Source of the DNA: Chrysomallon squamiferum
Lineage: Eukaryota; Animalia; Mollusca
Assembly: GCA_012295275.1 (NCBI GenBank)
Contig: CM022679.1
Coordinates: forward strand, 23,746,001 to 23,810,000
Reading direction: 5' to 3'
DNA length: 64,000 nucleotides
In this document: piece by piece, positions 1 through 64,000 of the stretch
How positions within the stretch are numbered: the first letter of the stretch is position 1
Layout of the letters: every line of letters starts with the position of its first letter
Position numbers and translations under genes: made by a program
Notes under the pieces: generated by a model
What the model saw: the letters and a program-made list of their open reading frames with translations, nothing else
Database searches by the model: none
Told to the model about the DNA's origin: nothing

Positions 1-704
1 ATTCATGAAAAAAGGAGATGCAGCCTGTGAAAAATCCATAAATAAATAAATACGCATATACATGCATTTATACATGCACATATACATACATACGTACATG
101 CATACATATAAAAACATACATATATTCAAAACATACATACATACATAAATACGTGTAGAAACAGTTTTTATGCATGAAATAACTGGTGAAAGTGAAATGC
201 ATAGTTAGTTACTGGAAACAGAAATGTATTGTGTGTATTTTTTTATTTTTTAAATTTTTTTAATTTGTGAAAATTACTAGAAAAATATAATTGAGATTTG
301 TGCGTGATAAAAAAAGTTATTAAATGTCATTTCTGGCGCACGGCGATAGAATGTAAAATTGAACGGTATAAACTTAGTAACCCCAGGATCTGTCATTGTG
401 TAAGCCTCTAATTTTAAAAAAAAAGTCTTTATCATTTTACAGATAAACAATTTAGTTTTGCCAAACAGTGTTCTAATCTCATGACGGATCGTTATATTCA
501 TAAAACTGACAAGGCTGAAGCCTAAATGCTCGACAATTTTTATTTATTTGTTTATTATTATCATCATCATCATTTATTTATTATCATGATCATCATTTAT
601 TTATTTATTTATTATCATTATTATTATTATATTTATTTATTTATTTATTTATTTGTTTATTTGTTTATTCATTTATTCATTTATTTTATTTTGTTTGGTT
701 TCAG

Positions 705-950
705 TAAATGGAAAGCTTCCAAAAACCAGTAAGTGAAACTATAACCGATAACGCATTGTCAGTGGGGGGGGGTGGATGGGTGGGGTCATAACGAAACATA
801 AAACTTTATTTTTGGATTTATTAACTTCAAATTAGATTTCAGACATATGGCAGAAAAATAAGGGCTTATGATTGCATATGATTTTCATCATAGGATCAGA
901 TGTCCCATTTTAAAAAACCCAACAACAAGAACAAAAAAATAAATAAATAA

Positions 951-999
<49 letters not shown>

Positions 1000-1616
1000 A
1001 AAAAAAATAAAATAAAAAATACAATAACCCCCCTAAAAAAAAAACCCCAGCAATAACAACATTACTCACTAATATTATCTCTCTGTCTGCATATAATGTT
1101 TATTTATTTGTTCTAGTTTGTTTACCTACTATCAACCTAGCAATAATTTGATCCATAAGTTTATATCTTTCGGAGGATTTAAAAAAAATATTCGTCCATG
1201 CACATCCATCCATCCATCCATCTGTCAACCAATCTATATTCACTTGCTGTGTTAAGATGATATTGTGGATGATTTTGTGTTTGTTTTGTGTTTGTTCGGC
1301 CATTCATCTATCCATCTTTCGATCAGTCTAGATTTACTTACTATGTTAAGGTAACATGAACACTATTAATTTGAATAACTTATGTTCTTTCTTGTGACTT
1401 TCATTCTGTTTTCTTCTAGTAACAAAATCTCAACTTAAGAACGTGGGTAAGTATATAATGTATATGTTTATAGATAATTAATGTAGTTCTAAAGTTTCTT
1501 TCTCTTTTTGACGATCTAACGAACCTTTTCGCGAACTAAGAAAGATAACTCTTTGTAGAAGAGGAAGTATTATTATTAATATTTGGTTTGCACAAATTCA
1601 TATATATGCCTTAAAA

Positions 1617-1658
<42 letters not shown>

Positions 1659-1923
1659 CAAATAAAAAAGTTATCAGGGCCCGTACTTTCGAATTTCGTC
1701 AGATATATGACATTTGTGAAATTTTGATTTTACCTATATATGTATAAACATATCGTATGACCTGTTAAAATTTATTTATTTATTTATTTATTTATTTATT
1801 TTCTGTTTTAGTAAAAACGATGACGATTCGGGTAGGCAGTTAATTAACATATATATATATTTTTTATAACAAGTTGCTTAATTTATATGTATGTATTTTT
1901 GTGTGTATGTATGTATGTGTGTA

Positions 1924-1973
<50 letters not shown>

Positions 1974-3884
1974 TATATATATTTATAATAGGTGTTTATG
2001 TGTCTATGAGAGATACACATACACATACATACATACATACATAAATTAATCTAACAGCGTGTTTACACCTCTCTCACTGTGTGTGCATATGCGTGAGTGT
2101 ATATATCTTGGTATTTAGTTGCATTTATGTCTTAATCAACAGAGCGAGAACTGCTACTGCTACAATGAATACACTTACAGAATCTTTCACAGCACAAAAG
2201 ACCATTGTTTTCTTTACTATGAATGTGGATGCACTATAATCTATAATAAATATGATGGTTGTTGTAAAAAATGCAGTTCATGCTTCCCAGGCAATTCCCG
2301 CCTTCAGCTTGACGATGGTTCAGTGGTGCAAATGAAAAATCTCAAGACAGGGCACAAGGTTTTAACAAGTATGATTTATACTTTGGTATCTCCCACTTTA
2401 TGATATATTAGCAGACCGTACCTTCTGTATGCTATCTATGTAAACCTTAGTCTGTCTGTCTGTCTGTCTATCTGTCTGTCTAAATATCTGTCTGCTTATT
2501 TATCTATCGATTGATCTTATTTCTTTTTGTATCTGTCTGTCTGTTTTACCTATATTATTTGTCCATCTACCCATCTATTCAGTAGGTTTCTTATCGCTGT
2601 CTGATACCCAACTGCCGATATATTTTTCCTGCTGGGTAGTCGTTAAACATTCATTCATTCATCTGTCTAATTTACTTATCTATCTACTATTTATCGTATA
2701 TGTCTGTATGTCCAATTTAGACATATATCTAGCTATCTACCTAATTATCTGTCTATTTATCGAGCTGTCTATTTTTATATCTAAGTTATTTATCTTCTCT
2801 ATCTGTCTGTCTTTAAATAGGTAATCTACCTACCTGCCTTATTAATCTATCTATCTTACCTTTCAGTATATCTGTCTGTTTATCTGTCTATCTAATCTAA
2901 GTTACATGTCTGTCAATTTGTATATTTATTGATTAATATATGTATTTGTTTGTTTGTTTTTATAATAAAGTGGTGTCAGGGCATTTCACCCCCGGATATT
3001 TCTCCCCAGTAAATTGCCCCCGGCCATTTTCCCACTGGTGATTTCCACTAGGTCATTTCCCCAAGTGACAATTCCATCCTGCCTACCACACCGTTGCGTC
3101 TACAGAGACATCACCCAGAGGCTTCAGACTTTGGTCACAGACTACGGCAACAGAGATCGGCTGGACTTCCTCCGTGTGGTTGCTCCAGTTAATCCGTATA
3201 CGACATCAGTCATTCTTGGCATGGGGGAACTGTAACGGGAAATGATCGGGGGGAAATGCCCTAAAAACTGGATAAAGCAATTTTAGTAATGCGTTTTGTT
3301 CTTTTTAGTGTTTTGTTTTGTGGTTGTTGTTGTTGTTGTTGTTGTTTTTTTTTTGTTGTGTCCTTTTTTCTTTTTTTTTTTTAAACCTTTTTAAATTAAC
3401 CAATCGGAAGAAATGAAATTTCTATCTCGTTTCAGTTCAAGATGGCCGGCGTGTATTTTTGGAAGTAAAAACGTTTCTGAGACGTGAGCCAAACAAGAAC
3501 ACGACACATCTGACAATAACAACTGAGTCTGGAAGCAGCCTCACCATGTCAGAAAGCCATCTTATTTTTGTGTCAGGAAACAACAAATCTACTGACATGG
3601 TATCTAGGTACTTTCCCTGGAGAAATAACAAATACGGAGCAAATAAAAATGTAACACAGACGCACACATTCATATACAGATATTCAAACAAACGTATATT
3701 CATACCCAGACCACATATATGGCCATCTGCGTAGAAATAACAAACACATGGACAATAATAATACGTAATAATTATAAACACTAATTCACCTACAGAAATA
3801 CAGACATAAGTCACATATGCATAGATGCCCATACAAATACAGGCATCTAAAACGTAATATGTTAAAAAATTTCACCGCTTATTG

Positions 3885-3915
<31 letters not shown>

Positions 3916-4945
3916 TGTTTGTTTGTTTGTTTGTTTATTTATTTATTTAAGATTTGCAAGTTCTGTAAAAGCTGGCGATTATGTCTTCACTACAAAATCT
4001 TAGTTCACGTGACCTCTGTCCAGAGCGAGTTGTTCAAGTTTCTTTGTCCGTCGAACAAGGTAAACAACAACGACGACAATAAATACCATAATGATTATAA
4101 AAACAAGGGGTTCCTAGAATTAAGTAAAAAAAAAAATTATTTTAATATTTTTTTATTTGAATTACTGAAGTCATGTGAAGATATTTCAATTGAATATTAA
4201 TAATAACGACGTATGAACATCTATTCAGTTATCAAACATTTACCTACTACTCATTTTCTGTTTTGTTTATGTCATCATCATTATTTAAATTAAATTAAAC
4301 AACAGCTAACTACTATTAAAATTACTAAAACTACTGCTGCAGTAATAGCAGCGTCAGTAGCAGCAGAACAATAGTATTTTAATTTCGATTTCCGATTATT
4401 TATCTTAATTACTAAGTTAAAATTGCACACATACATTTAAACAGTGCATTCAGTTTTTCTCCATTTGAATAAACATTAATTTATTAGTGGTTATAATTTT
4501 TTGTAATTAAGTTTGTTTACGATTAAGGTTTTATTTTTTTTTTTTTCTGTACTGTTAAAATTTTAATTTATTTATTTATTTAATGATTAATTTACTTTTC
4601 TTTATTTTATTTTATTTTATTTTATTTTATTTATTTGTATGATTAAGATTTTATTTTATTTCTGTATTGTTGACATTTTATATATTTTTTTTTTAATTTT
4701 CTTAAATCACAGGACTATATGTTCCAGTGACAGACACTGGAACTCTCGTGGTGGATGGAGTATATTCATCTTGTTACGCATTTGTCCATCACAGTCTTGA
4801 ACACTTCATTTTGGCCCCCTTTCGATGGTTTCCATGGTTATTGAAGCCATGGCAACAAGATGGCTACAGTCCAATCATATCTACAATGGAATATTTAGGG
4901 GAAATATTTTTACCTCAAGTTGTTCTGAACTCAGGAAATCGATAA
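705..4945 (+). CDS. Hedgehog-related Hint/Hog-domain protein with Cys/Tyr-rich N-terminal region (5'-partial; one frameshift)
   Basis: GT-AG exons 705-728, 1420-1446, 1812-1831, 2143-2368, 3436-3607, 3952-4059, 4713-4945. Splice phases agree except for a +1 shift inside 3952-4059. Translation: ...GCCKKCSS/CFPGNSRLQLDDGSVVQMKNLKTGHKVLT...LTMSESHLIFV...FASSVKAGDYVF...ERVVQV...GLYVPVTDTGTLVVDGVYSSCYA. These match Hint blocks of the hedgehog C-terminal domain, followed by an SRR-like tail (HFILAPFRWF...YLGEIFLP). No Hedge domain seen. Confidence 0.88.
2580..2662 (+). mobile_element. SINE 3'-tail fragment
   Basis: ggtttc...gatacccaactgccgat...gctgggtagtcgttaaacattcattcattc ends in a (cattc/attc) repeat tail. 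It resembles, from memory, gastropod tRNA-derived SINE 3' ends. Confidence 0.45.
2978..3262. mobile_element. MITE-like element with terminal inverted repeats, in an intron of the Hint gene
   Basis: Left end agggcatttcacccccgg is the inverted match of right end cggggggaaatgccct. Several subterminal attt.cccc repeats. Much more GC-rich than the flanks. Confidence 0.7.
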
Positions 4946-6954
4946 ACTCTTTCTGAGAACTAAGAATAATAAAATTAAAATTTAACAAGTAATAAAAGTT
5001 AAAACAAAATATTTAATACACTGTCTCTTATGTTGTTTCATCTGAAATATTTGTACATCAATAAAACAAGAAAAACAACACTAACAATAACGACTTTAAT
5101 TATGTCTGCAGCAAAAGCATAAACAACAATAAAAATAATAATAATTTGTTGTCTTTATTATGTCAATAAAAAAATCGATGCTATTAATCAACATCATAAT
5201 ATTACATTTGTCAGATTCTTTGTTTCGTTCTTTCTTTATTTCTTTATTATTTAAAACATTGGGGCATGTGTACGTTTCAAATTTACATAACTTTATCTGT
5301 ATCCCATAGTGGATAATTATAAAACTGCTATTTCTTGTTATTAATTATCACCAATATCGTATCTCTGTTTTATTTTCTATTAAAATAATCTGTAATAAAT
5401 TATGTACTTAGAAACAGAGACGAAGGAAGGAGAGACACATATATACACACAAACAAACAGAGAGAGAAATATTAAATCAGATTTCAGAATTAATGTTTGA
5501 CCATTGGTATTTAATTCACAATTTTTTTTTTTTTTAACGCTTTTATTAGATGCCTTTTTTTTGGGAAGGCAATAATTAGATGCCTTTGTACAAGAAGAGA
5601 TGGGAAGGCAATAATCATAAATTTGGTTTTGTAATTATAATAACAGAAGTAGTAGTAGAACAGTTCAAGCAACATCATATTTAGCAGAATTAGAAATAGT
5701 GGTAGTACAGCAGAAGCATCAGTAGCAAACAATAGCTGTAGTAGTAGTGGTTGTAGTAATTAATGGATAAATAGAAGTAGTTAGTAGAACAAATTCAAAT
5801 AAAACATAATAAAAATATTTTAATCCTCATATAAATCCAGAGCAATTTAGCAGAAAAATTAGAAAAATATTTTAAAGTAGTTGCAGCAGAAGCCATGGAT
5901 ACCAGCAAAAGGGGTTAAGATGTAGTATTCCAGGCCAAAGGAAGGCATGACTTAGTGGTAGTATTCTATAGTAATAAAACAAATGGAAACCGTATATGCA
6001 AGTAGCAAATTGAATAACAGTACAAAAAGTAGCTGTAGTCTGAAGATAAAGATTTGAGATAAAACAAAATGAAACTATATCCTGTTGGGTTAATGCTAGA
6101 AACCCATTCTTACTTTTCTGCATGAAGTTATTGTTATTATCATGATCAAATTATTACTGCTGTTGTTGTTGTATCATTGTTCTTTAAAACATACAGTTCT
6201 GGACAGAGGTCATGTGGAAATTTACACGTTTTCTCCAGTCACTAATTCCATATTACTAATTTCATTATCAGAGAAAATCCTTGGTTTTGCTTTTAACATA
6301 GCAACAACACATTTGTTTATGGGAAAAATGTACTTCTGTGTATGTTGGCAAAACAGTTTAAAACCAGTGGGAAATGCATAAAATAAAACATTTTTACCCC
6401 ATTGTTTGTTATGTTTATTTCTGTGTTATTAAATTATAGATAATCACAATGAACAAACTAGAATGTTTTGCATTTTTTTTGTCTTTGTTGTTTTTGTTGT
6501 TGTTTTTTGTTTTGTGTTTTTCTTCATATTAAATGTTAAGTTAATTTGTGTTATCAAACAACAAAAGTGAAGAATGAATATTTCTCTAATTATATTGTTA
6601 TGAAGTTTCTGGTTATTAAAAATCATATTTAAAAAGTAAGTAAACAAGTATTCAATTAAATACATTCACAAAACATTTGAATATAATTATAATAATAATG
6701 TAATATGAAAACTGTGACAATGAGTGTTATTAGTTGTTTGATTAGCAGTATTTTGCAATATTTGCTCATGATGTGACTTTAACATACATGTCTTTTTCAA
6801 ATCCAGTTGTTTGATTAAGTACCTGATTAGATATGCAATATATTACCATATCAAGATGTGACTACACTAATAATATACATGTCTTTTTTCAAATAGAAAA
6901 TATATATCTGATTATTATTATTATCATGTTTTTTATTTTTAGGTATATATTTTT

Positions 6955-7182
6955 ATCATATGAATGTGTGCATGTGGCTCTGCTGTATTTTTTTTCTCAC
7001 TAAGCTTGCTATTTCTCCAGGTAAAGAACCTAGACACCATGTCAGTAGATTTGTTATTACTTGGCACAAAAGTAAGATGGCTTTCTGACATGATCACGCT
7101 GCTTCCAGACTCAGTTGTTATTATCAGATGTGTCGTGTTCTTGTTTTCACTTCCAGAAACACAAGCCAACCATCTTTAACTG
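6955..7182 (-). pseudogene. Inverted, degenerate duplicate of Hint-gene exon 3436-3607 plus adjacent intron
   Basis: Minus strand reads ttcag|TTAAAGATGG...NKNTTHLIITTESGSSVIMSESHLTFVPSNNKSTDMVSR|gt (exon copy 7179-7030), near-identical to the + strand exon. It has a 22-nt frameshifting deletion and carries ~70 nt of intron homology. Confidence 0.85.
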
Positions 7183-9505
7183 AAGGATTTTGTTCCATCA
7201 TCATAATCATCACCAACATCATCATTATCACCATCATCATCATAATAATTATTGTTGTTGTTGTTGTTGTTGTTGTTATTATTATTGAGCAGAAAAATAT
7301 CATTTATAAGCACATACACAGGAAAGTGCACTATTCTGCTTTTGATAAAGCACTGACTGTGAAGAAACTGCTCATAGAATTCTGGCTGGGATAGAAAATC
7401 TGTCAAAGAGCATTGCTGGCGATGTGAAATCAGAAATAGAGCACTGGTGGGGATGGTAAATCAGGCATGAAGCATTGGCTTGGATGGGAAAAGCTTGGTA
7501 GAGGTATTATTGATAATTTGAAAATATTCAGAAGTAAATTATCACAGATGTGCAGCTTTCTTTTGCATTTATATAGTTATTTATATTTTTCACTGCATGA
7601 TTTTACAATTGTTTCTTAGGGAGGAATATTTATGTCTCTTAATTATTATTTATTTATTTATTTATTTATTTATTAATTATTATTATTATTATTATTATTA
7701 TCATTATTATTATTTATCCTTTTTTTTTTGTGGAGATGGATATAATTGGTATACATATATATGCATCTATTAATATCACTCTTTATTTGTGCTACTCATT
7801 TATTTTTATTTATTATTATTTTATAAAATTATTGTTCACAGAGTAACACAATCAAAATCATTGTTATAGACTAATAAAAGAAGTTGTAGTAGTATTAAAT
7901 GTACTAGTGGTAGTAGTTCTGGTAGTAATTGTAGTACTAATAGTGGTAGTAAGAGCAGCAGTAGTCATATGATTATAGTAATAGTAATAATAATAACAAC
8001 AAAAACAATAACAGTTGTAACAATAATAAAAATTGTAGTAGAAGTTATAATAATAATAAGATGAAAATAATAACAGTCACACAAAAACATAGGACAACAA
8101 TGCAAAATTAATGAGTAAAATAAAAACAGCAGGCATGTTTTGGTTGTCGCTCTGAAAATTAATTAATATTTCATTTCACTGAAATGTATTCTATTCACAC
8201 CTCCAAGCTAGTAACTATCCCCATAAAAGTATTTATTGTTTGACATTTAGGTAACTGACATCTAAAACCAATTTAAAATTTATTATTGGTGTTATTATTA
8301 GCCATATTAACTTTAATTATAATTTAACATTTCAGTATTGTGGAAATATTATTTAATTTAAATTTATTTGATATATTTTAGTGCCTTCTTTTCTTTTTGT
8401 TTTGTCAGAAAAAAAAAGATATATATATATATATAAATAATAAATAACCAACCAGCCAGCCCACCAACCAACCAACCAACCAACCAAACAAACAGACAGA
8501 CAAAGAAACAACAAACAAATAAATATTTTCATAAAATTAAAAAATAATATTTATCTAGAAATTCATCAACAAGAAACACAAACACATGGACTCAACACAA
8601 CAACAACAACAACAATAATAATAATACTATTTTGTTAAATATGAACTGCTGAATTTAAACGATTTTGTTCAAGAATTAAGCTATTTGTATTATTATAAAT
8701 TATGCAGTAATTTGTTCACCTGTAACTGGGCTATCTAATACATGTAAAACAGAATTCTAATTTAAATTTCAGTAAATACTGATCTTTATGCTGAAATGTC
8801 CTTACTTATTATATTCCACGGGATAATTTAAAAAATGTATACATGTTCAATGCAAATGTGTGTGAAATATATGGTGGCCTGAAAATACAAATTTGGGCCA
8901 CTAAATATTCATTTTGAAACAAATTCAGTGGCTCAGATTTGTTTTTGGTAGCCCAGTAAAACAATATTCATATTTCAGCTTTTAAGTGAAGGAAAAGGTC
9001 CACCTGGTCCTTAACGTTTAAAGAAAGATTAGTCTTTTCAATAAGCACCAAATTAAACAACTAACCAACTGAAAAAGAAAAAACCCGGAAATCGGAACAC
9101 CGCGGAGCAGACGACAGAAGCATTCGGGAAGGTTCGGATTTGCCCGCATATTGGGCCAAAATTATCCTAATTGTCACGATCAGGTTTACGATTCTGGGTC
9201 AGCGAGACTCACGGTTTTGTTTATCAAGACTTGAGTTAACAAAAATTTTATGCAATATTGTTTATAAATAGATGTTGGCAACTTAAATTAAACCGATACT
9301 TCCAATTTATTGAACTTCGAGCAATCCTTTTATGTGAAATAAATATTTGCGATAAAATTATTAATGTGGCTCTTGTTATAACTTTCAGAAAAATAATGTT
9401 TTTGGGGCGACTAACCCATAATATTTTTCACATCCCAGTCGTCCAAACGGAATGGGGACCTGGCCACTGGCCATTTCGAGCCCTTTAAAAAATAAAATAA
9501 TAATA

Positions 9506-10357
9506 CAGTATACTCTCACCTATTCGCGGTTCCCCATTCGCGGCCCCGCATATTCGCGGGTTAGGCTCTTAACCCTATCGCATCGTATGCTGGTATACCA
9601 GGCTAGCGTCATAACGTCATACAAACAAATGCTCGGTAAACAGGGTTTTTTGTAGGTCATAGAGACTTAAGTGCCTGAAGAGTAGGAATAATTACCTAAA
9701 GTGCTGTAAAGCAGCAGCTAAGCTGTGCCATACTGTACATTAGTGTTATCATCATCATCGTATGGCACTGCAAATTTCATTATCATTTTATTATCATTCA
9801 TTATTGGTGACAATACAAACTATCAATTTTTTTCAATTATTATTGCAATACAGTACGTATTTTTTTCTCTAAATGCATACACTGTATGTACAGTGCATAT
9901 TTTTGTGACCGTTATTAATAATGTTTTTAATTGCATATTATTACTGAATTGTATTATTATTACCTGAACTGTGCGTACTGTATTTATCTGTCTGTTTGCC
10001 TTTAAATTTGTTCCACTTTCTGTCAATTCTAATACATATGTTGTACGCATAGAAAATGACTTTACGGTACATAATACTGTATGGGTAACTATGCTTTTGG
10101 TGTTACATTTATTTAGCCTGTTAAAGTTTCTTTCTGATTAAAATATTGTTTCAGTACAAAATTAAAATGTATTTACATTATCATTACTACATTAGTGAAA
10201 TACATAACTGCATGCAATATTACTACATTATTACTGTATTAATGAGTAAGAGTGTCTTTAGAAAGTGTTTGGGAAGCATTTAGTACCGTATATAATCTCA
10301 TAATATTCTTCTGGGTGGGTAAGAACGTGTACCCCCAACAATAGTTAGGGAATACTG
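9506..10357. mobile_element. Non-autonomous Tc1/mariner-pogo (Tigger-like) DNA transposon
   Basis: TA|cagtatactctcacctatt ... aatagttagggaatactg|TA: imperfect TIRs starting CAGT with TA target duplication. Three subterminal attcgcgg repeats at 9525-9560. No transposase ORF. Confidence 0.75.
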
Positions 10358-10470
10358 TAATAATATATTGAAATTTCATAAAGCACCCTCAAGCAAAAAC
10401 TAAATAAACCTCATCTTGATTATGTCTTTATGAACTATCTTTCTGTCCTAGATTCCTTAAGAAAGCCTGT

Positions 10471-10517
<47 letters not shown>

Positions 10518-12975
10518 CTATATTTGAATTGACAATATTCTGGAGGATATTTTAACTGGTATGCATATTTACATAAGTATATATGTATGTTTGTGTGTGT
10601 GTGTGGGGGGGTTGGTTTTGGTTTACATTTGTTTAGACATACTATTTAATTATTGTTAAAGATGGTTTACATTATTTCTGACATTAAATCATTATCTCCA
10701 GTATTATTCAAGCACTGGTTTTTTTATGTGCAATTATGAACTGTCTGTAAGCAGGACTTCGCCTAAATGCCAATAAGCAATAACTTCTCTATTTTTCAGG
10801 TGCCATTTTTTCCAAGTTTGCATAGAACCATTTCTTCCATACCCCAAGGATAAGTGCTATGATGAATGATGTAATTGCATACAGCAAATGAATATTTAAC
10901 AATATCTCAAAAGATTTTAATGTTAATATTTATTTGAGATGATGAACATTTTTGGAAAATTTATGGGAAGTAGTCTCCAGTTATTAAAAAGTGAATTACT
11001 TCACATAACAAGAACAAATTTTATTGAATAACATTTGAACTATATATATATTTATTTTTGCTACTAAGAATGTTTGCCTATTTATATATTAAATTATATT
11101 GATACATATTATTTTTGAATTTGCATATATAACAGGCTCTGACCAGCATTAAATAAAGCCAATGGCTGAAATTTTTGTTGCATGCTTAGCACAGTTAACA
11201 GATATCTTTGTCAATTTTGAAGCCACTCATTTCATCTATTCATGCTATATTTTTATCTTTTTTCTTTTCTTTCATTCTTTTTTTTTTTTTTTTTTTTTTT
11301 TGATATGATGTCCAGCATTATTTAAACAACAATAATACCATTGGGTTATCATAATTCTATGAAATGTGTACCATCACATTATGTTTCACTAGCAGGCTGT
11401 TCCCAAAAAGAAGTATCTTACAGTTCTTCAGTTCTAATAAATAAAAGTTAGCAGGACAAGCTTGTGCTCAGATCCCATAAAGTATGTTTGCTAGTACATT
11501 ATACCAAGACATTCTTTTTGTTTCTTATTCTTTCTTTCCTTTATTTATTTATTTAAATTTTATTATTATAATTTATTTTTTTTTATATTATATTGTTGTG
11601 ATTGTTGTATTAATTTTGTGTCTTGAAATAAGTACTGTTAATCAGTACAGTATGATATTCAGAAAAATTATTTATTATTGTTGTTTTTTGTTATTTTTAT
11701 TTTTTAAGGGGTTTGTTAAGTTTCACCTAGACTGAAAACAGCAGTGATAATATACAGGAGTAAAATGAAAAAGCTCACAGCGTATGCTAATATTGTATGT
11801 TTCTATAACATAAAACGATTACACTAATCCACAAATAACACATTTCCTTGAATAACAAAATAATAAATAAAAGCAACTAATAAATAATAATAATAATAAT
11901 AAATTAAATTAAATAAAAAATTATATTTGTTGTTTGCACTGTATAATTTAAGTTTAATCATAAGAACAAATAAATTTTAAAAAATACAGTTAAATGTTAT
12001 TTTGTTTTAATTTACGTATATACCTGATTTTATTTTTTTTTCTGGATCATACAAAGATGATTAATGAAGGTATGACAGTAGCATTATGTAACTAATAACA
12101 AATATTCACATAAAATAAAGAACATACAACCTGAATGAATTTTATACTGGTAATTATTACTGTTAGCATTTGTACACATCTAGTATATTACACCATTAAG
12201 TGTATTTGTTAAGACAATTAAAAACAATGTTTGGAAAACAATAAAAAAGCAATAAAAGTAATAAGTACATAATAGCTATATAATATGAAGTATATGAAAT
12301 AACATCCGTTATATACATTGTGTTATATTTGTATCTCTGATTTAGCAACAATTAAAGCAATTATTATATCTAAAGATTTTGCTGGTAGAATATGTATCTA
12401 AAATGTCATAACAATAAAGCAATAATAAATTAATTATTTTGCAGGCCTCAATACAAGTATGCTCCTAATTAATTACATGATAAAGCCTTAATATTTAAAT
12501 AAATCAGCAATTTCATCAAACAATCAGTCTAATATATAAATTTTCCAATTAATATTTGTAATAATAGTCATGCTATTAAAGCAGGCAAATTTTTCTTATA
12601 CTGACTATTTTCCCATCAAACTTCTTTCCTTTTATCTTTCAGTTGGCTCCATTTGCTTGTAATTTGTTTCCTTTCCCAAAATAAATGAGTTCTTTATTTC
12701 TCTGGTTCAGTCCAGATGGATGACATTAGCTGTATTAATATCAGTTATTAACAATTAGATTAAGTAGATTGGAACTATCATATAACACTAGGCATAACCC
12801 CCCAAAAAATACAACCTTAGTAAAATATTAGTACGTTTACTAAACAAAGAATTAATGTGAATTAATGTATTGTTCATTATACATCTAAAGGTACCCAGAC
12901 AAAACCCAACTGGACAGAACTCCACCCATCCAACTGCCAACTTAGACAAAACCTCCTCACTCCACTCAGTAACAA

Positions 12976-13012
<37 letters not shown>

Positions 13013-13842
13013 TCAACAATAACAATAAATAATAAATGAATAAATAACAAAATAAGCTTTGTTTTTATTCTTAACACAGTGTCAATCCATTTCATTAGCG
13101 TATAGTATCAAAAACCACATATTTTGTAGAAATCTATGTAGAACATGCACTTAAGTACTCCTTATCACAGAAAACTAAGACCATTTAGCATTCCAAAGAA
13201 GAGGTTAACATTTTGACTAGCTGTTTAAACATTATTTGAATATTTGTATCACATCATCATTACAGCCAACTTCTTTCCAGTTAGAGTACTCATATATTTC
13301 CTTATGTACATATTGCCATCAAATATTAGCTTTAATATCCATGCTGTAATATTCCAATTTTCTGGGGTAACAATTAAGGCTCCCATCTGCTACAGACATA
13401 CCTTTGCAGTGACATCAGTGCAAGACCCATACCAACTGACAAACAAATTTTAGGTGAAACAAATTATTTTGAAGGGTAGTCAGAGTGTTTTGTCTAGTGT
13501 TTTTATTAACGAGTGCTTTTTTCCAGTGGATTTTTCCCACGATCTACAAATGAATGCCTTAGGATAAGGTGATGATAAAATTATGGAATATATACTAGTA
13601 TATATTTGGAAAGAATCTTTGAAAATAAAGTGGGACAGTTTTATTATAACTAGAAATTCATATCTACTTTCCATATATTTAAGAAGGATCATAATATTAT
13701 CCCCGACTTATTATAAAGCTCAAGGTAATATGTTATATGTTTTAGGACAGAAAAGATATTATTTGTAAGATAAAGCACTGGTATATTATTTCACTGCATT
13801 ACATATGTTTACTAGATTTAGCAAAAATGTATTCATTATTAA

Positions 13843-16304
13843 TTAATAGCCTTCAGCAATCAGGTTTCTGATTGTTGTTTTCAGAGGATTGTAATTCTTA
13901 GCATTTCCTGCAGAAAGTTTGCCTGATTCAAATATCTGCCATCCTAAGCTGGAGCGAGACAGAGAACACATGATGACAGCTTGGCTGTTTCTGGCATGTG
14001 TGAAAGTTGTACTGCAGAGATCTTTATTCTTATTTGAAGCTTCGTAGAATTTTAGACTGGGGTTAGGATATCTTGCAATTGTTGGTGAATTCCAAGCACT
14101 GAGTGTGAAAAACAAATGTGTAACATTGGCAGGCAATTTCTTCAAGTATACGTGAATAGTGTGATGACCAATTCTTTGAATATCATTCATGACATCACCT
14201 GAATGAGTGACTGCTTTCATAATGAAATAATGTGTCTGGCTGTAATCAACAGTATAGAGGTAGTTTTGCCCATTAAAAAGAAGACAAGATGCATCTAAAT
14301 AATCACGCCTGCCGTGCATTGGGTAACCCCAGAAGAGATCAAAACCACATGGTCAAAAGCATCAGGAATGGCATACAATAAAACCACCAGATGAATTGTT
14401 TCATTAGGCTTTACACTGTAATCACTCAGTGTCATAATATGTCCACCATCTCCAAATACCTGAAATTAAATCATAATAATTATACCTTTGTTGGTCAACA
14501 TAAATTCTTTATATTTTGAAGTTATTATTTTTGGACGATGTATCATTGCTAATAACAAAGTTTGGCTATTAAATAATACTACTATTTATCCTATCAATGT
14601 GAAGTCATGATATCACATGCATGGTGAACTTGTAGGTATGTTTCTTCTGGTTTGGTGAAAAAAAACTTGCTTGAAGTAAATACAAAATCTCTAGGTTATT
14701 TATATATGTAATAATTATTTGATTTTAATATTTTGTTTTGAAACTGCACTTGTTTTAGGATATTCAAAAAAAAAAAAATACAAATGTTTATTCACAAATG
14801 TATATAAGAGAGTGTCCTTTTTAAAAAAAAAATTTAAATAAAAGAACCAAAGTACATTTACAGAGTATTATTTTGATTGTATATAATAATGGATACATGT
14901 AAACCAATATTATATTCAAATAATTCTACCTGTAGTTCTTTTTCATGATAAAGCAATTTTTGTTTTTGAACTTCATGTCCAAGTTTGGTCTTGATTTGTT
15001 CCTTCAGCTGTAATATTGTCATAGCTGGATTGAAGATAATGTTTGCACTGTCCCCAGTTAAGACTGAAACTCTTATAATATCATGAGCTGCTGAATCAGT
15101 GATACAGGGTGGTGTATACTCTGTTGTGTATTCAGTGAACATCTCTGCCAATGTTGCCTGAATGAGCTTTACTACATCACTGTTAAATGGTACAGGTTGA
15201 CCACATGAAGGATGTGGACATATTCCATTTTCTTCTGAGCTTGCTATCACACACTGAAAGAAAATGATAGTAGTAACTACCAATCTAATCTAAGCACATG
15301 GGTTTATATTTTTGTGTGTGGAAAAATTAGAGTTAAAAACTTCAACACTGATAAAAATGATTCCTTAATTAACATGTAATTCAAATAGCCATTTTATCTG
15401 CATATTTGTTTTATATTTACTTTAAATTTACCTGTCTCCAAATTGATGTCTCTTTTAAAATTCAAAGAATATTTATGATCATAAAGCAAGTTTTAACAGC
15501 CAGTAATTTTTTGTTTTATCCAGCCAATGTCTTAAACTGTTTCAAAGAGACATGCAGATTAGTTTGCAAATAATAGATGTTAATTCAAATCTTCTAAGTT
15601 CAGGTAATAATTATTTTAAAACACCAATTGCATAAACACTTCAATGAGATGTGTTTTTTCTCCATTTTTCATTGATGTATCCATAATAATTGAAAAATAT
15701 GAAATAAAAATAAAGAATGACTAGTGTACTATTAAAAACAACTTGCTGCACTGATCTCAAGATAAAAACACAAATTATACAAAAACCAGTTGCTTCCTTT
15801 TCAAGAACAAATGGATTTTTGATATAGTAATTAGCTTTGTATAAAGACAACAAGTTTTTCCTTTTGAATAATGGTGGCCATATCACCTGACTGTTAAAAC
15901 TTTCACCTGCATAAATACACATATTGCTTTGGCAATATATAACACATATCTGTAATGGCAAACCATTTTACAGAGTACATATTATGTAAGTGTGCATTAT
16001 TTGTGCCTCAGTTATGGATAAATTATAATTCAGCAGACAAAAAGTAGTCTGTGTTTCCAGCTTGATTCACTAATATATGTCACTGATGCACTGTAACTGA
16101 TATCAGATAAACACTTATCTGCTTCCATATAAGTATGGTTAAAATCATTTATATTGTAGTTTATAATTTCTGTCTGTATAACAATAAAATAAACAGAAAG
16201 CTTACCCTCATGCAGTAGAGCTGAGGATGTCTGCATTCCTTGGTGAGATCATCAGGATAAAATTCACGTCTTAGTTTATCTTGATTGCATTTTCTGCACC
16301 TCAT
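13843..16304 (-). CDS. RING finger + ubiquitin-like + TerD-domain fusion protein (~346 aa; one 1-nt frameshift)
   Basis: Exons 16304-16206 (ATG; MRCRKC...ECRHPQLYCMR), 15253-14930 (CVIA...CPHPSC...IIRVSVLTGD...TILQLKEQIKTKLGHEVQKQKLLY..ELQ), 14459-13843 (..TLSDYSVKPNETIHLVV..FDLFWGYP..DYLDASC..VTHSGD..HTIHVYLKKLPANVTHLFFTLS..AVIMCSLSR...WQI..EGY*). All junctions are phase 0 with GT-AG. One T is missing from a T run at 14341-14344. Confidence 0.85.
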
Positions 16305-16400
16305 TCTCAAGTCTTAATGTTTACTGCACTAATAAGAACATTATTTCTTTATAAGACCTCACTTATTATTAAAAATTACAAAAAGAAATCACTATAATGT

Positions 16401-17060
16401 ACAGGGTGGTGCAATAGTCTCTTACCATTTTAAAAAATAAATATAAATGATTTTGCTTCTTTCTTTCAGTGATATTTAATACAGGTTTGTGAGATTTACA
16501 CAACTGAGCTAAGACTGTTCGATGTTGGTTTGAAAACAACCATTCCATTTTGCTTAATCAAGACTCTTGTGAAAGTCTCTTGGTTTTAATTCTTGCATCA
16601 GCTCAATCTTATACAGGAAGAAATATAAATCCTTTGTTGTATACTGCAGTGACCTATGATAAATGCCTAAATGCATGGAATGTCTTAGAGTTGGTGTTCC
16701 TGGTTCTTTTGCAAGACTTTCACATAAATGTTCAGTAACGTGGTAGTCAATACCATGGCAAATAGTAAAGAAACTGTTCTCTTGAAAACACTGAATGGTA
16801 CTTCTGAGGGATGATCTTGAGGGACTACTTCTGACAGATATTAAATTGGCAGAAGTATGTTTTTATGTAAGCAAATGGAATGGTTGCTTTCGAAACAAAA
16901 TTGAAAAATCTTTGCTCATTTGTGTAAATCTCTATGATAATCTAACAAATGATTATTAAAAATGAAAGAAGAAAAAAAAAACAGATTCAAATTTTTTTTT
17001 AAATGTTAATAACAGTAATAATATTTGTTAAAATGGTAATTAAATGACTATTACATTTTT
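16401..17060. mobile_element. Degenerate Tc1/mariner-type element with long inverted arms
   Basis: Begins ta|cagggtggtgcaatagtc..ttaccatttt. The 16400-16560 arm is mirrored at 16865-17060: gagatttacacaactgagc vs gctcatttgtgtaaatctc; aaacaaccattccattttgctta vs taagcaaatggaatggttgcttt; aaaatggtaa..gactattaca. Confidence 0.65.
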
Positions 17061-17279
17061 ATATTTCTGTGAAAAGAACTTCATTATGAATACAGTACCA
17101 CAAATGCTGTGGAAGGAGAAGTTAAATAAAAATAAGTTTATTGTATTGGTCATATGGATATATGTATTTGCATAAATCAATAGAATCAAAACAACAAAAT
17201 GTAGAAAAAAAAGTTTCAGTAAAAGTTACAAGGACCAGAAATGCGGGTTAAGCAAAATGTACAAACCTTTCAAATAGTA

Positions 17280-18681
17280 TACAAATATTCAGTAAAAAAA
17301 AAATCGAAATTACATTTAGTTTCATTTTAGTTTCTAGTCCCTATCAATTTCTAAGAATTACTTTCAGTTTTAATTCTTCGTAAATAAGTGAACGCCTTTC
17401 GAGTGTACCACTATTGTTTAGGTGTTCAGTGGTATAAATTAATCATGGCAACTGTTACCGTATAGAAATATGTCATAGTTTTTGATTGCGACAGTCAATA
17501 CTGTCTAATGAATATTAGTGTGCCCAGTGTGTATAATTATAGATTTATTTTATTTCATTTAAACACTGATTAAAACAATGTTTCCCCTAACTTTATGATG
17601 GACTAACCCAGTAAATTATAAAGCTCATACAAGTTTGTTCGCTGGGCTAGGTTACTAATTGGTTTCATGCGTTGCGTAAGTATTTTAAACATATTACTAT
17701 AGTTAAGGTAATTATTTAAAAATAAATAAATTAATAATAATAATAATAATTTTTATCCAAAAAACACTGAAATAAAGAAGTTGTATTTTCATAATACTAC
17801 TGATATTGTTTGTTATCGCCCATGCTATTTCAACACAGTTAAGTGAATAAAGTGAGACTGACGGAAAATCTAATTTACACTGTTGAAGAAAGCTGACAAC
17901 AAATATACTAGGTCTAACTTTTTCAAACAGCTATTTATATTTATTGATATTCTGTCTGTACCAATATTTTTAATTGATTTCGTTTTGTCCCGATTCATTT
18001 TAATTTTTGGCAATCACTTCGACAGGTGTGTCTATATCATTATGTCACGAGGCCTGAATATTTCGCAGAATAATACTTATGAAATGTTTTCGTCGTCAAC
18101 TGCATCCATTTGTCATTACATATATATTTTCCAAACTGACTGACGCATTATTTATCGATTTATTGATAAGCTGCAAGGCCTAGATCATACATGATACAGA
18201 TGTAAACTGCAGGTTTACCAAATTTTTTATTATTAGTAACTCACCATAAAGCGATTTTAACAACAAAAGGATACAAATATTGTTTTTACTTACGAACAAA
18301 ACTTGCAAATTTACTCGAATATAAATAACAGATCACAAAAGTGCACCTACTTTCATTTTAGTTTCTGTTCCGATCAGTTTCTAAGAACTACTTCCATTAT
18401 AATTTCTTGGTAAACTGAGTCTACGCCTCTTATTGTTGTTTATCAGTACTGTTCAGTAAATAATGTCTTCTCTGACATTATAATGGATTAAATACGAAAG
18501 TTACAAAAATCACACAAGTCAGTTCGCTGGTTTAGCTGACTATACTGAAAAACTACTGAGATAAAGGTGCTATGTTTTATACGTACAAGTCCGTTTGCTG
18601 CTAAGATCACTGTTTTTTTGCATTGCGTAAGTAATTTTAAAAGGACATTATTTTAGTTGACGTAATTATTAAAAAACAAAA

Positions 18682-18713
<32 letters not shown>

Positions 18714-20230
18714 AAAAAATAAAATAAATAAATAAAATATGTAATTGAGATAAAGGTGTTAAACTTTCTTATTACTGTTGAAATAAGTTGATCCCGGTCA
18801 GGCTGTTTTAACATATATGTCTGACGCAAGATTGATGTAAATCAGATTTCAGGAAGTCACTGTACATTTTACACCGGTAACCTCAACATAATTTTAATAA
18901 AACTCAATAATCTTATAATTTAAATAAAACGGAATTGAGAGATAATCCATGCTATTTATGAGAATGGGAATTGTATCAGATTTTTTTTAATAGATAAGTA
19001 AATGACATTCAAGATTCACTGAAAATGTAATCCTGAAATTTCTTAATTATTATTTTTTCAAATTAATAATTTATTTATTTATTATCCTTGATTATTAGTC
19101 AATATATATATATGTGTATATACCTACAATGATAAGGTAGATAGATTAGCTGAGGCAATAAATATATAATATTTTGAACTAATTAACTAAATTTATTGAT
19201 AATCTGTTCATATCAGATTTATTAATTCCTTTTGATGAAAGTGCTTAGGCAGGTAGTTACTGGTTTCTGTGAATATATTGTTGATGACTAGACACTTTTA
19301 TACCAATTCATTTTACTATAAGTTCTCAAGTATTTTGCCTGGCAAACACCACAAAGTCTGCTTAATTCACAGAATAATACATTCTTCAGCAGATGCAGTA
19401 TGTCTTAAGCATATATTTTCCAAACTGACTGACTGACATATTATTTATTGATTTATTGATGATTTGCAAGGTTTAGAAATAAACAGCAGTTTTACCAAAT
19501 TTTTATCACCATACGGCTATTTTAATACCAAAAAGATAAAATATTAATTTTCTTATGAAATTTTATTTTATTTAAATTTTTTTTAAAACACACAAATATG
19601 AATTTTTGAAAATAACAGATTGCAAAACTACACCTACTTTCATTCTAGTTTCTGTTCTGATCAGTTTCTAAGAACTACTTTCCATTTTAATTTCTTGATA
19701 AAATGAATCAGTGACTTTTGACCGTTCTATTGTTTGTGTATTCAAGGCTGTAAATTAATCAGACCACTGTGAACACAGAGCCACTTTTTATGATCTATAA
19801 AGGCTGTATTGGCCCTATAAATATTACATATGTTAATATGAACAATTAAAGATTTATTTTATTTTACTTAAATACTAATTAAAATAATGCCTCCCCTAAC
19901 TTTATAATAGACAAACCAAATAGACTAAAAACTTTAACACCAGTCTATTCCCTGGTTTAGGCTGCTAATTTGTTTAAAGTGCTGTGTAAATATTTTAAAT
20001 ATTTATATAACTTAGTGTAATTATATGCATAAAAAAAAAAAATAATAATAAAAAAAAATAATAATTCTGGTTTGTTATTATCAAAGAACAATAATATTAA
20101 AAAAAAAATAAGAAGAAGAAGAAGAAAGAAAAAATATTTTTTTTTAAAGATCAAGAAAATCATTGAATAATACTACTGAAATAGATTCATCTCACACTGG
20201 AGATTTCCCCACAAGCAAGATTGATATGTA
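17280..20230. repeat. Degenerate tandem triplication (~1.0-1.3 kb unit) between the divergent genes
   Basis: Block ttcatt(t/c)tagtttct...atca.tttctaagaa.tactt at ~17321, ~18351 and ~19639. ttttccaaactgactgac at ~18127 and ~19416. ttgcgtaagta at ~17672 and ~18623. cccctaactttat at ~17584 and ~19893. Confidence 0.85.
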
Positions 20231-20241
20231 AATTTGATTTA

Positions 20242-20283
<42 letters not shown>

Positions 20284-21089
20284 TGATTTATTGTATATGT
20301 TAACAATGATAATAAATATATTAGACTTTCAAATAATAATTTATACTTGTTGAAATTATGTTTGCATTAATATTAATTCAATTCGATGACAGTGCCCAAG
20401 CAGGTAATTATTGTTTTGGGTTCTGAGAAGATACCATTGATGACATACAATTATATATCACTTTATGAAAGAAAAATAACAGTTCAGGAATATTCTGAAT
20501 CAGTTCCTCTGACTAAAAACACTATTAATATGGGCACATCACAGCTGGATCAAAGTTATATATTATGCAGTTTTTTCAAATGAAAATCATTTATTAAAAT
20601 TGTAATGATTTAAAAAAAAAAAAAAGATAAAAAAAGAAGTTGTTTTTATTGCCTTGACAAACTTTTATTGAATTCCAAAAAAGGTCATTTGCATTAAATA
20701 ATTTTTTTTATTCTTTATTTATTTATTTACTTATTTATTATTATTATTATTTTTATTGTTATTATTATTATTATTTTGTCTGTGTTTATTGATAAAATAA
20801 AGCAGCTTCCCTTTCAAAGTTAATTAAAAACATTTAACAATGAAAAGAAATACAGCATCAAATTATATTGTAAATATTTAGAACTTGTACAGTAATAATT
20901 ATGCACGTGTAATTTTGTTCAGATTTGTATTTATTTTTTGACTGCATGGAAAATGTATAATACATAGCCAGATCTTTATTTGTTTATTATTATTTTTGTT
21001 ATTATTTTATTTATTAAATTTTTTTTACAGATGAAATTCATATAACAATCCAGATCAAACAATGACTTAATTTAGGATTATTATTCACA

Positions 21090-24000
21090 ATGGCTGAAGC
21101 AAGTAGTGGACAGGCATTTGGTAAGTTATGATATACAGTGGAAAAAATAATAATGATTTCACTCACAAAATCATAATCATTTTGGATCTGCTAATATTCA
21201 TTTATCATAAGATTTAGAGACTGAAAGTCCAGGTAATAAGTGAGAATGTGTAAATATTTGGTAAAGCTGGCTTTTTTTCATTTTCCAACATTAATAATCA
21301 GAAACAATAATTTAATACATATCACACATTTGTTCCTGGTGTGTGTATGAGTATATATATATATATATATAATCTTCAAGCTTTTATTAAATTTTTCTAT
21401 TATTTTTAGACTAATTTTATTTACAAATACATTTTTGTCTTTAGTTAACAGTTTGTACTGTATAATAGTCATCTAATTCAACATTAATAAAAAATGAGAT
21501 TTTATTGTTTTTTCTAATTACTGGACATTTTTTCAGAGTTTGAGATCAGTCTTGATCCATGTATTGTACATGAAGATGGCGATGAAGAAAATATAGAAGA
21601 TTATAAAGTGGTTTATGAATTAGTGAAGGAATTTCAATTTCTTAAAAATTGCTTTAGAAGTTTCAACTTCGTCAACATTGTCAGAGTTTCTCCTGATTTG
21701 AAAATTACTCTATCTGTATTGTCTTTAAAACATTTTACTGAACTTCTTAAAGAAATTAAGAATGGGAATCTGTCAAAAACAATTACAGATGTTGCAGTTA
21801 GTCAAGGAATTGAAGTAACTATTGGTGTATTTTCTCACACTAAACAGACATCTCATTTGCAACTGGCTGTATCTTTATGTGACGAAAAAAGAACAGAGAG
21901 AAAGGCCAAATCTCATTTTAAACCATCAAGGTAAGTAAGCTTAAGAACAAATAAAAATTTAACTGATTCAATTGTAAAAAAAATAAAAGAGCACAAGTTT
22001 ATGTAGATGAATGTATGTGACTAATAATTTTTTTTTTTTGTATATCTCATACATAAATATTTCAATTAAGTTATTAGTTTCCACATGAGTAGAAAAAATT
22101 GTCATATATCTGTAATTTGAATGTTTCAATTACTGATAAAAAAAAGAGTCCACTCAATGCAAAAAAAAGAAAAGAAAATCTGGTTACAAGAGGAAAAAAA
22201 GTACAGTATGCCAAAAAACAGATTAAGACCATTTACTGGTTGAGAAAAGAAAACTAACAAACTACAACTAAATAAAAAAAGCTAGTTTAGAATAAAGTGC
22301 TGTATTGCTCATTCAACAGTTTTCTTATTCAAAGTCTAATATTTTTTTTATACTGATTAACAGAATGGCTTATATAGATGTAACCATTGTTTTATATTTT
22401 ATTTGAAAATAAATTTAACCACTACCTTTGCAATTTATATGATTGTTGTTGTTTTTGTTTTTTTCTATTTATTTATTTACTATCATTATTATCATTTTTA
22501 TTTGTATCATATTATTATTATTATTATTATTATTATTTTGTTTCTGTTTGTTAAAGTGATTCTATATAATTTTTTGATAAATTTAAAAAAAATGTTTTTA
22601 TATAATTGTACTGCTGAAATTCTGTTCAAGATTTTGTATGCATAAGAAATACAGAGAATTCTGGACATATTTTTATTGCACTAGCATGTTATGAACTACT
22701 TCCAACTAGAAAACTGTAATTTCTAATCCTAAGACCATTTTAATATTAGAACAAAAAAATAATAATTATGCATAATGTATTATTTTTGGTGAAAGCTTCA
22801 GTATGTTGTTTCTACATCTTCTTGTCTTCTGCTGTCCGCTGCCAGTTTGTTCCTGTCCATTGTCTCACATATCTTCCTTTATGTTACTACCTGTTATATG
22901 TCCATCAACTGCCTTGTTTTCCTACTGATGTACCTTGCCAGTCTGTGATCTTTGTTTTCTCTCTTAACTGGATGTTTGTGTTTTGGTCTGACTTTGTTTA
23001 TGTGGCTGCTTATCTCTTCTTTGCCTCATTATTTAATGCCCATGCATCACTGCTAGAAATACACATTGTAAACTTGTCACTTCAACGATTTCCTTGAATA
23101 TGTCCTGATACTTTGCAAAAGCAGTCCAGCTAGCCTTGTTCTTTTCATTAAATTAATATTGTTTAAATTATTTTCTTCTGATTGGTAAAAAAAATTAAAA
23201 TAAAATAAAATGAATGAATGAATGAATGAATAAGTAAGTAAGTAAACAAATAAGTAAATAAATGACAAAATAAAATTAATATTTTCAATAAAATGATGCA
23301 TATTAAATTCATTAATATTTTGATATTAATATTCATCATTACTATTTTCAGCCGATATTATAATTAAAATGTATAGCTTATGAATTAGCTAATGTTGTAT
23401 ATTGTATTTCTAATTGCAAAAATATATGGATTTCACTGACATCATGACATCTTTCTAGGCCTGAAACAAAGGAAACAGCAGAATTGTCAAAAGCCAAAGA
23501 CAAAACTAGGACACAGTGCACAGCAGAATTTGTAAGTGGTATTTTTATTATTTCTTAGACAAGTACTATTATTCTGTGAGACCGCATAAAAATATTATTA
23601 TTCAGCTGCCAAAAATAAATAAACAGGAATTTAAATGGCTCATTTTTGATTTTGTTGTACTGAAACATTTCAAATAGTATCTTACTGTACTGAAGAAATA
23701 AATTGAAGATTTTTATCAACAAAGTTTGATCTCTAATTAAGTAGAAATGAACTGATAAAGAATGAAAATGTTTCACTTAAAAATAACAGTAATATTCTTA
23801 TATTTAGTTAAGGCATTTGTATTTTGGTAAACATTAAATGATAGTAATACATTTTCTTTGTTTTTTTGTTTTTCTATCAGGGTACACAATGTTTGAAGTC
23901 ATCTGAAGAAAAAACACATTCTGCTTCAACAGCAGTTATTTGTAAGCAGTTTCGTGAAGGAACAGAAGTAGATAAAAAGAATCATGACCAAGGCAATTTA

Positions 24001-27000
24001 CAAAGTGAAAGAAAAACTGATGACAAAGAGATTCAGGTATGTATTAAGTTTTATTCTGCTTGATGTGATATAAGACATAGGGAAATAATTTTCAGTGACA
24101 AGGACAGGCCACAAGTAGAACAGATTATATGATTATGATAGTATCAGTGAACATTAGGAACATATTTTCTTATTTTGTATTAAATAATCAGAGGATACAT
24201 TTAAATTTGTTTTTATTGTAAAGCTAGTTTAACTACAAATATCTCTGTTAACATAGCCAAAAAAAAGAAAGTCTATAAAAAAAATAATAACATAATAAAA
24301 TAAATGACTGAATTACCTAAATAAATTGGAAGATATGTACAAATACTATTAAAATGAATTTTTAATTTTAATTTCAATTTTTTATTTCAGTTAGTTGCCC
24401 GATATCTTTAGATAACAGTTACTAAAAATAATTAACATGATGAATGTTATGCAAAACTGGTAAAGGTTCATTATTTATAAATGATTTAACATTAACAATT
24501 GTATGAATTCTTGAAAATATGTATTAAATTTCAATCATTGTTTTGATAATACATTTTATAACCTCAACATATTTTCTTGTTTTCAGTCTTTAAGTTTTCA
24601 GATAGTTCTGCATATCCCTGTTGACAAATCTTTGCTGAATTCATATGTATATATTGAATTAAGAACTGAAAAAATCTACATAGGTTGGAAACACTTGTAT
24701 AACATTTGTGAAGAAATATGGATGAGCTCTATATTGTCTGTTCCTCCTGATACAGAAACATTGGAATATCGATGTGAATTTGACATAACCACTGGAAGAA
24801 TTTTCAAAACAGTTAAAAAATATATGGATTATAAATGGAAACAGGTAAAAATTAAACCAGTGATTCGAGACTTCTTTGTTCCTTTAGAAACAGACACAGT
24901 TGAAAAGGGAATTAGTCATCATCTTAAGCATCTGTTAACAACCTTTAACAGCAACTTTTTAAAAGATACAATAATGGATATTGATGATGTTATTATGTGT
25001 GCAAATAAATATAAGACATACAAAGCAATAAATTATAAAACAGTTGTTTTGCATACTGAAAGATACATTCTAGAAAATCAACTTGAAATACAGGAAACAT
25101 ACATTATTTTGGGTTATATCTGTGGTCTGCTGCTTGGTGGTCATGAAACAACGAAAATTTTATCAAAACAAACATGTCTAGAAATACTTAAAACTTTGAA
25201 GACACTTCCATGCACAGCTCTACCTGTAGGTTCACTGAAATATTTTGAAAATATTGCCGAAGACCTGTGCTCTAAAGCATTTCCTGATCAGCCAAGTATA
25301 GTGCAACTGTTTGAATTTTGTTATCCTGCAGTTACATCTTCTTATATGATACAAAAATGTAACAAATCCAAAAAACCTCAATTTGTGTGCAGTATGGAAA
25401 CATGTGAATCTATCTGCCATAAAATTATCAGTCAGAGAGAATCAGGAGATAAAGATGCAATGTTGCTCCTACACACCTTTTTAAAACACTCACCCATTGA
25501 TTGCAGTATTTATGCAGCACAAAACTTGGATTTGTTAAATCAGACTGAATTTGTTAACTGTTTCAGATCACGATTTGAAGATGAATGTAATGTGTATGCC
25601 AGAACTAAGAATTTTGCAGCCTTGCACAAGCTTGTTTGTGATTTATCTTCAACACATGAAGATATTGTATTGATACTCTCAGAAATATTAACAAAAACAA
25701 TGATTAGCATGGTAAAGTCATTGAATAAATCTGACACTGCTGAGTATCCTGAAATAGAGAAGTTAATGGATTGTCACATTCTTTTCAAATCAAACAAATC
25801 TTTTGACAGACTTTGTGCAGTCATGGCTGAATCAGATAACAAGTTTATACATATTTTTTTTTTGAAAATGCTTGATTCAGAACAAATGACTGATGTAAGC
25901 AGTACTTCCCTGTTCAATTATGTAAAGACATGGTTTGAGACAGCAGTCAACCATCACTGCAGTGAGAAACGATATAAAGATGTATGTGATGACCTCCCAC
26001 TGGTCTATAAGCATCTAAATAACCTGCTGAAAACAACATCAGTTTCAAGGCAGGAAATACTTATAAATGAATTGAAAGAAAAAACATTTCTATTTCTTAA
26101 AAAAATTCCACTAAATAAATTAATGCAGGGAGTTTGTGATTCAGAGATTCTTGACAATATTGAGTTAACAGATCTATTTAGTGAACATTTAATTAGGAAG
26201 TTATCAAGCTCAGATGGAAAGGAGTGTATTCTCTCCACCATTGGAACATTTTCAAAACAAAAAGCTTTTGACGCCTCAAGGTATGCTTAATATTTACTTT
26301 TTAAAAATATTTTGCAGTTATTCCACTTTTAATCTGAATAATTTTATCCTTGGTCTACATGTCTTTTAGCAACATAGATAAAAATATTTTACTTCATCAT
26401 TATTTTCAAAGATTTTATATATATTGAAAGAAAATCAAAATTGTAATAAAAAACAACAGAATTTACAAAATAACAGTTCCTATGAATTTTACTTCTGTTA
26501 CATATAAATGTTTTTATTTGCCATTGATGACCTTTTTCATTAACTAAGAATTTGGTAAAAATAATTCAATAAATTTATATTTTTATTTGAACTATCACGA
26601 AATAACTGCATACTGAAGTAAAATAAAATTTATAAATAAAATACATTTCAATGCTTTTATTATTTATTTGATCAGCACATCACGTATAATGAATATATGT
26701 GACACCAGTTTTATATGCCCAGGCACTGATAATGCAACATTCTTGGTTTCACTGAAATCAATTGGTTTCAAAGTTTTTCAAAATTCATTTTGTTAGTTAT
26801 TGAAGACATTTGGAACTGAAAGGGCAAATATGAATTTTCATCACTGAGGTGATGATTATTATTATTCAATAAATTTAATATTGACAAATGTCAGTGAGAC
26901 TGTCTGGTATCACAGATAACATAAGACTGAATTGCTGGCCTGATATCCATCAGGCTTGCTTGTTGCTGTTAACATTTTGTGATTCCACTTGGCTGCTTCA

Positions 27001-30000
27001 AACGGTTAGGTATTTCCTGAAACACTAGGTATAGCTGGTTATACTAGAAAATGTTGCAACACAATCTCAGTGGTCATTTGTGAAGAATAATACTGTCAAT
27101 TTACATGGCTTATTTATTCATAAATGCCACACAAAAATATAAACCAATTAAATATCTTTAGCAAAAGGCTAGATGTAAAATGTGAATTTACATTAATTAT
27201 TTGAAAATGAAAACAAATAAGATAAAAAATATTACAAATGTAGACAAATGTACAAAAAATGCTCATTTTATTCAAGTTAGGAAAATATTATACATACACT
27301 GCTTTTTTCTTATTTTCCCAGATCTTTGACTAAATTGCTGATTGTTGCCATTGAGGTTTCTGGATTGACTGATGCAAGTTCAGATTTGGATAGATTGAAA
27401 CTTATGCTAAAAAATGTGGATTTTTGGATAAAATTAATGAATGTGCACGGAATACATTCTTATCAAGTAAAGAAACACACAGGTTTTGTCACAGCGCAGA
27501 AATGTCTTGTTTCTATTTCAGAGCAGTTAATCTCCCAGAGGCTGAAATGCAATGAAGTAGAACAATTGAAAGCATTTGAAAATGAAAATGGCAAATGTAT
27601 TGTTCACCTATTGAATGTATGTCCAGCCTACCAGGGAAAAGATATCGATAAAGCATGGAATCTGGTAACAGAAAAAATAGTGAACTTTAGAAAACTTCTT
27701 GATGTTTCTTTTGCAATTTTGCAGAAACTAAAGAGAGGTATTGAAAAAGATTTTCTTCCAAATATTCCACGTTTCAATAACGCAGTGGTATATTTTGAAA
27801 AGAAAAAAGAACATTTTGTAAATGGTGGTGTCTGCTTGTATGAACTAGATGATGGTTCTTTTGTTTCACCTTTAATATATACACTTTTCAGTCTGCAAAT
27901 GAGTCAAATGTTAGATTCTGAAGTCTTTTTGACTCTCAGTGGACACATTGTTGAAACAGTAATAAACAATCCTATTGAGGATTTGGAATCAGAATGCATA
28001 GAAGAATCTATTTCCCAAATGTTTGGTGAAGAAGATCCTGAGATAATAAAGTTACCAGCTGTAGTTCTTTCCATTCTGAAAAAGTTGGAAGATGAAGGTA
28101 TTGATAAGTATAAAGCTGCATGGAATCCTGTGTTCATGGAAGAAGCTGAAGATATTTCTGAAATTAAAATCATTGTTGAAGTATCTGATCTGGAATCTGA
28201 GATTCATTTGCTGAAAAAATCGTAAAGAAAAGTTTCCATATTGGATTTTTGATTCACTTTTGATGATTAGAGAGTACAAGAGATATGAAGAGAAAGTTCA
28301 TGCAGTCAAACAAAGTTTTGGGAATTGTTGGAATTAAAGATGAATTGGATGATGGCTTTTCTCAAGCAGTGAAATCATTTTATGCTCTGAAAAACAGTAA
28401 TCCTGAAGGAATTACATTGAAACAACTGCATGCAGCAAAATGTCAGTTTTCTCTGATTGATGAAATCATTGATGATGACTTTTTGGATATTTTGAAACAA
28501 CTGAGTAAAGCATCATCTTTGGTTGAGTTTCTTTTTGAAACTGCAGAAGATGATTTACGCCAGTTAATAGATTCAGTGGAAGAACATTCAGAACAATTTA
28601 TACAAGAGTCCACAATTTCTGCACTCATAGATGTCAAAAGATTTTTGAATTCTATTTTGAAGAACAAGATGCAGTTCGATAAAATAGAAGTATTTTTAAA
28701 GACTTTGGAAAAGGCTGCTTCTGCAAATGACAAGACAACTCTAGCAGGCAAAATAAATATTCATGGGTTGAAATCACTTTACAAATCTGTATCCAATCGA
28801 GGTGAACTGACCAAAGACATTGTAACCAAAGCAGTCAAATCAGGATCAAAATTTATTATTTCACTGAAAGAAAATGGTTGCTGTGAATTTTCTTTACAAT
28901 GCAAATCTCATGGTCAGAAAGAGGTGTACTCCCAGTCTGATCTTGATGATTTGCGAAGTCGAGCACTTTTACTTGTCAACACAGAAACTAAAAGAAAACA
29001 AGGAGGAAAACACAAAGCAAAACTTCAGGCAGACTTGAAATTGTTTATAGATGCCTTGGACAGTGTCATCTGCATAGCAGGATGCTTTGTAAAACTTGCT
29101 CAGGCTGGTCATCCTGATTATGTCTCCAAAAGCAAAAGCATTCACATTACAATAGAAGATTTGAAAGACAAAATAAAATGTCTTGAACAACATTTTGAGG
29201 AGTGGATGGAGATACTGAATGAAAATCGTGAACATTATTTTTGGTTGAACTGGTTTTTTCCTGAGCAACTTTTAAAAATTAGAGACTATTTGGAAAATGG
29301 TACCAATGACACCTACATTGCAACACTTTTTGAATATGGAGGCTTTAATGTAGAATTTCTTAGCAAAGGAAGAGACATCTTTAATGAAATAACTGACAAT
29401 GAAAACAGTCATTCATTTTCACTGCCTTTGGTTGGACAAACACTTGATATTGCATTAAAAAATACATTGTTTCAGCCAAAGCATTTTCCTAAAGAAAAGA
29501 ATGACTCAAAAACTACACATATGATACAGAAAGGTCAACTTTTTGTTGCTGCCATAGATGAAAACAGCAAGCTGGTTATTCCAACTATTTTGGCAATATA
29601 TAAAAACACAACAGGATTCCTTCCCATGCCACATCAAATTCTGTTTTGTAATTCAGATACAAAATGGGAATGTATTTTTCTTCTTTTACAAAGATGCATC
29701 CGATCAGATGGTCCTGTCTTTGGAAAACAGCTGTATTGCATTGTTGGTGTTGAAAAACTATCAAATGAAGTACAGTTTAAGCTTGTTGATGAATTAGATG
29801 AAATGCTGCAAAAACCATTTCCATATCTAGCTATAATCTGTCAAGGTGGCACACATCACCCATTTATTGATCACTTTGATACATATGTGCATCATATTCA
29901 ACCAATGACAAATAATGCCATTGAAAAATGTTTCAGAACGTTATGGCCTATGGTTGTAACAATTACATCAGATGTTTCAGGTCAAGGTAAAACAGAACTT

Positions 30001-33000
30001 GTTTATGATATGGCAGCTGAGCATGACAAGGGGATACGTACTATTCATATTAGTGGAGATATCAATATTAAATCTTTGAAAGAAAGAATGTCTCAACTAA
30101 ATCTGTTACCTCATCATGTTCTCCATATTGATATAGGGACGGTTTCAAAACCTAATGAATTGGATCTGCTTTTGTTTCAGCTAATAATTTTGGGATTTCT
30201 TGTTGATGGACCATCCCTTTTTCAGTTACCAACTCAATACATATCAATTGAGGTAGCTAATTCAATTAACAATGTCCTTCGAAATTCATTGCAAACAGTT
30301 ATGTTTTTCAACCGTAAAATTACGCAATCTTCCTGAATGCTGGCTATGCTTTTCGCTACAAGGTGACAAATTGAAAATAACAATGTAAAATCAGCATTGA
30401 TTTTCAGCATCAAATCTTCTGGCTATGCACAAAGAAAATAACAATGTAAAATCAGCATTGATGCGTGCACTTATTGACTTTTCAACAGAATTTTCTACAA
30501 GATCTGTTCAAGCCTACAGAGAAGAACAAACTGCTAATGTTTCACAGATATTGGATGCAAGTATGTGCAGTGAATCTTCATTTTCAGTTTCTACATCAGC
30601 AGTATCAATGACCAAAAGAGTTGAAAATATGATTCAATGGAGAGAAAGTAATCATCTTATCGTGGCATTTCATAATTCAGATATACAGACATTATCTGCT
30701 CTTTACAGAGAGAGATTTCTTGTGCCAAAACACATCAAAGATCTTTTTGAAACACAAGTCAAGAAAAAATTGCCTGATTTTCAAAGTCTTGATCAAAAAC
30801 AGCTACAAGAAATACTCCAGAGAATTGCTCGATCTGCAGCTGGGGATATTCCAAAAGAAACTCTACTTAAACTTTGACATGATTATGCCCTAACACCAGA
30901 CAATCTTTTGAAAATGATTCTTATCATTCTCAGAATAAAAGCTCATGTTCCTGTTATTATCATGGGTGAAACTGGTTGTGGAAAAACTAGTTTGATTCGC
31001 TATCTTGCAGTAATCTGTGATGTGAAGCTGGAAGTGCAAAACATACATGCAGGTACAGATGAATCAACTATTACCAAAAGGGTTATGGATGCAAATGAAA
31101 AAGCTAAAGCAAACTTACATGAGCCAGTATGGGTGTTCCTTGATGAGATAAATACTTGTAATCATTTAGGATTGATCAACAACATAGTTTGCCATCATAT
31201 TTGTCAAGATACGGCACTGGCACCAAATCTTGTACTTATGGCTGCATGCAATCCATATAAACTGCGAAATGAAGCTTCTGTTCTGACTGCTGGTTTAACA
31301 ACAAAAATAAAAACTGATGAACAGTCTAAGCTCGTATACAGAGTAAACCCACTTCCAGAAACAATGGTTGATTTTGTTTGGGACTATGGAAGCTTGTCTG
31401 ATGAAGATGAAAAGGTCTATATCCAGAGAATGGTAGATGGTATTGTGCAAGACCATTTAGTTAAGTTGTTGGTGGAACTGCTTGTAATGTCACAAAATTT
31501 CACGAAAAAAACAATGCAGAATGAATCCTGTGTTAGTCTTCGAGATGTTAGTCGATGCAAGAGGCTAATTGTTTGGTTCAAATCTACACTGAAAACTAAA
31601 TATCCAAGAACTTACCAATAACCAGTGTGAAATAAAATCAGTAATTTTATCCCTAGCTCATTCTTACCATTCTCGTTTGGCTAAAAATACAGAAAGATGT
31701 CAATACAGAAAGGATATGTTGAACCTATTCATGAGTCATAAAATAACAGGATTTACCTCAGAAAAGGACATTCTTGATGCCATCCTCTTAGAGCAAAAGG
31801 ACATATTGAACAGAATGGAACTTCCAGAAGGAACAGCAAGAAATATTGCATTACAAGAGAATGTTTTTGTCATATTGGTATGTATTTTGAATCATATTCC
31901 AATATTTGTTATTGGCAAACCAGGTTGTAGCAAATCACTGTCACTGCAGTTGATCAAAAATAATTTGAGAGGTAAAGATTCACATGATGAATATTTCAAA
32001 ACTCTTCCTCAGCTCTACTGTATATCATATCAGGGTTCAGAGTCATCAACATCAGATGGTCTTGTTAAGGTCTTTGATAAAGCCAAACGATACAGAAAGC
32101 ACAATAAAGAAGATGATGTCCTGCCAGTTGTCGTTCTTGATGAAATTGGTCTTGCAGAGGTTTCAAGGTTCAATCCTCTTAAAGTTTTGCACAGTTTACT
32201 TGAGCCAGGTGATAAAGAAGTACCAGATATTGCTGTTGTTGGTATTTCTAACTGGGCTCTTGATGCAGCAAAAATGAATCGAGCTATTCATCTGTCTAGG
32301 CCAGACATGGATGTTGATGAGCTTTACTTAACTGGAGTGTCAATCAGTGAGGCATCCATAAAAGCAGAGCATAAAATTTCGACTTCATTATTTAGTCCAG
32401 AAAAAGTACTTCAAGATAATTTTCAAAATATAGACCATAATCTTTTAAAAGCCATTGCAGAATCATACAAGTCTTATATATATAAACAAAGCTATCAAAA
32501 CTTTCATGGATTGCGTGATTATTATTCTTTGGTTAAGTTTGTTTCAAAGGAGTTGAGCCAGCTATCAGAAATAGACGGATATCCAGAAAGAAAAAATGAA
32601 ATCATTTTGAAAGGTCTGTTGCGCAATTTTGGTGGTCTACCTACAGAGCTGAGTTCCATTGTCAGGACTTTTAACGAACATTTTTTAAGTGCAAACATAA
32701 ACTTTAATGACTCTTTCTCAGAAAACCAGGCTTTGAATGTAATCTCATTGATCAAAGAAAACATTTGTGATCCAGGTGCAAGACATTTGTTGCTTACTGT
32801 CTGTGGTGATTCAGTTCTGAGTATAATTGAATCAATGCTGCAGAATATGAACAGAGAATATGAACTGATCATGGGCAGTCAATTTGAAGAAGATCTTACT
32901 GACGATTACAATTATAGAATTCTTAGCAGAATAATACTGTGTATGGAACAAGGTGTTGTTCTGATTTTGAAAGATCTCGACAGCATATATGGAAGCCTGT

Positions 33001-36000
33001 ATGACATGCTGAATCAAAATTACACTACTGTTGGAAAAAGAAAGAATTGCAGAATAGCACATGGTGCCTGCAGTAACCCACTGTGTCATGTTCATGATCA
33101 ATTCCGATGCATAGTTCTGGTAGAGGAAGGTAAACTGGATATGTCTGACCCACCATTTCTGAATCGATTTGAAAAACAGAATGTTAGACTTTCAGATATT
33201 CTGACTTGTGAAGAGAAACAGTTAGTCATGGAAATAGATTCTTGGCTCGAAAAGGCTACTCAAGTGGAAGATTTTCCTTTTACCAAAGTTGACTTTATAC
33301 CTATTTTCAGCCCTGACATGATATCTAGCTTGGTGCATTTTACAATGACTGTTAGTTTGGAAGGAAAGGCAGTCAGTCAGAAAGATTTATCTCTTGAGTG
33401 TAATGAAAATTCACTTAATAAATGTAAAGATACGTTGTTGCAGATGTGTTCTCCTGAAGGCATTATAAGGTTACAAAAAACCTTTCTTGGCAAAGAAAAT
33501 GAATGGGCCTGTCAAAAACTGACAGATAAATATTTTGCACTACCCTTACATGAGGGGCTAAGCTACTGTGTAAAAGACATGATTCAGAATAATTCTCATG
33601 TCAACCACAAATTGATTGTATTTACTCACAGTAATCTACACACAGATCTAGGCAGCTGCATGAAACCTCTTTCATCCAAATACCAGATTGAGAAACTTAG
33701 TTCTTTTAAATCAGAAAAACAGCTTTCAAACAGAATTGGTCACTTCTGGTTGGACTCTGATGATGAATGGTTAATTATTCAGTGTTCACATGTAGATATG
33801 GTAAATTTCTTATTGATGAAATCAATAGTTGAAAAATTCAGAAATGAATTTGAGAACACAAACAGTGAATGCAAGAAAAATGTCATTATAGTCTTACATT
33901 TAGAAAGAGAACTTGGAGATATGAATCTGGGCTTAATCAGTTTCCTATGTGGCTGGAAACTTTGTTTTGTAGACAAGCTTGAGCATTCACCAAGACCATT
34001 AACCAGTTTACTTGACAAGACCATGGAAAATTTGCTTGATGAACAAAGGCCATTGACATCATTCATATCTGAAAATCTTTTTTGGGCATTCACTTGTATT
34101 GGATACTCAAATGGTCAGCGAACAATGGACAGTTTGGTAAAAATAATTAATAAAATAAAATCTGAAGAAATTTTGTTTGCCTTTGAAAAACTGATGATGG
34201 GTTTTGTCCAAGAAAAACAGCAATCAGTTTTGATGAAACAAAATTGGCAACTAGATGTTGCATGCAGTGCTCTAAAATTGTTTAATGCTTGTACTTTTCA
34301 AAGTGCTCTTGAACAAGAAATTCACAGTTGCTTAAAACCATCGTTAGCTGCCCTTGTTTACCAAATTGAATTCTACAATGCATGGGATGTTTTGACTGTT
34401 GCAGCTGAAAAACATGATAGGCTGCAAGTATGGAACATATTTGCATTTGACAGACATGTTGTTAACATTGCTGATGTCCCAGCTCCTGCTGGACCTCAGT
34501 GTTATCTTTGTCCATTACTGATAGATTCATTACAGTATCCATTTATCTGTCACTTTTTTGAAAAAATTGCAAATTTAAAAAATTTGTTCTTGGAGAAGCT
34601 AAGATCATACAAAGCAGAATTAAAATTACTATATGATGATGATGAAGAAGATGAAGACGATGACCATCTTGGCAATATTGATTTTGATGATGAAGACCAA
34701 ATTGCAAAAGTCAAAACTGAAATGTGCAACAGATTCAAAGGAATTATCAGTGTAACTGCAAATGAACTTTTTCAGAATGAGTATACAACTTCACAGGAAG
34801 ATTATTTCTCAGATTTTTGCAGGTACATTGGTGCATCAAGGAAAATGCATATATCAGATGACAACAAACATCAAATAATAATGATGACAATGAAGCCTCT
34901 CCTCTCATCAGAAAATGGATTTCTTGAAACTGTTACAGAGATACAGGTTACATTCTGGTTATATGAATCCTATGTTATTTCTTCACTGAATTTAGTGGAT
35001 GCATGCCTTTGTGTTACAGACATTTCGTTTGAAAACATCATCAAAGAATGTTTTCCACCTAAAATTGCAGAAACTGATGTTGATGATTATCATGCCAATT
35101 CATTTCCTGACTATGTCAGTGACATCTCTGATTTTGAAGAAAAAGCAGAACTTGATTCTGATAACGTTTCAGTTGAACAGAAAATAGCTGCAGGTGAAAG
35201 TCATTCAAACAATGAACATGACATTGGTAATGGTGATGATGGTGGAAATTCTGTAAATAGCTGTGATGTAGAAGTCTCAGTTGGTAAAGAAAATGTTTCA
35301 GAAAACAGATTGGTGAATTATTGTTGCAAACAGATGATACCATCAAAACATATGGCTAACATTAAAGTTGATGAGTGGCACCAGGGTGTTAGTCTAGTTT
35401 TATCTCTTTCAAGTGAAGTATCTTTGGAGCCCAAATATCTGCAGTATCTCAGAGTCTGTAGTGACTTTGCATCATTGATTGTTATTCCATTAAATTTACC
35501 AAATCACTACCTTTTAGAACTTGGGGATACTATGATGGGAAAAGATCTGGTATCAAATGAATTTCTTAGTTATTTGTTCTCATTGCTCATTGATCTAAGA
35601 ACCAAAAAGCAAAATTCTGAAAAAGAACTCCAACATTTCCTATCATGTTATATAAGCTCTTGCCTTTCTGCTGATCCAGATTCTCAGATTTTATTCTGGG
35701 CTTTCAGGGAATTGAAGGATAATATGCTCGATGAAACCTTCAGCTTTTTTGGTCCAACTGTTCATCAGGCTTTATTCATGGAAGTTAGAAATGGTTTAGA
35801 CATTTTGAAAGATGACCAATTAGAAGACAATGAATTTGTTCATTTTCTGAATGATTTATTAGCTGAATTTGATGAATCACAGAATGGATCTTCATGTTTT
35901 GGAGCTCTTATATCAGATATTTTAATTGATTTTTTCTTGAAAAGTGCAACTCTTTTTGAAGGAGATTTGGCAAATGACACTGCAGTTATTAAAGAAATGC

Positions 36001-39000
36001 TGAAATGTCACAACACTTTTCTGGATGAAGATGAACAAAATTTAAAATTTTTGGTTGCTATAGCATTTCTTAAGAATGTAATGTCAAGTTTTTCAAATGT
36101 TCTAATAAGAAATGACTTTATCCCAGAACACTTCTCATCTGAAATCCAGCAGATCCTTTCTATATTTCATTTGGATGAAACTGATGAATTTCAATCAACT
36201 AGAAATGAAAAGATTAAAACCATGCAAATGATGTTGTTACGTTTTCTTGTGAAAGGAGATGGATTAAAAGGGTTTGATGTTATTAAACAGTCAGTAACTA
36301 CAAAGATTGAATTCCTACAAGAAATAGAAGTTGATACAGAACAGAGGTTACTATCATATGAACAAAATCCCTGTGGATTACATGCTGAAGAAGAAAAGAA
36401 TGCATTTTTCTCTGTGAAAACTAAACCTGAATTGATGAATTCTTTGATAAAATCTGCAACTAAAAATGCCAAGCTGATGATGAGGATATATTCTTTTGTA
36501 ATTCAGCAGTTGTATTTAGTCCAAGCTTTTCGTCCCATTACTGACACAGAAAGATCTTTATCAGAGTCTTTTATAAACTGTGCTAAAGAAAGTTCTATGT
36601 TACCCATGCAGATTAATCTTCTTGAAAGACTATGTTTGAGAAAAGATTTTCTACATCCTCTTTTACAAATCAGTTCATTAACAGACAGCCAGAGTTTCAG
36701 CATGGTGTCTGTTCTAGTTCATCTGTTCAGTATTATTATTGCAAATGTACAAGAAGAAAAAACTAATTCTAAAAGATCATTATTCAGCAGTTGTCTGCTA
36801 AAACTAAATCAAGTTGATTCCAAACATCTTTTTGCATTCTATGATTCAGAAGGAAAAATGAATGGTGTTGTTTCACACATTGGTAACTGTGTAAAAATTT
36901 TCAACTGCTCTTGTGGATTTATAACAGCATCATGTGCCAGTGAGGAATTAGACAAATGTTTGGTTTGTAAGACAGACAGTACGAAAAATGAAATACATTT
37001 TACTGCAGGGCAACGGTATTCAAACTTAGAAAATGATTTTAAGAATCATCTAATATCAGTGAGAAAACTTTCACCTCTTTCTTTCCAGATTTTAAATTTT
37101 CTACTGTATGGATGTGTCATTGGTTCATTTGCACTGGAAATCACTCCTCCAAAAGATCTGACTGATCTGTTAAAATTATCTGACAGTGCTGACATTGTTA
37201 GTCATCTAAATGAACATTTAGAAATACATTGGGAAGCTCTAAAGACACTAACATCATTTGGAAATGCTCAACTCTGCAAATTCTTGCATTTCATACTAGA
37301 AGACCAGCAAGAGTTATTTTTGAACGGTTTGTCACAATTTTGGAATGACAAAGAAAGAGAAGAATTTGAAAATACATTTGATCAATATGTAGTAAGTCTA
37401 GCCACAAGCAGGTTTGAAATAATCCAGAGAAAGATCATCTTCCATTCCAAAACAGTTAATGGTAATTTTGTTGTTAAATTTGAGAAAGCACTGGAGGACA
37501 TTTGTGATGATAAAAATTCAAAAATTCTTGCAAGGCTGTTTAGAACAACAGTTCCTCCAAGTTTCAACCATATGCAGGCAGAATTTTTAAATAGCAAGAT
37601 GAGATTGATGTACCCATTCCTAGCATTAGTCTTTGAAAAGAAGCTTCAGCTTGATTTACTCTCTCATTTACTGTCATGTGTTCAGTGGCACTTATGCACA
37701 GTAAAATATATCAGTCATAGAATAAAACGGGCTAACAGTGTTAAAACAACATTAGCAACATTTATTTATAATTCTATGATAGATGAAGATGAAGATAACA
37801 AAAAGGTACTGAAAAAAGCTTATGAAGATTTTACAAAATCCTGGAACCGATTAAGAGAATACCTCCCAATTCTTCAAAAATACAATCCTGACATTGTCCA
37901 AATGGAAAGGATAAACAAAGAAAGCAGTCTTTCTGAAACACTTGTAATGGATGACACATCACCAATGTATTTGGTGATGAAAGCTCTTCAAAACATGCAT
38001 AATGAGTTTCTTGAAGAAGCTGTTGTAATCACATTAAGCACTAGATGCTATTCCACTAATTTTCTGAAGAGAAGTAAGACTTGTTCAGTTCTTGCAAGTG
38101 TCAACCTGGAGGACATAAGTGAAAAGGAAATGATTTCTAATCCTTTTGATGAAGATTTGTTAAAGTTTTCTCAGTGTAATCCAAACCCTGGTTGTGGACT
38201 TCAAAGAGAATATGACTTCTATCAGATTGAAATGCAAGTTGCAGATAAATGTCTGATAAATAAGCCATACATAAAGATCCAGACAAACTTTCCTCAAGTG
38301 ATCTTTTCTGGTGAAATGCTTCGAATGTCAAAAACTTTATTTAATGAATTACGTAACACTGTTCATCAAAAACCTCTTGACAAGGAATTAGAAAAATTAG
38401 TTATTCACCTGAAGGAAACCAATCCCAGCAATTTGCAAGGGCTTTTGAATTATTTGGAGATGGCTTTCAGTTTACTAACAAGAAATCCTTTACAAAGACA
38501 TGATGTTGATCAGAATTTAACTGAACTGCTTCAGCAGTGGCAGTCACTGATATCAGTACAAATTCCTGCTGTCTCAGTATTTTGTTCCAAGGTGCCCCTG
38601 TGTTGCATTATTGCATTATATGAATTTGTTGAAGTTTTGATGGCAGATGTCATCATTGATTCATTAGAAGAAAAGTACACCAAGCCAATTCCAGAGGAAT
38701 GTGTTGATAATCTTGTTGCTGTCAAAAATTCTGCATCTATTCAGCTGATAGAAACATTTTTATATGCTCTGAAAAGATTTGCTTTCAGATACTTGTCTGC
38801 ATCCAGTATAGATCCCAGTGATAAGTTGTCACCTTATCTTATGGATGCAACCCTGTGGCCTACAGGTGTAGTTCAAAAGGTTTCTGCTGGTTCATCAAAA
38901 GCTGACACAGGAATACTCTCACCACTTTTAGCAGTAGAACATACTATGTCAACTATCTTGTTCTTTGAAGATGCCTTGAAGGTTAGTAAATACCATGGAT

Positions 39001-39427
39001 GACATTTAATGTTGATTTTTCATACAGTTTCTTTCATTTTTTTATTTTTTTTTAATCTTAATTTCAAGACAACTTGTCACCACATTTAATTTTGCTAGCC
39101 AGAGAAACTACCTTTAAAAACTGAATCTGTTTAAATTTAATTATTATAATTTGTATTTCTCATAATACATCTATATCTGTGAGTATTGTTTTGAGTAGAT
39201 TGTGCTTTTGGTGTGTATAATGTGTAAATGTTTTATTTTAACAAATATATATAAAGTGTGAAACTTCAGTTAATATAATTGAAATTAATATTATTATTTA
39301 TATTTTTTCATCATTACAGGAAAAGAAAAGAAAGATCGATAAAGCAAGTGGTAGGCTCTCACTGCACACTGAAAACCAAGGCAAAAACAAGAAACACAAA
39401 GCAGCAAGACTTTTCAGAAAAAAATAA
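21090..39427 (+). CDS. RNF213: RNF213/mysterin-like giant AAA+ ATPase / E3 ubiquitin ligase (~4,700 codons; several frame disruptions at 28.2-31.6 kb)
   Basis: Phase-consistent GT-AG exons 21090-21120, 21537-21930, 23459-23531, 23881-24036, 24587-26280, 27322-38981, 39320-39427. RNF213-family motifs: LDDLRSRALL, SDVSGQGKT (29968-29994), YALTPDNLLKM, GETGCGKT (30965-30988) with VFLDEIN, LVYRVNPLP, VSLRDV, GKPGCSKS (31914-31937) with VVVLDEIGLAE, ISNWALDAAKMNR, FHGLRDYYSLVK, LYDMLNQNY, PFLNRFEKQ. It is RNF213-like; orthology versus paralogy is unresolved. Confidence 0.93.
22790..23140 (-). mobile_element. Decayed LINE (RTE-like) 3' fragment in an intron
   Basis: Minus strand reads ...caatggacaggaacaaactggcagcggacagcagaagacaagaagatgtaga (W-x3-A-E-D-K), resembling the RTE ORF C-terminal W...A.DR..W motif. 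Broken by stops. Confidence 0.45.
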
Positions 39428-39756
39428 TTAATTAAAGGTAATTTAATTTCCTGTCAGCTAATCGATAAATTTTTCATCTAATAGGGTAGATCAATTACAA
39501 GTATTCATAAAGAAAAACATTAAGAAAATTATAATACACAACAGTAAACACAACCGTTATTATTTTTATTTGTTTTCTGTCATAGTTTTTAACTTATGCT
39601 ATTCTTCTTGTCAAATACATAATAAAATGTTTTCTATATTTAATAAATTAATTATATTTTATTTTCTATTTTCAGTGACCTTCTGAATGCCACTGTTGCA
39701 ACTTTTTGTATTATGTAGCTTTTGTTAATTTTGTTTATTCAACATATACAAACTCT

Positions 39757-42400
39757 AAATGATTGCTATTAGTTCTGTGTGCACATTTTTAAACTAATGC
39801 TGTTTATTTGACATGTAGAAACTAAATGATAGCTTTTAGTTTCATGTACACATTTTTAAACTGATGCTATTTATTTGACATGTACAAACTTTAAATGACT
39901 ACTATTAGTTCATGTACACATTTTTAAACTGATGATGTTTATTTGGTATGTACAAACTGTAAATGATCGCTGATAGTCTTGTGTATAAATTTTTAAAATG
40001 GTGTTGTTTATTTCACATATACAAGCTGTGAATGAATGCTGTTAGTTTCATGTACCGATTTTTAAACTGATGCTGTTTATTTGACATGTAGAAACTAAAT
40101 GATTGCTTTTAGTTTCATGTACACATTTTTAGACTGATGCTGTTTATTTGACATGTACAAACTGTGAATGATTGCTTTTAGTTTCATATACCGATTTTTA
40201 AACTGATGCACTTTATTTGACGTGTAGAAACTGTAAATGATTGCTGTTGGTTTCATGTACCGATTTTTAAACTGATGCTGTTTATTTGACAAGTAAAAAC
40301 TAAATGATTGCTTTTAGTTTCATATACCTATTTTTAAACTGATGCTGTTTATTTGACATGTAGAAACAAAATGATTGCCTTTAGTTTCATGTACACATTT
40401 TTAAACTGATGCTGTTTATTTGACATGTAGGAACTAAATGATTGCTATTAGTTCATGTACACATTTTTGAATTGATGTTTATTTGACATGTACAAACTGT
40501 AAATAATTGCTGTTGGTTTCATGTACACATTTTTAAATTGATGCTGTTTATTTGACATGTAGAAACTAAATGATAGCTTTTAGTTTCATATACCGATTTT
40601 TAAACTGATGCACTTTATTTGACGTGTAGAAACTGTAAATGATTGCTGTTGGTTTCATGTACCGATTTTTAAACTGATGCTGTTTATTTGACAAGTAAAA
40701 ACTAAATGATTGCTTTTAGTTTCATATACCTATTTTTAAACTGATGCTGTTTATTTGACATGTAGAAACAAAATGATTGCCTTTAGTTTCATGTACACAT
40801 TTTTAAACTGATGCTGTTTATTTGACATGTAGGAACTAAATGATTGCTATTAGTTCATGTACACATTTTTGAATTGATGTTTATTTGACATGTACAAACT
40901 GTAAATAATTGCTGTTGGTTTCATGTACACATTTTTAAATTGATGCTGTTTATTTGACATGTAGAAACTAAATGATAGGTTTTAGTTTCATGTACACATT
41001 TTTAAACTGATGCTATTTATTTGACATGTACAAACTTTAAATGACTACTATTAGTTCATGTACACATTTTTAAACTGATGATGTTTATTTGGTATGTACA
41101 AACTGTAAATGATCGCTGATAGTCTTGTGTATAAATTTTTAAAATGGTGTTGTTTATTTCACATATACAAACTGTGAATGATTGCTGTTAGTTTCATGTA
41201 CCGATTTTTAAACTGATGTTGTTTATTTGACAAGTAAAAACTAAATGATTGCTTTTAGTTTCATATACCGATTTTTAAATTGATGCTGTTTATTTGACAT
41301 GTAGAAACTAAATGATAGCTTTTAGTTTCATGTACACATTTTTAAACTGATGCTATTTATTTGACATGTACAAACTTTAAATGACTACTATTAGTTCATG
41401 TACACATTTTTAAATTGATGATGTTTATTTGGTATGTACAAATTGTAAATGATCGCTGATAGTCTTGTGTATAAATTTTTAAAATGGTGTTGTTTATTTC
41501 ACATATACAAACTGTGAATGATTGCTGTTAGTTTCATGTACCGATTTTTAAACTGATGCTGTTTATTTGACAAGTAAAAACTAAATGGTTGCTTTTAGTT
41601 TCATATACCGATTTTTAAACTAATGCTGTTTATTTGACATGTAGAAACAAAATGATTGCCTTTAGTTTCATGTACCCATTTTTAAACTGATGTGTTTATT
41701 TGACATGTATAAACTGGAAATGATTCCTGTTTTGTGTACACATTTTTAAACTGATGCTGTTTATTTGACATGTAGGAACTAAATGATTGCTATTAGTTCA
41801 TGTACACGTTTTTGAATTGATGTTTATTTTACATGTACAAACTGTAAATGACTGCGGCATGTACCGATTTTTAAACTGATGCTGTTTATTTGACATGTAG
41901 AAACAAATTGATTGCCTTTAGTTTCATGTACACATTTTTAAACTGATGCTGTTTATTTGACATGTAGGAACTAAATGATTGCTATTAGTTCATGTACACA
42001 TTTTTGAATTGATGTTTATTTGACATGTACAAACAGTAAATGATTGCTGTTGTTTTCATGTATCGATTTTTAAACTGATGCTGTTTATTTGACATGTAGG
42101 AACTAAATGATAGCTTTTATTTTCATGTACACATTTTTAAACTGATGCTATTTATTTGACATGTATAAACTGTAAATGACGGCTGTTAGTTTCATGTACA
42201 CATTTTTAAACTGATGCTGTTTATTTGACATTTCGTGTACACATTTTTAAACTATGCTGTTTATTTGACATGTACAAACTGTAAATGATTGCTGATAGTT
42301 TTGGGCACACATTTTTAAATTGATGTTTTTTATGTGACATGTACAAACTTTAAATGGTAACTGTTAATTTTGAATACAGATTTAATTTTATTCTAAACAT
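39757..42400. repeat. Tandem satellite, ~67-bp unit, roughly 38-40 copies
   Basis: Consensus aaactgatgctgtttatttgacatgtagaaactaaatgattgcttttagtttcatgtacacattttt. Made of two related ~33-bp halves; decays at both ends. Confidence 0.95.
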
Positions 42401-45400
42401 TTAAACTTATGCTCTTTGTTGTGTACATTCATTAAACTGATAATTATATCTGATAAAAATAAATTCTGACATGCAGTAATCTGATGATGTGTTTGGCATA
42501 GCTATATTTTAGACTGATACTGTTTCTTTGATAAATACACTGTAAATTGATGCATTTTGTTATGACTTGACTTAATCATTTATATCAGTTATGCATTGTA
42601 AATTAATAATGATATGTATTTACTTTATATGTGGACACTACATTATTTTATATTTTTTGACATATTATACACAATGTAAACTGATTTTTGATTCTGTTGG
42701 AACTACTTCATATGCAGAACAAATGGCTTCTGCTTGATATAAACAAAGTATAAATTTATCTGTATATATATATATAAAGGATTTGATTTCATATTTTTTT
42801 TCTACACAGATATAGGTGAATAAGTTAATTAATATTAAATGCTGCTATTCCTTGAATACAGCAATGTTTAATATTCAGTTATGGATGCCAGTTTAATTTG
42901 AGTTACTTTGAATCTTTTTTCTAATTTTTTATTCATTTTGGATTTATAAATCATCTGGACACTTTCATCAGCAATGTTAATAATATGATTTATATATAAC
43001 TATATACTAGTATATTTTTCATTAAAGATGTATATTAAATATGCATTGATTTGTTTGATCTAAATAATTAGAAACATCATACCTAATTATTATATTGATC
43101 ATGCCTATCTTCCCATTGTATGTTTATTTATGTATTTGCTTTAATTTCATTTGTCTAATTTTTAAAAATTTGTCTAAAAGTTAAAATTTCTGACTTTGCA
43201 ATGACATGTTATTCTGCTGATAATAATTTTTGAATTGATTTAAAAAGCTTACATTTCACTTTGTGAGAGTAAAAATATTAATAATAAAAAGTAAAAATAA
43301 AACATTTATGATGATACTTTTGTGAGATGCAAGTCAGTGATTTGTGTTTATCTGTAATATATAATCTACTTTGTACATATATTTTTTTAATGATTAATTG
43401 TGTTGTATATATTGATATTTTAAGCCACCATATTAATAAATGGATTTTATTTGTTATAGGTATCTTGTGAAATTTTAGATATTTATGACTTTTTTGTTTT
43501 TGTTTTTAATTGTTGAATTTGAAAATCATGAAGGTGTTTTTGTGTGATAAAAATACATACAATGTATTTTCATTTTAATTTTTAATTTTTAAGTATCTGT
43601 TTTATATGGTTAGGTAGATGTGCAAATTTATTATTATCATAATATACACTACCATATAAATAATTACTTTTGAAAAATATATTCAGATCATATTATGAAA
43701 CTGATTTGTATTATTGCTTGCAGCTAGACTGCATACATTTCACTTTATAATGTTGCTTTTGTGATACACCAATCACTAAAAAGAAAATGACAACAAACCT
43801 AAACATATTGTTGATTTTGACACTTTAGTGAGATATCAGTTACAAAATAAATTTTTGTTTATAATAATTATGATTTTGATATATTGATATTTTGAGTTTA
43901 GTGACTGATAACATTAGTACTTTTTTATATTACAAAGATGTTTTAGAATTTTGGAGAGTAATGACGAGGATTTGTTACATTATACTATTGGACAGTGTGT
44001 ATTTTCAATTAAAATATTTACCATCTGCATTCAATTTATAATAATAATAATAATAATAATAAACCATTTGATAATTCACTTGTGACATTTTAAGAAAAAA
44101 AGAAAAGAAATGTTATATAATTACAAAATTAAAATGTTATTTATAGTGGTTACTTAGTATTCCTTGATCTCCAGAATTCTGAAATTCATAATTTGATTTT
44201 ATTTTGAGGAGTTACTGCTGTTTAATGAGAGCATTCTGATGTTGGAGCAATGCTACATATATGTTTTCCTCATTATTTCTATATACTGGAAACATTTAAC
44301 TGTATTGTTTTGGCTTCATGTTGAGCTTAATACATATGGTATTGTTTTATTTTACAGTGACATTAAATTTTAACTAGTGAAAACAATAATTTCAGAGTGA
44401 AAAATGAAGATTTTGTTATAAAGATTAATGATATCAAATTGTTGTTATAACATAATATTTAAATTTGTAATGTGTTTTTTACCTTATGAATGCTGAACTA
44501 GCATTGTCACAATATTTTGCTAACATGTAATTATGTCTTAGTGAAAGTAATATGACTGAAAATATTTCTGTATTTGATATTCATTCATGACATTTTACTG
44601 ACTACTGAAAATTTTATGTTTTATTATATATCATTTTCTATATGATTTTCTTTTTTATAATTATTTGCAAAAAAAATATATATATATAAAACAAAACAAA
44701 AAAAGCACACAAATGGTATAAAGTATGTGCTGCAGTACATACTATAATTTTAGAATTTCACTGTTAGACACTGGCATATTCAGAAGAAGAAAATATTCAT
44801 TTAAATTGGTTTTCATAATTTAAAATATTGTATGTCACCTACAAGCCTGGCATAACACCATAGATGATGACAATATACATTCATCTCTACACTGGTTTAA
44901 TGATTTTTCATTTATTATGAAAAAATTAATAAATGTAATAGATTCAACTGTACAGAATATGATTTACTGAATAATTATATAGTGAACTGATTGGAACATA
45001 GCCATACTGTTCTGTTCAGTTTTGCTTATTTTGATAGATTTTTTAAATTAAAAAAATATATATAAAATTTAAATGAATTAATATTAATAGTTTTGATAAT
45101 TTTGTTAATTAAAATGGATTCCTTACTATTTGCATCCCAGAATTCCATAGTGATTTTTATGGAGTAACAGTTTAAAAGATCTAAATTGTTAAACTGATTT
45201 GCACAGATTTATTTTTCATTTGCATGCTATATTCTTATTGTTATTCATGAATATAAATTTGCATTTGCATAATTCATTGTTGTTTGACAGACATAGATAT
45301 GAGATAATGTTTTCAATAATCCAAAGCCAACAGAAGTAATAAATATAAAATTATTTATAATGCAGAAGAAATAATGTTATCCATGGTATAGGCATGTGTG

Positions 45401-47401
45401 GGGAAATGAGTTTAAATGCCAATGTCATTGTTTGCTTGGAAACTCTTTAACCTGTTAATATAACATGATTTGATGTGTTGCCTTTGATTAAAAAAAATAT
45501 ATATACTAATATGACACATTAATAAATACATTATTAAATAGAATATTAAAATCAATATCAAACCAAATAATTAACTAAATAGTACACTTACATTTTTCTT
45601 TCTGCTTCTTTGTTATAAGTGAAAGAGTTCACATTTTGCTCTTCAGTTATGTTTTGAAACTGTTTTTGGTTCTATAAAGTGTTTTTTGGTTTAATAAAAG
45701 GAAAAAAAAATCACAGAAATAAATAAATATATACTAGTAATTTATATATGTTAATACAGTATTTGTTTTGTCTAGTTGAAAACCAATATTCAAGATGTTT
45801 TCAAATGCTAAACTGAATAAAAGATACAGATTTGTTTATCCTTTGATTTTAAATGTTCTGAACTATTTTTGTCTAAACTAATTATATGTATCATGGCTTC
45901 ACAATTTGTATATTACGCAGGATTTGTTTATGTACTGTGATGTGACATGGATTACATATAACTGTAACACTGTGTAAATGGTTATCTAGATTACTGAAAA
46001 CATTACACTGCAGAATATATTTTATAAAATTAAATATGTAATTACTATAAATTCAATATTAGAAAATCATTAGTGATTTCTATATATGCTATTTTAAAGT
46101 AAATATATAGCACCTTTTCTTTTTAATTTTTATAATGTATACATGTATTTTATAATTAAATATATTAATATAAAGGCTGAAAATTGTTGATAAATTTAAA
46201 TCCAAACACTACAAAATTATCTTTAACTGTACATTTTTTAAATTAATTTTTATGTTTATTGTTATTATTAAATTGCAGAAGTGAAATAACTGATCTAAAA
46301 CAGGTACTGTTTTCTGTTGTTGTTTTTCTTTTAATAATTACAGAGTTTATGATACCTATGAAAATGTACTTAAACACATTTAATTAGATTGATTAGAATT
46401 TATCAGCAGTTTTAAAGCCTATATTAACTTTTGATATATCCTTGGTGATTGTTGGTTTCCTTTGAAATGGATATAGTGTGTATGTTTGTTTATCGTTGTT
46501 TTTTCATATTTTTTTATGTTATCCCAAACCCTTAAATAGTTTATCTGTTTTGTATAAGTTTTTTACATTATAAAAATGATAACAGTTTCTGTTTTAATAG
46601 TATGTAAACTAATGAAGCATATCTGGAAAAGTAAAGTTAAAAGATGTTCTAATTTATTTGGATTTGGGATACATAAATAAAACGTGAAAATTTTATTATT
46701 TTAAAATTTTTCTTTATACAATGTACGTATATAATAAGCAAAAAATAACATTTTATTCAATCCCTGTAGAAGTAACTGAATGTTTTTTGATGATTATATT
46801 TGCTCTAAAAATTTGAATACGTTATTATGCATAAATAAAGATATGTTATAATATTAACATAACTTTTGATAAGTTATTTTACTTATATTAACTCTCCAAT
46901 TTAACATTAACCATCATACTTTAAATATGTATCGTTATAAAATATTTTTATTTAATGAGAATACGCATGTAAAATGAAAGCAATTTAAATTTAAAGTTAT
47001 TTTTTCAATTTTCTTTTCTTTTTTGAATTAAAGATAATTAAAAATTATTTTCTATAATAATTAATCAAATCTCCCTGCCAAAAAAAACATTAAAAAAAAC
47101 TAAAAATTTGATCACTGCTTATTATATTAGTTACTATTAAAACTGAATTTATTTTTTAAAGAGTTTATAATAAAATATTTTGCTACATTCATTATGGTTA
47201 TTATTTTTATATTTAAAATATTGATGGTGTTATTAAACGGAAAAAGGAACCTTCAGGAGAGTTTTGTGAAATATCTATATTTATTTGCTAATGTAGTTTA
47301 TCCCAAGTGCTATATATATTTTTTTAAAGATTTAAGATACTTGATAAGATAATTATAGATTTTTTTTGGGGGGATGATTTAATCATTTTATTTTATTCTC
47401 T

Positions 47402-47508
<107 letters not shown>

Positions 47509-49201
47509 AATTTACTTTTCTTTTTTCTTTTTTTAATTTATGGGATTTATAATTTGTAAGATTTTGAAATTCTTTTAATTCTTCTTTTAGGAAATTAACA
47601 GGTTAACTCTTTAGTTAATCATGATATAATAAAAATAGAATTTCTCAACATTTAAAAAAAATATATTTTTATTATTTTTATTTTTTTATTTTTATATTTT
47701 TATTTTTATTTTTTTATTTTTTTGCTATTAATTTGCTTTGGAATGCATTTAAATTAAACAAAATATATTTGTGCACTTGACATTTAAATATTATTATTAT
47801 TATTATTTAAATATTTTATTATAAATTCTGCATAAATTGCATTATTGATTTGTATTAGCTTCCTTAACTTTTGTGTGGTATAATAAAATTATTAAAATAA
47901 GTCATGTTTCTTGTATTTTAATTCATGCTACCATTATTGCATTGTTTAAATACCAAACATCTATTGATATGATTAAGCGAGCTAATCATTATCTGTGGAT
48001 AAAACGAGCACCTTCCTTTATTTTCTTCTTTTTCGTTTTTTTCTTCTTAAATTGGTATTTAACTTAAAGTAAAATAGTATGGGAAGATTTGACAATAATT
48101 TGACTAAATCTGTAACTCTTAAAAACCTTGATAGTAATTTAAATATACTTTCGAAATAAATTGTCTTTTCTAATTTTTTACGTCTGCTTAGAAAGAAAAC
48201 GAATCCATTCGTAATCGGATCTTTCAATAATCGGAATTGCTCGTTTATTTTCGCGTAAACGAAACGCATCAATACCACACTGCTAATCTTATTGATTTTC
48301 AAATTATAATTCGCTGACTTCAGTAAGAAATATTTGTCAGTTGATTCTTTCTGGCGATCGTTTTCCAAATACTTCGAAAATTGCAAATAACAGATGTAAA
48401 GGACGGACTGACCTAGATAAACGTAGGTATTATGTTACGGCCACACAAAACAACGTTTTTTTGTTTTTTTTTATTATTATTTTTTTTTAATAACTGGCTT
48501 GTATCGTATAAAATTCTTTTAAAATATATTATTATTAGATATAATTAACATTTTCTCTCATTAAAAAAATAATAAAATAAAAATAATATGACATTAGGTT
48601 AAGAATTTAAAACTATTTTATTCTTTTTCTTTCTTTCTTTATTTATTTATTTATATAAACCATGATAAAATAAAAACCATATTAAAACTTAAAACACGTG
48701 ATAATATATATTTTTTCTTCTCATTAAAATGTATTTTGTTATATATGCACACACCCACAATGTTACGAACTTAACGCTATACAAAAGTGTGAAGGGAAAC
48801 CTTTTCTTTTTTTCGCTAACTTCGAAGACACGCATGCGTAAAATGATCAGTATCCGTTCGATTCTTTATCCACTGCTTCGTCTGTTAATAATAATAATAA
48901 TAATATAGATAGGTGGGCACAGATGTAGATATATTGTTTCATACATAATTCTGTTAAAATGATAAATATCTTCAGATGTTATTAAATAAATATGTGATTT
49001 TTACACATAATACCATAATAAACTGATTAATAGCATCGTTTTGCGACTGGACCGACTTAATTTTTAAAATCGACAGTATCATAAGTATGGCTAAAATTCT
49101 TCAATATATAAGTAAACAAATATCAAATTAAAAAAGTGATAACAATAATAATTAATAAAAATATTATGATTATTATTATTATTATTTTTTTTAATTATTT
49201 A

Positions 49202-49249
<48 letters not shown>

Positions 49250-49444
49250 GCACTAGATAAATAATGGAGAATTCATGATGGGAATAATCCTTATAAGCCT
49301 GAGTAAACATGTTTTTACCAGTACCTAGCCATATTTATTAAAGATGATTACTATTATCCTCTTTTCTTGCTGATTTAATATTGAGTGTTACTACATCTTT
49401 ACTGACTATATATAATGAATTTTTTTGATTTTAAGAAATTAAAA

Positions 49445-49650
49445 ATATGACAGGAAATCCGCTGCCGTCATTCTTGCCGATCAGCTGCCAAAATTTAAAC
49501 GCGTTTTCATGTACTCACACGCATTCTCGACAAAAGAAAAACACGATTATGGTCATAAACTTTGATAGAATCGCAGATCGCTGAAAAGAATTGGCTAATT
49601 AATCTGGGGCGAAAACTGGATGGCTTCCCGCATGATAATCCATCACTTTA
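49445..49650 (-). mobile_element. Degenerate SINE fragment (MetaSINE-like core)
   Basis: ggaaatccgctgccg...tcttgccgatcagctgc reverse-complements to gcagctgatcggcaaga...cggcagcggatttcc, resembling (from memory) the conserved core of metazoan MetaSINEs. Confidence 0.45.
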
Positions 49651-50485
49651 AAAGTAACGGAGAAGAAAAAAAATATATATATAATGAATGAAAAATGAAT
49701 GAAAAATGAATGAAAAATAAATAAATAAATAAATACAACGTAGATTTTGAGTAGATTTAAGTAAGGGTTAAAACCTTTACGTTTATTCTGTTCCTTTAGA
49801 TATGGTTTGGATTTAATGTGTCAACCCTTTGCCAGTACATTATTGGTTCAAACTGTTTTAAAATACAGTTGTCTTCATTTCCAACAGACTGAGCAAAATT
49901 TGTAAAGCTCATTTTGATAAGTTAATCCTTTTAATCATCCCCAAGAAAAATACTGAGTGTGATTAATAAAATATCTAAACAGAAAATACATTAACTTGAA
50001 GCAGCTGCATCATATCACACTTCCGATGTTTCTGCTACCGAGAGGAAAATTAATATAAGGTCTCAGTTATTAAATATATGACGTGTTTGGGATCGAATAT
50101 TAAGGGTGAAGCGATTATAATTCATATTCTGTAAATTCCCGTCAACATGGTGACATATTCCTAACTAAGAAATTTAATAATCAAATGGTAATAACGATGG
50201 CTGACGACAAAATCTAATACAGTGTTCAGTTTCCTTTTGTTTCTCAGTTTCAGTTCCATAGCCTTTTTGTGGGGATCAACTTTAGTTGGTCGATGATGGC
50301 AGACCTTAATGCTTTGAAATAAAACAACAAAGACAACATACTCGAAATTGAAAATAATAAAATAACATAAATAAATAACTAAATAAATAAATAAATAAAT
50401 AATAATTAAAATAAAACACCAAAACAATAAAGTAAATTAAAATATTAAAAAATTATATAACTGCTCGCGAAGAACAAAAGACAAA

Positions 50486-50486
<1 letters not shown>

Positions 50487-50534
<48 letters not shown>

Positions 50535-50616
50535 AACCAATGAAGCGAGCTTTGTAAAGTTAAAGTTTGTTATTTCTTTCAGTAAAACTCTGTGTGTGTG
50601 TCTGTGTGTGTGTGTA

Positions 50617-50692
<76 letters not shown>
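50487..50692. repeat. (AC)n, (TG)n and (AG)n microsatellites downstream of PERCC1
   Basis: Dinucleotide runs at ~50487-50529, ~50591-50614 and ~50620-50692. Confidence 0.9.
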
Positions 50693-50695
<3 letters not shown>

Positions 50696-50872
50696 TATTA
50701 TTGAGAGGCGTGTTAATTTGACATTTATTGTATCTGATTCATCTTCAGTCACAAACTGTTTTCAAGATTATATTTTGTTTTTAATATATACTTTTACATA
50801 TATTCATATTATAAACAATCTTTTGACTAGTTCACTTTTCACCACAAACACAAGTTCACTGTTTACACAGTG

Positions 50873-51775
50873 CTATAATGCTTGTATTACTGCTCCAGGC
50901 GATGGAATGTGGGCATCAGTGGAAGACAGTTCATTGCTGTAAGTCGTTTGTTCACCTCCAGTCCAGCTTTTAAGTAAGTCACTAAAATCAGGCGGCTTTG
51001 ATGCACTGAGAATGCCAGGAATTGTTTTCTCTGTCCGTTTCTCTCGCTGTTCACTTTTTGGCTCCACCCAAAACGATTCTGGAAACACACGGTTATGCAT
51101 TGGCACTATGTCCTCATGTTTTTTCAAATCAGTTTTAAAATTTTTTAATCTCTTGTCTTTTGTTCTTTTGTCCAAAAGAAAATGTCTTAGACCGTATTCG
51201 AAAAGATCGTTCAGCGGTCCTAAACCTAAACTTATATCTGATTTCCCACTAAATGAGTTTCTGTTATCCGTATCATGCGATTCGACAAGGGATGCAGATT
51301 TTTTACCTCCCTTTGCTATATCGCCATCTCCTTGTGCTATTCTCAGTAAGTCGGCATAATACAGTTCTCGACCGGATTTTGTCGGCAACCATTTATCCTC
51401 GTAAATATCACATGAGTCTTCTTCACCTTTTTTCCTCCCGAAAAACTTTTTTATGTCGGCGTTAATCATTTCGGAAAATTTTAAAAGCTGTTCCGTCATA
51501 TCCGGTTCTTTAGGTGTCGTCTGCTTAAACTGAAGTTCGAGGAAATCATCTGTGAGATCTTCTGAATAATGGGAATCGTGATCGCTGAAATCATCCTCGT
51601 CCATCTCTTCAGTTTCTTCTTCCTCAAATTTCTCATCATTGTCTTGCTTTTGTATTTTCGACAGTCGATCAGAGTTTATTTTCAAAACTGATTGACGAAA
51701 CGGATTCGGATCAACCTGCATACTGCGTACATCCTGTAGAGACGCCATAGATGGAGTCAAGTGCTCTACGTGCAT
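50873..51775 (-). CDS. PERCC1: PERCC1 homologue (proline- and glutamate-rich coiled-coil protein 1), single coding exon, 300 aa from first ATG
   Basis: Intact ORF with an acidic tract followed, in order, by PERCC1 blocks: QLLKFSEMINADIKKFFGRK, DSCDIY, SGRELYYADLLRIA, LGPLNDLFEYGL, IVPMHNRVFPESFWVEP, PDFSDLLKSW. First ATG is at 51775; the ORF track starts at an upstream TTG. Confidence 0.9.
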   Translation of the reverse strand: MHVEHLTPSMASLQDVRSMQVDPNPFRQSVLKINSDRLSKIQKQDNDEKFEEEETEEMDEDDFSDHDSHYSEDLTDDFLELQFKQTTPKEPDMTEQLLKFSEMINADIKKFFGRKKGEEDSCDIYEDKWLPTKSGRELYYADLLRIAQGDGDIAKGGKKSASLVESHDTDNRNSFSGKSDISLGLGPLNDLFEYGLRHFLLDKRTKDKRLKNFKTDLKKHEDIVPMHNRVFPESFWVEPKSEQREKRTEKTIPGILSASKPPDFSDLLKSWTGGEQTTYSNELSSTDAHIPSPGAVIQAL

Positions 51776-52469
51776 GTTACGAGTGCAAAACGTCACCGAC
51801 ACCAATATTAATTATTTTCCAAGATAAACCACATAGTATTTCAAATATTATCCCTTTAGGAACAGTGAGGATAAATGATTTCTGTTTATAGTTATTGTTT
51901 TTGACTTTTGTAGATATCGGGGAATTTTGCTCTTATTTTTTTATTATTTTTTTTTTATTCCAAATTTTTATTGAACGTAATTGCTTATTCTTCTACAAAA
52001 ACAAAAATTAAAGCGAATACCACAACAGAAACATAAGAAAACAACTTCAGAACACGACATCCGATCACATTTTTCTTTTTTCTTTTCTAAAATCTGCTCC
52101 ACAGTTTAGTCTTGCTCTGGTACCTTCAGTAGATCATCACCTAGAATGAAACAAAACTTATTTTTAACTATAATCCAAACACTACAAATCATACACATTA
52201 CGTTTAGAAACCCTTACTCGCTTCTTAGTAACACGCGACTTGTTATTTTTATGTACACATCTCTCTCTATGGTGCTGAATGGAGGCCGACCGCCCCAAGA
52301 TATTGTTGACTATTACTAGAGAATTCAGCCATGGCCCGATAGATCATCAATCAGGAAAGCTTCAAGTGATAACGTATTTGTTCTTGTGCCGGTGACCGAC
52401 AAAATAGGAGCTCCTTCGGCTAAAATCAACACGTATGATTATAAGAAATAAAGACGCTCTGTTCTGGAA

Positions 52470-53070
52470 TGAATGAATAATAATAATAATAGCAGTACTA
52501 ACAATAATAATGATAATAATAATAATAAGATAGTGATAACGGTAGTGGTAGTAGTAATAATAATAATTGGTGTCGTCGTGATGGTGGTAGTAATAATAAT
52601 CAAGTAGTGGTAGAAGAAATACTAGTAGACGAAGTAGCAAAACAGTAAGTTTATATTATTGACTTTATTTATTGCTGGGTATTGGTAGCTGTATTAGTAA
52701 TAGTAGTAGTAGTTATGTAATAGTAATAATGGTAGTAATAGTAACAGTAAACAAGTTGATTATATTTATTGTAATTATTATTTTGTTGTGGATGTTATTG
52801 TTATAATGAATAATCAGTAGTAGTAGTTGTAATATTGTTAGTGGTAGTATCGGTAATTGTACAAATAGCAATAATTGTAGTAGTAATATCACGTTCTAGT
52901 AGAAGTAGTAGTAATAATAATATCAGTAGCAGCAGTATAGTAGTAGTATTAATTATAGTAATAGTAGTAGTAAAATTTGTTGTAGCAGTAGAAATAGTAA
53001 TAGGACTACCACCACTGCTAGTAGTAGTAACAGTAGTAGGCCTAGTAGTAGTAGCTGTAGTAGTAGAAAA
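52470..53070. repeat. Low-complexity (TAG/TAA)n-derived tract
   Basis: Degenerate agtagt/aataat trinucleotide repeats that create the spurious poly-V/T/I ORFs. Confidence 0.85.
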
Positions 53071-53679
53071 CAGAGTCAATAATTTAACGGTAACAGTGTT
53101 ACTGAGGTAGTGATTCGTTCCTAGGTTACGGACTTTTTCTGTATCACTAAGTCCAAGCGGTTAAGTAAATCCAACCGAATTTGTAAATAAGCCATCTTTT
53201 GACATTACACACTGATTATAAAAACCTAAAAAAAAACAAGTTTCCTGACACAACGCTAACACTCTTATGGACATGAATATTTTGTGGGTGTTCCTTGGTT
53301 ATTAGCATTAGGAAGTTTAATAAATTCATGATACTGAAACAGCTGCATCGTCGGTAACTGATAAATGTATGAAAGAAAAATAACGCCCCCACTTGAATAA
53401 ATCACAATTCGAATCAAATCTACAAGTTTAAACTGTTTTATCTTCGGAATTTACACCAATGGGACAACTACAAAACTAGTCTATTAATCAGAAAATGACA
53501 TTTGAATTGCAGACGATTTTATCCGTACTTTTGACACGCCGATGGCGAGATAATGATAGAGTAGATTGTAACACTAGAATAAGTCGAAAATCCCCAGCTA
53601 TTTTATCTACTTTTCACTGGTTTTTTAATGTAGAAAATATATGAATTAGAATTAAACAACAACAATAAATAAAAAAAAA

Positions 53680-53750
<71 letters not shown>

Positions 53751-54717
53751 TAACAATAAATATCTTTCGGTAAAAATAAAAAATAAAAATATAAATTTTA
53801 TGTTTGACCCTACTTTACATATAGGTATATAACCTAAACACATGTGTTTTACAATACACAACAAATTTATCATCTACCACAATATTAACAACCAGAACAA
53901 TAGCAATAATAACTAGCACAGCAGCAGCAGCAACAACAACAATATTATCAGTGCTTGTAGTAATGATGACATTAACTAGAACAATAACAAGTACTAAAAA
54001 AAAAAAAAAAACATTAAAAAAGAGGAAAAAACAAACAAATAAATATTAAATGTCTAAAACTATGTTTAATTCGCACGATCAACAAGTTTCATTTTTTCTT
54101 CTTCTTTCTTTCTTTTCTTTAATTATTTATTTATTTTTTTAAATTGTTATTCACATTTTATCAGCAGAAATGTGTAAATCATCTACTGGGTGTTGATTAA
54201 CTTCTGAATACGATGATAGAAAGGTTTTTATTACCAGACAACTGCTGGGCATCGGTTGTACAGCAGACGTATAGTGCTAAAAACTGAACCGGACAGCAAA
54301 AATACTTTTAAATATTAAAAAATAAAAAGAAGAAGAAAAAAGAAACAATAACCCCCAAAATACTTTAAAACAAAGTTGAAAAATATATATATATATTTTA
54401 AAGAACAGAAAGAAGAAGAAAACGACGACGAAGGAGAAGAAAAAAGAAATCTACCAAACAAAGCAGACAAAATGAATAGGTAAAAGTAGTTTCAATATAT
54501 GAATACTGCTGATTATACGAATAAATTTATACTTTTTTTTTTGCGGGGGGTGTGAATAAAATCTGTCAGAATTTACACCAAATCTTAATGCACGTACTCT
54601 TATCTAGTGTCATAAGTCAACACTCAAAACCGCTTACGATTTGGTCTTCTTTAAAATAAACACGAAGCACAAACAGGTATTTGAGGCTTCTCACTTCAGC
54701 TAACAATGGCAGAAGGA

Positions 54718-54718
54718 C

Positions 54719-54785
<67 letters not shown>

Positions 54786-54841
54786 CAATAATAATAATAA
54801 TAATATATTTTAATTTCTGGGTATTGGGTATAATCCATTAG

Positions 54842-54882
<41 letters not shown>

Positions 54883-54913
54883 TTTTAACTGAAATATTGG
54901 TGGTTTCACTAAC

Positions 54914-54997
<84 letters not shown>
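54718..54997. repeat. Cluster of (TAA)n, (TG)n and (CT)n microsatellites
   Basis: Runs at ~54718-54805, 54844-54881 and 54919-54997. Confidence 0.9.
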
Positions 54998-55000
<3 letters not shown>

Positions 55001-55514
55001 GTAACTGGAATTATCGCAATAGCTTTACATCCGATGGACAATTTATTCGTCCCACTCTATGGTAGACTGAATAAACATCTGTACATTCGTTGTTGTTGAT
55101 TATTTAAAACCAGTTAATTAATTGAATCATTAAATTTTAAAATCATATTTACGTTTTAGAACTGATTTCGTATTTATTCAATTGTTAAGCCATGCATGAT
55201 CAAAGTTAAGATAAAACCAACAAAAATATTATAATAATACTGAAGCAAGAACGACTTTAACAAAAAAAAAAAAAAAAAAAAAAGTTTAATAATGGTGATA
55301 TCGTGAATGTACAGAATATTAATGTACAGAAGTATCCGTTCAAAAATAACATTAAAGTGTTGTTGATAGATTAGGATTATGTTGAAATTACTTAGGAGAT
55401 GAAATTGTAGTGATTGTCCACAGATAAATAACAGATCTAAATCACTTACCTTCAACATAAAAATAACCAGCAAAAATTCTGTTTCAATATATTTTCCTTA
55501 AGAATTCGTAACAC

Positions 55515-55561
<47 letters not shown>

Positions 55562-56344
55562 GTTCAAGAATCAAGAAAAGCGTTAAATTCCGGATTTACA
55601 AATAAAACGAAAAGTCCACGAAGACTTATCACTGTCACTCGGAGGGTGCGTGTTTTGCCGAGCCTCTTATCTTACGCCATTACTTCGAGAGAGAAATGTC
55701 AACTCCAGTCAACCTTTCTTTTAACTCGTTCTCCACTAATACCGCACGAACCTTCTTTAAAGTCTGATAAGCGACACACGCCCTCTATCGGCGATCTCAT
55801 CTAACCGGAACGTTTTGAAGCGCCATCGTCAATGTTCCAACCGGCTGTCATCTTCGATGCCAGGAAACAAAACAAGGTTTTGTTACTACGTCGTCGGTCT
55901 CGTAAATTCTAAAAACCGTTGTAGTGGATTTAATGGGTCATACCTGCAGTTTAGCTGTTCTTTTGCTAAGTACCGTCTTTCGTTTATCGGTGAAAACCAG
56001 AGCAAAATCTTATCATTAAATCAGAGTATAGAAAGAAAACGGTGACAGCTACCCTCCGTAATCTGTTGTTCGATGTTAGACAGTATGAAAACAGTTCAGT
56101 GATATATACGGGTCGGGTGGACCGTTATCTGTATTCCGGTCGATTGCGGTTCATTAAGTTAAAACACGACGTCAATAATGGCGGATAATTATCGCTTTGA
56201 GTCAGCCCGAGAATTATCTTCCAGTGGGCTTGTCAAATGTGTGTTTGTTTTGATAAAAATAAGAACGGTATGAACATAAGATTGGAGTAGTGAACGACGA
56301 TTATATTGGGCTGACTAAACACAGACTAATTCAAAAGCTATTTT

Positions 56345-56485
56345 TAAGTTTTTGGATGAAGAGCCGGTTCTGTAATAGTTCCGGGGATCAAATCTCCTTA
56401 CTGAACTCAATGGGCTATTTACCATTCCAGCTGGTGTTTCTGTAACATGGAGTCATGGGAGCGGATTTTCTCTCTAACCATATCA
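56345..56485 (+). mobile_element. Degenerate SINE fragment
   Basis: ggatcaaatc (B-box-like)...aatgggctatttaccattccagctggtg...gagcggattttctctcta resembles gastropod tRNA-SINE bodies. Shares the gcggattt core with 49445-49650. Confidence 0.4.
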
Positions 56486-57399
56486 TTATATAAAAATAAA
56501 ATATAAATCATCTTCTTTTTTTTTTTTCTTTTTTTTTTTTTTTCTTCTTTTTTAAATCTAACAGAATGAAATGTTTCATTGAGCTAATGGGAAATATGAC
56601 ATTTATTAACAAATTTAACAATGAAATTTTATTACATGAATGTATTAATAATAATGAAAACAAAACAAACAACAACAGAAACAAATAATAACAACAATAA
56701 TAATTTCTGGCGATGTCAATTATAGCAGCTATATGTGTCTTGGTGCATGCGAAAATCACGGATGCCACAAAGCAGTACTTTCACGCAAGAAAAAATTTCC
56801 ATTTTGAGATATTTAATTATTATTATTATTATTATTTTAAATTTAAATTTTCATCTAAAAATCTATTTAATTCTGAAGTATTATGCGATAACATGAAGCA
56901 TTTCTTACTTTACTTATACATTTTATGACAGGAAGTCGAGCATCAAAATTTTGGAAATATTTAACAGTGTAAAAGAATTATGATATTAAATGAATTAGTT
57001 TCTTTTACTCCTGTGAATGCTGTTGGTTAATATGAAACCAAATACTTGCTATGAAAAATGATTGACCTTTAGTTAAAATTCCTGAAACATTGCTCAGTTC
57101 TGATGCTCATTTTCCGCACATGGGCTGGTCGATCATATAACACTCAAAGTTACGTATCTCCAAATCAAAATAACACAGCTGAAATCAGTTTTTACCATTT
57201 TGTTACTCTCTTTTCTCTTCATAATATTTATCAAATGTATCCAATATCCATGATTTTCCTGTTATTTTCTTGTTAAATTTTAATACTGAATTAAAGTGAC
57301 GTATCTTTAAAAGGCCAATATTGTAAAATAATAACAGCATCAACAACTAAAGTGTAAAATATTACTTTCAGTGCACTTTTCATGGAAGTAACAATTCTA

Positions 57400-59640
57400 C
57401 AGAGAAATTCCATTTATATTTTATTTACAGTTCTTTCCATTATCTTGAGTGCAGCTAAATAGCATATTTTAATATATTCCATTTAGATTTCTGTTATAGT
57501 TTATTCACGATCTCTATACCATATTTTAATAAACTCTATTATTTAATATATTTACACAGTTTATTTGTTTATGTTAGAGCATACCTAAAAACGAAATTTT
57601 AATACCTTGGTTATACCTTGGTTATATTATATATATATATCTCATAAAATGTATTCTCTAATGATGGACATAGCATTATATATATTTAATGAATTCCAAA
57701 ATTTATTTCACTTCTCTTGAACATAGTGTCATACAATATTTTGAAAAATTCCATTAGTTTATATATTTTATTTCAGTTATTCGCAAACTATGAACGAAAG
57801 TTTATACCGTATTTTAATAAATTGCATTTACATTTCGTTTATAGTTTATTCACTTCACTTGAACACACCTTCATACAATACTTTAAAAATCTCCTTTATT
57901 TTATATAATTTATACAATTTATTCACTTACGATGAAGTAGCTTCAAACAGTATTTTAATAAACTCCATTATTATTTATATTTTGTACAGTTTATTCACTT
58001 ACGTTAGACGTAGATTCATACAATAGCTTAATAAACTTGGTTATTTTATACAATTTATTTACTTACGTTAGATATAGCTATACAGTATTTTACTAATCTC
58101 CATTTATATTTTATAGTAATTCAGTAAGCTTAAACACAGCTTATTAAAAATAAAGTTAATGTATATTTCTTTTATAATTTATTCAGTTCGATTGATGGAT
58201 GTTCATACAATACCTTAATAAACTCCATTAACTTATATATATTTTATACAATTATTCACTTATGTTGAACGTAGCTCCATACAATATCTTAATATACTCC
58301 ATTCTTTTATATCTTATATACAATTATTCATTTACGTTGGACTTTGCTTCATACAAAATCTTAATAAACTACATTATTTTATATCTTATATATAATTATT
58401 CACTTTCGTTAAACATAACTTTATACAATATCTTCATAAATTCCATTATTCTATATATTCACTTACGTTGAACATAGCTTCATACAATATCTTAATATAC
58501 GCCATTATTTTATATCTTATATACAATTATTCACTTTCGTTAAACATAACTTCATACAATATCTTAATAAACTCCATTATTTTATATATTTTGTACAATT
58601 TATTATTTACGTTAGACATAGCTTCATACAAAATCTTATTAAACTCCATTATTTTATATATTATATATACAATTATTCACTTTCGTTGAGCATATCTTCA
58701 TACAATATCTTATTAACCTCCATTACGTTAAATATTTTATACAAATATTCACTTGCGTTGAACACAACTTTATACAATAAATTAATAGACTGCATTAATA
58801 TATATATTTCTTACAATTATTCACTTTAGTTGGACGTAACTTCATACAATATCTTAATAAAATCCATTATTTTATATATTGTATACAATTATTAATTTAC
58901 GTTGGACACAGTTTTGTACAATATTTTAATACAACTCATTTATGCTTCTTTTGTTGCTTATTGATTTAGCTTCAGTGTAAATAAATAAAACAAATTTCTA
59001 TTTTGAAACAAACTCAATTATTTTTATATATTTTATACAATTTGTTCGTTTATGTTAAAAGTACCTTTATACAATATCTTAATAAACTCCATTATTTTAT
59101 ATATATTATATATATTTATTTATGTTGAAGGTATCTTTATATAATATTTTTATTCATTTCATTTATATTCCTGTTAGTTTATTCACCAAGCTTAAACACA
59201 GCTTTATATAATAAACTTGATTTACATTTCTTCTAAAATTCATTATCTTAGCATGAACATAACGTAATACAAATATTTGAATAAACTCCATTATTTTTGT
59301 ACTTCTTTATTTACTCACTTAATTTGAACAATATACAAATTATCTCTATTACTTAATATATTTTGCATAATTTATTCATTTACGCTGAAAGTAGCTTCAT
59401 ACGGTATCTCGTTAAACTTCGTTTATATTTCTTAAACAGTTTATTCTCTAAGTCTAAACATATCTTCGAATAATATTTCTAAAAATTCCGTTACTTTATA
59501 CATTTTATATAATTATTCCATTCGATGAATATAATTATATAGGATAATATTATTTTAATAAACTTCATTTATATTTCTTAAGCATATTTTTTCACTTAGT
59601 TTGAAAGTAGATTCATATATATTTATTAACTTATATATAA
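57400..59640. repeat. Tandem satellite, 72-bp unit, diverged
   Basis: Unit tacaattattcacttacgttgaacatagcttcatacaatatcttaataaactccattattttatatat. The anchor (c/t)atacaa recurs at 58278, 58350, 58422 and at 58481, 58553, 58625 (72-bp spacing). Best conserved at 58200-58920. Confidence 0.9.
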
Positions 59641-59751
59641 TATTTTTAATAATTTTATACATGATTAACAACAGTGAACTGGCCTCATGCAAAAGTTTCA
59701 TGGCAAAGAACTCTTATGTTATTAAATTCTCTTGACTAATACTACTACCAC

Positions 59752-59805
<54 letters not shown>

Positions 59806-60188
59806 CTATATATAAGCCTATAATTAATAATCCTGCAGACAGTTAGTTTACTAATTTAGTAAATTTATCAATTATTGACGCTAATATTATTTTCTGTAAG
59901 AAATAGGCGAAGTGACGTAATATCCTGTAGACAGTATCTGTTCGGAAACGGTGCGTGCCGTAAAGGTTGACATCTGTATTGCGATGTAATATTTATGCAG
60001 ATGTATATGCATCAGTAACAAACTAAACTGTTAAAAAAGTTTCGGTCGAAAAAAGTTTTGGATTTCGTTAATTTGGATAAGGGATGCTAAAACCTGCATT
60101 CATTTTACTACGATAAAACCCTTATTTCACGCGTCCCAGTTTAACGCGATTTCACATGTATCGCGATACGTTATGGCCTTTATTATTA

Positions 60189-60230
<42 letters not shown>

Positions 60231-60959
60231 GTAGGGAGAGTCTTTCCGGAGCTGAAAACATTTTTTGATGAGTTAATTTCATATTTTTTATTTTATGATT
60301 ATTATATAAAATATATATTTTTATTATTATTGATTTGAACGTATTAATTTTTAATATATATATATATTAGATAAAGACGGCTAAATGGGAAAATAAAATG
60401 TTCCGTCAAAGATCAATTTCGCGCTCATTACGTGATCAAAACTAAAAGTCAAACTCAAATTTGTTTTAATATAACAAAATGGATTTATTTGCAGAATTCA
60501 TTATTTCAAAGTTAATTTACTTTCCAGAAGGTAAGCGTGAAAAAAAAAAAAAAAAAAAAATAAAAAAATAAAATAAAAGAGAAGATGAAAAAGAAGAAAG
60601 AGGAAAGAAGACAAAATTGTTGGAAATTAAGATATTTTAGTGTGTTAGGTCAACACTGGAACAGTCTAAATGATAATTATTTATTGAACCCCGCTACTGC
60701 GTTCCCGCTTTTTTCACGATGGCATTTTATGGTCATAGTGAGACTTCTTTTTTTTAAATTTGATCATAAAGTAGTGAAAAAATTATGGAATTTTATTTAA
60801 CACATTAGACTCTTGCGATATTCTCTCTATCCCACTAAATATATACTTACACACAACACAAATATATACGCGCGCTCGCCTACACATAATTATGTGTGGA
60901 AAAAAGAAACACAAAATTATTTCTTGACTACAATTTCAGTAATCCAGTTTGATTTAAAG

Positions 60960-60998
<39 letters not shown>

Positions 60999-61364
60999 TA
61001 ATAATAATAATAATAGTCAAAAGGAGAGTAAAATCAACACCACAACAACAACATGAATAGTAATAAAAATAAAAATTCAGTTTCGCGATATGATTTACTG
61101 TTGCATTATTTTAGTATTTTATGTGTCCTGTATAAACTTCAATATGATTATTATGATTATTATTATATTGTATTATCATTGTTGTTGTTTTATTATTATT
61201 AATTATCAACATTGCAGTTTATACATCTACACTAAATTAAGATTAGAATATTTATTTGGACGACTGTCTCTCTGTCCGTTTCTCTTTTCGGAGCGCTACA
61301 CATTTTGATACACCCGTCACATGAATTTGTTAGACATAAAGAAAATTTAAAATTATATACTTAC

Positions 61365-61430
<66 letters not shown>

Positions 61431-61655
61431 TTTAAAAAAAAATTTCTTAATCTTATATTTCGATTTTCTTTTTATTATTATTAGAAGTCTTAATTTTTCG
61501 TGAAATATTTTAATTTTGTACATTATTTTACTATTATAAATGTTAAATAATTGCTATAGCGCTTTATTTTGTAAATTTATACTTACCGTTTTTTGTTACT
61601 GTTGTGTTATTCTTACTATTACTACTGCTACTATTACTATTTCTATTACTATTAC

Positions 61656-61698
<43 letters not shown>

Positions 61699-62107
61699 TA
61701 TTGTTATTATTTAATCTATTTTGTACAATTTTATATTCATAATCCATTTAAAGATAACAAGAAAGTAAAGACTTGCTTATTACTGAGTAGAGGGGTTTTT
61801 TTCAGAAGATATAATAATCATTCACCTCGATCGACAGAATTCATGTGATTGAAAATTAAGTTGCGAAAAATACGTTAAAAATAAACAAGAAATATTAAAT
61901 TATTAGTATTGTTGTTGTTACAATTATTACTATTATTGTTGTTGTTTTTGATGTTGTCATTGTTGTTGTTGTTGTTGTTATTATTATTATTATTTAATTA
62001 ATTATTTATTTATTTATTGATTTTACCTATTCGAAGCATAAATGAAACAAACAAAAAATGGAATTGAAACAAAAAATATATAACTGAACAAAATAAAAAT
62101 AAAAAAA

Positions 62108-62139
<32 letters not shown>

Positions 62140-63480
62140 ATTTCTGTATTGTAAGAGTACATGCGATAATTCCATTTTTCTAGCAGTAATAAGGAAAACA
62201 ATTTAAAAATAAAAATAATAACAATAATAATAATAATAATAATAATAACTATTATTATTATTATTACGATGATGATGATGATGATGATAATAATAATAAT
62301 TTAAGATATAATTAAAAATAAACGAATCAAATTCATGATGATTAAGTAAGTTAAATTAGAGGTTACGAAAGCAAGAATGATAAAGTATGAAAAGATAATA
62401 GTAACAATAATAATTAAGAAAAAAGTAAATGAATAAAAAAACTAATTAAAATAATAAGAAGATAAACGAAAGAAAATAAAAACTAATTATTTATTTCTTT
62501 AAACCATTTAATATCACTTTTTATTTTACTAGATTTATTTTATTTTTCTTTATTTTAATTAATTTATTTTTACTTATTATTAATATTTATTTATTCGGTT
62601 TTGTATTTTTCATTTATTCGTTTGTATGCTCTTTTTTAATTTATTTGTTTATTTGTTTATTGTTAAAAGGTATTTATTTATTTTTCGACGCTCTGTATTT
62701 TGTTAGGTAATCAAAACTAAATTACATTAAAGAACCGATGCAAGATGTAAAGCAATCTATCTAAAATAGATAATCCAAAATACTTAGATTTAATATATTA
62801 TATATTTATATTTAGTCATTAAAAATTAGTGAAAATATTTCAAATCTCTTTCATCCAAAAATTCGCAAATGTTTATTGAAACGAGTGAAATTTTCTTATT
62901 ATCATCATCATAATCATCATCATCATCATCATGATCACTTTTTATTTTAAAATAATGAACTACATTTTCTTTTTCTTTTATTTATATTTTTAACAATTGG
63001 TATCTATTTCGTTTCTTTTCATTACTTTTTTCCAAAATATATTTATTTTAAATTTATTTTTTAAATTATAAATTATAATGTTCTTATAATTTGGTTTTTT
63101 ACAACCATTTTTCAATTTTAATTATTTCATAATTATATATAATTAAATGAAACATTACATGTATCTTTATAAGAGAATAAATCTAAAAATTTTAATTATA
63201 ATAACACGGAGAATTAAATTTAGGAGCAGCAGCCACAGCAGTAGTAGTTGTTGCTGTAGCTGTAGTTGTTGTAGTTGTGGTTAATAACAACAATTACACA
63301 GAGATACATTTTATTATAATTAATATGCCATATATTAATACATTCCATTTATCATTTTGAATGTTATAAATAATTTCCAAAAATTTATCATTATTTTTAA
63401 ATTCATAGCGAAATCAAAATTATTTATTTTGTTCATAATCAACAATCAATTCATTAAATATTATGCACGATATCAAATCT

Positions 63481-63640
63481 CACCTGTATAATTTTGACGT
63501 CATAAGCTCACCTGTGTCTGATCTAGTCCCACCTGGATGTATCAAAGAGCGCACATGGTGAGATAGCAGTCTTGTTGATTTGAATAATCAACACAAGACA
63601 CGTACACGTGATTGGCTGAAATCTGCATGAGATAAATACG
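63481..63640 (+). promoter_or_regulatory. Putative promoter: CRE, clustered E-boxes, reverse CCAAT
   Basis: TGACGTCA 63495-63502; CACCTG 63481, 63509, 63530; CACATG 63552; CACGTG 63605; ATTGG 63611; gataaata ~63631. All lie in a GC-richer island directly before an ATG exon. Confidence 0.55.
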
Positions 63641-63658
63641 TCAATGACTAATAAACAG

Positions 63659-63739
63659 ATGGAGTTTATTTTTTTCTGTGTTTGGTTGATTTTGGTCTTG
63701 TTTTCTGCCACGGCATTTATTCAGATTAAACCATCATCG
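63659..63739 (+). CDS. Probable signal-peptide exon of a secreted protein (3'-partial)
   Basis: MEFIFFCVWLILVLFSATAFIQIKPSS followed by a gtaagg donor (63740). Hydrophobic core with an A-T-A cleavage-type motif. An in-frame upstream ATG at 63644 would add MTNKQ. Confidence 0.55.
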
Positions 63740-63782
63740 GTAAGGATGGGAGATACTATGATCGAATCGCACAATATCCAAA

Positions 63783-63818
<36 letters not shown>

Positions 63819-64000
63819 AATAATAGTAAAAATTAAATTAAAATGTTACGAAAAAAATTTAAATATTTTATTATTTAAAAGACTTCCATTTCTGGAAACA
63901 AGCTGTTATTTCATTTATAAAAAAATCACTAACAGACCAAAGAAATACGAATAAAAGATTGAATGAGTAAATCTTTTCCTGAAAGTGTTTGAAAATGTGT

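Follow-up and report, generated by a model that had tools for sequence, protein, structure and literature searches.

In the RZ finger of human RNF213, zinc is bound by C4505, H4509, C4525 and C4528, while catalysis is predicted to use C4516 as the nucleophile and H4537 as the base; the substitution C4516S abolishes ubiquitylation of pathogens, so that the RZ nucleophile is required (PMC11549300). Two open questions raised in the same source are by what means RNF213 detects pathogens that are unrelated to each other and whether partner receptors are needed for this. In ZNFX1, a RING-like, E2-binding Miz domain either feeds an RZ finger or acts alone, and the C. elegans ZNFX1 is described there as having no RZ (10.1101/2025.10.14.682297). 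Here we describe a pair of genes from a 64,000-nucleotide stretch of the Chrysomallon squamiferum genome (contig CM022679.1, positions 23,746,001 to 23,810,000; hereafter the window), which consists of AT-rich (mostly 20-37% GC), intron-containing DNA. The pair comprises a small gene coding for a RING-like/Ubl/TerD protein on the minus strand and a gene coding for an RNF213-like AAA+ giant on the plus strand. An earlier note on this DNA had described the two genes as divergent, as indeed they are, with the ATG of the small gene at 16304 (-), that of the giant at 21090 (+) and about 4.8 kb between them.

The pairing of an RNF213-like giant with a small RING-like/Ubl/TerD gene is conserved, and chance is excluded as an explanation (see below). 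It constitutes a real, conserved and apparently undescribed two-gene immune module. Searches of the openly accessible full-text literature found no paper dealing with RNF213 and TerD together. They likewise found none on a eukaryotic TerD domain combined with ubiquitin-like and RING domains, and broader searches returned nothing on the animal clade to which the giant belongs. What is new here is this clade, its degenerate RZ finger (pseudo-RZ), the change of orientation of the pair and the co-induction of the two neighbours.

The small gene is composed of three coding exons with GT-AG ends and codes for a protein of ~346 aa. Exon 1 (16206..16304, minus strand) contains the start codon and the region of the first six zinc ligands of a RING-like finger, including a C-x2-C, a K-L-x-x-E-F motif, a C-x-H and the first C of the next C-x2-C. 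It is 64% identical to residues 1-33 of Gigantopelta P0049, is followed by a donor site and produced no Pfam match by itself. Exon 2 (14930..15253, minus strand) codes for the end of the finger, a linker helix and most of the Ubl (PF00240, E 3.3e-07, 30.4 bits for a cut-off of 25.4), and exon 3 (13843..14459, minus strand) codes for the end of the Ubl and the whole TerD domain (PF02342, E 2.4e-06, 27.6 bits for a cut-off of 25.3). The complete finger pattern, C-x2-C-x17-C-x-H-x4-C-x2-C-x10-C-x4-C, is thus divided between exons 1 and 2. Exon 3 also contains a 1-base frameshift inside a run of T at ~14341-14344, which judging from the sequence is likely an assembly error.

Of 226 candidates with a length of 297-2000 aa, 112 were recovered as relatives in a search with the TerD part. 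Nearly all are ~345 aa long, and they come from molluscs, a brachiopod, amphioxus, echinoderms, cnidarians, Glomeromycota and an amoeba; three of ten further cluster representatives belong to a lamprey, Salpingoeca and Planoprotostelium. Some members of the family carry a vWA domain (P0100-P0102). In the AlphaFold model of one member (pLDDT 91.6), the TerD part superimposes on a solved TerD with a Z of 18.5 (rmsd 2.4 A, 158 residues) and the Ubl part on ubiquitin with a Z of 13.9 (rmsd 1.0 A, 73 residues), so that the TerD domain is recognised by its fold as well as by Pfam PF02342. It is also the most conserved domain of the protein (mean identity of 56%, compared with 46% in the finger and 38% in the Ubl) and contains an invariant H-S-G-D...G-H-H motif, which would stand where bacterial TerD has acidic calcium ligands. 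Finger, helix, Ubl and TerD account for the whole 345-aa model, in which a test for an RBR architecture revealed no IBR and no RING2 with a catalytic Cys.

The finger itself proved harder to classify. Each of its eight C3HC4 cross-brace zinc ligands is kept in 93-99 of the 99 aligned sequences, and the model is confident in this region (pLDDT 94). Comparison of the finger profile with the PDB returned nine sequence matches at E<=10, all weak and all to RING domains, the best being a tandem RNF4 construct (E 1.6e-4). The modelled finger weakly resembles RING, U-box and RBR RING1 domains (Z up to 4.3), several RBR RING1 domains being among these weak fold matches, and Foldseek found nothing for it at E<=0.001. 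The expected E2-contact and linchpin positions vary across the alignment, and the best conserved residues other than the ligands form a family-specific K-L-x-x-E-F-P patch that is not the usual E2 surface. On these sequence features the finger is best described as an atypical RING, that is RING-like, with a putative ligase role.

The giant gene occupies positions 21090..39427 of the plus strand; its ATG is placed by splice logic only, and its stop codon is at 39427. It includes variable N-terminal exons, one main exon of 11.7 kb and a last exon at 39321-39427, is collinear with its relatives and would code for ~4,800-4,900 aa when read through the contigs of sequencing runs. In the window, the reading frame of the giant is interrupted four times within 28207..31608 (plus strand), a point that the earlier note did not mention. 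This stretch shows frameshifts, a stop codon and a shortfall of 200 bases, for which the run contigs provide no support. We compared it with contigs of four runs from three studies over 27300-39050. Single-base differences from the window occur near 28207 and 28315 in four of four runs and near 28228 and 31606 in at least three, the 200-base shortfall at 30318-30408 is bridged in at least three of the four, a 6-base insertion relative to the window is present in all four, and the stop at 30875 is read differently in at least three. Since the run contigs restore a single frame, the breaks in the giant are likely assembly errors. The breaks of the window sequence, of which the giant has four and the small gene one, together with a 1-base deletion at 35461 in run X1 alone (the other three runs do not have it), could be taken as signs of a pseudogene pair decaying in this animal. 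However, contigs of three or four of the four runs differ from the window at each break of the giant, and one RNA contig joins position 38982 to its last exon, showing splicing in one study. On these two grounds we rejected decay, which we regard as very improbable.

The AAA+ core of the giant is dynein-like and includes two active Walker A/B pairs, the Walker A motifs lying at 30965-30988 and 31914-31937 (plus strand), each followed by a Walker B. Its only solved relatives are mammalian RNF213 proteins, for which one stretch of the window giant scores 238 bits; the score of the same stretch rises to ~510-550 bits with fungal and fern proteins and to 660-980 bits with a group of animal proteins. 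We collected 221 giants (the best 120 of 388 and the best 120 of 518 matches, together with the window ORF) and built a tree of the AAA region from 220 of them, a set that includes no canonical animal RNF213. A single clade, whose named members are all animals, groups 141 of the 220 sequences with a FastTree support of 0.999 and an SH-aLRT of 99 on a 58-row subsample; the branching inside it roughly mirrors animal phylogeny. The window giant is nearest to Gigantopelta aegis and one further sequence, then to Haliotis. Of 140 clade members, 136-140 retain each of the Walker A/B motifs.

No RING was detected by Pfam or by pattern in the window ORFs, in agreement with the earlier note, nor by Pfam in 17 giants of the clade (one of them partial). 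The note had singled out this absence as a trait of the giant. However, the RING pattern occurs in none of the 220 giants in the tree, relatives with an intact RZ included, and being RING-less is therefore the rule in this lineage. We consequently discarded loss of the RING as a special trait of these proteins. Likewise, Pfam found no CBM20 in the window exons or in the 17 clade giants, where a divergent copy is possible, while the controls P0146 and P0158 matched. The acidic region at 35100-35900 had no Pfam match at E<=10, and the C-terminal 1,100 aa of the giant have no significant match to solved RNF213 and no solved relative.

What distinguishes the animal clade is its RZ finger. In the window, the finger at 36906..36968 (plus strand), of which the earlier note makes no mention, keeps the four zinc ligands and has neither the G-x-C nor the IGG-x-x-H motif. 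Across the clade, a recognisable zinc scaffold is found in 117 of 141 members, the others, mostly partial, showing no pattern (16) or no match (8); its ligands form a position-equivalent C-x-C...C-x2-C, each of them being present in 38-43 of 44 aligned giants. The nucleophile motif G-x-C and the GG-x-x-H motif are both absent from all 117, compared with 38/58 and 34/58, respectively, outside the clade. No conserved Cys or His lies between or just past the zinc ligands in the 44-sequence alignment, and Pfam RZ (PF20173) matched none of 17 clade members and nothing at E<=10 in the window RZ region, while all three outgroup controls matched. Six of the 117, the window copy among them, have some Cys and His close to the catalytic positions: in the window copy, BLAST aligned one Cys with the nucleophile, and a His lies ten residues past the last zinc ligand. 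Both are 1-2 residues off the catalytic positions and outside the motifs, and the closest relatives have neither. We therefore call the finger degenerate from the clade and not from its own sequence. Judging from the alignments, the notable change in the animal clade is the loss of the RZ catalytic motifs with retention of the zinc ligands, and the giant's own RZ likely no longer transfers ubiquitin. The finger on which the note had based its analogy with RNF213 is thus a degenerate one in this clade. Other cysteines are conserved in the C-terminal half of the giants (C3554 in 40 of 44 and C4388 in 41 of 44) and could, from their conservation, be an active site of another sort.

Linkage was scored from source identifiers and shared contigs, not from coordinates, in the 24 animal species in which both genes were listed. 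Both lie on one contig in at least 16 of these 24 species, with identifiers no more than 8 apart in at least eight: Sinanodonta (ACJMK2_010123/4), Stylophora (LOC111339738/9), Nematostella (LOC5509269/70), Mizuhopecten (OWF52739/40), Argopecten (XP_069124640-2/643), Haliotis asinina (XP_067672823-4/826), Mya (WAR10181/3 and WAR10214/9) and Mytilus californianus (LOC127707897/905). Ruditapes, Actinostola and Dendronephthya have both genes on a scaffold of less than 1 Mb, and five species (Mercenaria, a Branchiostoma hybrid, two Asterias and Tegillarca) only on a shared chromosome, which is weak linkage. Mya and Dendronephthya have two pairs each, the second of Dendronephthya being on a 2.9 Mb scaffold. 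No shared contig was found among the matches listed for eight species (H. rufescens, Potamilus, two Montipora, Paramuricea, Anneissia, Gigantopelta and Mactra). Both genes have paralogues, an observation that bears on these species, and many giant paralogues have no partner nearby among the matches listed, for example five on one Sinanodonta chromosome. Among the matches listed for Glomeromycota, none of three comparable assemblies has both genes on one contig. The conserved linkage suggested in the earlier note is thereby borne out for molluscs and cnidarians, and for deuterostomes at the chromosome level only.

Its head-to-head orientation is another matter. Two coral loci present in metagenome DNA (L040 and L005) contain both genes ~3.5 kb apart and tail-to-tail, indicating that adjacency is conserved and orientation is not. 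The idea of head-to-head orientation as a conserved feature, and that of a conserved bidirectional promoter, were accordingly abandoned. These two are the only loci with the giant among 80 metagenome loci, of which 9 have at least 3 kb downstream and 2 at least 4 kb upstream of the small gene, the remainder being uninformative because of their short flanks.

Between the two genes of the window lies a triplicated module (17307..20429, no strand assigned) whose copies are 70-80% identical. It contains palindromic sites at 17349, 18379 and 19666 that match a STAT/GAS-like consensus; a fourth is found at 20421. In total, the intergenic DNA gives 8 strand hits, for a shuffle mean of 0.78 and a count reached in 0 of 200 shuffles, although three of the four sites sit in copies of one module and hence are not independent. 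Neither of two ISRE patterns nor a kB pattern is enriched between the genes. From its sequence, the module is a candidate shared immune enhancer.

Expression data are available for Nematostella, which also has canonical rnf213-alpha genes. In polyps given 2'3'-cGAMP, the giant (LOC5509270) and the small gene (LOC5509269) are listed with log2FC of 5.42 and 6.71, respectively, and the pair occupies rows 61 and 88 of the 6,394-row sheet (PMC8713801 Dataset S1). The corresponding values are 1.91 and 2.01 with c-di-AMP (245-row sheet) and 4.26 and 4.92 in embryos (1,949-row sheet), while the NF-kB knockdown sheet lists, of the two, only the giant, at a lower level (sheets of PMC8713801). Co-induction of the neighbours, as anticipated in the earlier note, is therefore found in an immune setting in one species. 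However, cGAMP shifts thousands of genes in these sheets, with canonical rnf213-alpha genes among those induced (PMC8713801), so that co-induction shows an immune context and not a partnership. A poly(I:C) table from oyster has ten induced RNF213-like rows that do not allow assignment to a clade (table of PMC7064767), and the gene identifiers, searched for in the text supplements of PMC13319465, are not present there. Taken as a whole, the reading made from the window stood as to linkage, co-induction in Nematostella and a RING-less giant, and fell as to conserved head-to-head orientation and the oddness of RING loss.

Since its RZ is disarmed while its motor works, the giant requires some other output, and the gene that constantly accompanies it offers a RING-like finger and a Ubl. 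This combination favours a single split immune ubiquitin ligase, in which the giant would be the ATP-driven sensor and scaffold and the small protein would bring the E2; we place this reading ahead of the others, tentatively. Like RNF213, the giant would be recruited to the surface of a pathogen or of a damaged membrane, the small protein would dock on it, and ubiquitin would pass from the RING-bound E2 directly to the target. Docking or ligand binding would likely fall to TerD, the part with the highest conservation. Where relatives have kept the RZ intact, the small partner could instead hand ubiquitin to the RZ cysteine, as Miz does in ZNFX1. Next in our preference, and already doubtful, comes a giant that is purely an AAA+ motor or coat and a small protein that is a non-ligase adaptor or a substrate gripped through its Ubl, with TerD binding a ligand or metal. 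Midasin, which pulls on Ubl domains, offers a parallel for a motor with a Ubl adaptor. Such a division of labour would fit the retention of the Walker motifs while RZ catalysis was lost, the conserved finger patch lying off the usual E2 surface, the strong conservation of TerD and the vWA domain of some members. It accounts poorly for a finger that keeps all eight zinc ligands and whose nearest folds are RING and U-box E3 domains.

Slightly less probable in our view is that the two genes are merely co-regulated neighbours in an interferon-like cluster, acting in parallel without physical partnership. The repeated GAS-like sites between the genes in the window, the breadth of the cGAMP response and, among the matches listed, the species without a match and paralogues without a partner all agree with this. 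On the other hand, a shared divergent promoter does not explain a linkage that outlasts a change of orientation, in Mya and Dendronephthya the pair has apparently undergone duplication as one unit, and mere co-regulation would leave an RZ-dead giant without the other output that it requires. The small protein might also brake or guard the giant, through restraint or through ubiquitylation that leads to its turnover, or the giant might be a decoy for effectors aimed at RNF213, with the small protein reporting the attack. Human RNF213 is reported to be targeted by Shigella IpaH1.4, and tight linkage with co-induction would suit a regulator pair equally well; the giant, however, retains a full conserved ATPase core, which is more than a decoy needs, and we consider this reading unlikely.

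If the split ligase is retained as the preferred reading, it can be extended to a larger proposal, which we advance still more cautiously: from cnidarians to molluscs and amphioxus, invertebrates may have a second, overlooked RNF213-type defence machine, composed of a disarmed AAA+ giant and a separate RING-Ubl-TerD subunit that brings the E2, and induced by cyclic dinucleotides. Its origin would lie in an old eukaryotic pair whose small partner at first delivered ubiquitin to an intact RZ cysteine and took its place once animals had lost it, a bacterial-type TerD serving as the sensor. The pair would in any case amount to a natural experiment, in which an RNF213-type giant devoid of its RZ catalytic motif has kept one small partner beside it for ~600 million years. 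It also provides a testable partner in a tractable model, as Nematostella LOC5509270 and LOC5509269, both annotated as 'uncharacterized', rank near the top of the cGAMP response, and it points to a role for a TerD domain in animal immunity. For many of the coral, oyster, mussel and abalone genes labelled 'RNF213-like', it is improbable that the product works as a ligase by itself.

Compared with mammalian RNF213 (PDB 8S24, 9G08, 6TAX, 7OIK), the giant has a similar size (~5,000 aa), a dynein-like AAA+ core with matching Walker A/B pairs (238 bits), a zinc finger at the RZ position and immune induction. It differs in belonging to a separate lineage, in having no RING and no CBM20 match, in the clade-wide loss of the RZ catalytic motifs, in its linked partner gene and in an unmatched C-terminal region of 1,100 aa. 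Its closest relatives are the RING-less, RZ-intact RNF213-like proteins of Glomeromycota, mosses, ferns and protists (PF20173), in which a RING was found in 0 of 79. Unlike the animal clade, most of these RZ-intact relatives retain both catalytic motifs of the RZ (nucleophile and His), and some keep CBM20 (P0146). In P0145/P0146, the sister pair nearest to the clade, the RZ residues are spaced as in the human protein. The TerD of the small protein shares its fold with bacterial TerD (PDB 2QZ7, 2KXT, 3IBZ; Z 18.5) at an identity of only 14-17%, and differs in being fused to Ubl and RING-like domains. As in the Ubl-plus-RING ligases HOIL-1L, Parkin and UHRF1, a ubiquitin fold stands beside a RING-like finger, with a TerD domain in place of an IBR or RING2. 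ZNFX1 (10.1101/2025.10.14.682297) is the nearest precedent, with a RING-like domain that works with or without an RZ; ZNFX1 joins Miz and RZ in one chain with an RNA helicase, whereas here the functions would be divided between two genes, one of which carries an AAA+ core.

The catalytic motifs of the RZ finger, a G-x-C nucleophile and GG-x-x-H, are also missing from some of the RNF213-like giants outside animals (P0160, P0163, P0166, P0194, P0225 and P0226), among them the proteins of Paratrimastix and one Gigaspora and two further sequences. These motif-less non-animal giants suggest that the RZ catalytic motifs were lost repeatedly.

Comparison of contigs from four independent sequencing runs revealed high polymorphism between haplotypes within the giant gene at window positions 28030-28620. 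At 28752, an in-frame 15-base insertion is carried by X4 and X6 and is not among the differences listed for X1 and X2. Of the run contigs compared, only that of X1 has a 1-base deletion at 35461, possibly a null allele or a contig error. Directly 3′ of the stop codon of the giant lies a tandem array of a 67-bp unit (39732-42372; ~37 copies, 81% match). Elsewhere in the window, the exons of a gene coding for a hedgehog-type Hint domain (2146-4942, plus strand; Pfam Hint, E = 4.6e-12, in the last exon) specify a Cys-rich N-terminal part, and a 312-codon open frame on the minus strand (50873-51811) contains an acidic stretch, its sole Pfam match being a weak one to TEADIR3, under the cut-off (E = 1.8e-4).

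In the coral metagenome locus L005 (175-4843), the small gene is an intronless open reading frame and the last exon of the giant lies on the opposite strand; the contig may represent a pair of convergent transcripts that overlap at their 3′ ends. In bivalves, one subfamily of the small protein (P0100-P0102 and P0411) bears a vWA domain at the N-terminus, giving the architecture vWA-RING-Ubl-TerD.

The N-terminal domain of the giant (21537-21930, plus strand), which gave no match in a Pfam search, is common to the Haliotis and Gigantopelta relatives and is apparently repeated in P0117; it resembles a TRADD-N-type domain.

Follow-up and report, generated by a model that had tools for sequence, protein, structure and literature searches.

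A stretch of 64,000 nucleotides from the genome of Chrysomallon squamiferum (hereafter the window) carries a gene that is real, spliced and expressed, and whose product joins a RING-type finger, a ubiquitin-like domain (Ubl) and a TerD domain. The gene represents an ancient, apparently undescribed family, which is itself real, and it is probable that it forms a two-gene module with a giant RNF213-like gene lying beside it. Since the gene adjoins such a giant both in the window and in a coral-like contig, its product may well be a variable sensor in intracellular ubiquitin-based defence. The preferred reading, to which a probability of about 0.45 is assigned, is that the family protein acts as a sensor or adaptor for the RING-less RNF213-like protein in such a defence. 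New here are the replacement of two TerD calcium ligands (D88 and E89) by His-His, a RING that has neither the linchpin Arg nor a conserved Ile, at least three haplotypes of the TerD domain, and a RING-less RNF213-like giant adjoining a family gene.

Gene structure and expression

The gene comprises three exons on the minus strand (16304-16206, 15253-14930 and 14459-13843), and both of its introns are GT-AG and in phase 0. Its features are as follows.

16206..16304, minus strand: exon 1, codons 1-33, with the RING-type finger ligands C3, C6, C24, H26 and C31
within 16206..16304, minus strand: exon 1 motif, the conserved K10-L11-x2-E14-F15
15254..16205, minus strand: intron 1, GT-AG, phase 0, at a position common to coral-like, mollusc-like and fungal-like loci
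14930..15253, minus strand: exon 2, codons 34-141 (108 codons), with C34 and C45-x4-C50
14930..15253, minus strand: remainder of exon 2, with the post-RING helix, a flexible linker and the first two thirds of the Ubl
14460..14929, minus strand: intron 2, GT-AG, phase 0, inside the Ubl, at a position common to fungal-like loci
13843..14459, minus strand: exon 3, codons 142-346 and the stop, with the end of the Ubl (without GG) and then TerD
about 14357-13846, minus strand: TerD domain, with conserved W185, D194, D197, D213, H227, D230 and G239-H240-H241
14340..14341, no strand assigned: missing base, in a run of A on the plus strand where the window assembly is one base short
14091..14352, minus strand: variable first half of TerD, with at least three haplotypes that differ by substitutions and indels

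Expression and splicing are seen in RNA contigs from runs that belong to one single study. Exon 1 is joined to exon 2 in contigs X7 and X9; intron 1 is skipped in X9, and both introns are skipped in X7, which joins all three exons in the way that an earlier note, made from the letters of the sequence, had proposed.

The window lacks one A after position 14340, and the uncorrected frame stops at codon 196, while the corrected frame encodes 346 residues. The extra A is present in all seven of the different runs compared, out of 11 public runs listed. The apparent frameshift is therefore an assembly error; a pseudogene and a programmed frameshift are both ruled out, and the corrected length given by the earlier note is upheld.

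The product is wholly covered by its three domains. Pfam recognises the ubiquitin domain (E 3.3e-7, 30.4 bits, cut-off 25.4) and TerD (PF02342; E 2.4e-6, 27.6 bits, curated cut-off 25.3), and exon 1 alone has no Pfam match. The order RING, Ubl, TerD, already recognised in the first reading of the sequence, is found again in Pfam, in the structural models and in the relatives, and the spacing of C3, C6, C24, H26, C31, C34, C45 and C50 is exact in the corrected product. The same reading had seen neither an IBR nor a RING2, and a chain filled by RING, Ubl and TerD bears this out. An RBR ligase is ruled out, as there is no IBR and no RING2.

The three domains

Conservation was counted in 103 relatives, a mollusc-heavy set, and in 38 more divergent members. 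Each of the eight zinc ligands is kept in 96-103 of the 103 relatives, and the motif K10-L11-x2-E14-F15 in 93-100 of them. A model of the finger alone is RING-like and confident (pLDDT 93.6), and a profile of the finger has 53 matches, including RING2-BMI1 (E 2.4e-4), RNF4 (2.7e-4) and BRCA1 (1.2e-3), with no RBR ligase among them. The eight ligands, the C3HC4 order and the RING fold are all present, though the structural and profile matches are weak. With the RING-HC E3s that are its best profile matches (RNF4, BRCA1, RING1B/BMI1 and PCGF5; E 2.4e-4 to 1.2e-3), the family finger shares the C3HC4 set, a central helix, the Pro after ligand 7 (74 of the 103 relatives) and the helix that follows. 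It differs from them in its H-x4-C spacing, long first loop and KLxxEF motif, in its unconserved Ile site, in the absence of a linchpin Arg and, in the window, in its C-x4-C.

The C-x4-C spacing had been taken earlier to recall RING1 of RBR ligases, and structure backs this likeness weakly. Like RING1 of HHARI/ARIH1, ARIH2, HOIL-1L, RNF144 and RNF216, the window's finger appears to have an extended zinc loop II and has no linchpin, and RBR ligases are frequent among its top structural rows, at E 0.085 or worse and Z below 5. Foldseek on the finger model lists RBR ligases in the top rows (E 0.085-0.32, weak), and VIA gives IRF2BP2 (Z 4.9), HOIL-1L (4.5) and ARIH2 (4.3), all tied, with RBR RING1 domains (Z 3.8-4.5) tied with ordinary RINGs. 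All ESM Atlas rows for the RING scored below 0.8. The profile prefers ordinary RING-HC fingers, the family has neither IBR nor RING2, and C-x4-C is limited by lineage: among the 103 relatives, 61 have x4, 31 x2 and one x1, with ten unparsed, and among the 38 divergent members nine have C-x4-C and 22 x2, with seven unparsed. The long zinc loop is missing from most non-mollusc members.

Canonical RINGs, as described in passages of PMC5462532, have C-x2-C and mostly a linchpin. The canonical C7-x2-C8 loop with its linchpin is absent from the window, where a Gly follows C-x4-C, and the linchpin Arg is found in none of the 103 relatives and in two of the 38 divergent members. The RING has no Trp at the helix site. 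The site of the E2-contact Ile, between ligands 1 and 2, is Lys in the window; Ile itself occupies it in 11 of the 103 and none of the 38, and any of I, L, V, M or F in 55 of the 103 and six of the 38. The finger has a RING fold with a non-standard surface, and any E3 activity is putative.

The absence of the linchpin Arg and of a conserved E2-contact Ile makes a stand-alone RING E3 doubtful. The earlier note had inferred an E3 whose TerD recognises a substrate or ligand, which is plausible. Such a ligase, in which TerD would pick the substrate or ligand and the Ubl would aid the E2 or delivery to the proteasome, could point to its well-kept zinc ligands, its confident finger model, its profile matches to the active E3s RNF4 and BRCA1 and its Pro after ligand 7, and to the statement in the same passages that the linchpin occurs in only over half of canonical RINGs. 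It would have to work without a RING2 of its own and with a C-x4-C loop which, in HHARI, is described there as disfavouring direct transfer, RING1 loops of up to four residues holding E2~ubiquitin open; it would also leave the neighbouring giant unexplained. On balance, it is somewhat unlikely.

The hydrophobic patch of the Ubl is kept: the L8 site is Leu in 94 of the 103 relatives, the I44 site is L, I, M or V in 99, and the V70 site is hydrophobic in 97. A C-terminal di-glycine, which the earlier note had found missing after the Ubl, occurs in none of the 103, and the Ubl is an integral domain, not a modifier of the conjugated type. The UBL of UHRF1 is among its best structural matches (Z 13.5, tied with ubiquitin). 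UHRF1-type ligases resemble the family protein in carrying an integral UBL, a RING and a recognition domain in one chain, but the family has another domain order, another reader domain and no sign of a chromatin function, and the likeness is a lead on mechanism only.

That the C-terminal domain has the TerD fold, as first proposed from the sequence, follows from the Pfam match above its cut-off and from a model of the Haliotis homologue P0001 (pLDDT 92.2; 210 of 346 residues identical to the window protein). This model aligns with 2QZ7 at Z 18.2 (rmsd 2.4 A over 158 residues) and with 2KXT at Z 15.2, and Foldseek matches it to 3IBZ at E 1.2e-10. The family shares with bacterial TerD (PF02342; 2QZ7, 2KXT, 3IBZ, 2QNG) the same beta-sandwich and the equivalents of W29, D42, H75 and D78. 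It differs from it in its sequence (14-21% identity), its fusion to a RING and a Ubl, its Tyr/Phe at D40 and its G-H-H, and no prokaryotic member of the family is confirmed among the genome-contig matches.

Bacterial TerD binds two calcium ions, and in the Klebsiella protein the sites are residues 40, 41, 42, 78, 79 and 89, and 29, 82, 84 and 88, according to excerpts of PMC8779313. These sites were mapped onto the family by residue count on a profile alignment to 2KXT. D42 is kept in 101 and D78 in 102 of the 103 relatives, D40 is replaced by Tyr or Phe in 101, and D87-D88-E89 reads G-H-H in 103, 101 and 99 of them, respectively. The divergent set has the first His in 19 and the second in 31 of 38 members; among 171 proteins with RING and TerD, GDDE occurs in none and HH in 125. 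The ligands of the two calcium sites are thus incomplete in the family, D40, D88 and E89 being replaced. The sites have been remodelled, with two of the ligands now His-His, and a softer metal or an organic ligand may take the place of calcium.

Such a site could also be read as that of a metal or stress sensor in protein turnover and not in infection, with a His-rich TerD that would read a transition metal and a Ubl that would shuttle clients to the proteasome. The two calcium ions of bacterial TerD, the retention of D42 and D78 beside the His pair and the intact Ubl patch would all suit this. A fixed small ligand, however, would not favour divergent loop haplotypes or an expansion of copies, and the first His is found in only half of the divergent members, so that the proposal is quite improbable.

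Other proteins with this fold were encountered. PDB entry 7jtk_A (Chlamydomonas radial spoke), which Foldseek pairs with the TerD part of the model at E 4.4e-7, is a further eukaryotic use of the TerD fold. A related TerD domain is doubled in P0181 and combined with an EF-hand and FN3 in P0261, and the TerD domain of P0330 keeps the complete GDDE calcium motif. The fungal lectin CML1 is reported, in the parts of PMC9191617 that concern it, to resemble TerD at a Z of only about 5; this lead to a lectin role was set aside. Within the window, a weak TerD-like match at 17873-18013 (E 0.003) was taken as chance.

Distribution and variation of the family

When the TerD part was used as the query, 147 of 263 candidates proved to be relatives, and among the 120 matches listed, most are about 343 residues long with the same domain order. 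Named members come from gastropods, bivalves, a brachiopod, corals, anemones, echinoderms, amphioxus, Glomeromycota and Planoprotostelium. Lamprey, two choanoflagellates, Arcella, Andalucia and Picozoa were added when cluster representatives were searched with a profile and 20 of the matches and relatives were looked up. The architecture, at first described as that of an animal gene, is therefore not specific to animals: the fusion ranges over cnidarians, molluscs, echinoderms, amphioxus, lamprey, choanoflagellates, Glomeromycota, amoebozoans, a jakobid and Picozoa. The first description had also not mentioned the remodelled metal site, the allelic variation or the RNF213-like neighbour. Among the named family matches of these word-limited searches there is no jawed vertebrate, arthropod or nematode. 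The family RING and TerD occur together in 171 of the 334 proteins fetched, and TerD has a Pfam match, at E up to 0.1, in all 103 relatives. A search for the family RING type in proteins longer than 617 residues gave one candidate and no match. Five mollusc-branch paralogues (P0100, P0103, P0105, P0106 and P0123) have a vWA domain ahead of RING-Ubl-TerD, and the C-terminal ends of P0153 and P0195 resemble the start of a vWA domain.

The introns of the gene are widely shared. Exon 1 has 25 matches in 77 related metagenome loci. In 16 of them GT comes after the codon where it does in the window, the other nine continuing directly into the next Cys, as in spliced transcripts, and the position of intron 2 is found in 28 of 37 matches. 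Both introns are present in the soil loci L069 and L072, which are nearest to Glomeromycota proteins. In a tree of 41 rows, Gigantopelta and Haliotis share a group with the window protein (99/98). Molluscs, cnidarians and fungi form one group each there, and the animal rows form one branch (100/98). In a tree of 21 rows, whose long branches leave the deep order unsettled, support for the animal branch is 93/92, and the data reject neither a holozoan nor an opisthokont grouping (p-AU 0.083 for each).

The sharing of both introns with fungal-like loci argues against recent bacterial transfer, and together with the tree it rules out a recent transfer from bacteria to animals. From the same introns and trees, the fusion is likely to predate the split of animals and fungi. 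The earlier note had called for a TerD phylogeny to separate horizontal transfer from ancient inheritance; here recent transfer is opposed, and a bacterial donor is not placed. The family trees were built without bacterial TerD rows, and when a canonical TerD protein was used as the scan query, none of 63 matches was confirmed. Nor was any prokaryotic member confirmed among 24 pattern matches in genome contigs, or any viral member among five in viral contigs.

Several mollusc species have multiple family copies, and seven loci in one assembly are 57-95% identical in TerD. Variation within Chrysomallon is concentrated in the first half of this domain. Here X1 agrees with the window, and X2 and X3 have one contig each, with 36 and 33 substitutions and 13 gap letters. 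X4 has a distinct contig with 19 substitutions and 10 gap letters relative to the window, and X5 has two contigs, at depths of 43 and 33, that merge into one shared contig downstream. This pattern fits one locus with at least three haplotypes. The depth of the X1 contig is 44 at window positions 14077-14382, compared with 62-71 nearby, and the dip may hide a further haplotype that is too divergent to align at 90%.

The TerD haplotypes are up to about 10% divergent, compared with 0.3% in the intron. In X2, 36 of 343 bases differ, against 3 of 916 in a piece of intron 1 from the same run (p 5e-18); there are 2 differences in 464 bases around exon 2 and 1 in 256 in the rest of the same contig. 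RNA contig X7 has 19 differences in 567 bases of exon 3, compared with 1 in 428 in exons 1-2. The X4 haplotype, for which alone in-frame indels are shown, was rebuilt with 18 of its 19 substitutions and all gaps; it is in frame and encodes 343 residues, with 13 residue differences. Among the changed residues listed, 20 of 21 lie within 184-244 and none at the 39 near-invariant positions, and they coincide with columns that are variable between species (p 7e-6). By alignment, the variable loops would lie on either side of the former calcium sites. Positive selection was sought and not demonstrated: two haplotypes compared have a pN/pS of 0.23, with a pS of 0.11, which speaks against a simple arms race. 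These values indicate old haplotypes, such as balancing selection would maintain, and would equally suit gene conversion with an unseen paralogue as the source.

The RNF213-like neighbour and a possible defence module

A giant gene lies about 4.8 kb from the family gene, head-to-head with it.

21090..39002, plus strand: RNF213-like giant, head-to-head with the family gene; its start at 21090 is inferred from an ATG and a donor site
36906..36998, plus strand: cysteine cluster C-x-C-x6-C-x7-C-x2-C-x9-H in the C-terminal half of the giant, RZ-finger-like by eye

The AAA core of the giant matches RNF213 in three pieces (E 3.4e-70, 6.5e-42 and 4.3e-5), and so does a short stretch upstream of it. 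The core is of the dynein-like AAA+ type, with a Walker A and two Walker B-like motifs. The giant shares with RNF213 (mysterin) this core, the upstream stretch and its size; unlike RNF213, it has no RING, its C-terminal half is unmatched by sequence, and its RZ-like cluster is altered. The RING pattern is absent from all nine plus-strand ORFs of at least 100 residues in the giant region, where Pfam finds no RING either. Nor did Pfam recognise the N-terminal CBM20 domain of the RNF213 family in the pieces scanned. The C-terminal 1,700 residues have no sequence match to human RNF213, a profile of the C-terminal halves of two giants found no RNF213 in the PDB, and the cysteine cluster has no Pfam match. 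Parts of PMC11549300 describe human RNF213 as acting through an RZ cysteine, with a RING that is dispensable against bacteria, and as being under positive selection; the RZ residues given there are the comparison for the cluster at 36906-36998. The window's cluster contains a candidate catalytic Cys and His.

The coral-like contig L036 has a second giant. Its ORF of 1,995 codons is homologous to the C-terminal half of the window's giant (E 7.7e-114, 27% identity), with about 1,800 residues aligned and the same terminal donor-like site, and ends 4.0 kb downstream of the family gene, in convergent orientation. The sequenced part of this giant has no RING pattern, and the candidate Cys and His are both missing from it. 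Because an AAA core is missing from L036 and its ORF does not match RNF213 directly, the RNF213-like label derives from the window's gene. A giant was found at one of the 77 related loci, most of which are too short. Among 17 loci that were measured, the downstream sequence reaches 4.5 kb or more in four, and three of these (L012, L017 and L047) are without a giant; none of the 17 extends far enough upstream to show one in head-to-head orientation. In a giant-virus contig, L078, an ORF of 4,429 codons (870-14156, plus strand) contains a stretch that resembles the AAA part of RNF213 (E 5e-44), and the 16 kb examined include no family gene.

Four interruptions break the window's giant in the assembly: three lie near 28,250, 30,370 and 31,600, and an in-frame TGA stands at 30875. 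Given these interruptions, the giant could be a dead allele. At one of the breaks (30370-30460), a segment of about 27 bases is present in two copies, which suggests a small duplication or an assembly slip. The spacer between the head-to-head genes (17307-20466) contains non-coding segments that have been duplicated, 150-450 bp long and about 70% identical, and directly behind the giant, at 39732-42231, is a tandem array of 37 copies of a 67-bp unit. Elsewhere in the window are an exon with a Hint module (3417-3734, plus strand; Pfam E 3.7e-10), which is likely to be part of a hedgehog-type gene, an acidic ORF of 312 codons (50873-51811, minus strand) with a TEAD-interacting omega-loop motif (PF15238; E 1.8e-4, below the cut-off), and a 72-bp tandem array (57700-59110).

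RNF213-like genes are present in several copies per genome. Since this is so of both families, chance adjacency becomes likelier, and the family gene could be a real ubiquitin-system gene whose position next to the giant is a relic of ancient gene order or a coincidence, the two having no function in common. Only two loci show the adjacency, in differing orientation, and three informative loci do not. Even so, this account is rather improbable: the coral-like neighbour and the window's giant are closely homologous along about 1,800 residues, with the same aligned donor-like site, and the match between gastropod and coral spans the cnidarian-bilaterian split.

If the family protein is a sensor or adaptor for the giant, its TerD pocket, with invariant W, D and H ringed by variable loops, would bind a foreign ligand or target, perhaps via a metal softer than calcium. 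The RING-type finger would dock E2~ubiquitin or the giant, and would not by itself transfer ubiquitin directly to lysine. The hydrophobic patch of the Ubl may dock on the giant, on the backside of the E2 or on a ubiquitin receptor, and the giant would then mark the target. The adjacency, the RING-less giant, the non-standard RING, the intact Ubl patch, the TerD haplotypes, the copy number and the features described for human RNF213 count for this reading. Against it count the different orientations at the two loci, the finding of a giant at only one of 77 loci, the three loci with enough downstream sequence but no giant, the four interruptions of the window's giant, the pN/pS of 0.23, the unmatched C-terminal half, the RZ-like cluster without a Pfam match and the missing Cys and His in L036.

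A more specific form, in which the two genes encode a split ligase, is unlikely. A small polymorphic receptor with a His-remodelled TerD would here recognise microbial targets and work with the RING-less RNF213-type ATPase next door, as an ancient immune machine of eukaryotes. That its RING1-like finger would bring E2~ubiquitin to this ATPase, in an arrangement kept from amoebae and fungi to lamprey, is equally doubtful, and the same low expectation applies to the loss in the usual model animals that this form includes.

Full-text literature searches found no paper that treats RNF213 together with TerD, and searches for TerD with ubiquitin and a RING finger found no description of the RING-Ubl-TerD family. 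Six database loci of the family are named in no paper found, and no partner gene of this kind beside RNF213 appears in the literature searched. Databases label the members as uncharacterised or 'ubiquitin-like domain-containing'. A 2012 survey of Ter systems reportedly discusses eukaryotic TerD fusions, and may list this architecture. In PMC7159879 and PMC3710099, the passages on TerD deal with prokaryotic systems.

Whether RNF213 recognises unrelated pathogens directly or via upstream receptors is presented, in the relevant part of PMC11549300, as an open question. The small, soluble protein of 346 residues beside a RING-less RNF213 relative is a candidate for such a receptor in invertebrates, fungi and protists; its TerD loops vary, and it should be easy to express. 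If this is true, the finding would provide a function for a eukaryotic TerD subtype without some of the calcium ligands, and would single out a locus in molluscs and corals as a candidate for a role in immunity.
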